Below, piece by piece: positions 1 to 64,000 of a DNA stretch of 64,000 nt. Made by a program: the position numbers and the translations under genes. The stretch is from assembly GCF_037042905.1 (NCBI RefSeq), contig NC_087251.1, forward strand, positions 25,360,001-25,424,000, written 5' to 3'. The stretch is from Lytechinus pictus. Lineage: Eukaryota. How positions within the stretch are numbered: position 1 is the first letter of the stretch; the number at the start of each line of letters is the position of its first letter. The notes under the pieces are model-generated. The model was not told the DNA's origin and made no database searches. It saw only the letters and a list, made by a program, of their open reading frames with translations.

Positions 1-308
1 TTTAAATTATTTTTTCTTTATTAAAAATAGAGCTTAAAAAATGAAAATTTTCTTGCCATATTACTTTCCACCAATAGAGGGCGTACAAAAAAAATATGCC
101 CAAAATTCAAGTTTTTAAGCGCTCTGGTCAATACAAAAATTATTCTATGTTACTAATGAAAATTGAATTGCAACTGTATGGAAATTAATAATTTTGGTCA
201 CAAAAGTGATATTTTAATGATTTTTTAAAGTGTGTGCTCTGTACAGCATTGGCATGCCATAGTCCTACCTGTAGATTCCCCACAGGCAGGATGGTTGCAG
301 TGAACAAG

Positions 309-940
309 TGGGTATGACCAATGATACTTTCAGTGTTGAAAATGAAATACATCTTCCGTGCTTTTTTCTTCTTGCTGTGCTGGATAACCTCATGGTAACA
401 CTTAACAGGCACTCGCGCTCATGCCTAAGTAAGTTACAACATTAGCATCGAGTCACCATGGACAAAAGTTCTTCTTACTTAGGTCTTAGCTATCAATATC
501 ATACTCAAAGCAGCAGAATCGTAATCGTACCCAGGCAGCAGGGAGAATCCACACCGCGGCCGGGCAGCTTCGCGGGTGTGGGCTCTCTGCCTCTGGGTTA
601 GCAACCAAGCGGCACGGAAAGCATCGAACCATCATCTTCTCCGTTGTTCTCCCCCGATATTCGGGGCAGGGATCAGCGGTATCCGCTGCTCAGGTTGGGG
701 TGTCAGGTTTGTTAACAATAACACCATGAAAGCCGACAACCATGGCTGCCGTTGTATTATAAAAAAATATATAATTGGAACTTACCTTGGCTTTAGTTTC
801 AGTTATCCAGCAGTACAGTTGGCGTTGATGAATTTGACGTCCAAAACTAACTTCAGACGTGGTAAAATACTGTGTTTCTTGTAATATAATACTAGTCGCA
901 ATGGCAGCTTTGTTTGCCGTGTAAATGCATGCAGTACGTG
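309..940 (-). repeat. Subterminal unique segment of element X (inverted copy of 1822-2438)
   Basis: Reverse-complement match to 1822-2438 with a few short indels; mirrored ORFs 576-884/1870-2181 and 690-962/1807-2073. Confidence 0.9.
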
Positions 941-968
941 TATGGCGCGCCATCTGTTTCATAAAGGC

Positions 969-1800
969 GATAAACTCAGTTTATCGCCGAAAAACCTAGT
1001 TTATCAATCGAAAAACCTAGTTTTTCAATTGAAAAACTAAGTTTTTCGCCGATAAACTTAGTTTTTCGCCGATAAACTAAGTTTATCACTTGAAAAACTA
1101 AGTTTATCAAGAAAAACTAAGTTTATCGCCGAAAAACTTAGTTTTTCAATTGAAAAACTAGGTTTTTTTGATAAACCTAGTTTATCAATTGAAAAACTAA
1201 GTTTATCGGCGAAAAACTAAGTTTTTCACCGATAAACTAAGTTTTTCAATGAAAAACTAAGTTTTTCAATGAAAAACTAGGTTTTTCAAGTGAAAAGCAG
1301 AGTTTCTTGAAAAACTTAGTTTTTCGACTGATAAACTGAGTTTTTCTAGATAAACTGAGTTTTTCAAGTGATAAACTTAGTTTATCGGCGAAAAACTAGG
1401 TTTTTCAAGTGATAAACTTAGTTTTTCAATTCTGATAAACTAAGTTTTTCGAATCTGATAAACTGAGTTTTTCTAAGAACGCCATTTGTCCCATAAAGGC
1501 GATAAACTAGGTTTTTCAAGTGATAAACTTAGTTTTTCTAAGAACGCCATTTGTCCCATAAAGGCGATAAACTAGGTTTTTCGCCGATAAACTAGGTTTT
1601 TCAATTTCGATAAACTAAGTTTTTCAATTCGAAAAACTCAGTTTATCGAAATCGAAAAACTAAGTTTATCGAATCGAAAAACCTAGTTTATCGCCGATAA
1701 ACTTAGTTTTTCGCCGATAAACTAGGTTTTTCGATTTCGATAAACTAAGTTTTTCGAATTGAAAAACCTAGTTTATCGAAATTGAAAAACTCAGTTTATC
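969..1800. repeat. Array of 17-bp imperfect palindromes GAWAAAC-NNN-GTTTWTC with short variable spacers
   Basis: e.g. GATAAACTCAGTTTATC-gcc-GAAAAACCTAGTTTATC-aatc-GAAAAACCTAGTTTTTC. Confidence 0.9.
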
Positions 1801-2899
1801 GAATTTGTGTGCGGGCGCGCGCACGTACTGCATGCATTTACACGGCAAACAAAGCTGCCATTGCGATTATTACAAGAAACACAGTATTTTACCACTTTTA
1901 CCACGTCTGAAGTTAGTTTTGGACGTCAAATTCCTCAACGCCAACTGTACTGCTGGATAACTGAAACTAAAGCCAAGGTAAGTTCCAATTATATATTTTT
2001 TTATAATACAACGGCAGCCATGGTTGTCGGCTTTCATGGTGTTAACAATAACAAACCTGACACCCCAACCTGAGCAGCGGATACCGCTGAGCCCTGCCCC
2101 GAATATCGGGGGAGAACAACGGAGAAGATGATGGTTCGATGCTTTCCGTGCCGCTTGGTTGCTAACCCAGAGAGCCCACACCCGGGAAGCTGCCCGGCCG
2201 CGGTGTGGATTCTCCCTGCTGCCTGGGTACGATTACGATTCTGCTGCTTTGAGTATGATATTGATAGCTAAGTAAGAAGAACTTTTGTCCATGGTGACTC
2301 GATGCTAATGTTGTAACTTAGGCATGAGCGCGCGTGCCTGTTAAGTGTTACCATTGAGGTTATCCAGCACAGCAAGAAGAAAAAAGCACGGAAGATGTAT
2401 TTCATTTTCAACACTGAAAGTATCATTGATCATACCCAGGCCCGGGAGCGCCGGCATGCTTCGCGGGCCGGCGCCCAGGAGCTCACCGTGTATTTACCCA
2501 TACTCACAGGACAAGGATAGATTATGTTCACTATATCTATTAATCTAGCAAGATAAATTGTGAAAACAGAAATTATGCACTTACCACGATGGATGAAGGT
2601 CTATCGAGTGGTACATGTAGTATCCTGACATCGAGGCACGGACTGGAAGTTGGAACCTCAAAAAAACGAGAAGTTCTCCCAGGTCAGAGCTCACCGTGTA
2701 TTTACCCATACTCACGGGACAGAATACCTTGTGATACATCTCCTAATTTTTTTCAAAATTCATAACAAAATGGCTGATCGAGACTGGGGTAGCAGGAGAT
2801 AACTTTTCGTTTTTTGAGATTCCAGTCTGTACCTCGATGTCATGATACTGCCACACGATTAACCTTCATCCATATAATCATGGTAAGTGCATAATTTCT

Positions 2900-3800
2900 T
2901 GATTTACCTTGATGTTGGGCATAAAGTATAGAAGACTTATTTGCCCCTCTGCATCTTCTTAGAACTTGTCCTCAGTTATAAACGTAACAATTTCACATGC
3001 ATGTGTGGGTTTGGACGATTTGTGAAAATTCTGTGTCTGGGTCGAAGCGATTATACTTGGTTTTCCAGGCCTTCTCTAGATTTGATTTGAATGAATTTAT
3101 ACTGCTACTGTTTACGACCTCAGAAGGTAGGTCATTCCATAGGTTGATTACTCGTTGCGAGAAATCCCTTTGCCTGAGTGTTGAATGTGCTCTTTGCTTG
3201 ATTATTTTTCTAGAATGTCCTCTTGTCCGAGATTGAGTGTCAAGTTTGAAGAAATTTGTACAGTCTAAATCATCTATGCCCTGAATAATCTTAAACGTTT
3301 GGATCATATCCGCTCTATTTCTCCTATAGGATAACGTTGGTAGATTTAGTTTCTTCAGTCGTTCCATGTAGCTCAAGTTCTTCAGATGTGGAATTAGCTT
3401 GGTTGCTCTTCGTTGGATTTTTTTCCAGTTTTATGATGTCTTTCTTGAGATAGGGGTGCCATACACTACTGCAGTATTCTAAAGATGGTCGTATGATTGA
3501 CTTGTAAAGTTGAACCAGACCTCTTTCATCCAAATTTGAGAAGGTTCTCTTGATAAGTCCTAAGAGGCGGTTTGCTTTGGCACAAGCTTTGATCACATGT
3601 TTAGAAAATTGCAAATTGTTATCAAAGGTTACTCCCAGGTCATTTTCCTCTGTCACTTTTGGAATTTCAGAAGTGTCATCTGGTACTAGTAGGTAGCTCA
3701 TACCTGGATTATTTCTTCCAATAGACATTACTTTGCATTTCTTCTTGTTGAAAGTTAACTGCCAGTCTCCTGCCCACGACGAAAGGTTGAACAAATCATC
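2900..3800 (-). mobile_element. 5'-truncated CR1-clade LINE (RT C-terminal region and 3' end), frameshifted
   Basis: WQLTFNKKKCKVM, ENDLGVTFD, LYKSIIRPSLEYCSSVWHPY, then a shifted frame with RLKKLNLPTLSYRRNRADMIQTFKI, RTRGH, FSQRVINLWNDLP; frameshift in the T-run at ~3418-3424. Confidence 0.85.
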
Positions 3801-4220
3801 TTGTTTTCACAATTTTCTTTCCAAGTTATTGAGACCACAATCTATCCTAGTCCCATGTCTATGTTTAAATGCACTTTGGACTCCTGGGCTCTGGCCTGCT
3901 TCAGGCCAGCAGGCATGTGCAGCAGGCATGATTTTAGCTGTTTCGCTGTAGTTTTTCAGGCAAATTACACCATTATGTTTCATTCCTGACTTTCTGAGTC
4001 ATGGTACTTTCCACCAAGAAAGTGAGTAAAGTATGAGATAAATAGGATCTATATATATGTAACATACAAATGTGAAAATTTGGAACGGAAAGTGCACGAG
4101 TCAAGTGAAAGTTTTAACGCATGTATTAAGTGCCCATTACAAGCGGCTAGGTTCAATGCTTGTATTTTCTGGTAGCCACTTTTGATGACAACAAAGGGCG
4201 ATGAAATGTCCAGCTCCTAC

Positions 4221-5330
4221 GTCACTCTCAATGGGACGGTTCGCCGATGAATATTCATTGGATCATGTGCATGGGTGTGTGTGTGTGTGTGTATACTATA
4301 CCGAGTGTAAATAACGAGAGTTTTCAAATGGTGAGTGTGTATAAAACAACGTAGGGATAGGAGTTTATTTAACAGAGAATGAGACAGAGTAGTATAGTGC
4401 AGAAAATAAAAGCGTACAATGAAGTTTTACAGAAGAGGAAATAATATAAATATATGGAGGACAGTGCAAGATGAGGTAAGGCAAGTACAGTGATGTTGTT
4501 TTTTCAAAAGTATTAGTAGAGGAAATAATACAAATATATTATTGAGGACAATGTAAGATGAGATAAGGCAAACTTGTGTGCAGTGAGGGTTTTTTCAAGA
4601 GGAGATAATACAAATATGGAGGACAATGTAAGATAAGATGATCAAGGGCTCAAGGCAAACTTTTGTACAGTGAGAGCTCATCTTACATTGTCCTCTACAG
4701 TCTACATCATCATTATACATTATTTGATAAAACCTCAATGTACACGTGCCTCATCTTACATTGTCCTCTACATACCGGTATTTTTTTATCATCTCCTCTT
4801 TTGAAAAAACCTCACTGTACACTTACCACAGCTCATCTTACATTGTCCTCTTTTTATCTTATCCTTATACATTCTTTGTTTAAACCTCACTGTACACTTA
4901 ATTGCCTCATCTCATCTTACATTGTCCTCTAGATATATATTTGTATTATCTCCTCCTTTGAAAAAAAAACCTCATTGCAGACTTGCCTCATCTCATGTTA
5001 CATTGTCCTCTATAATATATTTTTTCCACATGATTTCCTCTATTACTAATACTTTTGAGAAAAAAAAATCACTGTACTTGCCTCACCTCATCTTGCATTG
5101 TCTTCCATATGTATTTATATTATTTCCTCCTCTGTAAAACTTCATTGTACACTTTAATTTTGTGCACTATACTACTCATTCTCTGTAAAATAAACTCCTA
5201 CGTTGTGTTATACACACACACACCATTTGAAAACTTTCTTTGTTTTTTACACTCGGTATTGTACACACACATGTGCACACGACCACAATCTAATGAATAT
5301 TCATCGGCGAACCGTCCCATTGAGAGTGAC
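4221..5330. mobile_element. Foldback/MITE with long inverted arms and internal short tandem repeats
   Basis: GTCACTCTCAATGGGACGGTTCGCCGATGAATATTCATT at 4221 is mirrored at ~5292-5330; internal repeats CTCATCTTACATTGTCCTC. Confidence 0.75.
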
Positions 5331-5500
5331 TATTTGAATTAGTTGATATTTTTGATAGCAGATATTTTTTTAACCAAAAGTAAGGTTTTGTGAGAGAAAA
5401 GGATTTCCAAAATTAGGAAAAACAATTATTTCAGAAAAAGGATAAATTATGCACCTAGCATTAGAATGTTTTGTTTTTATATGTGGAAACTGCACAGATA

Positions 5501-5876
5501 GTGTGTGTGTGTGTATTTGAGTTTTTGTCAGACGTGTATCAATCAGATATGATTATTTACGTCTGGGACCGACCTTTAACATCACCATCCAAAAGACGTG
5601 ACCAGGGCTCGAACCTCGAACCTCTGCATCAATTTGTAACTTCCTCACATAGCTTGGATTACAGGCGCACGCCACAACGCCCAGTTAGTGTGTGTGTGTG
5701 TGTGTATTTGAGTTTTGTCAGACGTGTATCAATCAGATATGATTATTTACGTCTGGGACCGACCTTTAACGTCACCATCCGAAAGACGTGACCAGGATTC
5801 GAACCTCGAACTTCTGCATCAAATTGTAACTTCCCCACGTAGCTTGGATTACAGGCGCACGCCACAACGCCCAGTT
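5501..5876 (-). mobile_element. Two head-to-tail ~188-bp SINE copies with 7SL-like head, B-box and (CA)n tail
   Basis: Direct repeats 5501-5686 and 5688-5876; the minus strand reads CTGGGCGTTGTGGCGTGCGCCTGTAATCCAAGCTAC...GGTTCGAATCC...CACACACA. Confidence 0.7.
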
Positions 5877-6167
5877 GAAATGCAAACATTAGTCTTCTTT
5901 CAGACGTTTAGATTTGTCTTTGTCAGAGTTAAATGCAACAAATATGCATCATTTTTTAACTGCTGCAGACACCTGTTCAGACATAGAAGATTATTTTTAC
6001 CAACAATATTCAATTTATTTGTCAAGTCCATTTAATTCAGACTGTAGATATGCATTACATGTAGGTTCATGATGATATAGAAAGTTATGTAAACTACAAT
6101 TTCAGTGATATATTTATGGTCATGAAACTGAGGATGTTTTTTCCCTCTTTTTCTTTTAACCTCCTAG

Positions 6168-8048
6168 ATTGAATAAACACAGTTACATTGGTTCTTCGGA
6201 GGCCAGCTCAGTTGATTGTTGTACTTATACAATCCCAAGAGGAATTTGCCATCCGTAATAGTTCCTTTTCGTCAACAAGCCACCTGACTTAACAAAGGTA
6301 TGTTTTATAGGGGCATATGGATCATATCTGCAAATTGTGCAAGGCTACAAAAAATACACAAAATGCACAGGGGTGAACAATTCTCAGTATTGACGTTATC
6401 ATGATGAAGTTTACAGTTTTGTAGGAAATTGTCTTCATTGTTTATTTTTGTTCGTATACATTTTAGTGTTTTCTAAGTTTGTAGGAGCAGGATGGGGATG
6501 CACAACTGACATAGAATGTAATCATGATTATAATCAAAATTGAAACACTTAGTTTCTCAATATGAAAGAATAAGTCATTGAAAAAAGAAATGTATTCTAC
6601 TAAAATTGAAAAACTTAACTTGCGTTATCAAAATCTAAAAACTTGCTTTTCGATATAAAAAACACGTCTCTCATTTGTTTACTTGTTACTGTCGCAGCTT
6701 TAATGAAACTTCCATTTAAAAGTTGTAAACAACGGGTCTCCTGGAGGATACAAGCACTTGGGCTGGTACCAACCTACACCATGGACGAGAAGAGGTTTCA
6801 TATTCAACAAGATGGATTTTCCATTTCTTTCATTAAAAGAAAGAGTACCGAATTCCAATGACTTGGGCAGTCCTTTGATCGATGAGGTAATACAGCTTCA
6901 TAGATACAATAAATAATTTTTTATGCAGTTCATGCAGGTATATCAAAGTTCAACTCTTATTTTTGGTACATGTATTTCCAAATTCTTTAAAAGAAAGAAA
7001 GAACAATCGAATTGAATGAAAAATTAACTTTTTTATATATATATATATTGTATCGTATCCGAACATCTACCCCCTGGACATCCACCTCCCGGACATCCAC
7101 CCCCCGGACATCCACCCCCCGGACATCCACCCCCTTAGGACATCTACCCCCTAGGACATCTACCCCCGGACATTTACCCCCCGGACATCTACCCCCCGGA
7201 CAATTACCCCCCGGACATCTACCCCCTAGGACATCTACCCCCGGACATTTACCCCCCGGACATCTACCCCCCGGACAATTACCCCCCGGACATTTACCCC
7301 CCCGGACATCTACCCCCGGACATTTACCCCCCGGACATTTACCCCCCGGACATTTACCCCCCGGACATCTACCCCCCGGACATCTACCCCCTAGACAATT
7401 ACCCCCTGGACATTTCAATTATTTGAGTTGTAACGTCATATTCGGGCAGCATTTCTACATAAGGAATTTTTTTTTTCTATACCTTTTCTATATCAAAGGA
7501 CCAATCATTTTACACCCAAACATGAAAAGAAAACACAAAATAACAAAAATATGTCCTCTGGAACCATTAAAAAATGAAATTCATGCATTTTATATTACAT
7601 AACTTTATTTGGCAGCTGCTCGTGTGTGTGACGCCACAAATCCAAAGGCTAAGCTTAGAATTCTAATAAATTTTTTAATATTTAACAGATTTTCCTCAAA
7701 CCTTCACCAATTTTTTTGTCTCACCTGCATAGCAGACTTGTTTTGTCCAAGTGAACTTTCATGTTAAGATTGAATGAGTTGCAATTATCTTAACTTTAAT
7801 ATATTTTAAAAAATTATTTGCTTCTAAATTGAAGACAAAGTGAAGATTGAAATGGTTTGATTTGTTTCAGTAGCAAAAGAGGTGCAGACTGCAGAGCTTC
7901 AAAATATTTGATATCGCTATAATATTGTCAGTACTCTATATCATTCTTATCATTCCAACTATTTTGAGGCCGCCTGAATCGCAAACCCTGTATGGCCAGT
8001 TTTTGTTTATGACAAACAATGATGAGGGATGGCTGAAAATCCCTCCAG
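6168..8048 (+). pseudogene. Decayed intron-split Mutator/MULE-like transposase relic (exon-like blocks 6168-6297, 6698-6886, 7871/7874-8048)
   Basis: Frame-hopping translation gives KQRVSWRIQALGLVPTY (6728-6777), KMDFPFL, NYFEAA*IANPVWP (stop where W is expected, 7975) and TNNDEGW (8012-8032). These resemble MULE motifs in the expected order, and each block has AG/GT boundaries. Confidence 0.6.
7058..7413. repeat. 15-bp minisatellite (CCGGACAYYTACCCC), about 23 copies
   Basis: Direct tandem repeat; the ORFs at 6987-7418 and 7012-7602 are artefacts of it. Confidence 0.95.
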
Positions 8049-8315
8049 GTAAGTTGGGGTTTATGTAATTGACATGGTAACCAAATATGAATTTAGTAAT
8101 TTATAACAGGATGTATATTCCTGAAACAAAGTGCAATTGTTTGATAAATGTTAATTGAATTGGCCACTATTGTAATTTTAAGATTGTCCTTATTGTTAGC
8201 TTTACATAGACACCAAAAACAGAGGATATTGTTCCCAACTGGAATTATGATATTACTATGCTATTAACATATTTATCATCATAATAATGTATCTGGTAAT
8301 GTAATGCTATCTTAA

Positions 8316-8896
8316 AGGGATGGTCCGGGCTGAAAGTATGTGTTGCTTAATAAATAGAGTAGAATTCACTGAGCAAAATGCAGAAAATTTCATCAAAATC
8401 GGATAACAAATAACAAAGTTATTGAATTTTGAAGTTTAGCAATATTTTGTGAAAACAGTCGTCATGAATATTAATTAGGTGGGCTGATGATGTCACATCT
8501 CCACTTGTTATTTTGTATTTTATTATATGAAATTAGGTTTATTCAATTTTTTTTCCTCCAAGAACTAGAAAAATTGGATTGTCAACTGAATAGTGCATTA
8601 AATATTTATTGCTGCAACTTATTTCATTATAACTAAGGGAGACATTCAGACGAGTATGAAATAATGAAAAAAATATGATTTTATGTAATAACATAAGACA
8701 ACAGAAAGTGGAGATGTGACATCATCAGCCCACCTAATGAATATTCATGACAACTGTTTTCACAAAATATTGCTAAACTTTAAACTTCAATAACTTTATT
8801 ATTTGTTATCCGATTTTGATGAAATTTTCGGCATTTTGCTCAGTGAATTATACTCTATGTATTAAGATATAAATATTTTCAGCCCGGACCATCCCT
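8316..8896. mobile_element. Kolobok-like MITE
   Basis: TTAA|AGGGATGGTCCGGGCTGAAA...TTTCAGCCCGGACCATCCCT|TTAA with long inverted arms. Confidence 0.8.
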
Positions 8897-10253
8897 TTAA
8901 GTTTTGAACCAGGATTTGATTTTTGTGGGATATAATATACATGTATTTTATATACACCTCAGTTCAATATGTGTTACAATGTAACTGTACATCTGATTAA
9001 GTTTATCTTATTGTTACTTAATAAAACCACTTTACTCCAAAGAAGTATTTTGAATATTGGGTTCTTTCACTATGAAGTATTCTTTATCCCGCTTAATATT
9101 CAACCTTTAATGAGAGCTGTGGTAATGAGTTCCATGACACGCTCTGGCGACAATTGCTCCGCTGTAAATTCCACACACTATTCAGCTTCAACCCCTAAAC
9201 CTACCATGAAACCCTATTGCAACCCTGACCCTCGAAGACAGAATTAATCCTGGGGCAATTATCGCAGGAGCAAATGTTGGGTCACCTGGTAATCAGATGG
9301 AAATGATTGGAGAGATGAAGATTAAATGGGGGGGGGGGGGGTGGTGGAGATGATGAAAGGTGGGATGGCCATGATGATGAGTGATGGAGTTGAGAAGGGT
9401 GGGGACGACGAGTGGATGGAGATGATGAGAGGAGGAATGGGGATGATGCAAGGATGGATGGAGATGATGTGGGAGGGATGGAGATGATAAAGTTTAGAGA
9501 TGAGTGGGTTACAAGAGACGAGCAGGGAGATGAGGTGGATGGAAACGATGTGGAAGGGTTGACATGAGGAGAGGTTAGAGATGAGAGGAAGGATTGAGAT
9601 GAAAGCTGGAGATGTGAAAATGGTTGGAGATGAAAAGGGAGTGATCATCATCAACTTCATCAATATCATTGCCATCACCACACCATCATGATCATCGTCA
9701 CTATCATGACCATCATAATCACCATCATTATTAATATAATTAATTTCATTATCACCACCAAATAAATTATCATTGGCGTAATGAGCCAAAGATTTTGAGA
9801 GGGACAAGATATGGCAGATTGTGCCAGTATTTTTTATTTTAATTGTGAGCAAGCAAACTTTTCTATATTTTTATTACGTAATTTTACGTTTTGATAGATT
9901 CTGACATAATACTGAAAATCTTCTCTCTTTTCTTTCTCTTATTATTTATGTTTTGTATTTTATTATCATTTTTTTTGGGGGGGAGGGGGGGGGCTCTTTC
10001 CCCCAAGACCTCACCCCCACCATCATCACCAATTTCATCATCACTATCATCAAAATACCCGTCAACACCACTGGCTTCATCATCACCATCATCGACACCA
10101 TTACTATCACTATCCTCATCATCACCACCCACCTCATCACCATCACCAGTCTATAATTATCATCTTCACCCACATCATTATCCTCATCACCACATCTTGA
10201 TCATCATCTTCACGATTATTTCATCTGTGATTTCATACATAGAAACTACAGTA

Positions 10254-11878
10254 GGGCAATTCCACAGGTTGATGGACATGAGCTTAAAAATTCAAATTCA
10301 ATATTTTCTTGAATTTTTTAATACTTTAAGTCCTTCATACATGATAGTTTCAGGAACAAAAAATAAAAAGTTTATTTTCATATCTATACTTTGGAAAAAA
10401 ATGGTCAAAAGTTGTGTCTTCCATTCTGTACCAAACTACAAGAAAAATAGTGAAAAATGAAATATGCCTCATTACCATTTTGTTATTGCAACAACATACC
10501 ACTTTATATATTTCTGAAGTTTAGAAGAGTCAAATTACCTAAAATACACAACAGCTTTTCAAGTAAATTTGTAGTACTCATTCAAAAAATGAATATTGCA
10601 ACCTGGTCAGGTGATGTAACGTGAGTAACCGAAAAAACTGACTTTGTTTTCTGAGAAAAAAATTCTTCACAGTTAATTGGTGGGATTCTAAATTCTCTTC
10701 CTTCAAACAATCTTTGACACAGTGATGACTATCAAAATCATTAAAAAGTACAATTTTTTATAAAAATTATGAAGAAAAACTGTAACGTGAGTAACCATCA
10801 TGTAATGTGAGTAACCAGTAAAAATTATGCAGTTAGGTAACATTTTCTGTGGGATGTCAAGTTTTAAGTCTCATGGTGAGTTGTGAAGTTATTTTTGATT
10901 ATTTAAAAGCAAAATGAGGGTACACCTCTTTGATGTGACTCTTTGTTCATCAAAATATCAGTGGTCATACAATCACACAAAAAATTGAATATTAGTAGAA
11001 GTATTCACAATGCGAGAGTGCATTAGTAAGACTTGGTTTCGATTAACCAAACTTTAAAGAGTGTTCGAACAACACATTGAATGTCCTTACATGTAACCCT
11101 ATCTAGGCTGGGGTATTTTGGGAGTTAATATGGCCCGGGGGGGGGGGGGGGGTGGGTGGGGCCTCCCAGGCCCCCCTTGAGATCTTGGCCATTGGCTGCA
11201 CGATCACGCCAAAAATTTGCACGCAGGTTGTCTTGGACATAATCTACAATACTATACAGTAATTTATTTCATGCAAATCGGTATTAAGCAATTATGCTAA
11301 TTTATGCATAATTAGTAAGCAAAATCATATTTTTCCCTCTTACTTCCTAATAAAGCTCCAATTGTTCCAATTTTTTTGTATAAAATCTCTTTTTGATGTT
11401 CCTAGTAATGAATTTTACACACATTGAATTTTTAATGACATTTTTGTTGTTAACTATACATGGACAAAATGTAACGTGAGTAACCGTAACGTGTGTAACC
11501 ATATAATCTGCACCCCAAGTAAAAACCATGTGTTCTTTATTTTTTTAATTATATACAAAGTTTGTCTCCCTGATATACTTCTTTGAAATGGATATAATCA
11601 ACTTTCATAAAAGCCTTGTATGAGGAGACTTTTCACTTATGTTGACTTTTCATTTTATGCATGTCCAAATCATGTAACGTGAGTAACCGACACATTCCAA
11701 AGATTTGCCAGGAGCATAATAAAATTTCCCAAGTTTTGTTTTTGTACAAAGGATAGTCAGACTGTGTACTTTGTTGTGATAAGGAGATGTTTAGTTCCTA
11801 TCAATAATAATGGAGTTACAGCTCCAAGTATGAGTCAAGGTGTCTCCAAATGTAACGTGAGTAACCGTGGAATAGCCC
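10254..11878. mobile_element. Non-autonomous DNA transposon, Sola2-like
   Basis: GGGCAATTCCAC...GTGGAATAGCCC, 4-bp TSD AGTA, repeated internal TGTAACGTGAGTAACC. Confidence 0.65.
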
Positions 11879-12594
11879 AGTAGTACTAAGTATATGTCAC
11901 ATTATTTTTTACCATGCTTGAGATTATACTTTATATGACTTGACTTTATATTATATTCTCACCCAAAAAGGACATTTCAATGATTACTAGTAGAAATCAA
12001 TGAAGATGATTTATATCTCCCTTATCAAATCAGCGCGTATTGAAAAGCTTTGACAATAGAACCAGAGAATAATGTATTTCAGAACTATTTGTGAGAATTA
12101 ATGAAAAGTAAAATATCAAAATGCAAACCGGCAGCAAGAGAAGTCATATTTGCGTTAAAAAAGGAATATTTCTGTTTGTTGGAATTTTAAGAGAATTAGT
12201 ATGATTAACATCAATCAAAAAGTGGCATGAATATTCATCCCTGCATAAAGACATGCAAGATTAATTTTCTAAATGTGTTGGAAACTGCATTACCATGGTA
12301 ATAACAAGAGGTATCCCTTTTCAGCACTGTTATTCTTTTACCTTTTCATTTTTTTCCATTTCTTTATTCGCGCCCCTTTTCCCTTTTTGCACCACCTACA
12401 TACGACCCTGACATTGATACAATAGTAATATCTATTTGATGGAAGCTCCTATACAGTCAGTGCGTCCAAAAAAAAAACTATACACTTTTGAAATGTCTGC
12501 CAAACAAAAAAATATATCACTTTGGGGGGGAAAAGCCAATAAAGTCAACCTTCAAAGACACCCATAAGTGTTTAGCGAGCACTCCCCACTATGT

Positions 12595-13155
12595 TGATTT
12601 GAGTAAATAGAGAAAAATCAAACTTGCTGAACGCTGAAGATTTCATCAAAATCGGATGTAAAATAAGAAAGTTATGACATTTTAAAGTTTTGCTTATTTT
12701 TCACAACACAGTGTTATGCACAACTCAAATGAGACGGCCGATGATGCCCCTCACTATTTCTTTTGTTTTATATTGTTTGAATTATACAATATTTCATTTT
12801 TTATAGATTTGACAATAAGGACCAACTTGTCTGAACAATATAGTATTAAATAATGCTAATTCTACATGTTCAGGGAGGAATTAATCGTTGTTTCACTTGA
12901 CAAAGAGGAGAAAAATAGAATATTCCATATTTCACATAATAAAATACAAAAGAAATAGTGAGTGGATTATGTCATCAGTCTCCTCATTTGCATACTGACC
13001 AGCATGTGCATAACTGTTTTGTGAAACTAAGCAAAGATTTAAAATGTCAAAACTTTCTTTTTTTTACATCCGATTTTGATGAAATTTTCAGTGTTATACT
13101 TGTTTGATATTTCTCTTTTTATTCAATCCACTATTTGTTGGGATGGACTTGTTCT
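12595..13155. mobile_element. Kolobok-like MITE, left end degenerate
   Basis: Shares TTTCATCAAAATCGGATGTAAAATAAGAAAG arms with 61551-62315; ends GGACTTGTTCT|TTAA. Confidence 0.65.
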
Positions 13156-13744
13156 TTAAAGAAAGGGTATGAAAATAAGGCTGGGCATGAATTAGCCTTA
13201 CAATTTCTGCCAGTTCTGAGAGGCAAATCCTTTAATTGAAACCTGAAAAATTAAGGGTGTTGTGATGAATTAATGATCAATCATGACCAGTTTGGTTGTT
13301 CAAGTAAATTTCATAAATTATTAAATTGAACTTCAATGCATGAGTGAACACAAATTGTACTTTTCTGGGCAGCATTTTAACTTTATCATGTGGATCTTCA
13401 TGGGGGTCGGGATAATAGGGAGTGAGATGGCACTTAGTGGGAGAATTAGGTTGATGGAATAAGGGTTAAGAGAACATTTAGCCCCCTCCCTCCCCTCCTG
13501 TTGACAGACAGATTGCTATTACATGTGCGTAAGAAAGTCAAGAGCACAATGTTGATTTAATGATAAATAATGAAAATCGGGAGTGGTGCATCAAGTTTTA
13601 CCTATCAATCATTTATTAAACAATTTATCAATAAGTCTACTCATAATCAATGTGTAATGTGATCAAGCAAACATTCATATTTTTCAATAAATTATTAATA
13701 AATCAACATAATCAGTCAATATCTTGGTAATCATTCCATGAAAA

Positions 13745-14797
13745 AACAAGTGGAGCGCCTCTGGCAGTCTCACTCGCATCAAACGATTCACACTCTGAAA
13801 CATACTATGAAATAATTATTCACAAAAACACCATTCATGTATAATGATACAATACTACGTTCATTGACATTTGACCTTGATCATGTGATCTAAAACTTGT
13901 CAGAGATACTTGATTACCCCTATATCCACATTTTATACACTATATCTATAAACTTTGAGAGGTCATGTGACCTGTACCTCACACAAGACATTCAGTGATA
14001 TTTGGTTACTCTTACATGTATGTCCAAGTTTCATGAATAAGATCCATAAAGCTCTCAAAGTTATGATGGTAATTCAACAGATACCCCCATATGGCCAAAG
14101 TTCATTGACTCTAAATGACCTTTGACTTTGGTCATGTGAAGTGAAATTCGCACAGGATGTGTAATGGTACATGATTACTCTTATGTCCAAGTTTCTTGAA
14201 TCAGATCCAAAAACTTCAGAAGTTATGATGGTAATTCAATAGATTATGGCCTAAGTTCATTAACCTTTGAACTTGGTCATGTGACCTGAAATTCGCACAG
14301 GATGTTCAGTGATACTTGATTACTCTTATGTCCAATTTTTATGAACCAGACCAATAAACATTGAAAGTTATGATGGTAATTCAACAAATACCCCAATTTG
14401 GCCAAAGTTCATTGACCTTAAATGACCTTTGACCTTGATCATGTGACCTGAAATTCACACAAGATGTGTAGTGGCACAAGATTACTCTTATGTCCAAGTT
14501 TCATGAATCAGATCCATAAACTTTTAAAGTTATGATGATAATTCAACAAATACCCCCAATTTGGCCAAAGTTTATTGACCCTAAATGACCTTTGACCTTG
14601 GTCATGTGACTCAAAATTCAAGCAGGATGTTCAACAATACTTGATTAACTTTATAGAAAAGTTTAATGAACTAGGTCCTTATACTTTCTACGTTATACTG
14701 TCATTTAAAAAACTTAACCTTCGGTTAAGATTTGGTGTTGACGCCGTCGGAAAAGCGGCGCATAAGGTCTCACTATGCTTCGCAGGTGAGACAAAAA
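13745..14797. mobile_element. Helentron/HINE-like non-autonomous element with ~125-bp internal tandem repeats (copy 1)
   Basis: Starts AACAAGTGGAGCGCCTCTGGCAGTCTC and ends GCAGGTGAGACAAAAA; internal repeats GACCTTTGACCTTGGTCATGTGAC; A-run insertion site. Confidence 0.65.
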
Positions 14798-15388
14798 TCA
14801 CTTTCAGTCACAAAAAGTTACATGTTGAAAGGTTTTACTAGAAGCTACATATACATTGCCACTACAAGCATACATGGCAGTATTAAAACTCAAGTTAAGG
14901 ATAGAGATAGAGAATTAAAAAAGACACTGTGGAGACAAAATTATCTCAAATTTACTTCTTATGCCAGGTGTAAATTAATGCAATGAGTCATTATACAGAA
15001 AAGATAAATAATATCAAGCTTCTATTTTAGCTTTGTTCCTTTAAAAAATACTTAAATGAGAGAACAAATTGTTCTTTTGTTTTACAAAAACAACATTGCC
15101 ATAAGTAACAAGTCACACTCTGAAGAAAAAAAACACAATAATGATAATAAAGCATGGAGTGGTTTTAAAATGAATTCTCTGTAAACTTTCTAAGTTCTGT
15201 CTGAACATCTTTACAAATCAATGGTTATAAAACGAACCCAACATGTATCTCAATAGATAATAAAAACCTATAGATTTTTTCTTGAAGTGTTGATCCTGAC
15301 CAATCACATACTTTCCATCAAAAACTCCGCATTCAATGAATTGTGAAAGAAAACATAACAAAGTACAACTTTACAACAAAAACAAAAG

Positions 15389-16345
15389 AAACAAGTGGAA
15401 TGCCTCTGGCCGTCTCACCTGCATCACGCGATTCAATATAGCAGCAGTGCTGATTTTGAAAACTACTATAACTCGCACAAGATGTTCAGTGATACTTGGT
15501 TACTCTTATTTCCACGTTTTATGAACTAGACCAATACACTTATAGAGATATGATGGCAATTCAACAAATACCCCCAACGTGGCCAAAGTTCTTTGACCTT
15601 AACATGACCTTTGACCTTGATCATGTGACCTGAAACTTGCACAGGATGTTCAGTGATACTTGATTACTATTATGTCCAAGTTTTATGAACTAGACCAACA
15701 CACTTTCAAATTTATGGCTGTAATTCAACAAATACCCCAATTTGGCCAAAGTTCATTGACCCTAAATGACCTTTGACCTTGATCATGTGACCTGAAACTT
15801 GCACAGGATGTTCAGTAATACTTGATTACTATTATGTCCAAGTTTCATGAATCAGATCCATAAACTTTCAAAGTTATGATGGTATTAATTCAACAGATAC
15901 CCCCAATTCGGCCAAAGTTCATTGACCCTAAATGACCTTTGACCTTGGTCATGTGATGTGAAACTCAAGCAGGATGTTCATTGATACTTGATTAACCTTA
16001 TGTATAAGTTTCATGAACTAGGTCCATATATTTTCTAAGTTATGATGACATTTCAAAAACTTAACCTTAGGTTAAGATTTTGATGTTGATTCCCCCAACA
16101 TGGTCTAAGTTCATTGACCCTAAATGACCTTTGACCTTGGTCATGTGACATGAAACTCAGGCAGGATGTTCAGTAATACTTGATTAACCTTATGGCCAAG
16201 TTTCATGAACTAGGTCCATATACTTTCTAAGTTATGCTGTCATTTCAAAAACTTAACCTCAGGTTAAGATTTGGTGTTGACGCCGCCGCCGCCGTCGGAA
16301 AAGCGGCGCCTATAGTCTCACTCTGCTATGCAGGTGAGACAAAAA
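15389..16345. mobile_element. Same family, copy 2
   Basis: Same termini; subterminal inverted GTCTCACCTGCAT / ATGCAGGTGAGAC. Confidence 0.7.
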
Positions 16346-16650
16346 CCACTCCTAGTCTCCTAATAGCTTTTCCTAGTATTTATCAAAAAACGTCTACAAA
16401 GACAATATACAATCATGTACAGTAACCAGGGCAGTATTGAGCTCTATAATACCCTATAGGCCAAGATGTTCAATTCACAATGGACTTGGAATAGATTAGT
16501 TATTATCAAAGTATAAACACAAACAAAATAATTGAAGAAGTGGCTACATACATCAAGCTATAGCTCTTAATGTTTCCTTACGCCAGATGTATGAGTTCTT
16601 ACAAAAAGGATGATGCTTTTACAAACAAAAATGTATTGTAAAGTACAGCT

Positions 16651-18075
16651 AAAGTGTGCCAGGCCAAAATCCAAAATGGCTGCCAACCCCCCCCCCCCCC
16701 CCCCCCCAATCAAAGTTTTGCCCACATATAATATGTTGGTTTTTTTTTTTGGGGGGGGGGAGCAGGCAATTTGTTTTACCTGAAATGATTACTTAAAAAC
16801 CATTAATTTTGGAGTTAAAAGGTGATTTTACCTACATTTACACATACAATACCCCCTTTAGCCCCAAATTAGGTTTCTTGTGGTTCTTGGATATTGGACG
16901 ATACCAGTTCCATAATAGCAAATAATTTCAAATAGCTATTTGCTCTTATTCTTCTACTTTGGGTTTTACGGATATTTGCGAAAAATATATTATTGGAAAA
17001 AAAAATCTTATTATCCATAGGGGCTATACAGTATACATTGTATTGTACATACTACACTGCATTCATGTATATTCATGCATTGACCATCATGACAAGGTCT
17101 GTATATAAACTATAGTGTGATACTAAATGAGTTATTGAGAAATTGAAGATACTGTATATTTTGTCTCAGATTGAAGACATATTTTGTCAATTATGCTCAT
17201 TCAGGGGGGGGGGGGAGGAAAATATCTTTAACAATGGATTAAAGTCACCCCCCCCTATTATGGCACTTACACTGGGTTTCTGATTATGGTAACTTTGCCA
17301 TCCAATGGTAACTTGCATGGAATCCTGAAAGCCATTGACCAGCGTTACCACATGTGGTATACCTGACTCCATAATATAGGATTAGAATACCAGGTAAAAA
17401 CAAGCTGCCAAATGAAGATGTGGCTGAAAATATGATGTACATGTATGTACGTACACTACATGATGTTTACATGCAATTTATGTTCATCATCGGGTTACAT
17501 CATGTTCATCAGCTAACAAGCAATCAAATTCACAAGTCACAATCTAATTCTAAACCTCAGAAGCTCACTACTACATGCATGCCACTGGTATAAGTCCTAG
17601 TTGTATGCCATGGTGGTCAATGCATGGATATGTATGCAGTGTACAGTATGTACCATATATTGTACACCGTGCCACCCCTATGGATACCGTAAATTACATT
17701 TTTTCATTTGATAAGATGTATTTCGCAAATATCCGTCAACTCAATTTAGAGGAATAAAAGCAATATAGCTATATGAAGCTGCTTACTACTGGTCAACTGG
17801 TGTCATCTAATATCCAAGAACCACAAGACGATGGAACCTAATTTTGCTTTAAAAAGGGTCTAAAAATTTGCAAATTTAAGTTAAAATCACCTCTTAACTT
17901 TACAAATAATGGTTTAAAAGAACTAATTTTAGGAAAAACAAATTGCCTGCCCCCCAAAAAAACATGAATAGACACCAAAACCAGATAAAATGACCACCAA
18001 GAAAGAAGTTGTGGCCAAAACTGTGATTTGGGGGGATTTTGGCGGCCACTTTAGATTTGGGCCCGGCACACTTTT
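16651..18075. mobile_element. TIR-bounded non-autonomous element
   Basis: AAAGTGTGCCAGGCCAAAATCCAAAATGGCTGCC is mirrored by GGCGGCCACTTTAGATTTGGGCCCGGCACACTTT; degenerate arms of ~300 bp. Confidence 0.6.
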
Positions 18076-18145
18076 TTCTCGGACCACCGTGACCAGACAC
18101 AAATAATATTGTCATTTCATGTTGAGATAAGGTTAAAGGAATACA

Positions 18146-18970
18146 AAACAAGTGGAGTGCTTCTGGCAGTCTAGCCTGCATTACGCGATTTAATATAGCA
18201 GCAGTGCTAACTTTGAAAACTACTATAAAATAATCATTCACAAAAACACCATTCATATGACATTATACCACGTTCATTGACTATAAATGACATTTGGACG
18301 GTGAATAAAACTTGTCAACTACACCCATGTCCACATTTCATTCACTCTATCCATAAGCTTTCAAAGTAATGATGGCAATTCAACAATTACCCCGACATGG
18401 CCTAAGTTTATTGACCTTTAACTGACTTTTGACCTTAGTTTTGTGTCCTGAAACTCACAGGGGATGTTCAGTGATACTTGATTACTCTTATATCCCAAGT
18501 TTTATGAACTAGATCCATAAACTTTCAGAGCTAGGATGGTAATTCAACAAATACCCCCCAACACGGCCAAAGTTCATTGGCCTTAAATGACCTTCGACCA
18601 TGTTCATGTGACCTGAAACTCGCACAGGATATTTGGTGGTACTTGATTAACCTAATGCCCAAGTTTCATGAACTACATTGTAGATCCATAAATTTTCAAA
18701 GTTATGATGGTAATTCAACAAATATCCCCAACCTGCCAAAGTTCATTGACCCTAAATGACCTTTGACCTTGGTCATGTGACCTGATACTCAGGCAGGATG
18801 TTCAGTAATACTTGATTAACCTTATGTCCAAGTTTCATGAACTAGGTCCATATACTTTTTGAAGTTATGTCATTTCAAAAACTTAACCTTGGGTTAAGAT
18901 TTGATGTTGACGCCGACGCCGTCGGAAAACGGCGCCTATAGTCTCGTTTTCTATGCAGGCGAGACAAAAA
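18146..18970. mobile_element. Helentron/HINE-like family, copy 3
   Basis: Same termini and internal repeats as 13745-14797. Confidence 0.7.
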
Positions 18971-19218
18971 CTGTTGGCACAGTAAAACCAAAAATCACCC
19001 ATTTATAGCACACTCCTATTGATAAACACAATGTATTGATGATTTTGATGATTATTCTTGTAAAATAACTTTGTAGATGAATAAGTGGTTTCCTTTTCTT
19101 TCTCATCACAAGAACACGAGTGAAATAATAAATAATTTGAGAATCGCAGACTTCACTGTCAAACTTTCTCGTAATCCTTTGTTATGGAATTATTCTGATA
19201 ATATCGACCAATTATCTC

Positions 19219-20050
19219 AATTAATCACTGCATGCCATGGTGAAGATGATCCCTTCTCTTTGTACTCTACATGTACTATGTAGCTGGAGATTTGTACCAA
19301 TAAGCCTGATGCTCGTAGATTTGTTCTCACTTTTCCTCAAACGATATACCTGTTGCTCGAACAAGAAGCGCTTTTTGAGCGATGCTGGCAGATCCGTAAC
19401 TAAATGGGCGCTATGACGAGGGGCTGTCTGGCCTTCACAATCACGGGTCGTTGAATGTAAACATGCTTTTTTGCTGATGTGACTATGAGGTCAAAACACG
19501 ATCTCAATCCATCATGGCCCCAAAATGCATTATGATTGGGTCGTGACCACGGCCGACATTCTGCTCACTTCCATGACCATGTGTACATGTAGATCTTCTT
19601 CTTGGGCTTGGCAACCTGTGGCCGTGTGGGCATTAGTATTTGAACATTCTCTCTGACTCTTCCTTTGACAGGTCAATGCTTTGAGAAACCCAACTCTTGA
19701 ATCGCATTTCTCACCACCTAGCTGTAGCACTTTCTCATCTTTTTTTTCTCAACGCCATATATGAGCAAGTTCATTTTTCTATCGTGAAACTCTAAGTTAT
19801 AGATCCAGAATTATTTGTGTCAGATCTGTCTTGACTTAAGCTTTTTTTGGCGAGCATTGCCCTTTCAGTCAATGTTAGAACGAAATTCATCCATGGCCAT
19901 ACCCTTTCTCATGGTAGTGATATTAGTATTCAGTACCGTAGGTCTAGTTTTTCTATAATCTTATCCATAGGCTTTACCAATTCTGCGGACTCCGGCTTGG
20001 CTGTTTCTGCTCACCGACAGTAGCTGTAGCAACGTTTTCGACCGAACTTT
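19219..20050 (-). pseudogene. Decayed L1/Tx1-type ORF1p-like coding relic
   Basis: Manual translation with stops and frameshifts: MDKIIEKLD, LEFHDRKMNLLIYGVE, GHRLP, DPIIMHF..MD*DRVL, LVTDLPASLKKR. This is the motif order of the LINE ORF1 RRM/CTD region. Confidence 0.55.
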
Positions 20051-20377
20051 CGCCCGACGACGCCCCGGGCTGCTCTGCTCAGGCGCTGGTATGACCCACT
20101 CACACGTACCTTGTTCATTGCACCGGCTCGAGCTCGAGTCACCGACGAAGATTGGGTTAACGTTAGGATTCCTATCCCTCAACAAATAAGGTCGCTGGCT
20201 AATTTCTTGAATCTTGCGGCATCATAATCTTTTCTATTAAATATACAGAATCATATCTTGTTCTCTGGTCCGGTAAAAAGGGGGGAAAAACTCAAAATCA
20301 AACTTAGAGCCTTCCAATATTCTCCATGTCCAGGGTCGAATGGCGCCCACTACTGGCTTACAGTGAATAACCCTGAT

Positions 20378-21298
20378 TATCGAAATTGAAAAACCTAGTT
20401 TATCGAATCGAAAAACTTAGTTTATCGAATCGAAAAACCTAGTTTATCGAATCGAAAAACCTAGTTTATCAAAATCGAAAAACCTAGTTTATCACTTGAA
20501 AAACCTAGTTTTTCAAATCGAAAAACTTAGTTTATCGAATCGAAAAACCTAGTTTTTCAATTTCGATAAACTAGGTTTTTCGGCGATAAACTGAGTTTAT
20601 CGCCTTTATAGGACAAATGGCGTCCTTATTGGACGCCATTTGTCCCATAAAGGCGATAAACCTAGTTTATCGAATTGAAAAACCTAGTTTATCGAAATTG
20701 AAAAACCTAGTTTATCAGATTTGAAAAACTTAGTTTATCGGCGATAAACTAGGTTTTTCAAGTGATAAACTAGGTTTTTCAATTTCGATAAACTAGGTTT
20801 TTCAATTCGATAAACTAGGTTTTTCAATTCGAAAAACTTAGTTTATCACTTGAAAAACTTAGTTTATCAAATAACTCTGTTTATCAAATGAAAAACTGAG
20901 TTTATCGCTTGAAAAACTAAGTTTATCGAGAAAAACTAAGTTTTTCACTTGAAAAACCTAGTTTTTCATTGAAAAACCTAGTTTTTCATTGAAAAACTTA
21001 GTTTATCAGTGAAAAACTTAGTTTTTCGACGATAAACTTAGTTTTTCAATTGAAAAACTAAGTTTATCAAGAAAAACCTAGTTTTTCAATCGAAAAACTA
21101 AGTTTTTCGGCGATAAACTTAGTTTTTCTTGATAATCTTAGTTTTTCAAGTGATAAACTTAGTTTATCGGCGAAAAACTAAGTTTATCGGCGAAAAACTT
21201 AGTTTTTCAATTGAAAAACTAGGTTTTTCGATTGATAAACTAGGTTTTTCGGCGATAAACTGAGTTTATCGCCTTTATGAAACAAATGGCGCGCCATA
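20378..21298. repeat. Right terminal palindrome array of element Y
   Basis: Same 17-bp unit. The outer part mirrors 941-1295; the inner part is arranged differently. Confidence 0.9.
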
Positions 21299-21304
21299 TA
21301 CGTG

Positions 21305-22193
21305 CGCGCGCGCGCCCGCTCACAAATTCGATAAACTGAGTTTTTCAATTTCGATAAACTAGGTTTTTCAATTCGAAAAACTTAGTTTATCGAAATCGAA
21401 AAACCTAGTTTATCGGCGAAAAACTAAGTTTATCGGCGATAAACTAGGTTTTTCGATTCGATAAACTTAGTTTTTCGATTTCGATAAACTAGGTTTTTCA
21501 ATTCGAAAAACTTAGTTTATCGAAATTGAAAAACCTAGTTTATCGGCGAAAAACCTAGTTTATCGCCTTTAATTATGAGACAAATGGCGTTCTTAGAAAA
21601 ACTCAGTTTATCACTTGAAAAACCTAGTTTATCGCCTTTATGGGACAAATGGCGTTCTTAGAAAAACTCAGTTTATCAGATTCGAAAAACTTAGTTTATC
21701 AGAATTGAAAAACTAAGTTTATCACTTGAAGAACCTAGTTTTTCGCCGATAAACTAAGTTTATCACTTGAAAAACTCAGTTTATCTAGAAAAACTCAGTT
21801 TATCAGTCGAAAAACTAAGTTTTTCAAGAAACTCTGCTTTTCACTTGAAAAACCTAGTTTTTCATTGAAAAACTTAGTTTTTCATTGAAAAACTTAGTTT
21901 ATCGGTGAAAAACTTAGTTTTTCGCCGATAAACTTAGTTTTTCAATTGATAAACTAGGTTTATCAAAAAAACCTAGTTTTTCAATTGAAAAACTAAGTTT
22001 TTCGGCGATAAACTTAGTTTTTCTTGATAAACTTAGTTTTTCAAGTGATAAACTTAGTTTATCGGCGAAAAACTAAGTTTATCGGCGAAAAACTTAGTTT
22101 TTCAATTGAAAAACTAGGTTTTTCGATTGATAAACTAGGTTTTTCGGCGATAAACTGAGTTTATCGCCTTTATGAAACAGATGGCGCGCCATA
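21305..22193. mobile_element. Terminal array of a second, oppositely oriented family member (element X), split by Y
   Basis: Near-exact reverse complement of 941-1821, including private variants (ATCTG terminal variant; AAAAGCAGAGTTTC at ~1294 vs ~21830). Confidence 0.8.
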
Positions 22194-24950
22194 TGCGTGC
22201 GCGTGTATAGATTTAGAACTACTAATAGTATCTGGGCATTTTTTGTCATAAAAATCAATAATGCGAGCGCGAAGCGCGAGCAGAAAATATTTGATTTTCC
22301 GATCTGAAAAGGGGTGAATTAAAACACTATTTCAAGTACTGTGTCGGAAAATTCTGAAGGGAGAGGGGGGGGGGGAGGTTTCTACAAAACGTCGTTCATT
22401 TTCATTACATTTCTGTCATTTGTCATACCTATAAAAGACGCAGAACCCCCAAGGAAAAATAATTATATTTGCTTCAGCACCCCCAGCATCCCCGCTTCCC
22501 AGCGGCATGGGGCAGGGCGAAAAAGACTGTTTGAATTTGTTTTGTATTGTCTGATTTGTAATTGTTCATACAAAACACGGGCGGTCGGGGCGCGCACACT
22601 TGATTGGGACTTGATTCGACGTAAAAGCTGGAAGTTTCGAGTCCAACCACACCCATAACCGCGCTCGACCACGTCTGTACCGGAGTGCATGCCGGAGCTT
22701 AGGAGGGCCAGGGATATTGGAATATGCGAAAGACAGTAGCGAATTATGATTTGTGATTGTCGGATGTGACAACTATGTACATTATAACATATTTACAAAA
22801 ATACAGGGGCCGGGGAACCTGATTTCGTGGGGGTGCTGCCTATGGAAAATAATACACGCAGCACCCCCAGGAAAATTTATGGGGGGTGCTTCAGCACCCC
22901 CGCTTCCCAGGTCCATGGCTAACGCCGAGGACATTGAATTAAGCAACTAACTCGGATACGACCTGGCGCAGATAATCTACTAGATTGAAGAGCTCCAACT
23001 TAACACCAACACCAACCAACCTGCTGGTGATGCAATTTGACAGTTTTTGCGCAAGTGATGGAATTTCGGGGTTTTTTGTATCTCAATACAAATGTAAAAT
23101 TACAAACATTATTTTTTATACATGTAGAGTAAATTAGTAAATGCAAAAATATCATAATATACAAGCAGTAATGATATTAAATGGGGTACTAAAATTTTGT
23201 GACTGATAAATCAATTGATAATTGAATTAAGTTAAAGCAGGTGTTGAGGGGCGGGGAAGCTTCAGCCCCTTTTTTCCCGGCCCAATCGTGAACAAAATAC
23301 GTACATGACCATCTGATTAATGTTTTTTTTTGTTTTTGCAAGTTTTGTTTTGTTTGTTCAGTCCCATGAGTGTCGATCCCGTGGGAGGGGGAGGTGGCGT
23401 GCATTGGTATATACCTCAACAATTCATGTGGGGATGACCTGTATTATCACCCAATAATTTACGGTAAAACATTAAAATATTCACGTCTTTTCACGATGAA
23501 TCATAATTATGGTAAGTATATGATTATGATGAAGAAGGGATAGTCTAAGATTATAAAGATGATGGTCAGATATACACATGATGATCATCTTTTTATTTAT
23601 CTTAATTCTGTTTGTGTTTATTGTTATTGAATTCAACGATTCCTTTTGGAAACAGACAAAGATGCATGGAGAAAGACAAAAAGTAAAGAATTAAAAGGAA
23701 TAAAATGTTCACCTTTTTGTTTTTTAATGTATGACATACCCTTTTCCCCCCTGAAGTTTACCATTCCCTGCAACCAAGCGCATAGTGTGTGCCCCATATA
23801 TGATTATGCACCCTTTAAATATCATCTCATTTTTGTTGGCATTCTTTACTCAGGTTTATGATGTAAAATAAGTAGAGGGGTTATAGACAACTGAAATTTA
23901 AAAGAGGGTATAAAACAGACAATAGCCCTAGTATATTTTCAGGTCACTATAAAAAAAGCTTATATACGCTTCATGCTCGCATTATTCTTTGAGAAGTACA
24001 AAGTATTGTAAAACTAAAGCTAAAATGAAATACCCATGCACTTTCAAACCGTTTCAAACATTCTGCTTCTAAAGGATTACCCCCAAGCTGAAATTGAGAA
24101 AAAAATACCTTAACTTGACGCAATGACTAGAATTCAATTTACAAAGCGCTGAAAATGATATAAAAATATGATAAAATAATTATAAGTTATTGAATTCTAA
24201 ATTTCAGTACTATTGAATGCCGTTAAGGATAGGCTATGCAATTGTATGTCATACCCATATTTTTCCCATTCTTACCATCCAATTTCATTTATCATGTACA
24301 TTATCATAATCTTGGGTGCTTTTGTCATTATTCTCCGTTTACCCCGCCGTTTACACATCCTATGTGTTGACTTGTAATTATGTAATCAGCCTAAACAATG
24401 TTGGGCTAATTCTGTATTTTATTCATGAAAAACAACTAAATTATCATTATACAATTCGTATTTTCAGGGACCTAAGAAATACAATCCCTGTTTTTAATTT
24501 CAGCACCACCACTTTTGTTTTCCGCAGAAACCTCTTTTCCAACTTAATTAGTCATTGAATACTTTGTTATTTTTCAAGACGTGTTTACATATTCAACTTT
24601 ATAATTATTGTAATCCAATCATTTTTTGGTTTATCATGTATGTATTATTATAATTATATTTGTTCTTTGTTTATCATGTATGTATTATTACGATGTGTAG
24701 ATGAAAACAAAAATGGGAAAAAAATTCAAATCAAATCAAATATCCATGTCATTATGTTATTTCTGGTATTCAGAGAAAAGAGTGTACTGAACACAGTCGG
24801 ATCAAGGGGGTCGAAGCAACCGCTGCCCCCACAATCTCGTAGCCAAGGGGACTAGGTGCCCCCAAGAATTTAAAGGTTGGTTGACATTTTATATTATGAT
24901 AAAGAGCCTATTTACCATATGACGTAATACATTAGTCATAACTTTGTTTG

Positions 24951-25259
24951 CAGTGGCGTACCTAGGATTTTCCACAGGGGGGGGGGGGCAAATCCGTCCG
25001 CCAAAAAATTTGACAAGCAAAAAAAAAAAAAGGTCTTCAACCACAAATAAAGGATCTCGTCCGCCAAAAAATTTGACAAGCAAAAAAAAAAAAAGAAGGT
25101 CTTCAACCACAAATAAAGGATTTCGTACCAGAAAAAAAATTTAACAAAAAAAAAAAAGGTCTTCAAGACTCGTCAGGGGGCAGGGATATGTCCCTTGCAT
25201 GGGTTGTGACTCGTCAGGGGGGCAGTCTGCCCTCTCTGCCCCCCGTAGGTACGCTACTG
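24951..25259. mobile_element. hAT-like MITE
   Basis: CAGTGGCGTACCTA...TAGGTACGCTACTG, 8-bp TSD TTTGTTTG/CTTGTTTG. Confidence 0.7.
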
Positions 25260-25359
25260 CTTGTTTGTATTCTGCCTCAAAAGTCATTCCACATTATAAT
25301 AATTTATAGCAGCAATGTCTCATAATTTCTAATAAATGAAACCTTCAAACGGACACAAT

Positions 25360-26740
25360 CAGTGGCATACCGTGCGTCACGGCATTGGGGGGGGGGGGGC
25401 ACCAGCAAAAAATTTGAGTCACTCTAGTGGGCGCGCGAAGCGCGCTAAATTGCCACTATACTGAGCTAATAGAGACATTTTAAGGACTGTCCCATTAACG
25501 GATATGTATCTCACGGATCAAGTAATGCGAGCACGAAGCGCGAGCTGAAAATTGTTGATACTCAGATCTAAAAAGGGACATTATAAGCAAATTTTTGTAA
25601 TCATGATACGTACCTGTCTCGCTCACCAAACAATGCGAGCACGAAGCACGAGCTGATTTTTTTTTTATATATTGACATTTTAAGGAATTCATTAAGAGTA
25701 TGCATATAGTCATTTAATGCGAGTGCCAAGCGCTTGCTGATTTTGTTAGAATTACATTTAAACACAGCATGAAGCAATTTTTGTAGTCATTGTAGTCATG
25801 ATTATTATACGCCTATTGCGAGCGCGAAGCGAGAACTGAAAATTTAGGAAATTCAGACCTGAAGAGGGGCATTCTAAGGCTTGTTTGTAGGAATTCACTA
25901 ATACGTACTTCACTAACCAAATGATGCGAGCGCCAAGCGCGAGCTGAAAATTTATGATATTCAGATCAGAAAGAGGAACATTTTAAGGACTGATTTTAGG
26001 AATTCATGAAGACAGACATATCTCACCAATCCACTAATGCGAACGTAAGCGCGGACTGGAAATGCTTTATATTCAGACCTTAAAAGGGGCAATCACTTTA
26101 AGTAGTCATGAAAAAGAAGCATATGCCACTACATAAAACAATAACAACTCGAAATGCAAGGAAATATATTTGGTGTATATTGACTAAAGAAAACCGGGAT
26201 GTTTGAGTACAACAGGAATACATATCTCGTTAATCAGACAATGCGAGCACCAGGAACGATGAACACATAGGTCCTGAGCAAATTATGTTTCATAAAGTTA
26301 TGAAAAAATATGTCTTATGTAATTTTGTATAATAATTTCTTTTTTACAATTACGTTTCTCTTCTTTTCTCTCTCTTTTTCTCCTTTCCCCCATTTTTTTT
26401 GCCAGCCGATTTGGGGTGGGGGGGGGGGACGGGGGCCGTGCCCCCCGTAGTTATGCCCAGGCGCGGATCCAGGGGGGGGGCACAGGGGGCACAAGGGCAT
26501 GTGCCCCCCTTTTAAAATTGAAGACCTTTATTTTTTTTTGCTTGTCCAATTTTTTCGGGGACCGTTATCCTTCATTAGTGGTTGAAAACCTTCTTTTTTT
26601 TTGCTTGTCAAATTTTTTCGGGTACGAAATATCCTTAATTTGTGGTTGAAAACCTTCTTTTTTTGGCTTGTCAAAATTTTCCTCTAAAAAATTTGCCCCC
26701 CTTTTGGAAAATCCTGGATCCGCCCCTGGTTACGCCACTG
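25360..26740. mobile_element. hAT-like MITE containing a nested MITE at 26458-26728
   Basis: CAGTGGC...GCCACTG with perfect 8-bp TSD GACACAAT; nested CAGGCGCGGATCCAGG...CCTGGATCCGCCCCTG with TSD GTTAYGCC. Confidence 0.75.
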
Positions 26741-27559
26741 GACACAATGATTGCAAATTCCACGTTTCAGGTCGGTATTGATAACTTTGGCTACGGGCCT
26801 GGGACTACCGGCCCCCTCCCCCTCCATCAAAAACTTTTCGAATGACCAATCAAGGAAAATGTGTATGATGTTTTTGATCGCCGTGTTCCATTTCCAACAT
26901 TGTAATTTTCATATTCCCTTAGATATCTAAACATTTTAACTTTGTTTAACGTCAAAATTATATTGTAAATTAATTGTCAATCAAATTTCCAGGTGCACAG
27001 TATATCCAAAATTCAGCCCCCTCAGATATTTGCCTCATTACGCTATTCAGTGTTGGAAGGGTTCTAGTCAAGTTCCCCCGCGCAAAATGTGTCAGCGTGG
27101 TAATCATAAATGAATTTTAGAGAGAGAGAGAGAGGAGAGTTTAATTCATGATGGAACGTTCTCATTCGATTTTATAAAGGAGAGGGAACTGTTTCGATTG
27201 AGAGAAAATAATGTAGCTGGGATCGAGTGTACAAAAACGAGGAGGAAGTATATGGAGGATACCCCCCCCCCTACGTGGGTTTTATTTCCATTTCATTTAT
27301 GCCAATTCGTCCAATTGCCAGCTCGTCTACGTCTACTATCATTTAGTCTACCATCAGTTCGTCCACTCACCACATGGTCTACTTTCATGAAGTCTAATGC
27401 CATTCCGTCTAATAACCAGTTGGTCCAATATCATTTGGTCTAATAAATTGTGCAAAATGAATAAAAATGACATGGATATTAGACCAGATGGTTATGAGAC
27501 GAAATGGTGATTAGACAAAGTGATGATTGGAAAAAAATGGCTAATGGACCAGATGGTTG

Positions 27560-28114
27560 TTAGAGAAAAATCAAACAAGCATAACACTGATGATTTCATC
27601 AAAATCGGATGTAAAATAAGAAAGTTATGACAAATTAAAGTTTCGCTTAATTTTACAAAACGGCTGTATGCACATCCTGATTGGTATGCAAATGAGGCTG
27701 ATGATATCATCCACTCACTATTTCTTTTGTATTTTATTATATGAAATATTAAATATTCTAATTTTCTCCTTATTGTCAAGTGAAACAACGATTAATTCCT
27801 CCCTGAACATGTGGAATTAATATTTGTTAATACTATGTTTTAGTCAAGTTAGTCCTTATTGTCAAATCTGTAAAAAAATGAAATATTGTATCATTCAAAC
27901 AATAAGAAACAAAAGAAATAGTGAGGGACATCATCGACTGTCTCATTTGCATGTCACTGGGTTGTGCATATCACTGTTTTGTAAAAATAACCAAAACTTT
28001 AAAATGTCATAACTTTCTTATTTTACATCCGATTTTGATGAAATTTTCAGTGCTATGCTAGTTTTATTTTCTCTATTTATTCATATCAACATTTTTCTGG
28101 GGTGGACTTGACCA
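27560..28114. mobile_element. Kolobok-like MITE, left-truncated
   Basis: Family arms as in 61551-62315; right end GGGGTGGACTTGACCA|TTAA. Confidence 0.65.
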
Positions 28115-30362
28115 TTAAGCTTTCTTATGATAAATGACTTGCTAGCGACAAACATACTATATAAATTCTACCCCCAAATCATCACACTCCCCCTCCTGTC
28201 TTATTTCTTTGTCTTTCTTTCTGACTCTCTCTCTGTCTCGCTCCTATTTTTTCTTCCTCTATAGTATAATCTCTCTTTCTTCTTCTCTGTCAAACATTCT
28301 CTCTCTCATCTCTCCCATTTCCCCTGCTTCTTCATTTCTCTTCATAAACCGAACTCCTTCGTTATTTACTCTCTCTTTGCGTCCCTTCTCCCGCCACTTC
28401 TACTCTAATAGTCTTGTCGCACATAACATAATTTTGGATATCTTTCAAGAACGAAGTCCGTTAGTGCTGCCGTTGACAATCCAGGCATTATCAGGCATCG
28501 CAATGCCAATATGAATATTTTCATAATAAATAAATTGTTCAATATTACTCAGATTAGTAAATGAGTATTGATCAGGAATGAATCTCACTATACATTATGG
28601 GATTATTGAACATAAAGAATTTAATCTGTTAGTTTAAAAGAACTTATATTTTGTAACTTCATTCAGTCCCATATTTACATAATTATACATTTTTATATAG
28701 AAAGTGCATGCATGTGTACGGTGTAAGTCTAATGATGCTCAAACATTTAAAAGACAAAGGACAGAATTTTATTGAAATATCTGGGGAAAACCCCAACGAC
28801 TTGACTGAATGTTCATATCAACTAATATTCGTTCATTGGTAGATTGAAAAAAATCAAGCGCGTACTGCTATGTCAGATTGTGCTTGCATAGGTTTTGCAA
28901 GCAATTCTAGCGCATGTGCAATAATAATGCGAAATGACTTTTATCCCTCTTTTTATGTCCCCGTTTCTCTTTCCCTCTCTCTCTTTTCAGTATTCCCCTC
29001 TCTTACTGCACCTTTCTGCAATGACAACGAAATCTAAAAGAAATTCAATTATATTTTTTCACAGTGACCATTTATATATTTTTTATTTCACATATTCACA
29101 AAGGAAACTATAAAGAAGAATGGAATATATAAGTCGCAATATTAGAATAAGATTTGATTAAAGATTGACATAAGTTAATATAATCATGAAGTTTGCAGTT
29201 TTTACAAACCATACAAATAAAGTTCCAAATTTCAAGCAACAGTGGTATTTGATTAATATCAACGTTTAGTGTTTGATAGCTAATATGAAATTCTAATAAA
29301 ATATGTGTAACTTGAAACAATAAAAACTTTTACTTCATTCAGCTGAAATTAGATATGAAGTGCACTGTTTTAACCTATAGACAAAAAAAGAAAACAGAAA
29401 AGGATTATCTTTAATCTACCAAAACAAAAAACGGCAAACACACTTAGTTAAAAAATGATACCAGCATTGAACCTTGTTTCTAAAGTATCTTCAGACAGGA
29501 ATCCATTCGATGTTCAATGACAAAAAATGTAAACCGAGTTGAAAGTGAATAATAAAAATAAACAGACTCGACAGCACCCAGATAAGAAGGGTAAAATGAA
29601 CCAAACATTATGTTTAATTTGATTTCTTAAAGAAAAAGTTTGGGCTCTGGAAAGTTATATGAGCATTTTATATTGTTTCCATATCCTCCCTTCTTCCTTC
29701 TCTCTCCTTCTTTTCCGTCCTCCTATTTTCTTCATCACTTGAAGAAAAAAAAGGTGCTCGCCCCTGCCCTCCGTAACTCCAACATTTCGAATGCCAAATA
29801 TATTAGGCAGAATCCCTTGAGTGAAACGAAAACAGGTTCCGTATGAACATGGTTTTTTTCTTCTTCAAAACGTTTTTTTTTCTTCTTATTCATAAATTTT
29901 GCTTGGCATTTTGTGCGCAGACTGCCCTGTTTTTTGATCCACTGAAAGTGCTATATATTAATGTGCTCTCTATATATAGTTTAAATCATTGGAAAATAAA
30001 ACAATTACTAGTATTTTACTGCCAGACTGATTTCATAAAAGAGAGAGAAATAACAAATTTCTGTAATATAATCCGTTTGAAAAATGAAAGTTATTTTCTC
30101 ATCATTTGGAAGTTTCACGGAGTATGATAATACCAACACCATTTCAATGACATCAAAGTTTTTATTTCCTATCTATCTTGTCTATTGATAAAGGTGTTTG
30201 CAAAATCGTCACCTTAAAACGATGTTGGTTTGCTTATCGACATGGATGTTACGAATGCTTTAAACAACTTTACAAAACGGCGAATTTACAGGAATTAAGG
30301 CAATTCTATGCTGATGCAAAAGTATTTGGTTGAATAGCTTTAGGAGTTTGTCTGGTAAGAAT

Positions 30363-30535
30363 TTATTGTGGAATGAGATCGTCGATTGATTCGCCTTTCT
30401 GGAGGCGTTTCTCCATGTCGATGATGAGCTTGACTCCGTCGATGACGCGGTTGACTTGTTCTACTTCAGATGAACCCAAACGATCAAGGTTAGAGACATC
30501 GTATACACCTCCAACAGCTTCGGTCAACTCTCCAG
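30363..30535 (-). CDS. AK: Arginine kinase coding exon 7 (terminal)
   Basis: [21 protein letters not shown]...DDLIPQ, stop TAA at 30365-30363. Confidence 0.9.
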
Positions 30536-31513
30536 CTATAATGATTTGAAAAAAAAAAGAAAAGTGAAGCAACTTCAGTGTGATGCCTTCTTATTACCGG
30601 TATTGAATATTATGTTGATGAATGATTCATTTCTGTATATAAATATTAAACAAAAACGTAATCGGTGAATTGAATCAATATCTGATAAATAATGTTTTAT
30701 TACGTCCATTGGTATCCCCTTGTAGTTACATGCGAACCAAAGATTGGTTGAAATTTTGAACTAACATTCGCAGTCGGACGAAATTTATATTACTTTATTG
30801 CAAATTATATATGACGAAGATGTATCCAAACAACATCATGTTCACGCCCCCTTTCGTAGTGGCATTCATTATTAAAAAAGAAATCACACACGTTTCCACT
30901 GATTACTGAATAGGAACATGACGAATTGAGGAGATACAAATAGTAGAGAAAGTCTGGCACTGGATTCGTCAATCGTTACTACCTTATAAGTGAAATAATA
31001 TGAAGCGAGTTATGCATAACGTTTTGTCTCAAAACAAACCCTCTATTCAGCCCAGTCCTCTATATTTACCTCTCCTCCCCCAAATCGATCCACCAATACT
31101 TACATGTTCCACGTTCCTGGAGCCTTAGCTTCTTGCAGATCTCCTTGAGCTTGGCTTCCTTGTCAATGGCGGCCAACAGGGGGATTTTGACGTGCACACT
31201 GCAGCGGACACCAGTACCGAGATTGCTTGGACAGGTAAGAATGAAACCAAGATGCTCACTCCACATGAACTCGGAACCATTCTGCTTGATGTAGTCCTCC
31301 ACCTGTTGATGAATTTAAAAAATGCAGAATACTTTAATGTATTGTTCCATATTCATTATCGCCTTTATCACTGTCGATAAGCGATATGCTTTTGTTAGCA
31401 TTTCTACCATCATCATCATCACCATCAACATCATCATGATCATGATCATCATCATCATCTTCATCATCATCACCACCATCATCATCATCATCACCACCAC
31501 CACCACCACCACC

Positions 31514-31548
<35 letters not shown>

Positions 31549-31576
31549 GATCAACATGATCATGATCATCATCATG

Positions 31577-31614
<38 letters not shown>

Positions 31615-31667
31615 ATTCATCATCATGATCATCACCATCATCATGATCATGATCATGGTGTTGATGT

Positions 31668-31704
<37 letters not shown>

Positions 31705-34700
31705 CATGATCATGATGGTGATGGTGTTGATGATGATCATGATGATGATGATGATGATGATGATAATGATGATGGTCATGATCATGATGGTGATGGTGTT
31801 GTTGATGATGATCATGATGATCATGATCATCATCATGATGGTGTTGTTGATGATGATGATGATGATCATGATGGTGTTGTTGTTGATGATGATGATGATG
31901 ATCATCATCAGATCATCATCATCATCATGATCATGATCATGATCATCATCATCATCATGATCATGATCATGATCCTCATCATCATCATCTTCATCACCAT
32001 CACTACCACCACCACTACTATCATTATCGTCCAACACCAGACACCACCGTCACACCATCCTTTCCACCACCATAATTATCTTCGTTACCGTCGTCATCAT
32101 CACTCTTGGGAACATAAATGCAATTTAGATATTATAAATGAATAAAGCAAAGAATTTCTTTCCCGACCGATGACTCACCTTCTTAAGACCATCAGCCCAT
32201 CGAGTGAAGACCTTCTTCATATCCCCTCCTTTCTCCATGGAGATGATTCTGGTATGATCTTCTTCACCAACCCACACAAGGAAATTCTTCTGCTCATTGT
32301 GCCTAAATCAAACAAAAAACATATCGAAACGATTATATGCCTATCATCATTTCTATTTATTTTGTTCAATTTATTTGAAGTAAATATGTCTTTAGCTACA
32401 ATAGGCCTACATGTTGATGCATCCCGGTGTGGTCACTTTTTACTCGAAGGTGCGACTATGTTTTGATTTTGAACTGATTTATCTATTTTTCTTCTGCATA
32501 ACAATATGATAAAAATATAACAATAACATAAATATCACAAATATATTTTGACAATCAGGCATATATCATTGAACATAAAATCAGTATACTTGCTATAATA
32601 TATAATCAAGAAAAACAATGATGGTTTGTCCCACAACCCATAAATCTCAGCGTTGTTTTACATTTTCATCCATTTTTACGTGGAAAGCTTTAAATAATTC
32701 GGCACCAATTTCACCAGCTTGTAGCCCGAGATTCCAGCATCTTGTAAAGATCATTAAAACACGATTATGGTAAATGGACTTTTTCTTTGATTTACCATTC
32801 AATTTAAACTAAAGTATAATCCATATGTTAAAACTTCTTGATACATCGACACTCTTCCAAAGTCTTATGCTATCTTTTTTTGTCTAGTGCGCCTGGGAGT
32901 AAACTATTTCTTGACTTAAACGAAAAAGGATAATGTAATTTTAATTCAAAAGACAAAAAATAACAGCGAAAAAATTGTTTCATATTATTCATATAATTTC
33001 CAGTCCCCTGACCAAAAACCTCCTTAATTTGACTTTATATAGAAGATAATATCGATCGTAATATAAATACACATAATCTTGATTTTTATATGGATAAGAT
33101 TTTACAAAAGAACATTCTATGATTTAATAGCCAAAGTCTTAAAGTGTATTCTGTTCGATGTACCATATTCCTTTAATCATACTAACCATATTCCACGGCC
33201 GTCGGGGAAGTCACGTGCCATACCACCAGATGTGAAATGGCGGGAAATTGGTTTTTCAAAAAGGAAATGGTCATCAATAAGCTGTTTCTGGTCGGCTTCA
33301 GACAGAGAAGGTAGAGCATAGTACTTGCCCTTCAGGTCTCCGGTAAGGGATCCCAAAGCTTTAAATGTAAACAAACAAAAATGAAAATGCATTATGTGAT
33401 TAAATGAACAGAACGTTTCCAATGACTTGTCGAATTATGCAAAAGTAATTACTAATCCTTTTATATTATATTCATGTATAACGAAATAAAATGCATCAAT
33501 TTCCTTGACTTCGAAGCAAACACTTGTGCGTTGTATGTATCTGCCAAGTGTGCACTAATTACAATTTTGTCCTTACAAATATGATAATAGTATAGTAAAT
33601 AAACACATATTATGTAGAAAAAGGAGGTTTTGTAGAAACATGAAATATATTGAAATGAAGTAAAGATCCCTAACAACCAATCACCTAACCAACCAATGAA
33701 ATTTATAAGTCTGGAGTTGGTCTCATGTGTGAGAGACAGCATCTTTGGTGTCGAAGGGCCTTATTATACCGACAATTAGGAAGGCTATTTCGCTGTCTTT
33801 GTATTTTGTCCTCAGAGCTTTGGTCCCTGTAATTAAGGACGATGTGAGGACGGGAGAAAATGACGTCAAATTATGCAATCACTTTCTACTCAACATCCGT
33901 GGTTTCGTAAGTTCTGTATCAACTATAATTTATTTATTTATTTGTTTGTTTATTTATTTACTTATTTATTTGTATTTATTTTTATTATTCATTTATTTTA
34001 TTTATTTATTATTATTATTATTTTTTTTTTTTGGGGGGGTGTCTTTCTCCATCCCACTCATGCCTGGAACAATGTCATTGAACCAACCAAGAATAAAAGT
34101 GGTGAAAGGGATAACATATACCAGGATTTTAAAGGTTCACTTTATTGATATCGAAGTTATTAGACTTACCGGAAGACACAAGCTTCTCCACCTTTCTTCT
34201 TTCAGAGCGGCAGATCCAGGGGCTGAGACAGAACCCTTTAAGGTTACGACCAGTACGGATCCTGGAACTAATGACAAAGTCCTCGTCTAAGACGTCATCC
34301 TTGATCTTGCTCACATCCAGATCGGTCACGTGGTTCTCTGTGGGAGCGAAACAGAAAGTTTTGAATCAGGTGTTCCCGTTTCTGCTACTGGAGGTGATAC
34401 GTGGTGGTGATGGAAGTGGTGATGATGATGAATAGCGCGGTGCATGTCTGATTTTAAGTTCTGATAATCAAGTTAAAATAAGATAATCTGCTCTTTTTTA
34501 TTACGGAAGATTTTAAGTGCCATCATTCGACTTTTCGAGATGGTACGTTATCTCGCCAAGTCGAAAACGTTGTATATCTACACGGCGAGATGATCTCGCC
34601 AAGTCGACTTATGAAACGTTGCATGTCAACATGACAAAGATACGAAAATAGTTAACGGGGAAAAAATTGAATCAGAAATCAAAATTCTGATAATATACCC

Positions 34701-35764
34701 GTAAATATAGGGAAAACAAGCTTAAAAAACGTAATCACACCGTTTGTCTAAATGTCGTCTTTTTCTATTTTCATTCCAAGGACAATTATCTTTACAAAAC
34801 ACAAAAAGACCACTTTCCGTTTTAATAATACAGAATGAAACGGGTCATACCATAGTTCGTTCAGTGTTCTGTTTGTCGGTTTCTTGAATTGGAAGCGAAA
34901 GAAACTAAATGATTTATCAATAGTGTATTGATTGATATTATACCAATCATTGGTTTGGGATGACTTACGATCCTTTGAGAATCCATTGTGGTAGTCAGAA
35001 ATACAAGGGTCCAACAGTTCGGCAAACTTGGTGTAGGTCTCTTCGTCCCCAGCCAGGATACCAAGAGTAAAATCTACAATGATTGAAACAATCACACAAG
35101 AAAGGAAATGTCAAACATTACTCATTAAATATTACAAAAAATAATTATTCACGGCAGTGCAGCATTTATAAAAATTTAAACGCTTTATAATCAGATTTTC
35201 CTTCAACTGGAATATAGGTTTGGAAGTAACCTGGGAGCGTTTCATGAAAGGACTTGTCAGACGTTTGTCAATGCTAGGAACTGTGCTTCTCAGCCAATCA
35301 AAATCCAGAAAAATTGTCATATCTGACAACTTGACGGATGAAAATGTTGATGAAACGAGCTCCCCAGATTGAATATTGGAAAACATTAGAAGCGCGTAAA
35401 AACATTTGGGGCCTGCACCCTGTGGTGTTATATAGCTTTGAAGAAAAAGAGGATCCTTTATTGGGCGCCTCCTCCAGTCAATCATCATTATCATTGTCCA
35501 CCGCCAGATGTGGACGCTATAAAATGACATTTCCTTCAAATTTTATTAATCATAAAATAACTTTATATATATATATATATACATACCTGGGTTATCAACA
35601 CCGTTCTGGATACAGTTATCAATAGTGAATCCACTTGAGGTATGCTCGTCCCTCAATTTCTTATACAGCTCCTTGGTGAGATTCTTTGCCATGAAGGTTC
35701 GGTTCCCTTCCATGATAGGGTAATCTTCATCGGTATCGTAATTCTTCTTGTTCAGGTTGGCCAT
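30363..35764 (-). CDS. AK: Echinoderm-type arginine kinase (phosphagen kinase, CK lineage); 7 coding exons: 35764-35587, 35073-34969, 34337-34170, 33358-33187, 32302-32179, 31302-31104, 30535-30363; 372 aa
   Basis: All six introns are GT-AG and phases are consistent (178+105+168+172+124+199+173=1119 nt). The spliced protein has [57 protein letters not shown] and [10 protein letters not shown]. The N-terminus MANLN, the short GS loop and Tyr in DYHNG match echinoderm AK as I recall it. Confidence 0.93.
31104..31302 (-). CDS. AK: Arginine kinase coding exon 6
   Basis: VEDYIK...[15 protein letters not shown]...RLQERGT, flanked by CAG and GTAAGT. Confidence 0.9.
31407..32065. repeat. (CAT)n/(ATG)n compound microsatellite in the AK intron between coding exons 5 and 6
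   Basis: Trinucleotide repeat with strand switches near 31650 and 31900. Confidence 0.95.
32179..32302 (-). CDS. AK: Arginine kinase coding exon 5 (absent from the ORF track)
   Basis: Manual translation [41 protein letters not shown], flanked by TAG and GTGAGT. Confidence 0.9.
33187..33358 (-). CDS. AK: Arginine kinase coding exon 4
   Basis: [14 protein letters not shown]...[11 protein letters not shown], flanked by AAG and GTTAGT. Confidence 0.9.
34170..34337 (-). CDS. AK: Arginine kinase coding exon 3
   Basis: QNHVTDLD...SSRIRTGRN...LVSS, flanked by CAG and GTAAGT. Confidence 0.9.
34969..35073 (-). CDS. AK: Arginine kinase coding exon 2
   Basis: [14 protein letters not shown]...DYHNGFSKD, flanked by AG and GTAAGT. 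Confidence 0.9.
35231..35367. mobile_element. Short MITE in AK intron (same family as ~61996-62160)
   Basis: GGGAGCGTTTCATGAAAGGACTTGTC...GTTGATGAAACGAGCTCCCC. Confidence 0.6.
35587..35764 (-). CDS. AK: Arginine kinase coding exon 1
   Basis: ATG at 35764, MANLNKKNY...GVDNP; donor GTATGT at 35586-35581; polypyrimidine+AG acceptor at 35791-35790 just upstream. Confidence 0.9.
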
Positions 35765-36172
35765 GTTGATACCCTGTATTACTCGCTTCCTAAGGTAAGA
35801 AAAATAGAAGCAGATTCAAGAAGTTGGTTAAAGAGTCGTTCAATATGTTGAGATTTAATTAAGGGGTGTCTTTTTCGAAATATGTAGATGGACCGAATAA
35901 CGTAACCGATTTCTTGGAGGACAATTTTTTTTTAATAGCCACATACGGCATTTTCTTTATTCATTTCATGTAACTTATTGTTTTTGTAAAGCGCTCAGTG
36001 TGTCTTGGTAGACACACGTCTTTATCTTACCCCCTTTTCATCATAATTTATAGTCCTGAATAATCATGACAGGTTACCTAAAGTGACAAAAGTTTGTCAT
36101 AGTCATAGCAAGCTTCATCGCTTTCTGTCCCGAAAAATGGGATTATTTTTTTTTCAATTCAATTGAGGTTGA

Positions 36173-36707
36173 AGCTAGAATCAAATGGGAACAGCAGCGA
36201 ATTCATCCGAATACACGTATTCAGGGTGGTTTCGGGAGTATTATGTTCTCCCTCCGCGAATGCGAGAAAATTCGGGAGAAATTCGGGAACATTCGCGGAG
36301 GAAAACCAGCCGAATATCTTCCAAAATACTCCTGAATGTGACAACAAATGTCATTAGGGCCACATTTGGGATGTATACCCGATGATAGGTTGGATTAGGG
36401 GAGGCATTCGGGGTATTCTGGGCAGATTCGGACCTATTCGCATCATCCGGAGAGTAACGCTCCGAGCTCGGCGCATTCGGCCATATTCGCTCCGATTCGG
36501 TCGTCATTCGGCTCTAATCGGAGCAATCGGGCCACATTCGGCTCGATTCTTGCCACTATTCGGGACCCATTCGTCTCTATTCGGGGAGCTCCCCGAATCA
36601 GAGACAGAGGTTCCGAAACCACCGAATCCATCCGAATCAGACCACATTCAAACAGAGTCGGTCAGAAGTTATATTCGGAATGATTCGGTTTTGGTGTAAA
36701 TCTAGCT
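36173..36707. mobile_element. GC-richer degenerate MITE rich in ATTCGG/CCGAAT motifs
   Basis: AGCTAGA...TCTAGCT ends; dense ATTCGG repeats. Confidence 0.45.
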
Positions 36708-39700
36708 TTACCCGAGGACAACCGTCCGAAAGCTTTTTTAGTGCCATCGCGAGATGGAATAGTATAATTATTACCTACAAAGGTTTATCCTTGCAAATGA
36801 AGAAAGGAACACTCTTTCATCACCTTGCAGCCAGATTATTGCACTCAGAATCTTATCAATTTATTATTCGTCTGCGTCTTCATTGAAAGAAATCTTTAGA
36901 GACAATGAACAATGCTATGGAGATATTGCTGAAATGAAATCAACTCGGCATTTATATCCCTATTTTATTAATTTGTTTTTATCAGTGAATCATCCTGTTC
37001 TTAATTTACAGCTCACATTCCACCTAAAACACATTTCCCGAGTCCTTGGATATATTTATATATTTTTACCGCAATATCCTTCATTTAAGAACTTTTTAAA
37101 CAACATTTATGTTTCCTAACGGCATTACTACATGCATTCTACAAACGGAAGTTTTACATTTAACATTTTTTTTTATATAGGAATAAAACCATGTCCGATT
37201 TTGTGTCCCGTGGTTTACCTAATAGACTAGTGTGAATGACTTCATTACGCATGTGAACTTCATCGATACCACGAATAGGTACTGTTTACACAGTGTCATC
37301 GTGGTACGTGCAGAATATCACGGCTATTCAGCTAGCTTGGGGACTTTCAGAAGTGGTGTGATATTGGCTGACCAAAGTGAGTCTCGTATATTACTGATCT
37401 CACAACACAAATGCCTGCTTATCGTTTATACCTATTAAACTTTGTAATAGAAAGTATATTGATTTATTGATTCCGTATGATTAAAAAAATTAACATGCCA
37501 TTCTTTAAAAGGCATATAATCATGTTAGGGATCTTCGCTTCATTCTAAATTTAGTTCAAAACCTACTTTATCTACATCTGTGTTCATCTAAAATACTATT
37601 ATCATAAATTGTAAGGATTTTTTTTAGTTATGATTATCGTTTGATAACAATGATTATCATAGAGCTATGATAATGAAAATAATATTTTACCACATCTTTT
37701 AAGTATTTACTCGTTCGAGAATATCAACGTTTAACTCTCGTACTTTACTACTTAATTTTTTTGGGATAAATTCCTGCTCGTCTGTCCCCTCGGTTAGGAC
37801 TATTTTTTGATAAATCAAAGATGGCTCATTTCTTCAGTCTTCATGATTGTTCTTTAAACACTTAATTGTATACTTTAAAAGTTAATATACATCACATTGA
37901 CTATAGTACACTGCGAAGTGAAGGGGTAGCACATGCAGTGTAATAAATAATATTGATAATATATTAACTCTTATTTACCCAGGGTAGCAGTGGTGCGATG
38001 AGCCAAGGCTTTTGAGGGGTCTATATACGGCGCATCGCGTAAACTTTAGAGAAACAAATTGCGAGCGAGTAAAAATTTCGACATTTTCATCACCGTACAA
38101 AAATCAAATTTTGTGACAGATTTGACGTAATATTCAGAAAATAATATAATATTTCACCCTTTCTCTTTTTTTTTCTTGGTCGTGATTTTTTTTTGTTGGG
38201 GAGGGGGGGGGGAAGAGCCCCCACTGCCCCCAGCCCTCATCTGTATGCCACTGCAGGGTAGTCACTTTAGCTGTGAACTGTTCTTCGACCGAGCCCTGCA
38301 TGGCGTATCACATGCTATTGCCAAAGTTGTTGGGATATTTATGCTATTTGCAATGAAATCCTCAAAGATTAAGCTATTCTTACACATACTAAACTCGGTT
38401 TAAGACCACCCCCCCCCCCCTTTGAAATGACGAATCATGTGATGGATTACATTTCCCCGTAAGTCAAATTTGTCTATCTTTTGCTATAAACGGGAGATTA
38501 TATTGAAGGTGTTCTTTAATTGTGTTTTCTCATAACACTCGATCTCCCTTCTTCCTTGGAGGAAATCTAGAGTCTAGGTTACACAACCCTGAAAGGATCA
38601 TTTCAAATGTGATGATTCTTCCGCGATCAAGAAGAGAAAGAGAGGGGGGTACTTTGATTGGTACTCCCCCCATGCATGATCGATATGAGCTCTAATAAAA
38701 CTTATCTCTGCAAATAAGCGAAACTCTTTGAAAAGGCCCTACGCGAAGAATTTGTGATATCATAAGTACCTCCATAATGATAAGGTTTCGATCCCCGTAA
38801 CCCCTTTATAATATAAAAGTGAAAAGAGATCAGATCAATCGACAGACTTTATCCCACGGATGTTGTGTCACTACTCAACATCGACGAATCATTACCACAT
38901 CCTTTCTTAAAGATTCCATAAAATCACTGATAAAGATCAAGTGAAAGGGATCAGTGCATTTGACGAAAGAGCATCAAAAAGGGTGTCATCCTCTTAACTT
39001 GAACTTCAGGTATAAATTGCTAATTGAACGACTTTTCTTTTCATACTGAAATGACAGATTCATCGAGGTCAACTAAAGGTTACTCATAATTATGGCTGAT
39101 TATGAGCGCTGACATAATCTTTGTGTATATTGGTGATAAAAAATGAAACAAGATTCCAGGCTCGAAACTCGATTCTATATGGCCAAAGGTGAAAGTATAA
39201 CACAAAAGTATTTTAATCATTTTCCTAGTTTTGTCTGACCGTTCTATTATTGAACAAAGTCCAACAGTTGGATTCATCTTAATGCAATCAGCCGATGGCG
39301 AAAATAATTATCATGGTAGATCTGTTGATAGAATGAATGATAATCATGCAGTATGAATTCTTTTGAGAACGAATCCGTCATGGACATCTTGCTAAGGACT
39401 TTTACGAATAATACATTAATCAATGTACTTATTGAGAGGTAGATCGAATTCACGAGCTTTGCCACATACCTCCACCGGCACACGATTCTGTTTTGGCCAT
39501 TTTTTCTTTAGTTGAGTGATTGTATGATCTTGTGTCATCCTTCACATCTTATTCATTCTCTCCGCCCAAACAAAATTACAAACAGCAGAAATGCGATCCA
39601 CTAGAAGATGATTAAATTCAATGATACATTTGTTCAAATCAGATCTCAATACAAAATAGAAATACCAGGGATATAGTTACATACTAGTACAAGATATCCG

Positions 39701-42700
39701 ATAAGATCAAGACTCGATAAGTTACATAATATCGAAATAATATATGACTATCGAAAAATATTTTTAATGCGTTTTTGTTTAGTATCCAGATCAAAAATAA
39801 ATTTCAAAAATATAAAGCAAAATCATTAAAACGGTCCAGCAAACGCTTTTGAATGTTCAGAACATCAATCACAGGGAGTGATTAAAAAAAAACACAAGGA
39901 ATGAGCAAAGTCAAAGAAAATATACTTTATGTGTATAGTGCTTGAAATAAAAGACGCAATGATTCCACTTCAAATATTTGAACGTAGAAACGCCAAGGAG
40001 GACACTGTTGTCATGACAACACACTTCAACCACGGTAACACCTCACAATGTTCAATTAAAGGATATTGTTCAGATATAATGTATTGAACATGATGAAAGA
40101 AGCTGATTCTTTTTATGTTTTTTAAAACATCGATTTGTACTATGAAATAGATAATTCTCAAAAATAAAAGTACAATAGCATGTTTAAAGAATGCCGTTGT
40201 ACTCGTACAAACAAAATATGTTCTCTCAAAATGTTACAATAAATGAAATATGAAGTACCTTGGAAGGTAACAAGACTGTACTATAAAAATTATCATGGAA
40301 ATGCACAAACTCATTATCTAAATTTTCGTAAGTGAACGTAATTATTCCAATATGAGAAATTATAACCAGTTTTCGGGACGATAATTGTTCTGTGAGAAAA
40401 GTTACAGCTTTATTTGTTCGTTGACTCGCAGAACAAATGTTGAATGATAACACTTAATATGTAGTCAAAGTCTCCAACATGACGACTGAACAAACATTTA
40501 TTCCTAAAAGCTGTATTTCACTTTGTCTGTGACTCTATACATTGATCGTTTCAACACTTTAAACAATGATCCATATATATTGAAATAGGTCTTTGATGGG
40601 GAAGTTTAATATGACAGGGGGCATGAGAAATGTTTAACGATTCTATGGTATCTACCTAATCAATGGCGCACGGGAGTCGGGGTCGCTATTACCCCCCCAA
40701 AAAAAAAAAATATATATATAAAGTGATTTTTTTTGTCTGAATTGTTTTAGTGCGTCTTGCCTCATATTGCCTCTTTTTGTTTTAGTCTGTGAGATTTGAT
40801 GATTGCGTGAAATCATCTAAATATGATATCATAGTTATCGACTACAAAACCTTCATTTCTTTGTGTGATTTCCATTCGTTTGTAAATTGGCATATCGAAT
40901 TGTAATTTTGAAATTCATTGCAAAACTTGTTGATTTTGTACATACAATCGAGTTGCAAAAAGAGGCGGTGATCCTGGGGGGGGGGGGGGGCGGGGCACAG
41001 TGCCCACCACCTTTTGAAGCACCTGAAAAGGTGCCCTTTTTACTCAAGGAAAATGCCCCCCCCCCCCCTCCCTCACGAACGTGTACTGTGCCCCTTTCAC
41101 TTGAGGATGACCTGTTTTAGGTGTTACCAAGTGCACTTTCTTGTATAAGTGCCAATTTTTACCAAAAAATTACCCTTCTCGAACGTGTCCTGTGCTCCTT
41201 TCACCTGAGAAGGACCCGTTTTATGTGCTAGCAAGTGCCCCTTGCCTTCTTGTAAGTGCCCTTTTCCGCATCAGTGCCCCTTTTACGCAAGAAAAGTGCC
41301 CCTCCAGAATGTGTTGTGTCCCTTTCATACATGAGGACCCGTTTTATGCCTTCTTATATAGGTGCCCTTTCTCGTATCAGTGCCCCTTTTTATTCAAGAA
41401 AAGTGCCCCTCACGAACGTGTTCTGCGCCCTTTTCACCGAGTGTCCCTTTGAAACAAGAAAACAATATTCTCATTTAAGATGGTATTACTAGTATGAAGG
41501 AAAACAAATTGTAAGAATAATTCTACCTGCCTTAAGTTTCATGAATCATGTGAGTGGGGTAGATAGCAGTAACGACTTTGAGGGTTCTTCCCCCAAAAAA
41601 ATTACACGACCAAGAAAAAAAAGGAGAAGGAAAGAGAGAAGGGTGAAATATATTATTTTCTGATTATGTCAAATGACAAATTTTGATTTTCGTTTCAAAA
41701 CTGTCAAAATTTTAGCTCGCTCGCTTCGCCCACTCGCAGCTTCTTAAAAATGTTCACATGTCATAGAGCCCCTTCATTTTTATGGGCTCATTACACCACT
41801 GCAGATGAGTCATGTTTTTCTTTGTTTGAAGATAGTGCCCTTTTCAAAACAAAAAGTGCCCTTTTCCCTGTGCCTGTCGCCCCTGATTGTAAATGATACG
41901 AGTTTCATATAATATCATCATCTACAGCTTGCATCGACAACTAGCGGATGCCAAATTGTAATTGGAAGACAGATGATCACGTGATTGCAGTCAAAGCATG
42001 AGAAACCCGGATGTCATAGTGCATTGGTTTTAACCATGGATCTGGCTATAGGTCCATGGTTCAACGTGACGACCTGAAAGATGGCGGATCTATTGGCCAC
42101 ATCAGAGGCGTTTAATGACGTACCTGACAACCTCGTAAGGTAACTTCTATTTCTGGAAACACTTTCCCAGTTAAAAAAAATATATCTATCTACATATCTA
42201 ACAGATGTTTTTTAAAGTCTGAGGTCACCACCATTCTATTTCTGAAGAACTATCCCATCTGATATTTTCGGACAAGCAAATACACAAAAGGGCATACAAA
42301 TTCTATTAGGGGCGCTCATGCCCCTAACCGGAGAAGTGGAGAACATGGGAGTTAGCTGGAGGGGCGGCGCCACAATAGGGGCAGTGGGTGACCCCCACAT
42401 ACGCAAAATGAGTTAATTAGGTTTATCAGTAATTTCTTGACATCGAAAAGGAGACACATTTTGAATATCAAGAAATGTATAGACACAACAATTGCACTTG
42501 AATCTTAATTGCTGAAGGGGGTGGGGGTGAGGAGGAAGCCCCCAACCTCAAACTAAATCATTGGTCTGTAAATGGTATTGTCCGTTAATAACCCCTTTTA
42601 ACATGTTTAAGAAAATGTGGTTCACGTTGGCGCTCAATCATGTCCTCAGATCACGTACTATTCGTTGAACTTTCATCTACCTTTTCTATCAGTTAAGAAT

Positions 42701-42783
42701 TCTGTACCTGTTGAATTTGTATTACCATGCACGAGCATTCTCTTATTGCCTGGCGCCTGGCGGATACAACATGAGAGAGAGAG

Positions 42784-42819
<36 letters not shown>

Positions 42820-44508
42820 CCGCTATTTATTCACACAATGAACCCATGAACTGATAAAGGTGGTTTAATGTGGCCAATAATGCTCTTGAGCTTGAGTTAC
42901 ATGGAAAGGTTAATTGCCATGAATGTTTGCAAAAAAATGAAACGCTCGACATACAATTATTTTTGATATGTTAGTAATAATCATAAATGTTGCTTGCAAT
43001 GATTTATGAATGCATTATAGTCTTGTGATTTAAAGAATCAATCCATACAAATCAATATAATATTTCTCATTCAGAATTAAAATTTACTTTGTGTTGTTTT
43101 TTTTCCAATTCTAATCGAATGATAATATTCCTGATTGTAAATCATTGTACTTCCGACTCTGAATGATGATTTATTATTCTGATTTGGCATGAAAGTTTAT
43201 ACGGTCGTTTCGTATAATATTGCTTTCAATTAAAGTGACTAACAATTCCATTTGTCATTCGATGATTACTTCAGCATGATTATTTTTCCAACTCTAGAAA
43301 TATATGATCTTATAGCATGTTTTGATTTGTGAAAAAATAATTTATGTACGGGATTATTTACTTAATTATAATCGCACAATTGGCCACGATTATATGAAAT
43401 GAATAATAGCATTAATTACGCTATTGAATCATTTGTGATTGGGGGCAGCATGGTCGTTCTTAGGCCACGCCTTCCCCAATCAGACTTTGTCCGACCGTAG
43501 GTCTACGTGACAGTAAGCTCGTTATGAACCGACACTCTAGTTTTGATATGATATCATTAATCAGTTTTGTAGATTCATTTTTCTTGTTTGATCATGTGCA
43601 CAAGCAAGTTTTCTCTTCTAGTGTATTAGTATTAACAACATATATCAGTGACGCACTTCCTGACAAATTCTCATGAACAGAGTCATGAGGAATATGGGCA
43701 AAAGCCAACATGAAATAATATGGAAAAATATGGAAATACACACTAATACAATTTTTTTTTCTGGTCTCTGGTCTAGGAAGGATTTTAACGATTTTTTTTT
43801 CTTTCAGCATGAAAGAAGAGGGGTCATAGGGTGGGTGATTATTATAACTTTCCTTTATAAATTACAGTATCACACTAATATGATCAGCAGTCTCTGTACG
43901 GCCTTATTTCAACAAACTTCTTTAAATTAATATTAAGTAAAGAAAAGTTAAGTAGAAAGGGAGATGCATATAAGAATAAAATTAAAGATGCAGTCATATT
44001 CATTCTGGCAATCCTCGAAATCTATATTGAAAATGTGAAAAAAATATCAAGGCACAACGAACAAGCACGATTACGTCGATGTGGTATCAAGAACTTAGAT
44101 AGTTACATTCATATAACAATGCATGACTCAGATATAATCAATGATTTCGAGAACTTAAACAAACACTTACTCTTTATAATAATATCCCAGCACCACAAGG
44201 ATCTAGCATGAACTAGGATCTCGAAATATATTTAGGAAAACACATTTACCTTGCTTATGCACGAATTTAAATGTCATTCGCGGGGAGCTGACGACAAACG
44301 GTTCATGACTTTTGAATTTGCGAGTGATTTCTCAAAGTTTACCAAAATGTTTTACTCCCGAAAATGTCGCTTAACATTCATCAGAAAATGAATATGTAAT
44401 AAGAAATCCCCCTTCGAAAGGCTAATATTCATAGAATACTGACTAATATGTCAATTTACTGACATAGGTTATAGAAGAGCCACTAACATCTCGCTAATGA
44501 TATATTAA

Positions 44509-47333
44509 AGGGATGCTCCGGGCTAGTGATTTAAACAGATTGGCATTTTCACCACAGATGGACATTTTCACCACAGATGGACACAAAGGCCAAAAAATCA
44601 AACTGATATTCATGCTTTATGTTTTTAAATGAAACAAGACCTGAAGTTTCTGGGACTTTTTTCCGACTCTGGCAGCCATTTTTTTTTCAAAATGGCCGCC
44701 AAAGTATGGATACAAATTAGTGTTGAAAACCGTAAATAAATTGACACATATTTTGTTTTGAGACATTTTTAGAGAACAGGTTTGATGATGTTTTCCCCTG
44801 TGGTTAAGCTTGCTATTATAATACTTTATAAAATCCCATAGAAAGAAGTACCAGTAATTCATTTATCTGGTAAAAAAATATTGATAAAGTATGTGATATG
44901 GTATGTAACGTCAGTTATTAAAAACATGAACTTTTTTCTCATTTCCAAGAAAAGAGGTTATATTATATGAAACTTGGTAGATTTCCTCCTTAGGTAACAC
45001 CACTCCCTTCTACACCGAAATTAAAGATAGTTAACAATCACGTCACAGGGTACCAACCATAACATAATATGTGCAGCGTCAGTTACCAAGTGGAAAATGT
45101 AATGCCAGTTACCGAGATGTAATGTCAGTTACCATGATTAAACGTTGGTTACCAATAGTGAATTGAAAATGTGGTCAATTTCATGGTGAAGAAATATTGT
45201 ATACTTGTTATTTAAGTCTTTCACTTACTTAAACCAGAAGGAGCTTGCTATTGACTTTTAAAAGGTATAGTTCACAAGGAATACTATATGAAATTATGAA
45301 GGAAGTTGCATTCCCATCGTGCAAAAAAATACCACGAAATTGTTTTGCATATGTACATGTACTAACCAAGTACCTGATTGTTTGTATCAGACAAAGAATA
45401 TTTCGTTTATTTTCGGTTTTCGGGGGGTGGTGGTACTTTCCCCAACCTATTGCCTAAATCTGCAACATTTGATAAGCTCAACATCGCGATGAATGGGGTT
45501 TCCAGGGCCCTTTTTTTAGTTTCTAGGGTTCTTTTGAGCATTGCCGGTTTAAAGGTAAATTCCTGGTTTTTATACCTGTTATGAGTTGTATAGATGTGTG
45601 ATACAATTTTTGTTTTTAGTTTTACAAGTATAGATGAAAAGTGAAATTTGACAGTTCTGATCAATGTTGCATGAAACTGTGTCTTTTTTCTAATTTGCTT
45701 TTGTTGACAGCTTAAAAAAAAATTAGCAAAGAGAATGATTAAACAAATAATGAAGAAAATTGAAATCGGACAAATATGAACAAGAATTGTTTTCACTGAC
45801 CAGAATAGAAAATCAATAAAACTGCATGGTTGAATGAGATTCGGAGGAGGGGTAGGGGAGGAGACCCTTATTCATTTTGCCTTTTTGAGGGGGGGGGAGA
45901 GGTTGGAGAAGGAAAAGGTTTAAAAAGTCAAAATAAAACTGAATTATGTAAATGGGTCTATAGTCAGAAAAATTCATGTGTAAATACAATGCAATATCAA
46001 ATTACTATAGGCATACATACTTTAGCTGCTATGCCCCCTCCCCCGAGTAAGTAAAGCATACATTTCTTATATTTTGATACATTAAAATGTGAAGTATTAT
46101 GAAACTTTTATGATTTTAAAAAGCCTTACATAGCCTTTGAAAATCATATAGCAATGGTGCATGTACATGTGTAATGTCAGTTACCGACAAGTTAATAAAA
46201 ATGTTCAAATCAAAGAAAAAGAAAGTTTTTTTTTTCATTGATATGTTCCTAGAAACTCAGGTATACTTCCACATCAAGCTCACTTTCATGTGAAGCCCTG
46301 CACACAAGATACAACGCAATGATTCCACACATTTGACTTTTATGTGTTATCTCTATAGCAAATTTAAGTGTAACGTCAGTTACCAGCATGGTCGTAGAAA
46401 ATTGTCATAGCCCCCAAAAGTCAATAACAAATTATTTAATATTTTGACACATCTTAACCTAGTAACAAAGGTATATTAACAATTCAACTTATTATACTCT
46501 ATCTACTCAGGGACACGAGATATTTCAATTTTACTGAACACCCTGAAATTGTACGTCCTTTTTGCGTAATGTCAGTTACCGACACATTTTTGCTTGCTAA
46601 TGCATAGCAAATGTAGTTGCATTGAAAAACTTAGTATCAGAGTATACAGCAATTAGGTTCAATTTATTAACTGTATCAAAAGCAAACTCCCATCATTTGT
46701 TTTTTTTTAGAGATACACACAATAAAAGGTGTGTAAAATTGTGCCGTGTAACGTCAGTTACCATGAAAATGCCCAGATAAAGAAAAATCAGACAAACAAA
46801 ACACTGAAAATTTGATCAAAATCGGCGAATAATTTTGAAAATTTGCATTATTACGGTGAAACAGTTCTAGGCATATTTTCATGAATGGTCAATGAGCAAA
46901 TTGATGATGTCATATCCCCATTTATTCTTTTATATTTTATTATATGAAATTAGGTTTATTCAAATTTTTTCTACCAAGAACTGAAAAAATTGGATGACAA
47001 CTGATTTAGTGCATTAGATATTCATTGCTGCAACTTATTTCATTATAGAGGAGATACAATATTCACAAATGTATGAAAAAATTAAATAATTATGATTTCA
47101 TGTCATAACATAAGAAAAAGGAAAGTGGCATGTGACATCATCAGCCCACCTTATGAATATTCTTGATGGACGTGCATTTAACTATATATTTTCACAAAAT
47201 AATGCATGCTTAACTTTAAAATTAAATAACTTCGTCATTTGTTATACGATTTTGATGAAATTTTCAGCAGTTTGTTCTGTGAATTTTACTCTATTTATAG
47301 TAGATATAAATATTTTCAGCCCGGAATCCCCCT
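44509..47333. mobile_element. Kolobok-like MITE interrupted by a Sola2-like element (44541-46774)
   Basis: TTAA|AGGGATGCTCCGGGCT...AGCCCGGAATCCCCCT|TTAA; insert (T)GGCATTTTCA...TGAAAATGCCC with TSD AGAT and repeated GTAAYGTCAGTTACC. Confidence 0.75.
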
Positions 47334-50300
47334 TTAATTTCAACGCCCGGCATGTATTTCATATTCGTTAACATTGCTTGAATAAACCTTGTTATCCTTC
47401 CCCTATCACACTCTGGAATGTTAATGTCCCTCTTTGTGTTTATCTACCAATTGAACATTTATTACCACTATGCTCTCATCGAGATAACATTGTCTTTTGA
47501 ATAAACATAGTTCATCTTTTATTTAATGTTTAATGAGGCAACTGGATAAATTGAAGTCCAAAATAAGATTTGTTTTTAAACTTGATTTATTGGTTGGAAG
47601 TCTGTCTAGGGAAACACTTTATAAGCAATTTAGAAACAAGTAAATAAACAGAAGTCATTCAGAGGCCACATACAGTTCAATATGCCTGCCTATAACGCGA
47701 AACCATCGACAAGTTTTTATTTTTCTATCTCCTTCCCATGTTCATTCTTGCAAATAAATTACAATTTTTCTATTTTCTCTCATTTCCTGAGAAAGAATAT
47801 GCCCAACATGCCTAAGGAGAAGGGAACATGAGCATTCCGTTTTCTCATCTAAGAATCAAACATAATACAGAAAGTTAGTCCTTATCAAGGGAGTTAACAC
47901 TCGCACAGGCCCCATTCACATTTGACCTGAACTCGGTTGACCTCTACAGCATACATGATGCCGTAGTGGTGGCCAGTTACTATGGTAACCGTATACAAAC
48001 AATGTGCCCATCTCCAGGCAACGGTGGGGCATGAACAGTTCTCTGAACAATCGTCTTTCCTGCACCTTTGGGATAATGTTACAGGTCGTCAAATCATGAT
48101 GCAAATTAGGGGGAAAACATATTCACCTCAAGCAAATCAGTCGGACAATACATGCAATAGCATTCATTGTTTATAGGTTATATTCTAAACAACTTGAAAA
48201 ATGCATGCCGGTTTTTTTTTTCACAAATGCATCAACTTCACTGATCCGCCATATTATGTTTCTTTAATGTGTTGTACAGTTTTCTGGACATCTTTACAAA
48301 CAAGTATAGTTAATATCATTATGAAATAACGGCGTACTGCAGGAGGGGCGGTCCCATGCCCTTTTATCAGTGGGGATCAAATATTTAAAGGAGTGATGAA
48401 CGAGCGAATTAATAAGAAAGACTATCAAAAAGAGAGTTCTGTGTCGTTTAAATGTATAATACCCCTACTATTGAGAACAAAATGACGTCGCCATTATAGT
48501 AGGTGACTTGCCCCTATCAATTTTACACTGGCGCCGCCCTTGAAAATAACTATTTCTTTTCCACCTTCGGAATAATCTGTGTATGCATAATGAGCATGAG
48601 AAGCATGAGAAGAAGCCAGTGTATAAATGGACGACAAATTACGAATGACGAACGTCATCATGGTCATCACTGAACTGGATGATGTTATGTAACCCAGACT
48701 AATTGCGTTTCCAATGGAATGACCAGTGGTAGACATCAATGGATACTTGATCCATGCATGGAGCTATAAAACATAGCTCCATGCATGCTGATCGATCCAT
48801 GGTTTGTGGCTTTCATGGCATGATTCCGGTGTGAATATTAGTGAGTGGATTTCTTAAATCTTTTCTACAAAAGTGTCACTATAAGCATGGACCTATTAGG
48901 TCCATGCTATAAGCTGGTTTATGCACAGTGATTCAATAAAAGTAGATTATTGTGCCAAGAAGCGGATCTAGAGGGGGGGTTGGGGGGGTTGCAACCCCCC
49001 CCAAAAAAAAAATCCGGGGACCATTTTTTTAAATCTTATCTTTTTTTTATGCAAGAAAACGCCATTTTCACACACAGATTTTCAAAAATTTTCCCTACTG
49101 TGGGAGGGGGGACACCCCCCTCCCACACCCTCCCCCCTCGCTCGCTCCGCTCGCTTGGACTCGGTCGCTACGCTCCCTCGCATACCACCCCAACCCCCCC
49201 TTTATAAAAAGCTGTATCCGCCCCTGGTGCCCTGATTTAATATTTTCTTCTAAATAGTGCAAGCTATTTACCTGGTACATGTTTCCGCTCGGATAATCAA
49301 GATGATTGATATTAATTGCTTTGATACAAAATTCATTTTAGTGAAGCATGATGATGTCAAAGAATGGTTCTAAACGTCCGTGAATTAATAATCCTGAATA
49401 GCAGAAAATTTCATTGTAAAATACATTTTCAATTAAATCAACATGAGAATTCATACTAAAAGATGTCTTAATTTTTTTTTTACTCCATTGAAAGAAAAAA
49501 TAATTTGAAATGAAGTTTATTTCAACCCAGGATAATAGTTTCACGGACAATACAAAGAGCTACGATTGGTCCAATCAACCACAACTATGGAAAGCCAGCA
49601 ACGTCAAAATCTAAAATACATGTTTGTTCAAAAATATTTTCTACATATAAATAATGTATATTAATATATTGTTTTCTTGAAATTTTTTATTGCGCTCTTT
49701 GTTTAAAAAGGAGTTGGTGCTAATTTCCTGTAGAAAAAAAATATGACACCGATGGATTTCCATACAGTTGAGGATGATTGATTGGATCATGATTGGATCA
49801 ATCGTAACTCTTTTTAAGACGGGGCCTTCGATTGATTCATCGTATAGTCATTCGGCACATTAATTCATGCAGCAAAGAATACCTCCTGATTTCCCAAGCG
49901 TAAATCTCCAGGCCTACATCACAGAAATTGAGAATTTGAGAATGGTTTCACTTTTAAGGCGTTTTTTTTTCTCATTTTATATTACATAAGATTCGAAACT
50001 TATGTAATGTAAAATATGTTTCCGGTTTGAATAATGTATTTTGAGTTTGCATACACCAAATAGAGGCCTATATCCACGCTTGCTATAGACACGAGTTACA
50101 GTTTTTCATCTTTTTTTCAGATTCAAAGAAATATTAATACTGCGCGATTCATGATCTGGTCGGCGTATATAGCTATAAAGTCATTATGAGTATTTTTTTA
50201 CATTGGCCTACATGAAGGCCTATAAGGCATCTTTAAAGATAATTAATCATGTTAGTGAATATTTGCCCGAGCAAAAAACTGTTCGATCCTCCAAAATATG

Positions 50301-51814
50301 GCACATTTTATCCCCCAATTCGATAAAAATTGGTCGGACCCAAGCAACCCATGCCCTCTTATTTTTTTATTGAAGCACATCACGATTATTGTTACAGAGT
50401 GGACGCTCATAGGGGTCTGCGGCTACGTTGCTACAACGAACTAAACAATACCACCGACCCTCTCCAATTGACCAAGACCCATTGTCACCTGGAAACGAAG
50501 AGTCGCAATCAATAGATGCGAAGACTATTTCAAGAAAAGAGAACTCCCGATTGACATGTGTATTTGGTCAGTAATAAAACAGCAAGGCCTACTGTAGAAT
50601 GTGAAGATTTGAATGAAGTCTGCGATACGGTGCGCAGGGCAAATAAACTTTTGTTTGGAATGGAGTATACGCGATGAGTCCAAGCAAAATGTTATCTGTT
50701 ATTGTCCGGGTTCATTAGAAATAATGATAAATGTTTTGAGACTTTTAATCTCGAGTCCAGAGACGGTGCTGACTTATTGCTCTCATCATTTTTTTTTATA
50801 TAAAGGTGATAAAAGATAATAAGACGAATTAGTATCGGGGGAATATTTTGTATTAATATGAGCAGGTTAAAGCTTCATTAAACAAAACTTAAATGAGAAA
50901 AAATGTATCATTTGAAAGGTTTGTTAAAAATGGATTAATGATTTTCATTTTAATTGTTGGAGTCAACACTGGGCTACACAAGAATGTTAATCACGACATT
51001 AAGGTGGATAATGGCCTCAACACATCAGAGGGATGAGAATAAAAACGACCGGTGTTTAAGGTGTGATAACCGATGTCACAGAGGATGGGAATTTGAGAGC
51101 TTTTAAGGGTGGAAAGAAGGCTGAAAGGAAAGCTTCTTGTTGACATTCAGGACGTCTTTGGACTGTTATCGTCACCAGCGAGAGAGAAAATGTATGTCTT
51201 CTTGCCAGCCAATGGTATTGAAGAGATAGAGATGCGAAACCCTTTTGCTCAGGGAATATGTTAATTAGTCCGACATTCCCATTCTATAACAGTTTAATGT
51301 CTCCAGACACATTCGTATTGAGAAGTCTTGAAATGGTTTCATTCGAGCTATTTGTTAATTCTTAAGGCCTCGACTGATAGTCTCATCAAGACTTGAAAAT
51401 ATTTGTATGGAAAGAATGCATGATTACTGTGCTTTACAGCGTACTTTTAAATAACTTTTCAAAATGTCACCATGAATTAAAATCCGAAAGCAAAATAATA
51501 TAGATATAGACAATGATTTGTTTTTAATATTCAACTCAATTGTACAACTTTCAGTATTATAAAAGGAAAATCTACATAAATGTTTTCCAGAAGAAATAAA
51601 AAGATCTGCGGATTTCTGAAGAGCCCTTTGAAAAATCAATAAATTGCGCAGTTCACCCCTCGATAAATTCGTTTCAAACTTTGGAATTAGGCCTATGGTT
51701 TTATCAAAACATCCCCCCCCCCCCCCGAATAGAACACGATAATGCATCACTGAGAAATATAGGAGCCCAAATGACTTAAATAGAGTGATTTCTTAATTAG
51801 AGGTAATTACTCAC

Positions 51815-51965
51815 CGAAAATGGATGAAAAGTGGAAGACAGATGGAACGGTACGTCTTAGATCCTAGCAGCCAGAGACGAAGAGTGAAAAACCTCACACA
51901 CCGATATGGTAAACGAGTACCTTAGATCGGCTAGGGTTGGTCACGTGATGCGGACGTCATCGCGT
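51815..51965 (-). promoter_or_regulatory. Candidate promoter and non-coding first exon, possibly of AK
   Basis: Minus-strand donor CG|GTGAGT at 51814-51809; E-box TCACGTGA at 51941-51948; CRE-like GACGTCA at 51953-51959; locally CpG-rich. Confidence 0.4.
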
Positions 51966-54900
51966 GGCGTTGATATTGATTACAAACGGATTGCTGAGGT
52001 GTGTTCAGAACTGGTTGAAAAACTATGAACGTATAATTTGAATAGTAAAAATATAATTGAAGTAACATAGTACAACGAAAAACACAAAAAACAGTAGCAC
52101 GGTACCACCTGTTAACATGATAATACATTTGTATGGTCCACTTCCTCTCAACCTTTAACAATGTTGGCCCAGGCTTTTAAATAATGCAGCTGTTAATTTT
52201 ATGTTGACGTTTGATTGAGAATATTTGCCTGACGTAGCAACATGAATTGAGTACGACGTTGATTAAATGTTTTAGTCAAGTCATTGTTGATAGGTTGTAA
52301 CTTTATTGACGGGTGTTTCTCTCGCCCATGAATGAACTAGAAACCAAATTGAGAGCTGAACTGTTGCTATTTCAGGCAAATATCTGTTTTTATTCATACC
52401 AGTTTACTTAGAGTTATTTAGTTCACGGAGATACCGCTGAAGTGTAATAGTTATAATAACAATAATGATGATGATAATAATAAATATCATAATAATAATA
52501 ATAATAATAATAATTATAAAAAAAAAATAATAATAATAAATATAAACAAGGTGGTTTACGAACAATGAGTCTCGCCTGATGATTTCGTGATCAATATACG
52601 CAATAATTATGATCTTTTGAACCCTAGATATCCTAGCTCTGACCTAATGATCCTCATGAACACACGTGTGGCATTACCTAATATGATTATTTGAACCAAG
52701 TGTGATAAAAATTGATGCAGAAATAAAGAAATAAGAGCAAGGTGAATAAGAACTACCAAAGAAAGATGGACATTGTCTCATATCATTAGACCATTGATTC
52801 CTAAATGACCTTTGCCCCCCCCCCCATCATTCTCATGGGCTCATAAGTACGAAGTATGAAGATAATTGATGCAGAAATAAAGAAATGAGAGCAAATTGAA
52901 CAAAAGCTTCATCATTTTTGTAACAGATTAACAGACCAACACAACTAACGCAGACTATTAACCAATCTTTCTATAAGGAAAAGGTTTAAGCATACTTAAA
53001 GCTAACTGAGTCTGATTATATACGAGAACTCGAGACTTAACTCACAAAAAGTCTGTTAATTTTAATTATTATTTATTTATCTATTTTTTTTTTTGGGGGG
53101 GGGGTCGGGAGGCAAAGTTTTGAAGGGGCCACACATGGCATACCAAGGCAAAACGAAGCTAACGAGCACAAAATGACCTTTTGAATACAAAGTTATAATT
53201 TTGTGATAAAATTTGGGCTTTCTTGTCAGAAAATGATATCATAATTTAAACCTTTTTTTCCTTTCCACTTCTTTCTCTTATTTTTTTTTGAGAATGGGGA
53301 GAGGGGGTCCATGGCCCTAAAGGCCTCATCTGTACGTCAGTGAATGCATTTGTTAATATTTAACTTTGCAGAAACTGGAACTTCTCCCCTATAGGCTGAT
53401 CTCTTTCTTTTGAGATCTTCTACCTCATATACAGCAGTATGTCTACACAGCTGCCTTGTGTGTCTACACGAGGAAGGTTGAATTACGAATTGTCTACACT
53501 AAAATTCATAATGATAATAATGTTTATCGCAAGACTGATAAACTCGTGGGAGTTTAGCCGCCAAGGGCTTTCGTGAGGTATACTGGCGTACCCTGAAATT
53601 TTCTTACGGAGGAAAGGTAGCCAAATCCATTTATACACGACATACATACAGGCTAGGCATGCTACAGACAAGCGATGAGGGAGGGGTAGCTCTAAACAAT
53701 ATAGCGTCCAGAGAAAATAAGTGGTCTCTTTTCCTGTAGATGTGCACGACGCGGCGCCGCGATGCTTCCTTTACATGCAAGAGGTACAACTTATGAAACT
53801 GTTAAAATCATCACTATTGTATTCGTCTATGCTCTCAACATTGGTATTGATGTTCTCTGTATGATGCATTATGTTAAAGTGTTTTACTTGATTTTCTCTA
53901 AATAAAAGTATATGCAATTACGAATTTGATTTGAGAAAATAAATCGGTTCCATGACATTTGCTCCGGCGACAATTGCTCCTCGTCAAATTGAACATATTA
54001 ATGGAAGGACCAACTTCAACCCTGCATTGAACACTATACCCTAATGCTAACATAAAACCACATTGCGATTTTGCAACTCTAACCCTATATCTTAGACGAA
54101 AGAAAGACCATGTCACCAAATTCTTACACAAAAAATGACTTTAAAAAGAGCCAGTAGGCCACAGTACCATGGAATGAAAATGGTAAAATTCGACCTTAGT
54201 TTAAGTATAGGCAATTGCTGTGTTCGTTCGATGAGAAAATATTCATCGAATCGAGAATCATATTCATCATAACCAACATCATCCGCATATTCACCACCAA
54301 CTTCTTCATCGTTGTCGTTGTCGCCAACACATTTCTCATACTCATCTTCCGATTTTTTTCCTCTTCATCCACCTCCTGGAATTGAGTCTCCATCATCATC
54401 ATCATCATCATCATCATATCATCATCACCATCATCATCATCATATTATCATCATCTATACTATCGCCGTCATTGTAAATTTTGTAATAATCATCATCATT
54501 TCCCCTCACATCTCCCCTCTGTCCTGTCCCTTCTATTTTCCCTCCTCCTCTTTTCTCCATCCACTCCTCCCATTGTTGCAGTCTGCATACTGCCACTTAT
54601 ATCACTAAATTAGACCACAACTACTATATGTTGTGCATCATTTTGTAACATTTTGTTTCCTTCATAGCAGAGAAATAATTCATTTTGATTATGCATTACC
54701 TCTACCCCGACACTGATGACTATACATTTTAGAATGAAAAAATCTGTGGACGATGAGCCCAGAAGTCTGTCTGGAAGAAGGTTGATGGATTTAATGGATA
54801 TGCCCCCTATCATCTATCATTAATGTTTTGTTTACATGTCAAATACCTACATTGAATGTTACTTAGCATATTTAGTGAGTGTTAGTATGTATACATCCTT

Positions 54901-55368
54901 TCTGGTGTTGACAGACGATGTCTTGAAAGAGTATCATTGCGAATCATTCTCCCAGCTGGTCTCTTTGATATTATCATAATATTCAAAGATAAAAATGTCA
55001 CCATCGATATTCTTAATATTATTCGTATAGGCCTATACACCCCAGGTAAATCAAACAGCTTCATGTAACCAATTTGATTACCATGCATCACGATTATGGG
55101 ATCGATTGCATTCTAAATTCAATCATTACCCTCATGTTCTAGTAATTTCATCCATTATTTTAGGCGGTAAATTAACAAAAAACACTCTCATTCTTTCATT
55201 TAATTTTGTGCTTCTTATTCATCGAGCATTCATAATTTTACCTATTTCGACTAATATTACTTATTGTTACTGCTGTGGAGTGAAAACATGTTTTTCTGAT
55301 CTACATACATTTGCCCTGCGCTGTACACTTCTGCCTTGATCTGATTGTGCTGGTTTGAAGAGACTATA

Positions 55369-56162
55369 CAGTGCGTCCCACAAAAAAAAACGAAACCGAG
55401 ATTCATCACGAATTCAATAGACAAAAATGACATTCCATTTTAAAGCATACTTAGAATTTTTCTCATTAATTTTACGCATGAGTGAGCAAAATAATTTGAA
55501 GAGGGGATACCAAAAAGTCACTTGGCGGGCTGTATCCGGGTTTCAAAAAGAAAACCTCATTTTTAAGAAGTTCAATATCTGCTCTTTAATTTGATACCTC
55601 AATTACAGAAAATAGTAAAAAATAACAAAGTTCTGGTTATTTGAAATAAGGCTTGAATTGCAGTAATTTCATAAAATGAAGAGATTTTACAGGCGAGCGT
55701 CCAGACTCACTCGACACTCCGTTTTCTTGACGATCAGCCATTCATTAAGTCTTTTATTAACCGTGCGATAGCTTCTGTGGGAAACCGGTGAAAATACGTT
55801 TATTCAATTAAATTATGGAAATACAAGCATTTTTTTCGAGGGAACAGAAATTTATAAATTCTTGACCATTTTCTGTGATTAAGGTATCAAATAAAAGAGC
55901 ATATATTGAACTTCTTAGGCATGTGATTTTCTTTTTGAAATTCAGATACCCTTCGCCAAATGAGTTTTTGGTATCCTTTCTTCAAATTGTTTTGCTCACT
56001 CATGCGTGAATGAGGAATAATCTAAGTAATTTCCATGATTTCAGATTAAAGAGGAGATTCTAAGCTTTACATTGGTATAGGTCATTTGTCTATTGTATTT
56101 GTGATTAAGTTATGATAAATTATCGATAAATATCGGTTTCGTTCTTTTTGTGGGACGCACTG
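55369..56162. mobile_element. Tc1/mariner-like MITE
   Basis: TA|CAGTGCGTCCCACAAAAA...TTTTTGTGGGACGCACTG|TA with long inverted arms. Confidence 0.8.
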
Positions 56163-59100
56163 TATAGTCTCTTTATCGTGCTGTGTGAGTTGTGTAACAT
56201 TGTGTAAGCCTTCTGTGATCTCGGGAATGCATCATCGGGGTGCTCACATCAGTACATATTCACTATACAGAGGCGCCATGAACAAAACCTAATTAGAACA
56301 GTTTACCGTGTGCATACAGTCACCAGGTGAAGAAAGATTTCATGGAGATGGACGGGGTTTTGGGAGGAATAAGAGGAAGAAGCGGAAGGGGGAGTGATGA
56401 GGATGTTGAGGAAGGAAATAAGAAAGGAGAGCTCGAGGAGAAGGAGGGGGAGAAAGAAAGGAGTGGGGTAGAGAGGCGGTGGAGTTGTTAGATTTAATAC
56501 AACAAAAAGAAAAAAAGGATAAAAGAGGAAGAAATAAAGAGAGCGAGCGACCAGGGAGTATTGAGAATTTTACAAGCAATAATGAGACAATCGACATACC
56601 ATAAACATGATAAATAAAGTTTTCTTGGTCTTCTTTACTTTCTCAATGGTGTGTTTATTCATCAAGACATACCAAGTTTCTGTACGTCCTGTTATGGTAA
56701 CTACCGTAAGAACTAGACAGGAGTGTTTTTTGCTGCCTGTACTAAAGCTATTAATCTGCACTTATAATACAATGTTTAAAATGGCCTTCCTTTACAAGGC
56801 AATTTTATTATGTGGGGTATGAGGCTGGAGGCCTATACAGTTATAGCTTACATGATTTCAAGCATTCATAAAAGAAGGAAAATAGAGGAAGGGAGTGAGA
56901 GAGGGAGAAAGAGAGAGAGAGAGGATGGGAGAGGGAGACAGAGTGGTGAACAATGGAATAAATGATGGAGGATGAGCGGCGGTTATGAACGAAACTGAAA
57001 AAAACTAATAACTTCCGGTTTACATGGCTTAACTCACTATGTTGAAATGTCTTCATTTTTACTTCACATGGTTTCCAGGTATATTAATCAATAAACACGA
57101 ATTTCAAGTGTTCTATAAAACGACACCTAGACCTATGATTTAATTTGATTTCATTTCATCTAGTGGATTAATGATGGTTCCATTGAACTGCCATCTGTCC
57201 ATGAAAGCGACATTAATCATTATCACCACAATCGCGGCTAATTATTTTAATTGAATGATTTATTCATCTCAATGAGACCTGACTGTTTGATAAAGAGGTG
57301 GGATGTACGTTCATACATCACCATGTCATGACTTCACTTTACATTGAAATACCGAAGAGTATAAAGACAGATGAAACTATTTTTCATTAGGTCATTCACT
57401 ACTAGATAGTACGAAACACAGTATGGTATTTTATGTGTTAGGTCGAATGCTTGTCTGTGGCGGCTTTCTATAGACAGTTTGAAAGCTCTTTTGAAAACTC
57501 AATACCCTTTTTGCTATTCGGGGTATCAGAATGCAATGACAATTGACAAAATACAGCACTAAGAAGTTACAGCACATTATTATTCATTCATTGGGAAGTA
57601 AACAAAAATAGAATGCACAATAATGTATTATGTCTGTGATTCTTATAGAGATCCATCTACATGACAGAAAATTATTGTGAGGTCTGAAAATTTGACAAAA
57701 TCCATATCGATGCCGTATATGGGTATTTTATATAGTAAAAATTGTAGAATCTATGGAATTGTAGAATGAAAAAAGGACCAGAGATGCAAAAACTGTGGGA
57801 AAAATTTCGTTTTATGTTATTATTGCCACTTTGCCAGGTAAAAAAAAATCCCTAATGCAAGCACTTCACATCATCAAAAAGTTAAAATATATTCACGATG
57901 GTGACTCGATATGAATCAATAGTAGGCCTAGAGTTGAGACTATGATATTTCTGATAATCTCTAGAATTTAACAGAAGAGAGAGAGAGAGAGAGGACACTT
58001 TTTTAAATTTGATTTGATTTATTGTTTCGTCTGCATTGCATAATACATTTTTCATCACATGCGTAACACATGTATATTGGTTACTGTGTTTTGTCATGAA
58101 TCATATAAGAATGGACTGAATAAAATGTCATTCTAAACGAATATGATCTACCACCAAACAATTTTAACATTTATAATTTGCAGGTGAATGATGGTAAAAG
58201 AGAGAAGAGATATATATAGTAAGCAAGCAAGTAGTAACCCTAAACCCAACACCTTCTACTTAAATCGATCGGCTAGTTTATTTGCATAATGCATTCTTGC
58301 AGGGCACAGTTATGACATAATCAATTTGCATATTGACTCATGTAGTACATTATCATTTCGGTCCTTTAATCGTGCTAATGAAATGGGAAAAAGTTACTTA
58401 TTATTCTATCGGATTTTATTATGTATTTCGCATGAAAACATTGTTGAAACAGACATACCTGTCAGGGTCGCGTATCACAAAAATTGCTATATTCGAGCAA
58501 ATTTACGATTACAGTTACCAAAATCATGGAATTTAATTGGCTGAAGGTATAAAAGTCTCATCGAAATTGTAAATATAATTATCGAAAACGAGTTTCATGA
58601 AACCGGGTCTTGATACTAGTACTGGAAATGCTGTTCGAACCACTGTCAGGTGTAATTGTCAATATACATCTACTCAGACCCCTGACACAGACTCATGCGG
58701 AGGGGAGTTAACATCAAGTGAAGATAACACATGCACTCCCCCTATCTCTTATCGCTTATCTAATTCCTCTCGCTTCTGCGTTTTACAAGATCTATTCCTG
58801 TTTTGATTGGCCTCGATCCTTGTTTGGGCATTGTCTATAAAGAGAATCTGAGGTATGCCAGGGGGTTGGGGCAATGATGTAACTGGGAGGGAAACGTCAT
58901 CATTTAAAAGGCGTGGTCATCTTCTGGTACTTGGTTAATCTTAATCCATTGACCATTGACAATTATAATAAAGCAAATCGATCTTGTGTAAGCACCCCGT
59001 AACTCTGTAATACACTGTATATCAAATTCCAATATATCACAGTAATACGATTTCATTCATTTTGAGAAAAAAGATGATTTAAGAATTGGAGGGATCAACT

Positions 59101-61550
59101 TTTTACCCCCCCCCGCCTCTCCTTTTTTTTTCAATCTAACCTTAAATTCGAGGAGGCCATTAAGGGCCAATCACGGCGGACGCCAATCACTGTTTTCTTT
59201 GGATATACTCACAGTCAATCAACCGCATCGCAATGTTAGCTGTATGTAGATGGTTGGGATAATAAACATCGTAGTAGTACTCGACCCTTTTCTCGCCGAT
59301 ACCAGAGCAATACATCAATAATCACAGTATTTATAGGATAGTATACAAATTACAATCATGCATAGCGATTACGTGATATGTTGGTTCCATGTAAAGGAGT
59401 GGGGCGGGGGCGATCCTCTCCCATAATGCTGCTGTATATTCGAGGGAGGGGGGGGGGGGGCACGCCCCCATCCCCTTGGAATAACAGGTGTAGAAATTTG
59501 TATCTGCAGGATGAGATACAAGACCCTGAAAATATTACCTTTCTCTACCCCCCCCCCCTCTCTCTCTGTATGTTGTTGGAGGCATTTGTACATTATGTCC
59601 ATGCATGTCTTCTGCACCTCCATTCATTATATCAGTTTCCATTAACTTGAATGAGTAGACATATTCATAAACAATGGCTTTACATTCCTGTCAATCATGT
59701 CACTGTCAAAAGGGCAAATGCCCCCACTTTGCTAAAGAAAGGTATAGAATAGTATCAATCAAACTTTGTCGTTCTAAAACTAGCTTTGTTCACTTCTAAT
59801 CTGTTAATTGTAGATACAGAGATACAACCTGAAAATTATAGATAAATAACGCCGTTTTTAAAACAATTAGCAACTTCCAAAGATCGGAACATGCTTCCTC
59901 GTAATAAATAGCGCATATATCTTTACTTAAAAAAAAACTTACTCAAGGCCCACCTTCTTATATTTCTATCATTAAATGATTTCATAACCTTTCATATCCA
60001 CAATAATGCCTATTAATTCATAATGATTTTGTCATAATGTACAATATTGTCTCATCTCAGAACATTTGTCATTAATTCATTATATTTTATCATATCATGT
60101 CATTCTTGTGACATGTCTGTTCTATAATTTGCTCTCGTATCACGTTTTTATTATTTTTAGTCGTTACATAAACATATAAATGTAATCTTTGTCCTTTTCT
60201 ATGGTAATTTACATTGTTTTATTTTTCGATTGTTAAACTTATGTTTTTTTTAAATTATATTGATGCTACTTTATTGTAATTGGTATTAAAACTTCTACAG
60301 GTTTTTAAAACCTTTTTGTATCTCTTGACATGTTTTATTTTGTTTGTTTTACTAGTCTAAATAAATACAAATGCAAATACAATTTTGTTTTATTAGACAC
60401 CTTCTAGATAGGCTTATATGATATCAAAATCCCCTATCCAGCACTGGCGTACAGATGGGGGGCATGGGGGGATCTGCATGCCAACCAAATTTTTCACGAT
60501 CAAGAAAAAAAAATTGAAAAATAAAGACAGAATGGTAAAACATATAATTTTCTGAATGCTATATATATGTCAAATCTATAACACAATTGGATTGTTGTAA
60601 CAAAATATCGAAATCCTTGCTCGCTCTCTTCGCTCGCTCGCAACTTTGTATAAATTATATGCGATGCACCATATCTAGCCCCCTCAAAATGTGTGGCTCA
60701 TTACGCCACTGCTACCCACCTGGATTAAGTTGTTATTATTCCTCTATAAATGCAATTTTTCAATTTAATTGTTATTAATGCAGAAAGAGAAAGAGGGAGT
60801 TTCTCATACTCACCAAAATAATGATTTTTTTAAAGTAAATAATTTTTCCATTGCAATCCCATCTCTCACTTTCCGAAAAATATGCTGTCCAAAAGCGTTG
60901 CTGATATATGTAAAGAGATCTATCTGCAGGGGTGTGAGTGGTCACAAATAAAAAGATCTAAAAAAGCTGAAGAATGTTGAAAAAGTATTGTATTTGTATT
61001 GAGGGAGAGTGGAAATACTCTCATTTATTTCTTTCAATAATATATACATGTAAAAACATACAAATATCATACATTATTTTGAACATAAATATACAAATAT
61101 AATCATGAAACATTAAGATGAGATTTGAAGAAAAAAATAATGAAAGAAAATGGTATCCCAAAAAGCCTCAAAGGCTTGCAAAAAGGGAAACCAAGAATAA
61201 AAACATAAGAGTGGTTATAGAAAATGATTTACAAATAGAACAGAGTACCGGAATGCGTCGCCACAACAGTAATATTAGAGTTTGATTGCAATGATCGGCA
61301 GGCACGTCGTCAGTACTTTCTTTCAAACCAAGACACTGACGACATGCCAGCCGGTCACTAAGTGAATCATTAAGAAAAAGTCTGAAATAAAAAGAGCTCC
61401 CATACTTTTGGTACAGAGGAAAGCCAAAAATAAGCTCAAATTAAGCTGAAAATCGAGAAAAAAAATCTGAAATCAGCTAAATATATGAACTCTCACGGTA
61501 AAAGGTAAAAACCTTATTTTACAAGGGCGCCATATCATTTTCAAGCTTAA

Positions 61551-62315
61551 AGGTCAAGTCCACCCCAGAAAAAAAGTTGAGTTGGATAAATAGAGAAAAA
61601 TCAAACATGAATAACACTGAAAACTTCATCAAAATTGGATGTAAAGTAAGAAAGTTATGACATTTTAAAGTTTCGCTTATTTTTCACAAAACAGTTCTAT
61701 GCTCAACTCAGTGATATGCAAATGAGAGAGTCGATGATGTCACTCACTCACTATTTCTTTTGTTTTTTATTATCTGAATTATACAATATTACAATTTTTA
61801 CAAATTTGACAATTAGGACCCCCTTGCTTGAACCACAAAATGTTAAAATAATGGAATTACATGAGTTCAGGGAGGAATGAAACTTTGTTTCACATGACAA
61901 TGACGAGAAAATCGAAATATTTCATATTTCATATAATAAAATACAAAAGAAATAGTGAGTGGGTGACGTCATCGGTTCCCTCATTTGCATACAGACCAGG
62001 GGAGTGTTTAATGAAAGGACTTGTCGGACGTTTTATCCGACAAATCCTGTTTTATCCGACAGTTACCATAGTAACAGTGCCTCTCAGCCAATCAGAATCA
62101 AGGAAAGATGTCAGATCTGACATCTTGTCGGACAAAATTGTTGATGAAACGCTCCCCCGGATGTGCATATAACTGTTTTGAAAAATTAAGCGAAACTTAA
62201 AAAGTGTTATAACTTTCTTATTTTACATCCGATTTTGATGACATTTTCAGTGTTATGCTTGTTTGATTTTTCTCTTTCTATTCAAATCAGCTATTTGTTT
62301 GGGTGGACTTGTCCT
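61551..62315. mobile_element. Kolobok-like MITE with nested short MITE (~61996-62160)
   Basis: TTAA|AGGTCAAGTCCACCC...GGGTGGACTTGTCCT|TTAA. Confidence 0.8.
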
Positions 62316-63639
62316 TTAATCGCTCACGACGGCGGTTTTCTGCATTCTTTTAAACTATGATATTTTCTTTCAAGTGAATGATGCATTTTGTTTAAAATTT
62401 ATTTTTCATTGCTTAAATTATGACTATTGTATCATTTCTTTGTAAAATATTTATTACCTTTACTCATTCATCATGAATGCAGAAATATAATGAAATAAAA
62501 TGAAATAAAAACATTTGATTTAAAAAGAAATGAAAATTTGTTTGATTTGAATAATATTTCGTTAAAAATAATTTGATGACTGCATTTTCTAGCACCTGCA
62601 TCAATCATTCCATCCCCTTGGTCAGTTAGTAGGTAGGTAGGTAGGTCGGGATGATCGTTTAAATCAGCATGTAACCCCTAGATTTCTTTAAAGTATACAT
62701 CCAAAGAATCAAAAGTATTTTATAATGACTTTATGTGGTCATCATTGTAAAGGGGAAGTATTACTAATCAGATATATAACTTCACTTTTCAAAATAGTGA
62801 TCAGAGATTGCAGAAATCAGCTCTCAAAAATGATTTATTTTCATGCCATATTTCTGCCTTCCATCGGTCCTCTTGCGAGCTCCAGCTGAGTGACGTCACA
62901 CAATGAGCAGTGAGCAGCTGAGCTGACAGCAGCCCATTGGAGACGATCTTTCCAATCAGCGTTTTTTGCTCTTAAATTGTTTATTCCTCTTAAGATTGGT
63001 CTTGTTATATAGATAAAAGTTTGAATTTACTGAACAGTGAAAAAAAGTGCACATTTAACGTATTTTAGTAACCGATATTTAGCTTAGAATTTTTTTTTTT
63101 CAAGAAATATATGTGAATAAACAAAGCATATTTTCACGTAGAAATCACACTTGCGTCACATTAATGTTATAGTCAATATAAAGCATAGACATTCTTCTTT
63201 ATGACTGAACAAAAATTATGAAATTTCATTAAGTAGCAAAGTCAGGAACCACAAAAAAAAACACGGCAATATCCATCGCGAAATGACTGAAATTGCAGTT
63301 GAATTGCCGAAGCATTATTAGGAAACAGCGGCGAGCGGACTTTCTTTCATATATCTTAAAAATGCCTCCTGTTAGGGCGATGATATATGGCCAAATGCGT
63401 TGGCCATTGTTTTGTCATGTGCGAGGACCCTGGTTCGAAACTCGGATTTTTTTTTTCTGGGTATTTTTTTTTTATTCCTTCCCCGTCCCTACCCATCTTT
63501 TTTTTCTCTTTTTATTTTCTTGTGAAATTCTATTCAGACCTGTATTTATCAAATCTTGCTTCTTAATTGCTGCTTTTGATTTTCAAGTTCTTGATTAGAT
63601 TATTTCTACTCTTATTTGGGATGGGAGGGGTAGAGTTAA

Positions 63640-63961
63640 AAGTCAAGTCCACATCAACTAAAAATTATTTGAATAGAGTATATTCCCTTGTTGTTTTTAC
63701 TCAAAACAGTCATATACACAAAACAATGATATGCAAATTAGAGTTGTCACTCACATCACATTCGTTTCTATTTTTTGTGGCATTTTGTTTTTTATTCTTT
63801 GCAGATTTGACGATAGGAAACTCTTCATCTGATCACAATAGGTTATATTTACGGAACTGTTAAAATAGTAAATTTGAATCAAAGTTTTTATGAAATTTCC
63901 TGCAATATCTTGTTATTTTTCTTTAAATTCAAATGAATTTTTGATTGCGTGGACTTCTCCT
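63640..63961. mobile_element. Degenerate Kolobok-like MITE
   Basis: TTAA|AAGTCAAGTCCAC...GTGGACTTCTCCT. Confidence 0.55.
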
Positions 63962-64000
63962 TTACTCTTAATGTAGGGAATGCATAGCAAAATTTATCCA

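Follow-up and report, generated by a model that had tools for sequence, protein, structure and literature searches.

The question raised by this locus is how an apparent 2.1-kb palindrome (309-2438) and a doubled array of short repeats (20378-22193) came to lie in one window (the whole analyzed stretch of 64,000 nucleotides; plain coordinates refer to it). The first-pass annotation had ascribed both to one event, the transposition of an element, with a 6-bp target site duplication (TSD), into another copy of its own family.

Direct reading of the sequence confirmed the inner element, here termed Y, at 941-21298. It starts with TATGGCGCGCC at 941, ends with GGCGCGCCATA at 21298 in inverted orientation, and is flanked on both sides by TACGTG (935-940 and 21299-21304), as annotated. 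A third terminus, with its last base at 22193, has TGCGTG directly after it (22194-22199). This is the end of X, the copy of the same family in which Y resides. The annotation had predicted that X should have a partner terminus upstream, preceded by TGCGTG, and this terminus was found, with TGCGTG immediately before it, at C7:25342872, which lies 17,129 bp upstream of the first base of the window. X spans the region from C7:25342872 to window position 22193. With C-end to T-end defined as the forward direction, X is on the minus strand and Y is inverted relative to X.

An inverted-repeat search over window positions 1-24000 paired 936-1561 with 21573-22198 (99% complementary), 1559-1828 with 21302-21571 (97%), 591-867 with 1896-2172 (98%) and 485-589 with 2168-2272 (99%). 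The two ends of Y pair with each other over 232 nt (936-1167 with 21072-21303, 98%) and a further 164 nt (1142-1305 with 20933-21096, 88%). Allowing at most one mismatch, the 13-mer TATGGCGCGCCAT gave six matches (three palindromic sites, each on both strands), and none in 100 shuffles. The inverted-repeat matches bear out the annotation's claim that removing Y together with one TACGTG restores a sequence that is the left end of Y in reverse complement; the single insertion of Y into X therefore accounts for both the palindrome and the doubled array.

Each end of the elements consists of a TATGG... tip with a 12-bp palindrome, followed by approx. 0.9 kb of dyad-symmetric 17-bp motifs spaced about two helical turns apart. 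In the C-end of Y (941-1828, plus strand) the tip is TATGGCGCGCCATC, containing the palindrome ATGGCGCGCCAT, and the array comprises 36 copies of the motif GAWAAACYNRGTTTWTC, mostly 19-23 bp apart with a few gaps of 38-44 bp, and is followed by a (CG)n run. The T-end (20378-21298, plus strand) carries 38 of the same motifs and the tip ...AAATGGCGCGCCATA, with a perfect palindrome at 20611-20645. All 74 motifs of Y lie in the two ends and none in the 18.5-kb interior. The C-end of X (21305-22193, minus strand) has the same order in reverse, (CG)n run, array and tip, and is cut off from the rest of X by the inserted Y. The other visible part of X (1-934, minus strand) belongs to its interior and is colinear with Y in reverse, with 485-867 complementary to 1896-2272.

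The left TSD of Y belongs to X, where it lies at the inner edge of the C-end array. Y landed, inverted, in the TACGTG at this edge, beside the (CG)n run. Y itself retains an uninterrupted copy of the site that was hit in X (CACGTA, 1822-1827, plus strand), which represents a paralogous "empty site". CACGTA also occupies the matching site in copies C1, C5a, C13a, C15a and C2b (in C2b it is followed by a 12-bp insertion), CACTTA is found there in three copies (C2a, C4 and C8), and C5b is without this region.

The same sequence could be parsed, with no nesting, as a single element of 21.25 kb (941-22193), whose 890-bp ends would be nearly perfect inverted repeats and whose duplication, TACGTG/TGCGTG, would be imperfect. 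Its would-be ends (941-1828 and 21305-22193) are indeed 97-99% complementary, and its flanks differ at one base only, with CGCG after both. This parse is nevertheless highly improbable, since it does not explain (i) why a terminus lies at 21298, beside an exact repeat of TACGTG, (ii) why a copy of 1829-2438 is found outside the element, at 309-940, and (iii) why the terminus 17 kb upstream has a perfect TGCGTG; the 18 kb of X upstream are, moreover, colinear with Y. The flanks of X and Y are similar because of the target preference of the family (see below).

Large repeats of such high identity are difficult to assemble, and the nesting might be an artefact of assembly, or a segmental duplication in inverted orientation that has nothing to do with transposition. 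We give this explanation hardly any credence. X and Y differ by approx. 1% substitutions and by several indels of 0.5-1.6 kb, both carry exact 6-bp duplications, and the restored X/Y junction matches, to the base, sequence present in other copies of the family. The junctions, the far end of X and the colinearity of X with Y support the transposition of Y into a copy of its own family.

The interior of Y (1829-20377, plus strand) is a non-coding body common to the long copies. It contains a 15-bp minisatellite (7059-7413), a palindromic MITE (8311-8901) and satellites with units of 162-192 bp (14019-14610, 15470-16280 and 18349-18844). A 1.6-kb insertion (10254-11880) is specific to Y, and a 5′-truncated LINE fragment (2899-3802, minus strand), which corresponds to a gap in X, was inserted in Y after the two copies had diverged; its reading frame 3324-3806 matches a reverse-transcriptase tail found in copy C13a. 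X and Y are colinear over approx. 18 kb of interior, at 98.97% identity when only substitutions are counted and 96.5-98% per BLAST segment.

The first-pass annotation had described the element as carrying old host-like DNA. This view was not upheld: the colinearity of X with Y over approx. 18 kb shows that the interior, which is non-coding and made up of satellites, MITEs and a LINE fragment, is conserved within the family and belongs to it, and was not captured from the host. Y and 18 of the 19 other long copies share a 6.45-kb part of this interior, which occurs nowhere else in the genome apart from one embedded 590-bp MITE, and no parental host locus was seen. Of an interior piece, shares of 0.44-0.67 were present in contig sets labelled organism A, 0.41 in those labelled organism B and 0.09-0.19 in those of organism C, and among the sequencing runs listed as containing it there was no RNA set.

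The reading-frame set of Y comprised 216 stop-to-stop frames, and neither the 70 frames of at least 59 aa nor the 146 frames of 38-58 aa gave a Pfam domain above the cut-off, in agreement with the annotation of Y as non-autonomous. Y contained no tRNA genes and no Rfam matches, and tblastn with the transposases of relatives (described below) revealed no core remnant in the window. A transposase was found neither in X and Y nor in any of the 11 long copies examined in full, and the long reading frames of the other long copies so examined were LINE reverse-transcriptase insertions only.

In the whole genome, a 35-mer terminus occurred 70 times, with no occurrence of a back-to-front control. The 70 termini form 34 pairs and two solos, and the pairs represent 20 long copies (14-67 kb) and 14 short, foldback-like copies. 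A C-end tip is paired with a T-end tip in all 20 long copies, and TATGG...CCATA is found at both ends in 33 of the 34 pairs, the exception being C2b (GATGG/..CCGAA). Pairing of the ends and tabulation of the TSDs, which the annotation had proposed, gave perfect 6-bp duplications for 28 of the 34 pairs; the other six comprise two with one mismatch, one with two mismatches, one of 5 bp, one offset by 5 nt and one with none. Eleven of the 20 long copies were compared in full (the other nine were read at the tips), and their interiors are 98.1-99.6% identical. Together with the perfect duplications, this identity supports the earlier suggestion that the family is, to judge from its copies, recently mobile.

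The short copies consist of arrays only, with no reading frame of at least 120 aa. They recall the Foldback (FB) elements of Drosophila and the TU elements of sea urchin, whose ends are likewise built of short-repeat arrays (the period here is 20-23 bp) and whose short derivatives are little more than two inverted arrays. FB elements generate 9-bp and TU elements 8-bp duplications, in contrast to the 6 bp observed here, and their tips and transposases differ. The terminus pattern had no matches in viral or metagenome contigs. In the papers searched, the tip and motif strings appeared only as cloning primers, and the two 17-bp motifs were absent.

The 28 perfect duplications revealed a strong preference for the target N-A-C-G-T-N, in which purines and pyrimidines alternate around a central CG. 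CG occupies TSD positions 3-4 in 18 of the 28 cases (background 2.4%), ACGT positions 2-5 in eight (0.2%), and a central RYRY is present in 17 (5.7%); the GC content of the TSDs is 57%, against 36% for the window. A parallel is provided by retroviral intasomes, for which the abstract of PMC4422553 reports a preference for alternating purine/pyrimidine steps.

We consider it possible, although rather unlikely, that the family homes to itself and thereby constitutes a safe-harbour lineage. The (CG)n-CACGTA at the inner edge of the C-end array is an optimal N-A-C-G-T-N target, so that copies would tend to land in or beside one another. Two such events were seen among the 20 long copies: Y in X, and C13a and C13b, which lie 30 bp apart (chance approx. 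5e-5). Owing to the 12-bp palindromic tip, the two ends of an element are also direct repeats of each other, which would allow clean loss of the whole element. A 14-bp relic at C5:2775444 is an example of what clean loss would leave.

The first-pass annotation had left the family unplaced and had proposed a search of family interiors for an intact transposase. Genes with an rva_4 core were detected in two relatives with the same type of ends. The first relative is a diverged 66.6-kb element (C4:23224456-23291106) with family tips and the duplication AGCGCA, of which 14.2 kb were read, and which has no further family tip inside (exact 13-mer). Its gene, L090, has two exons with a canonical GT..AG intron; the N-terminal exon encodes an IS3/IS481-like helix-turn-helix (HTH), without HHCC, and the core matches Pfam rva_4 (E 1.5e-63). 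The second gene, L091 on C8, has a core 65% identical to that of L090 (E 2e-127) and the same acceptor site, and its frame continues directly into an array and tip of the family type, approx. 0.3 kb from the tip. The part of the C8 element that was read comprises the transposase core and the array-side end, with the first exon and the left end lying outside it.

The rva_4 gene is linked to X and Y through shared tips, half-sites and some satellites, and genes of this type lie in the 66.6-kb relative and in a second subfamily that has the same tip and half-sites; the gene of the C4 element could nonetheless belong to a nested, unrelated element. The bacterial matches of these transposases were IS481 and IS3 only, and weak (E 1e-4 to 2e-6, far below the cut-off). 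The clusters returned by an Atlas search were all eukaryotic, with PF24764 and the label "integrase core domain". Our literature search found no paper tying Pfam rva_4 to IS3EU by name, and the transposase-motif and PF24764 strings were without relevant match.

Several other candidates for an autonomous copy or source were rejected. Within the second subfamily, a 4.8-kb pair contained nothing coding and a 6.2-kb pair held a nested retroelement, DIRS-like by eye (reverse-transcriptase and tyrosine-recombinase motifs). A 2.8-kb older element had no reading frame. A genome scan with an IS481 profile yielded mostly long pol-like frames, and the one inspected (L088) resembled a Gypsy-type pol by eye. 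The same scan yielded one gene with rve and OTU domains (C14:1131681-1134077); inverted ends were absent up to 5.8 kb from it, and its relatives were all decayed and lay outside family copies.

The TA..TA ends, the 6-bp duplications and the transposase of relatives with the same ends point to the IS3EU/GingerRoot group. Complete IS3EU families are described in PMC10045372 (Kojima 2023) as always having TA..TA termini, usually 6-bp duplications and no HHCC motif, and GingerRoot elements as having 6-bp duplications and mostly TA..TA termini. The duplications of GingerRoot are GC-rich according to PMC6839031. The fungal IS3EU ends given in PMC12730594 (section 3.1.3), TAYGG..CCRTA, are exactly of the form seen in X and Y. 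We conclude that X and Y are probably nested copies of young, giant (approx. 18-20 kb), non-autonomous IS3EU/GingerRoot-like DNA transposons, an assignment made by structure and by the relatives' transposase.

An origin in another DDE superfamily with 6-bp duplications (hAT6, or a MULE/Foldback-type group), with the rva_4 genes as passengers or nested elements, appears improbable. hAT tips have the form YARNG, which TATGG, the published IS3EU form, does not match; no scanned frame contained a hAT or MULE domain, no hAT transposase is linked to the family, and the entry of the C8 integrase-core frame into a family-type array so close to the tip is hard to explain by a nested foreign element. 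The foldback-like arrays at the ends and the lack of a transposase in X and Y would suit such an origin, as would the existence of hAT families with 6-bp duplications (PMC12730594, section 3.1.2), among them the hAT6 group of animal genomes (Kapitonov and Jurka 2007, cited therein). Subterminal repeated motifs are common in hAT. MULEs differ in their duplication of approx. 9 bp, but length alone is not decisive, since lengths of 4-10 bp are ascribed to relatives of MuDR/IS256 (PMC10045372).

Derivation from Polintons/Mavericks, with X and Y as gene-less forms moved by the Polinton integrase, is more improbable still. Polintons share the 6-bp duplications, the long inverted ends, a comparable size (15-20 kb against 18-20 kb) and an integrase that is also rve-like. 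Their termini, however, are of AG type (PMC6839031), and those of X and Y are TA..TA. Remnants of pPolB, integrase, ATPase, protease or capsid genes were absent from the 216 frames of Y. The N-terminus of the linked transposase is an IS3-like HTH, and no Polinton gene accompanies this transposase in the 10 kb read. The annotation had excluded a Polinton on the same grounds, namely its ends and the absence of pPolB and integrase, and this stands.

X and Y share with known IS3EU/GingerRoot elements the GC-rich 6-bp duplications, the TA..TA termini with terminal inverted repeats, and the common occurrence of non-autonomous families; relatives with the same type of ends carry an integrase-like DDE enzyme without the HHCC finger, with bacterial matches to IS3/IS481 only. 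X and Y differ in several respects. GingerRoot elements are reported to measure 3.9-12.9 kb, against 18-20 kb encoding nothing, and their inverted repeats 100-150 bp, against approx. 0.9 kb per end with 36-38 dyad-symmetric sites. The terminal inverted repeats reported for the superfamily range from tens to approx. 150 bp and are also exceeded by the complementary ends of Y. The passages on GingerRoot in PMC6839031 report no nucleotide-specific target preference, in contrast to the N-A-C-G-T-N found here. Styx/REP9 of Zymoseptoria, as presented in PMC8232023 and PMC10853768, is IS3EU-related, multi-copy and recently active, with inverted ends and 6-bp duplications (33 of 36 copies); unlike X and Y, it is a fungal element of 7.9 kb with four genes, including a transposase, 36-43 bp inverted repeats and no clear target consensus. 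The unusual traits of the present family are its size, the number of dyad-symmetric sites per end and its clustered copies.

In the proposed mechanism, X and Y, which encode nothing, would depend for their movement on an integrase-like DDE transposase supplied in trans, with an HTH N-terminus and an rva_4 core, lacking the HHCC zinc finger. The 17-bp motifs are presumably the binding sites of this enzyme, insertion duplicates 6 bp of the target, and the element type is putatively cut-and-paste.

IS3EU/GingerRoot is a known but poorly studied group ("poorly characterized" and published only in Repbase, in the words of PMC8232023), and X and Y are instructive rather than unprecedented. For annotation, a confusing 40-kb region containing a palindrome is explained as two ordinary insertions. 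Exact duplications persist for elements of 18-20 kb and for one of 66.6 kb, which bears on large-cargo transposon vectors. If the family does home to itself, it would represent an IS3EU lineage with safe-harbour targeting built in and with unusually large cis-acting ends, able to move a cargo of 18 to 66 kb. With 34 paired copies, a defined palindromic target preference and approx. 37 candidate binding sites per end, the family forms a natural data set that is useful for studying how integrase-like transposases choose their targets.

Direct reading of the sequence placed the hexamer TACGTG at 935-940 of the window and again at 21299-21304, on either side of Y, the inner element of about 20 kb, whose left end (941) reads TATGGCGCGCC and whose right end (21298) reads GGCGCGCCATA. 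A third terminus, like those of Y, ends at 22193 and is directly followed by TGCGTG; it belongs to X, the outer copy of the same family. The repeat finder returned four inverted-repeat pairs: (i) 936-1561 and 21573-22198 (99% complementary), (ii) 1559-1828 and 21302-21571 (97%), (iii) 591-867 and 1896-2172 (98%), and (iv) 485-589 and 2168-2272 (99%). Deletion of Y together with one TACGTG therefore restores, base-exact, the reverse complement of the left 1.5 kb of Y. When at most one mismatch was allowed, the 13-base tip was matched six times, at three palindromic sites read on both strands, and never in 100 shuffles, a count far beyond chance. The first-pass annotation had described Y as an element with inverted termini and a 6-bp duplication, whose removal with one TACGTG regenerates its own left end. 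Both descriptions were borne out; the nested arrangement is real and had been parsed correctly.

In the searched genome (G000; 811.7 Mb, 368 contigs), where the window is C7:25360001-25424000, the partner terminus of X was found at C7:25342872, pointing inwards and 17,129 bp upstream of the window. TGCGTG stands directly before it, as predicted from the window. X is 39,322 bp long; once Y and one TACGTG are subtracted, 18,958 bp remain. Y aligned with the upstream part of X in reverse orientation and was colinear with it across the whole interior (segments 96.5-98% identical, interrupted by a few 0.5-1.6-kb indels); by substitutions alone the two copies are 98.97% identical. The upstream terminus with its TGCGTG, together with this colinearity, rules out a single 21-kb element with 890-bp ends. 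The nested structure is also unlikely to be an assembly artefact, because the upstream terminus carries TGCGTG and X and Y are colinear yet diverged.

A genome-wide search with the 35-base terminus gave 70 matches, as against none for a back-to-front control. The genome-wide pairing of ends and tabulation of duplications proposed in the first-pass annotation, carried out on the flanks of all 70 termini, gave 34 pairs and two solitary ends. The duplication was a perfect 6 bp in 28 of the 34 pairs and contained one mismatch in two; in one pair each it had two mismatches, was 5 bp long, had one copy offset by 5 nt, or was absent (the long copy C2b, in which the tips are mutated too). The pairs comprised 20 long copies (14.4-27.5 kb, and one of 66.6 kb) and 14 short ones (0.13-3.6 kb), the latter being hardly more than two inverted arrays. 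Every long copy (20/20) combined one CATCTG tip (C-end) with one CATTTG tip (T-end). The interiors of the 11 long copies compared were 98.1-99.6% identical (mean, 98.8%); the burst was therefore recent, in agreement with the earlier view of a recently mobile family. A 6.45-kb piece of the interior was present in Y and 18 of the 19 other long copies and, its embedded 590-bp MITE excepted, nowhere else in the genome. The interior thus belongs to the family itself and is not captured, old host-like DNA as previously supposed. The palindromic MITE (8311-8901) is also found alone at no fewer than 11 other loci, with 93-95% identity.

Each end is made up of a tip and an array of 17-bp motifs. The tip holds a 12-bp palindrome, ATGGCGCGCCAT; its exact 13-mer had 87 matches genome-wide (control, 0) and is retained by diverged relatives. 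The dyad-symmetric motif GAWAAACYNRGTTTWTC occurs 74 times in Y, 36 times in the left and 38 times in the right 0.9 kb, and is absent from the 18.5-kb interior; most neighbouring motifs are 19-23 bp apart, and a few intervals are longer (38-70 bp). The same half-sites, around another 3-bp spacer (GATAAAC-ACT-GTTTATC), recur in a second, abundant subfamily whose members are short foldback elements. The tip of this subfamily, TATGGCGCGCCATTTGACCAATAATTCAGATAAACACTGTTTATC, gave at least 359 matches from the 40 candidates scored out of 175, and marks high-copy elements of 0.4-1.4 kb (e.g. C18:11298783-11300150 and C3:45576912-45578074).

The T-end array contains a perfect 15+15-bp palindrome, GGACAAATGGCGTCC TTATT GGACGCCATTTGTCC (20611-20645), shared by other copies in the form of a decayed tip that faces inwards and lies some 0.66 kb from the T-end, and two fossil tips lie in the C-end array (1483-1515 and 1547-1575). 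Nesting of short elements, or duplication of their ends, may have enlarged the arrays. At another locus (L086, G000:C4:25461918-25468269) a short second-subfamily element has a retroelement nested between its ends; this retroelement shows motifs of a reverse transcriptase and a tyrosine recombinase and, judged by eye, resembles DIRS. Elsewhere in the window (31408-32002) a (CAT)n run turns into (ATG)n, so that the microsatellite forms an imperfect palindrome about 500 bp long.

Target choice was assessed by comparing the 28 perfect duplications with the window background (binomial P). CG occupied positions 3-4 in 18 of them (background 2.4%, P = 5e-23) and ACGT positions 2-5 in eight (0.2%, P = 1e-15); the central four bases alternated purine-pyrimidine-purine-pyrimidine in 17 (5.7%, P = 8e-15), seven were fully alternating YRYRYR (1.5%, P = 1e-7), and the GC content was 57% (background 36%). 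The preferred target, N-A-C-G-T-N, is palindromic. A site of the preferred type, (CG)n-CACGTA, lies at the inner edge of the C-end array and is exactly the one in X that Y hit. Among nine other copies examined, this site read CACGTA in five (followed in one by a 12-bp insertion) and CACTTA in three, the region being lost in one. The interior of C2b (L033-L034, G000:C2:61988650-62007921) is 99.6% identical to that of C1, yet its tips read GATGG and CCGAA and it has no duplication; its 12-bp insertion, exactly at the CACGTA hotspot, could have been left behind by a copy once nested there.

On C13, 30 bp separate two long copies of the same orientation, whose perfect duplications are GGAATG and GACGTG (G000:C13:20817432-20861864; L045, L046, L049, L050). 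With Y in X, this makes two close pairs among approx. 20 copies in 812 Mb, where 0.01 would be expected (P ~5e-5), a pattern suggesting that elements hop locally or are drawn to sequence of their own family. A lone 14-bp palindrome, TATGGCGCGCCATA, was noted at C5:2775444 (L071, G000:C5:2775250-2775650) with the preferred target TACGTA on each side. Since the tip palindrome turns the two ends of an element into direct repeats, it could be a relic of whole-element loss by tip-tip recombination, or an excision footprint.

In the interior of Y, neither the 70 frames of at least 59 aa nor the 146 of 38-58 aa included one that reached the Pfam cut-off (three matches were sub-threshold), in keeping with its earlier designation as non-autonomous; searches of Y for tRNA genes and Rfam families were likewise negative. 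Frames of at least 150 aa in the ten copies scanned fell into two groups. One consists of reverse-transcriptase frames of inserted LINEs, namely an RVT_1 frame of 794 aa in the C8 copy and a fragmentary one in C13a, of the same LINE family as the Y segment 2899-3802 that is missing from X. The other consists of shorter frames of 150-218 aa; those of Y, the ones translated, are low-complexity, and one of about 216 aa recurs among the other copies.

The first-pass annotation had proposed to seek an intact transposase in family interiors; that of Y lacked one, and a spliced integrase-core gene was present in a diverged 66.6-kb relative (C4:23224456-23291106). This element shares the tips of the family, is flanked by the duplication AGCGCA, and has ends that are 80-87% similar to those of Y, with 44 and 46 motifs. 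Within the 14.2 kb of it that was examined, two same-strand exons about 7-10 kb inside the element are joined, with the frame kept, across a canonical intron (AG/GTAAGT ... TTTACAG/). Exon 1 encodes an HTH region and, at its end, the start of the rva_4 integrase core; exon 2 matches this core with an E value of 1.5e-63. A genome-wide rva_4 scan (113 of 113 candidates scored) gave 85 matches and recovered the C4 locus; the six top-scoring matches lie at C8:18473867, C13:6342779, C19:4540528, C7:1971784, C12:25431373 and C11:31942349. The match at C8:1877966-1878475 lies just inside a second-subfamily terminus. This gene, examined in its 3' part, has a core 65% identical to that of C4 over 254 aa (E = 2e-127) and the same acceptor site, and its frame continues straight into the array. 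The only bacterial transposase models matched by the exons were IS481 and IS3, weakly, and the Atlas clusters closest to them are made up of eukaryotic proteins annotated 'integrase core domain' and bearing PF24764.

The window contains no remnant of this transposase core. A satellite of approx. 165 bp is shared, at 75-89% identity, by parts of the Y interior (14019-16346 and 18327-18972) and by the intron and upstream flank of the transposase gene (L090, 2308-2791 and 3401-3996), which hints that the long gene-less family may derive from such an element by gene loss.

Dozens of decayed rva_4 core fragments, in one orientation and some about 570 bp apart, occur within approx. 35 kb at G000:C4:22364448-22399466, which looks like a tandem array from a transposase gene; a smaller cluster lies at C18:1987931-2010468. 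A separate locus (L087, G000:C14:1131681-1134077) has an intact 799-aa frame with an rve integrase core and an OTU cysteine-protease domain; it lacks the HHCC finger and inverted ends within 5.8 kb, and its relatives genome-wide number just four, all decayed.

According to passages of PMC10045372, TA..TA termini are invariable in complete IS3EU families, whose duplications are usually of 6 bp; GingerRoot has 6-bp duplications and mostly TA..TA termini, and the transposases of both are without the HHCC finger. An excerpt of PMC6839031 describes GC-rich duplications in GingerRoot, and section 3.1.3 of PMC12730594 gives fungal IS3EU ends as TAYGG..CCRTA. The TATGG...CCATA ends and 6-bp duplications of the X/Y family fit the form published in these passages exactly. 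The family, previously considered unplaceable, is therefore, by its ends and the rva_4 transposase of its relatives, a probable member of the known but little-studied IS3EU/GingerRoot superfamily.

The rva_4 product would bind the 17-bp dyads via its HTH region, bring the two ends of an element together, and integrate it with a 6-bp stagger at flexible DNA of alternating purines and pyrimidines. The X/Y family is a new, unusually large, well-populated and non-autonomous one, and copies of the X and Y types, linked to the gene by their shared ends, would have been moved by this product in trans.

Follow-up and report, generated by a model that had tools for sequence, protein, structure and literature searches.

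A pair of adjacent repeats in the genome of the echinoderm Lytechinus pictus probably represents a SINE that was made by swapping the 5′ domain of 7SL RNA onto a SINE of the tRNA/Deu type. The repeats lie in a 64,000-nt stretch of DNA, referred to here as the window (contig NC_087251.1, positions 25,360,001 to 25,424,000, assembly GCF_037042905.1). Each unit is likely to be a copy of a non-autonomous retroposon that measures about 170 nt without its (CA)n tail. Both begin with the 7SL 5′ domain, which is followed by the linker, the tRNA-type B box, the Deu/Nin-like start, the stem-loop and finally (CA)n (Table 1).

A preliminary description of this DNA had placed a head, a B box, a body and a (CA)n tail here, on the minus strand and in two tandem copies. 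All of these parts are present, and the B-box and body strings that it quoted are exact in copy 1; copy 2 departs from them at two positions in the B box and at two CpG positions in the body. Across the window, TRF identifies an array with a period of 190, 2.0 copies and 95% matches, and by BLAST the two copies are 95.2% identical over 186 nt. They differ by eight substitutions and one added base. CpG is largely preserved, with 12 and 9 CpG in the two copies (observed/expected 1.3 and 1.0, compared with 0.74 for the window), fitting young copies of the unit. A motif of the head matches the window twice and 100 shuffles not at all.

Table 1. Tandem units and other features of the window (positions counted from the first letter of the window).
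Feature	Position	Strand	Evidence or detail
Tandem pair of ~188-nt units, head-to-tail	5501-5876	minus	TRF + BLAST
Copy 1	5875-5688	minus	
Copy 1 head (element 1-47), matching the 5′ Alu domain of SRP (7SL) RNA	5829..5875	minus	Rfam RF00017, E 1.3e-6
Copy 1 linker, element 48-67	5809..5828	minus	no significant Rfam match
Copy 1 tRNA-type T arm and pol III B box	5792..5808	minus	motif position
Copy 1 body, ~38 nt resembling the 5′ beginning of the Deu/Nin SINE domain	5755..5792	minus	by eye
Copy 1 3′ stem-loop, candidate LINE-recognition signal	5719..5755	minus	z -3.3
Copy 1 A-rich end and (CA)n tail	5688..5718	minus	
Copy 2	5685-5501	minus	
Copy 2 head, 7SL 5′ Alu domain	5639..5685	minus	Rfam RF00017, E 6.6e-6
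Copy 2 linker, T arm/B box variant, Deu/Nin-like start, 3′ stem-loop	5529..5638	minus	
Copy 2 A-rich end and (CA)n tail	5501..5528	minus	
Large palindromic element with 20-23-bp internal satellite	309-2438 and 20342-22203		
Arms of the palindromic element	936-1561 and 21573-22198		99% complementary, 20 kb apart
Non-LTR reverse transcriptase, C-terminal fragment with frameshifts	2993-3806	minus	19 homologues, best E 9e-43; PF00078 in 2/19
Fold-back element, MITE-like, ~170 nt from the pair	4221-5330		inverted arms 82% identical over 446 nt; internal repeats
15-bp minisatellite	7059-7413		23.5 copies
Dispersed palindromic ~550-nt repeats, MITE-like	8311-8901, 12591-13159, 27562-28118, 46902-47340, 61547-62289		70-86% alike
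Several clusters of a 160-190-bp tandem repeat family	13900-18870		
(CAT)n followed by (ATG)n	31408-32002		long imperfect palindrome
Phosphagen kinase gene	34171-35764	minus	exons at 35764-35588 and 34335-34171

The two exons of the phosphagen kinase gene have their best match in the arginine kinase PDB 3JU5 (E 4e-16 and 4e-20), ahead of vertebrate creatine kinases. PDB 3JU5 is a sea cucumber enzyme of an echinoderm type, and the match makes an echinoderm host plausible.

What is the origin of the head? An Infernal search of region 4500-7000 with 4227 Rfam families gave 15 matches at E<=10. Metazoa_SRP was the best family on both units, with 34.3 bits (E 1.3e-6) and 31.9 bits (E 6.6e-6), which is half of the gathering score of 70. 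The preliminary description had proposed a 7SL-like head and named this search as a check; both heads were indeed matched, albeit below the gathering score. The good alignment runs from model position 1 to about 47, and beyond it there are few matches and the pairs are non-standard. Thus, the 5′ Alu domain of the proposed head was borne out, while its 7SL part extends over only 47 nt. The comparison is with the family consensus, which may differ from the 7SL gene of the host.

The 47 nt of copy 1 contain the three helices, the loop-loop pairing and the position of the 7SL A box. In both copies 17 of the 19 Alu-domain pairs are preserved (3/3, 6/8 and 3/3 in the helices, 5/5 between the loops), a count reached by none of 20,000 shuffles. 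The helices were taken from the Rfam alignment and the loop-loop pairing was added according to the Alu fold; by itself the count is unspecific, as 13 other 47-mers of the window, many of them in repeats, equal it. The Alu fold of the head is not its minimum-energy fold (-8.0 versus -12.8 kcal/mol). In the closing helix, two of the three pairs deviate from the Rfam consensus on both sides and the pairing is intact. These compensated pairs suggest copying from a functional 7SL RNA of different sequence, and not from a decayed Alu.

Narrowed Rfam searches with the linker and B box of the unit, and with the 5′ part of one of the metagenome relatives described below (L002), gave only non-significant matches (E 0.43-8.4). 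In each copy a motif search places the beginning of the B box at element 71, and a second short B-box-like word is found at element 65. The surrounding sequence can form a fold like a T arm, with four of five pairs, within a non-significant mascRNA alignment. The A box of 7SL occupies positions 6-15 and the B box of human 7SL positions 76-86, according to PMC7245038. The head covers the A-box region, and internal pol III A and B boxes therefore appear to be present, at a spacing near that of 7SL. There is no run of four T in copy 1. In copy 2 a CpG change has created one at element 92-95 that may stop the transcript early; this counts against the pair being an active dimer today.

The body, when compared by eye with published alignments, shows an exact run of 13 nt with AmnSINE1_HS and of 12 nt with BivaMD-SINE1, and the Deu/Nin-like part comprises only the first ~38 nt, where the criterion for a Deu/Nin central domain is 70 bp or more. 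A single scan of metagenome contigs with a body motif yielded three loci, all in marine contigs and in unrelated flanks. These resemble the unit with 92.8% identity over 97 nt (L002), 84.9% over 106 nt (L003) and 85.4% over 96 nt (L001). At all three loci the likeness spans from the T arm and B box through the body and hairpin to the start of the tail, and the Deu/Nin-like ~38 nt are nearly invariant. The similarity thus starts at the T arm, which places the junction between 7SL and SINE there, between element 48 and 68.

Upstream of this junction the relatives differ from the unit. Their 5′ parts show no similarity to its head and linker (353-2000 of 2000 shuffles score as well), and the linker of copy 1 likewise resembles none of their heads. 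Rfam gave no match to the three loci at E<=1, and ARAGORN called no tRNA in them. In L002 and L003 the B box is preceded by A-box-like motifs, and the 5′ parts of these two loci are weakly alike (15 of 2000 shuffles score as well); these look like worn tRNA-type heads, though uncalled by either program. Because the same body stands behind other heads in L001-L003, it is best seen as a mobile module and the tandem unit as a chimera, in agreement with the chimera of 7SL and a tRNA-like SINE that had been proposed from the first inspection. In metagenome contigs, the SINE body is found behind at least three different 5′ ends.

The 3′ stem-loop has a z score of -3.3 in the unit (52-nt segment), -4.5 in L002, -2.7 in L003 and -1.3 in L001. 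None of the 28 predicted pairs covaries among the unit and L001-L003. L003 carries a 9-nt insertion inside the hairpin loop and ends in a different microsatellite. In BLAST comparisons, no LINE sequence of the window, including the reverse transcriptase fragment, has a 3′ end in common with the unit. Scans of viral contigs with two body motifs and of prokaryote genomes with one found no loci (0 and 0, and 0, respectively); five prokaryote loci with a shorter body motif were dropped as chance matches of only 18-21 nt. In the supplement files of PMC4824008 and PMC4758252 that were searched, two body motifs are absent.

Has the chimera dispersed, or was it formed only once? A 7SL fragment could have joined a tRNA/Deu SINE in a one-off retrocopy that was then duplicated locally, and in this case there would be no 7SL-headed family. 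This is unlikely, though several observations are consistent with it. The window has tandem copies only: BLAST, nhmmer and a body profile found no third copy in its 64 kb, and dispersal is therefore not demonstrated from the window alone. All three outside relatives are without a 7SL head. The spacer between the copies consists of two bases, and the identical two bases directly follow the tail of copy 2. No target-site duplication flanks the pair, the longest exact common word at this one locus being 4 nt; a degenerate candidate was dismissed because its gapped match was equalled by 358 of 5000 random pairs. Some LINE clades leave no target-site duplication. By self-BLAST, the flanks of the pair have no copy elsewhere in the window. 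The pair itself may stem from one insertion that was duplicated locally, or else a further element may have inserted at the tail of an existing one.

Other features argue against a single event. Five of the eight substitutions are non-CpG changes, all inside element 41-79, and the three CpG changes are all in copy 2; this pattern is more like that of two source variants than that of decay following duplication, which is a weak argument. The 7SL sequence breaks off precisely where the 5′ Alu domain ends, and an arrangement with 7SL first and the SINE last is the one expected under selection for a working promoter. A further weak argument comes from sequencing runs, where shares of words from the unit lie above the level expected of the body.

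For this comparison, 44 words sampled from the unit were sought in 24 sequencing runs. Fourteen runs contain 36-46% of the words, 13 of them from three organisms and one from a seawater metagenome. The shares are 0.07-0.11 in six runs (labelled, among others, sea urchin, echinoderm, marine, estuary and fish metagenome), which are left out of the argument, and next to nothing was found in four. None of the 24 runs holds half or more of the words. Of all words, 32% come from the body and tail of the two copies, a level that is exceeded by 20 of 44 (P 0.03), whereas shares of 0.43 or less do not differ significantly from the body-only expectation (P 0.06-0.28). If head-only words are allowed to come from the 7SL gene, the excess fades to P 0.22. 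The word shares thus hint, weakly, that the runs also contain words from the head or linker.

A real SINE family might also have obtained its head from a foreign or ancient 7SL-derived element and not from the 7SL gene of the host, which would leave no independent origin. By eye, nucleotides 1-30 of the head are identical at 28 of 30 positions to SINE1-1_EBu, a 7SL-derived SINE of the hagfish Eptatretus burgeri. However, the Rfam consensus shows this stretch to be the most conserved part of metazoan 7SL, there is no likeness to the hagfish element past base 47 (again by eye), and the closing helix has compensated pairs of its own. Such a source is therefore improbable.

It is highly improbable that the head is a degenerate tRNA or a chance GC-rich sequence that resembles 7SL. 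The Rfam scores under the gathering score and the tRNA-type B box would agree with this, but E values of 1e-6 against 4227 families, the loop-loop pairing of 5/5 and the compensated helix would not. A closer likeness to tRNA had been named in advance as the result that would overturn a 7SL head: no tRNA family is among the 15 Rfam matches at E<=10 in region 4500-7000, and ARAGORN found no tRNA gene in the window. The evidence supports a head that is 7SL-like, not tRNA-like. Human Alu contamination or misassembly is extremely improbable, as the preliminary description had already argued: although the head is Alu-like and Rfam also matches there the mir-1268 family, presumably Alu-derived, the body past base 47 is as in marine metagenome contigs, the tail is (CA)n without poly(A), and the unit sits seamlessly in invertebrate-type DNA (36% GC; 31-42% in 2-kb bins of the window).

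If the unit is a SINE with a swapped head, how does it compare with known SINEs? SINEs that derive from 7SL are described as extremely rare and as reported from no lineages but supraprimates, hagfish and, most recently, shrew moles (PMC13023118, 2026), or from primates, rodents and hagfishes (PMC10886601, 2024). The rarity given in the preliminary description thus holds; its restriction mainly to Euarchontoglires is too narrow, given the elements of hagfish and a shrew mole (PMC7245038, PMC13023118). No 7SL-headed SINE of an invertebrate appears in the literature searched, and there is a small but real chance that an entry for such an element already exists in Repbase, Dfam or SINEBase. The sea urchin SINEs described in the publications consulted are SINE2-series elements whose bodies are of the Meta, CORE or Deu type.

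SINE1-1_EBu (also Ebu1-1) is the closest known case. It too consists of a 7SL 5′ end followed by the 3′ portion of a pre-existing SINE with a tRNA head, and has a microsatellite tail in place of poly(A), with an inferred non-L1 partner (Kojima 2020, PMC7245038). It differs in retaining 96 nt from the 5′ end of 7SL, including the 7SL B box, as well as the 7SL 3′ end and hence a full Alu domain; it is 282 bp long, with an RTE-derived body, an (AAC)n tail and target-site duplications of ~17 bp (PMC7245038). In the L. pictus unit, by contrast, 7SL contributes only 47 nt, the B box is of the tRNA type, the body starts like a Deu/Nin domain and the tail is (CA)n; no target-site duplication was seen.

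Alu, B1 and Tu, which are supraprimate SINE1 elements, and the shrew mole element Urop share a 5′ Alu-domain head with the unit; one monomer of Tu is of dual 7SL and tRNA origin, and Alu and Urop form head-to-tail dimers (PMC13023118). In all of them a central 7SL deletion of ~183 nt has retained the 3′ end, and they have poly(A) and use L1 (PMC13023118), whereas the unit is without the 7SL 3′ end and without poly(A).

Should the unit be classed as a SINE1? It has a head that appears to derive from the 7SL 5′ end, which is what defines the class. The complete Alu domain of known SINE1s, made up of both 7SL ends, is absent; the stretch that is forced onto the 3′ end of Metazoa_SRP is the T arm and Deu start common to the relatives L001-L003, which are without such a head. 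The B box is not of 7SL origin as in known SINE1s but of the tRNA T-arm type, as in L001-L003. Lacking the 7SL 3′ part and the 7SL B box, the unit would work like a SINE1 but is a variant and not a member of any described SINE1 family. SINEBase asks for at least 60% identity to tRNA, 5S or 7SL over at least 60 nt; the clear match to the Rfam SRP consensus spans only 47 nt, which the linker at element 48-67 may extend if it derives from 7SL. SINEBase defines a SINE as shorter than 1 kb, interspersed and not tandem (PMC3531059); the unit measures ~188 nt and is present in the window only as a tandem pair, and the body occurs in three unrelated metagenome contexts.

In DeuSINE/Nin SINEs (SINE2-3_SP, AmnSINE1 and BivaMD-SINE1) the Deu/Nin start directly follows the B box, as in the unit; the sea urchin element SINE2-3_SP is likened here by its published description (PMC4824008, PMC4758252). 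Their domain is 70-330 bp, compared with ~38 nt in the unit, and their heads are tRNA or 5S, not 7SL. This superfamily offers a precedent for exchanging the head for that of a different pol III RNA, in that a 5S head took the place of the tRNA head of Deu-SINEs in a like manner (PMC4758252).

By what mechanism could the unit have formed and moved? It is proposed that an older SINE with a tRNA-derived head lost the 5′ part of that head and received nucleotides 1-47 of 7SL in its place, most likely through template switching during reverse transcription. The 7SL A box and the tRNA-type B box of the old head would then form a hybrid pol III promoter that drives transcription. The 47-nt head would fold as the 5′ Alu domain, bind SRP9/14 and take the RNA to ribosomes. 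The reverse transcriptase of a non-L1 LINE may read the 3′ stem-loop and (CA)n tail.

By analogy, the head most likely serves as one half of the promoter and as an SRP9/14 handle. The second role is suggested by its size, which equals that of a 46-nt 5′ Alu domain reported to bind SRP9/14 and to support retrotransposition in HeLa cells (PMC11760393). The engineered minimal Alu domains in question, SA46/AY46 (Moldovan et al., PMC11760393), have 46 nt of 7SL compared with 47 in the unit. Their binding to SRP9/14 and promotion of retrotransposition were shown, whereas binding by the unit is predicted. They also differ in being artificial, with a pol II promoter, a poly(A) tail and human L1 as partner in HeLa cells.

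It is slightly more likely than not that the tandem unit belongs to an undescribed, active echinoderm SINE family, the first 7SL-headed SINE outside vertebrates and the fourth independent origin of such elements, in which the 47-nt 5′ Alu domain alone was grafted onto a tRNA/Deu SINE. It is decidedly unlikely that head-to-tail pairs move as a unit and represent an early stage of Alu-like dimer formation. If the family is real, the minimal module that binds SRP9/14 would have a counterpart in nature, and delivery of the RNA to ribosomes through SRP9/14 would be shown to aid retrotransposition by a non-L1 LINE. All 7SL-derived SINEs are said to need the same central deletion, which retains both 7SL ends (PMC13023118, PMC10886601). 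A family in echinoderms that has the 5′ domain alone would break this rule and bring 7SL-derived SINEs into invertebrates. It would also directly test whether the Alu domain is retained for SRP9/14 binding or merely as a promoter, with the sister elements that carry the same body behind other heads as a built-in control.
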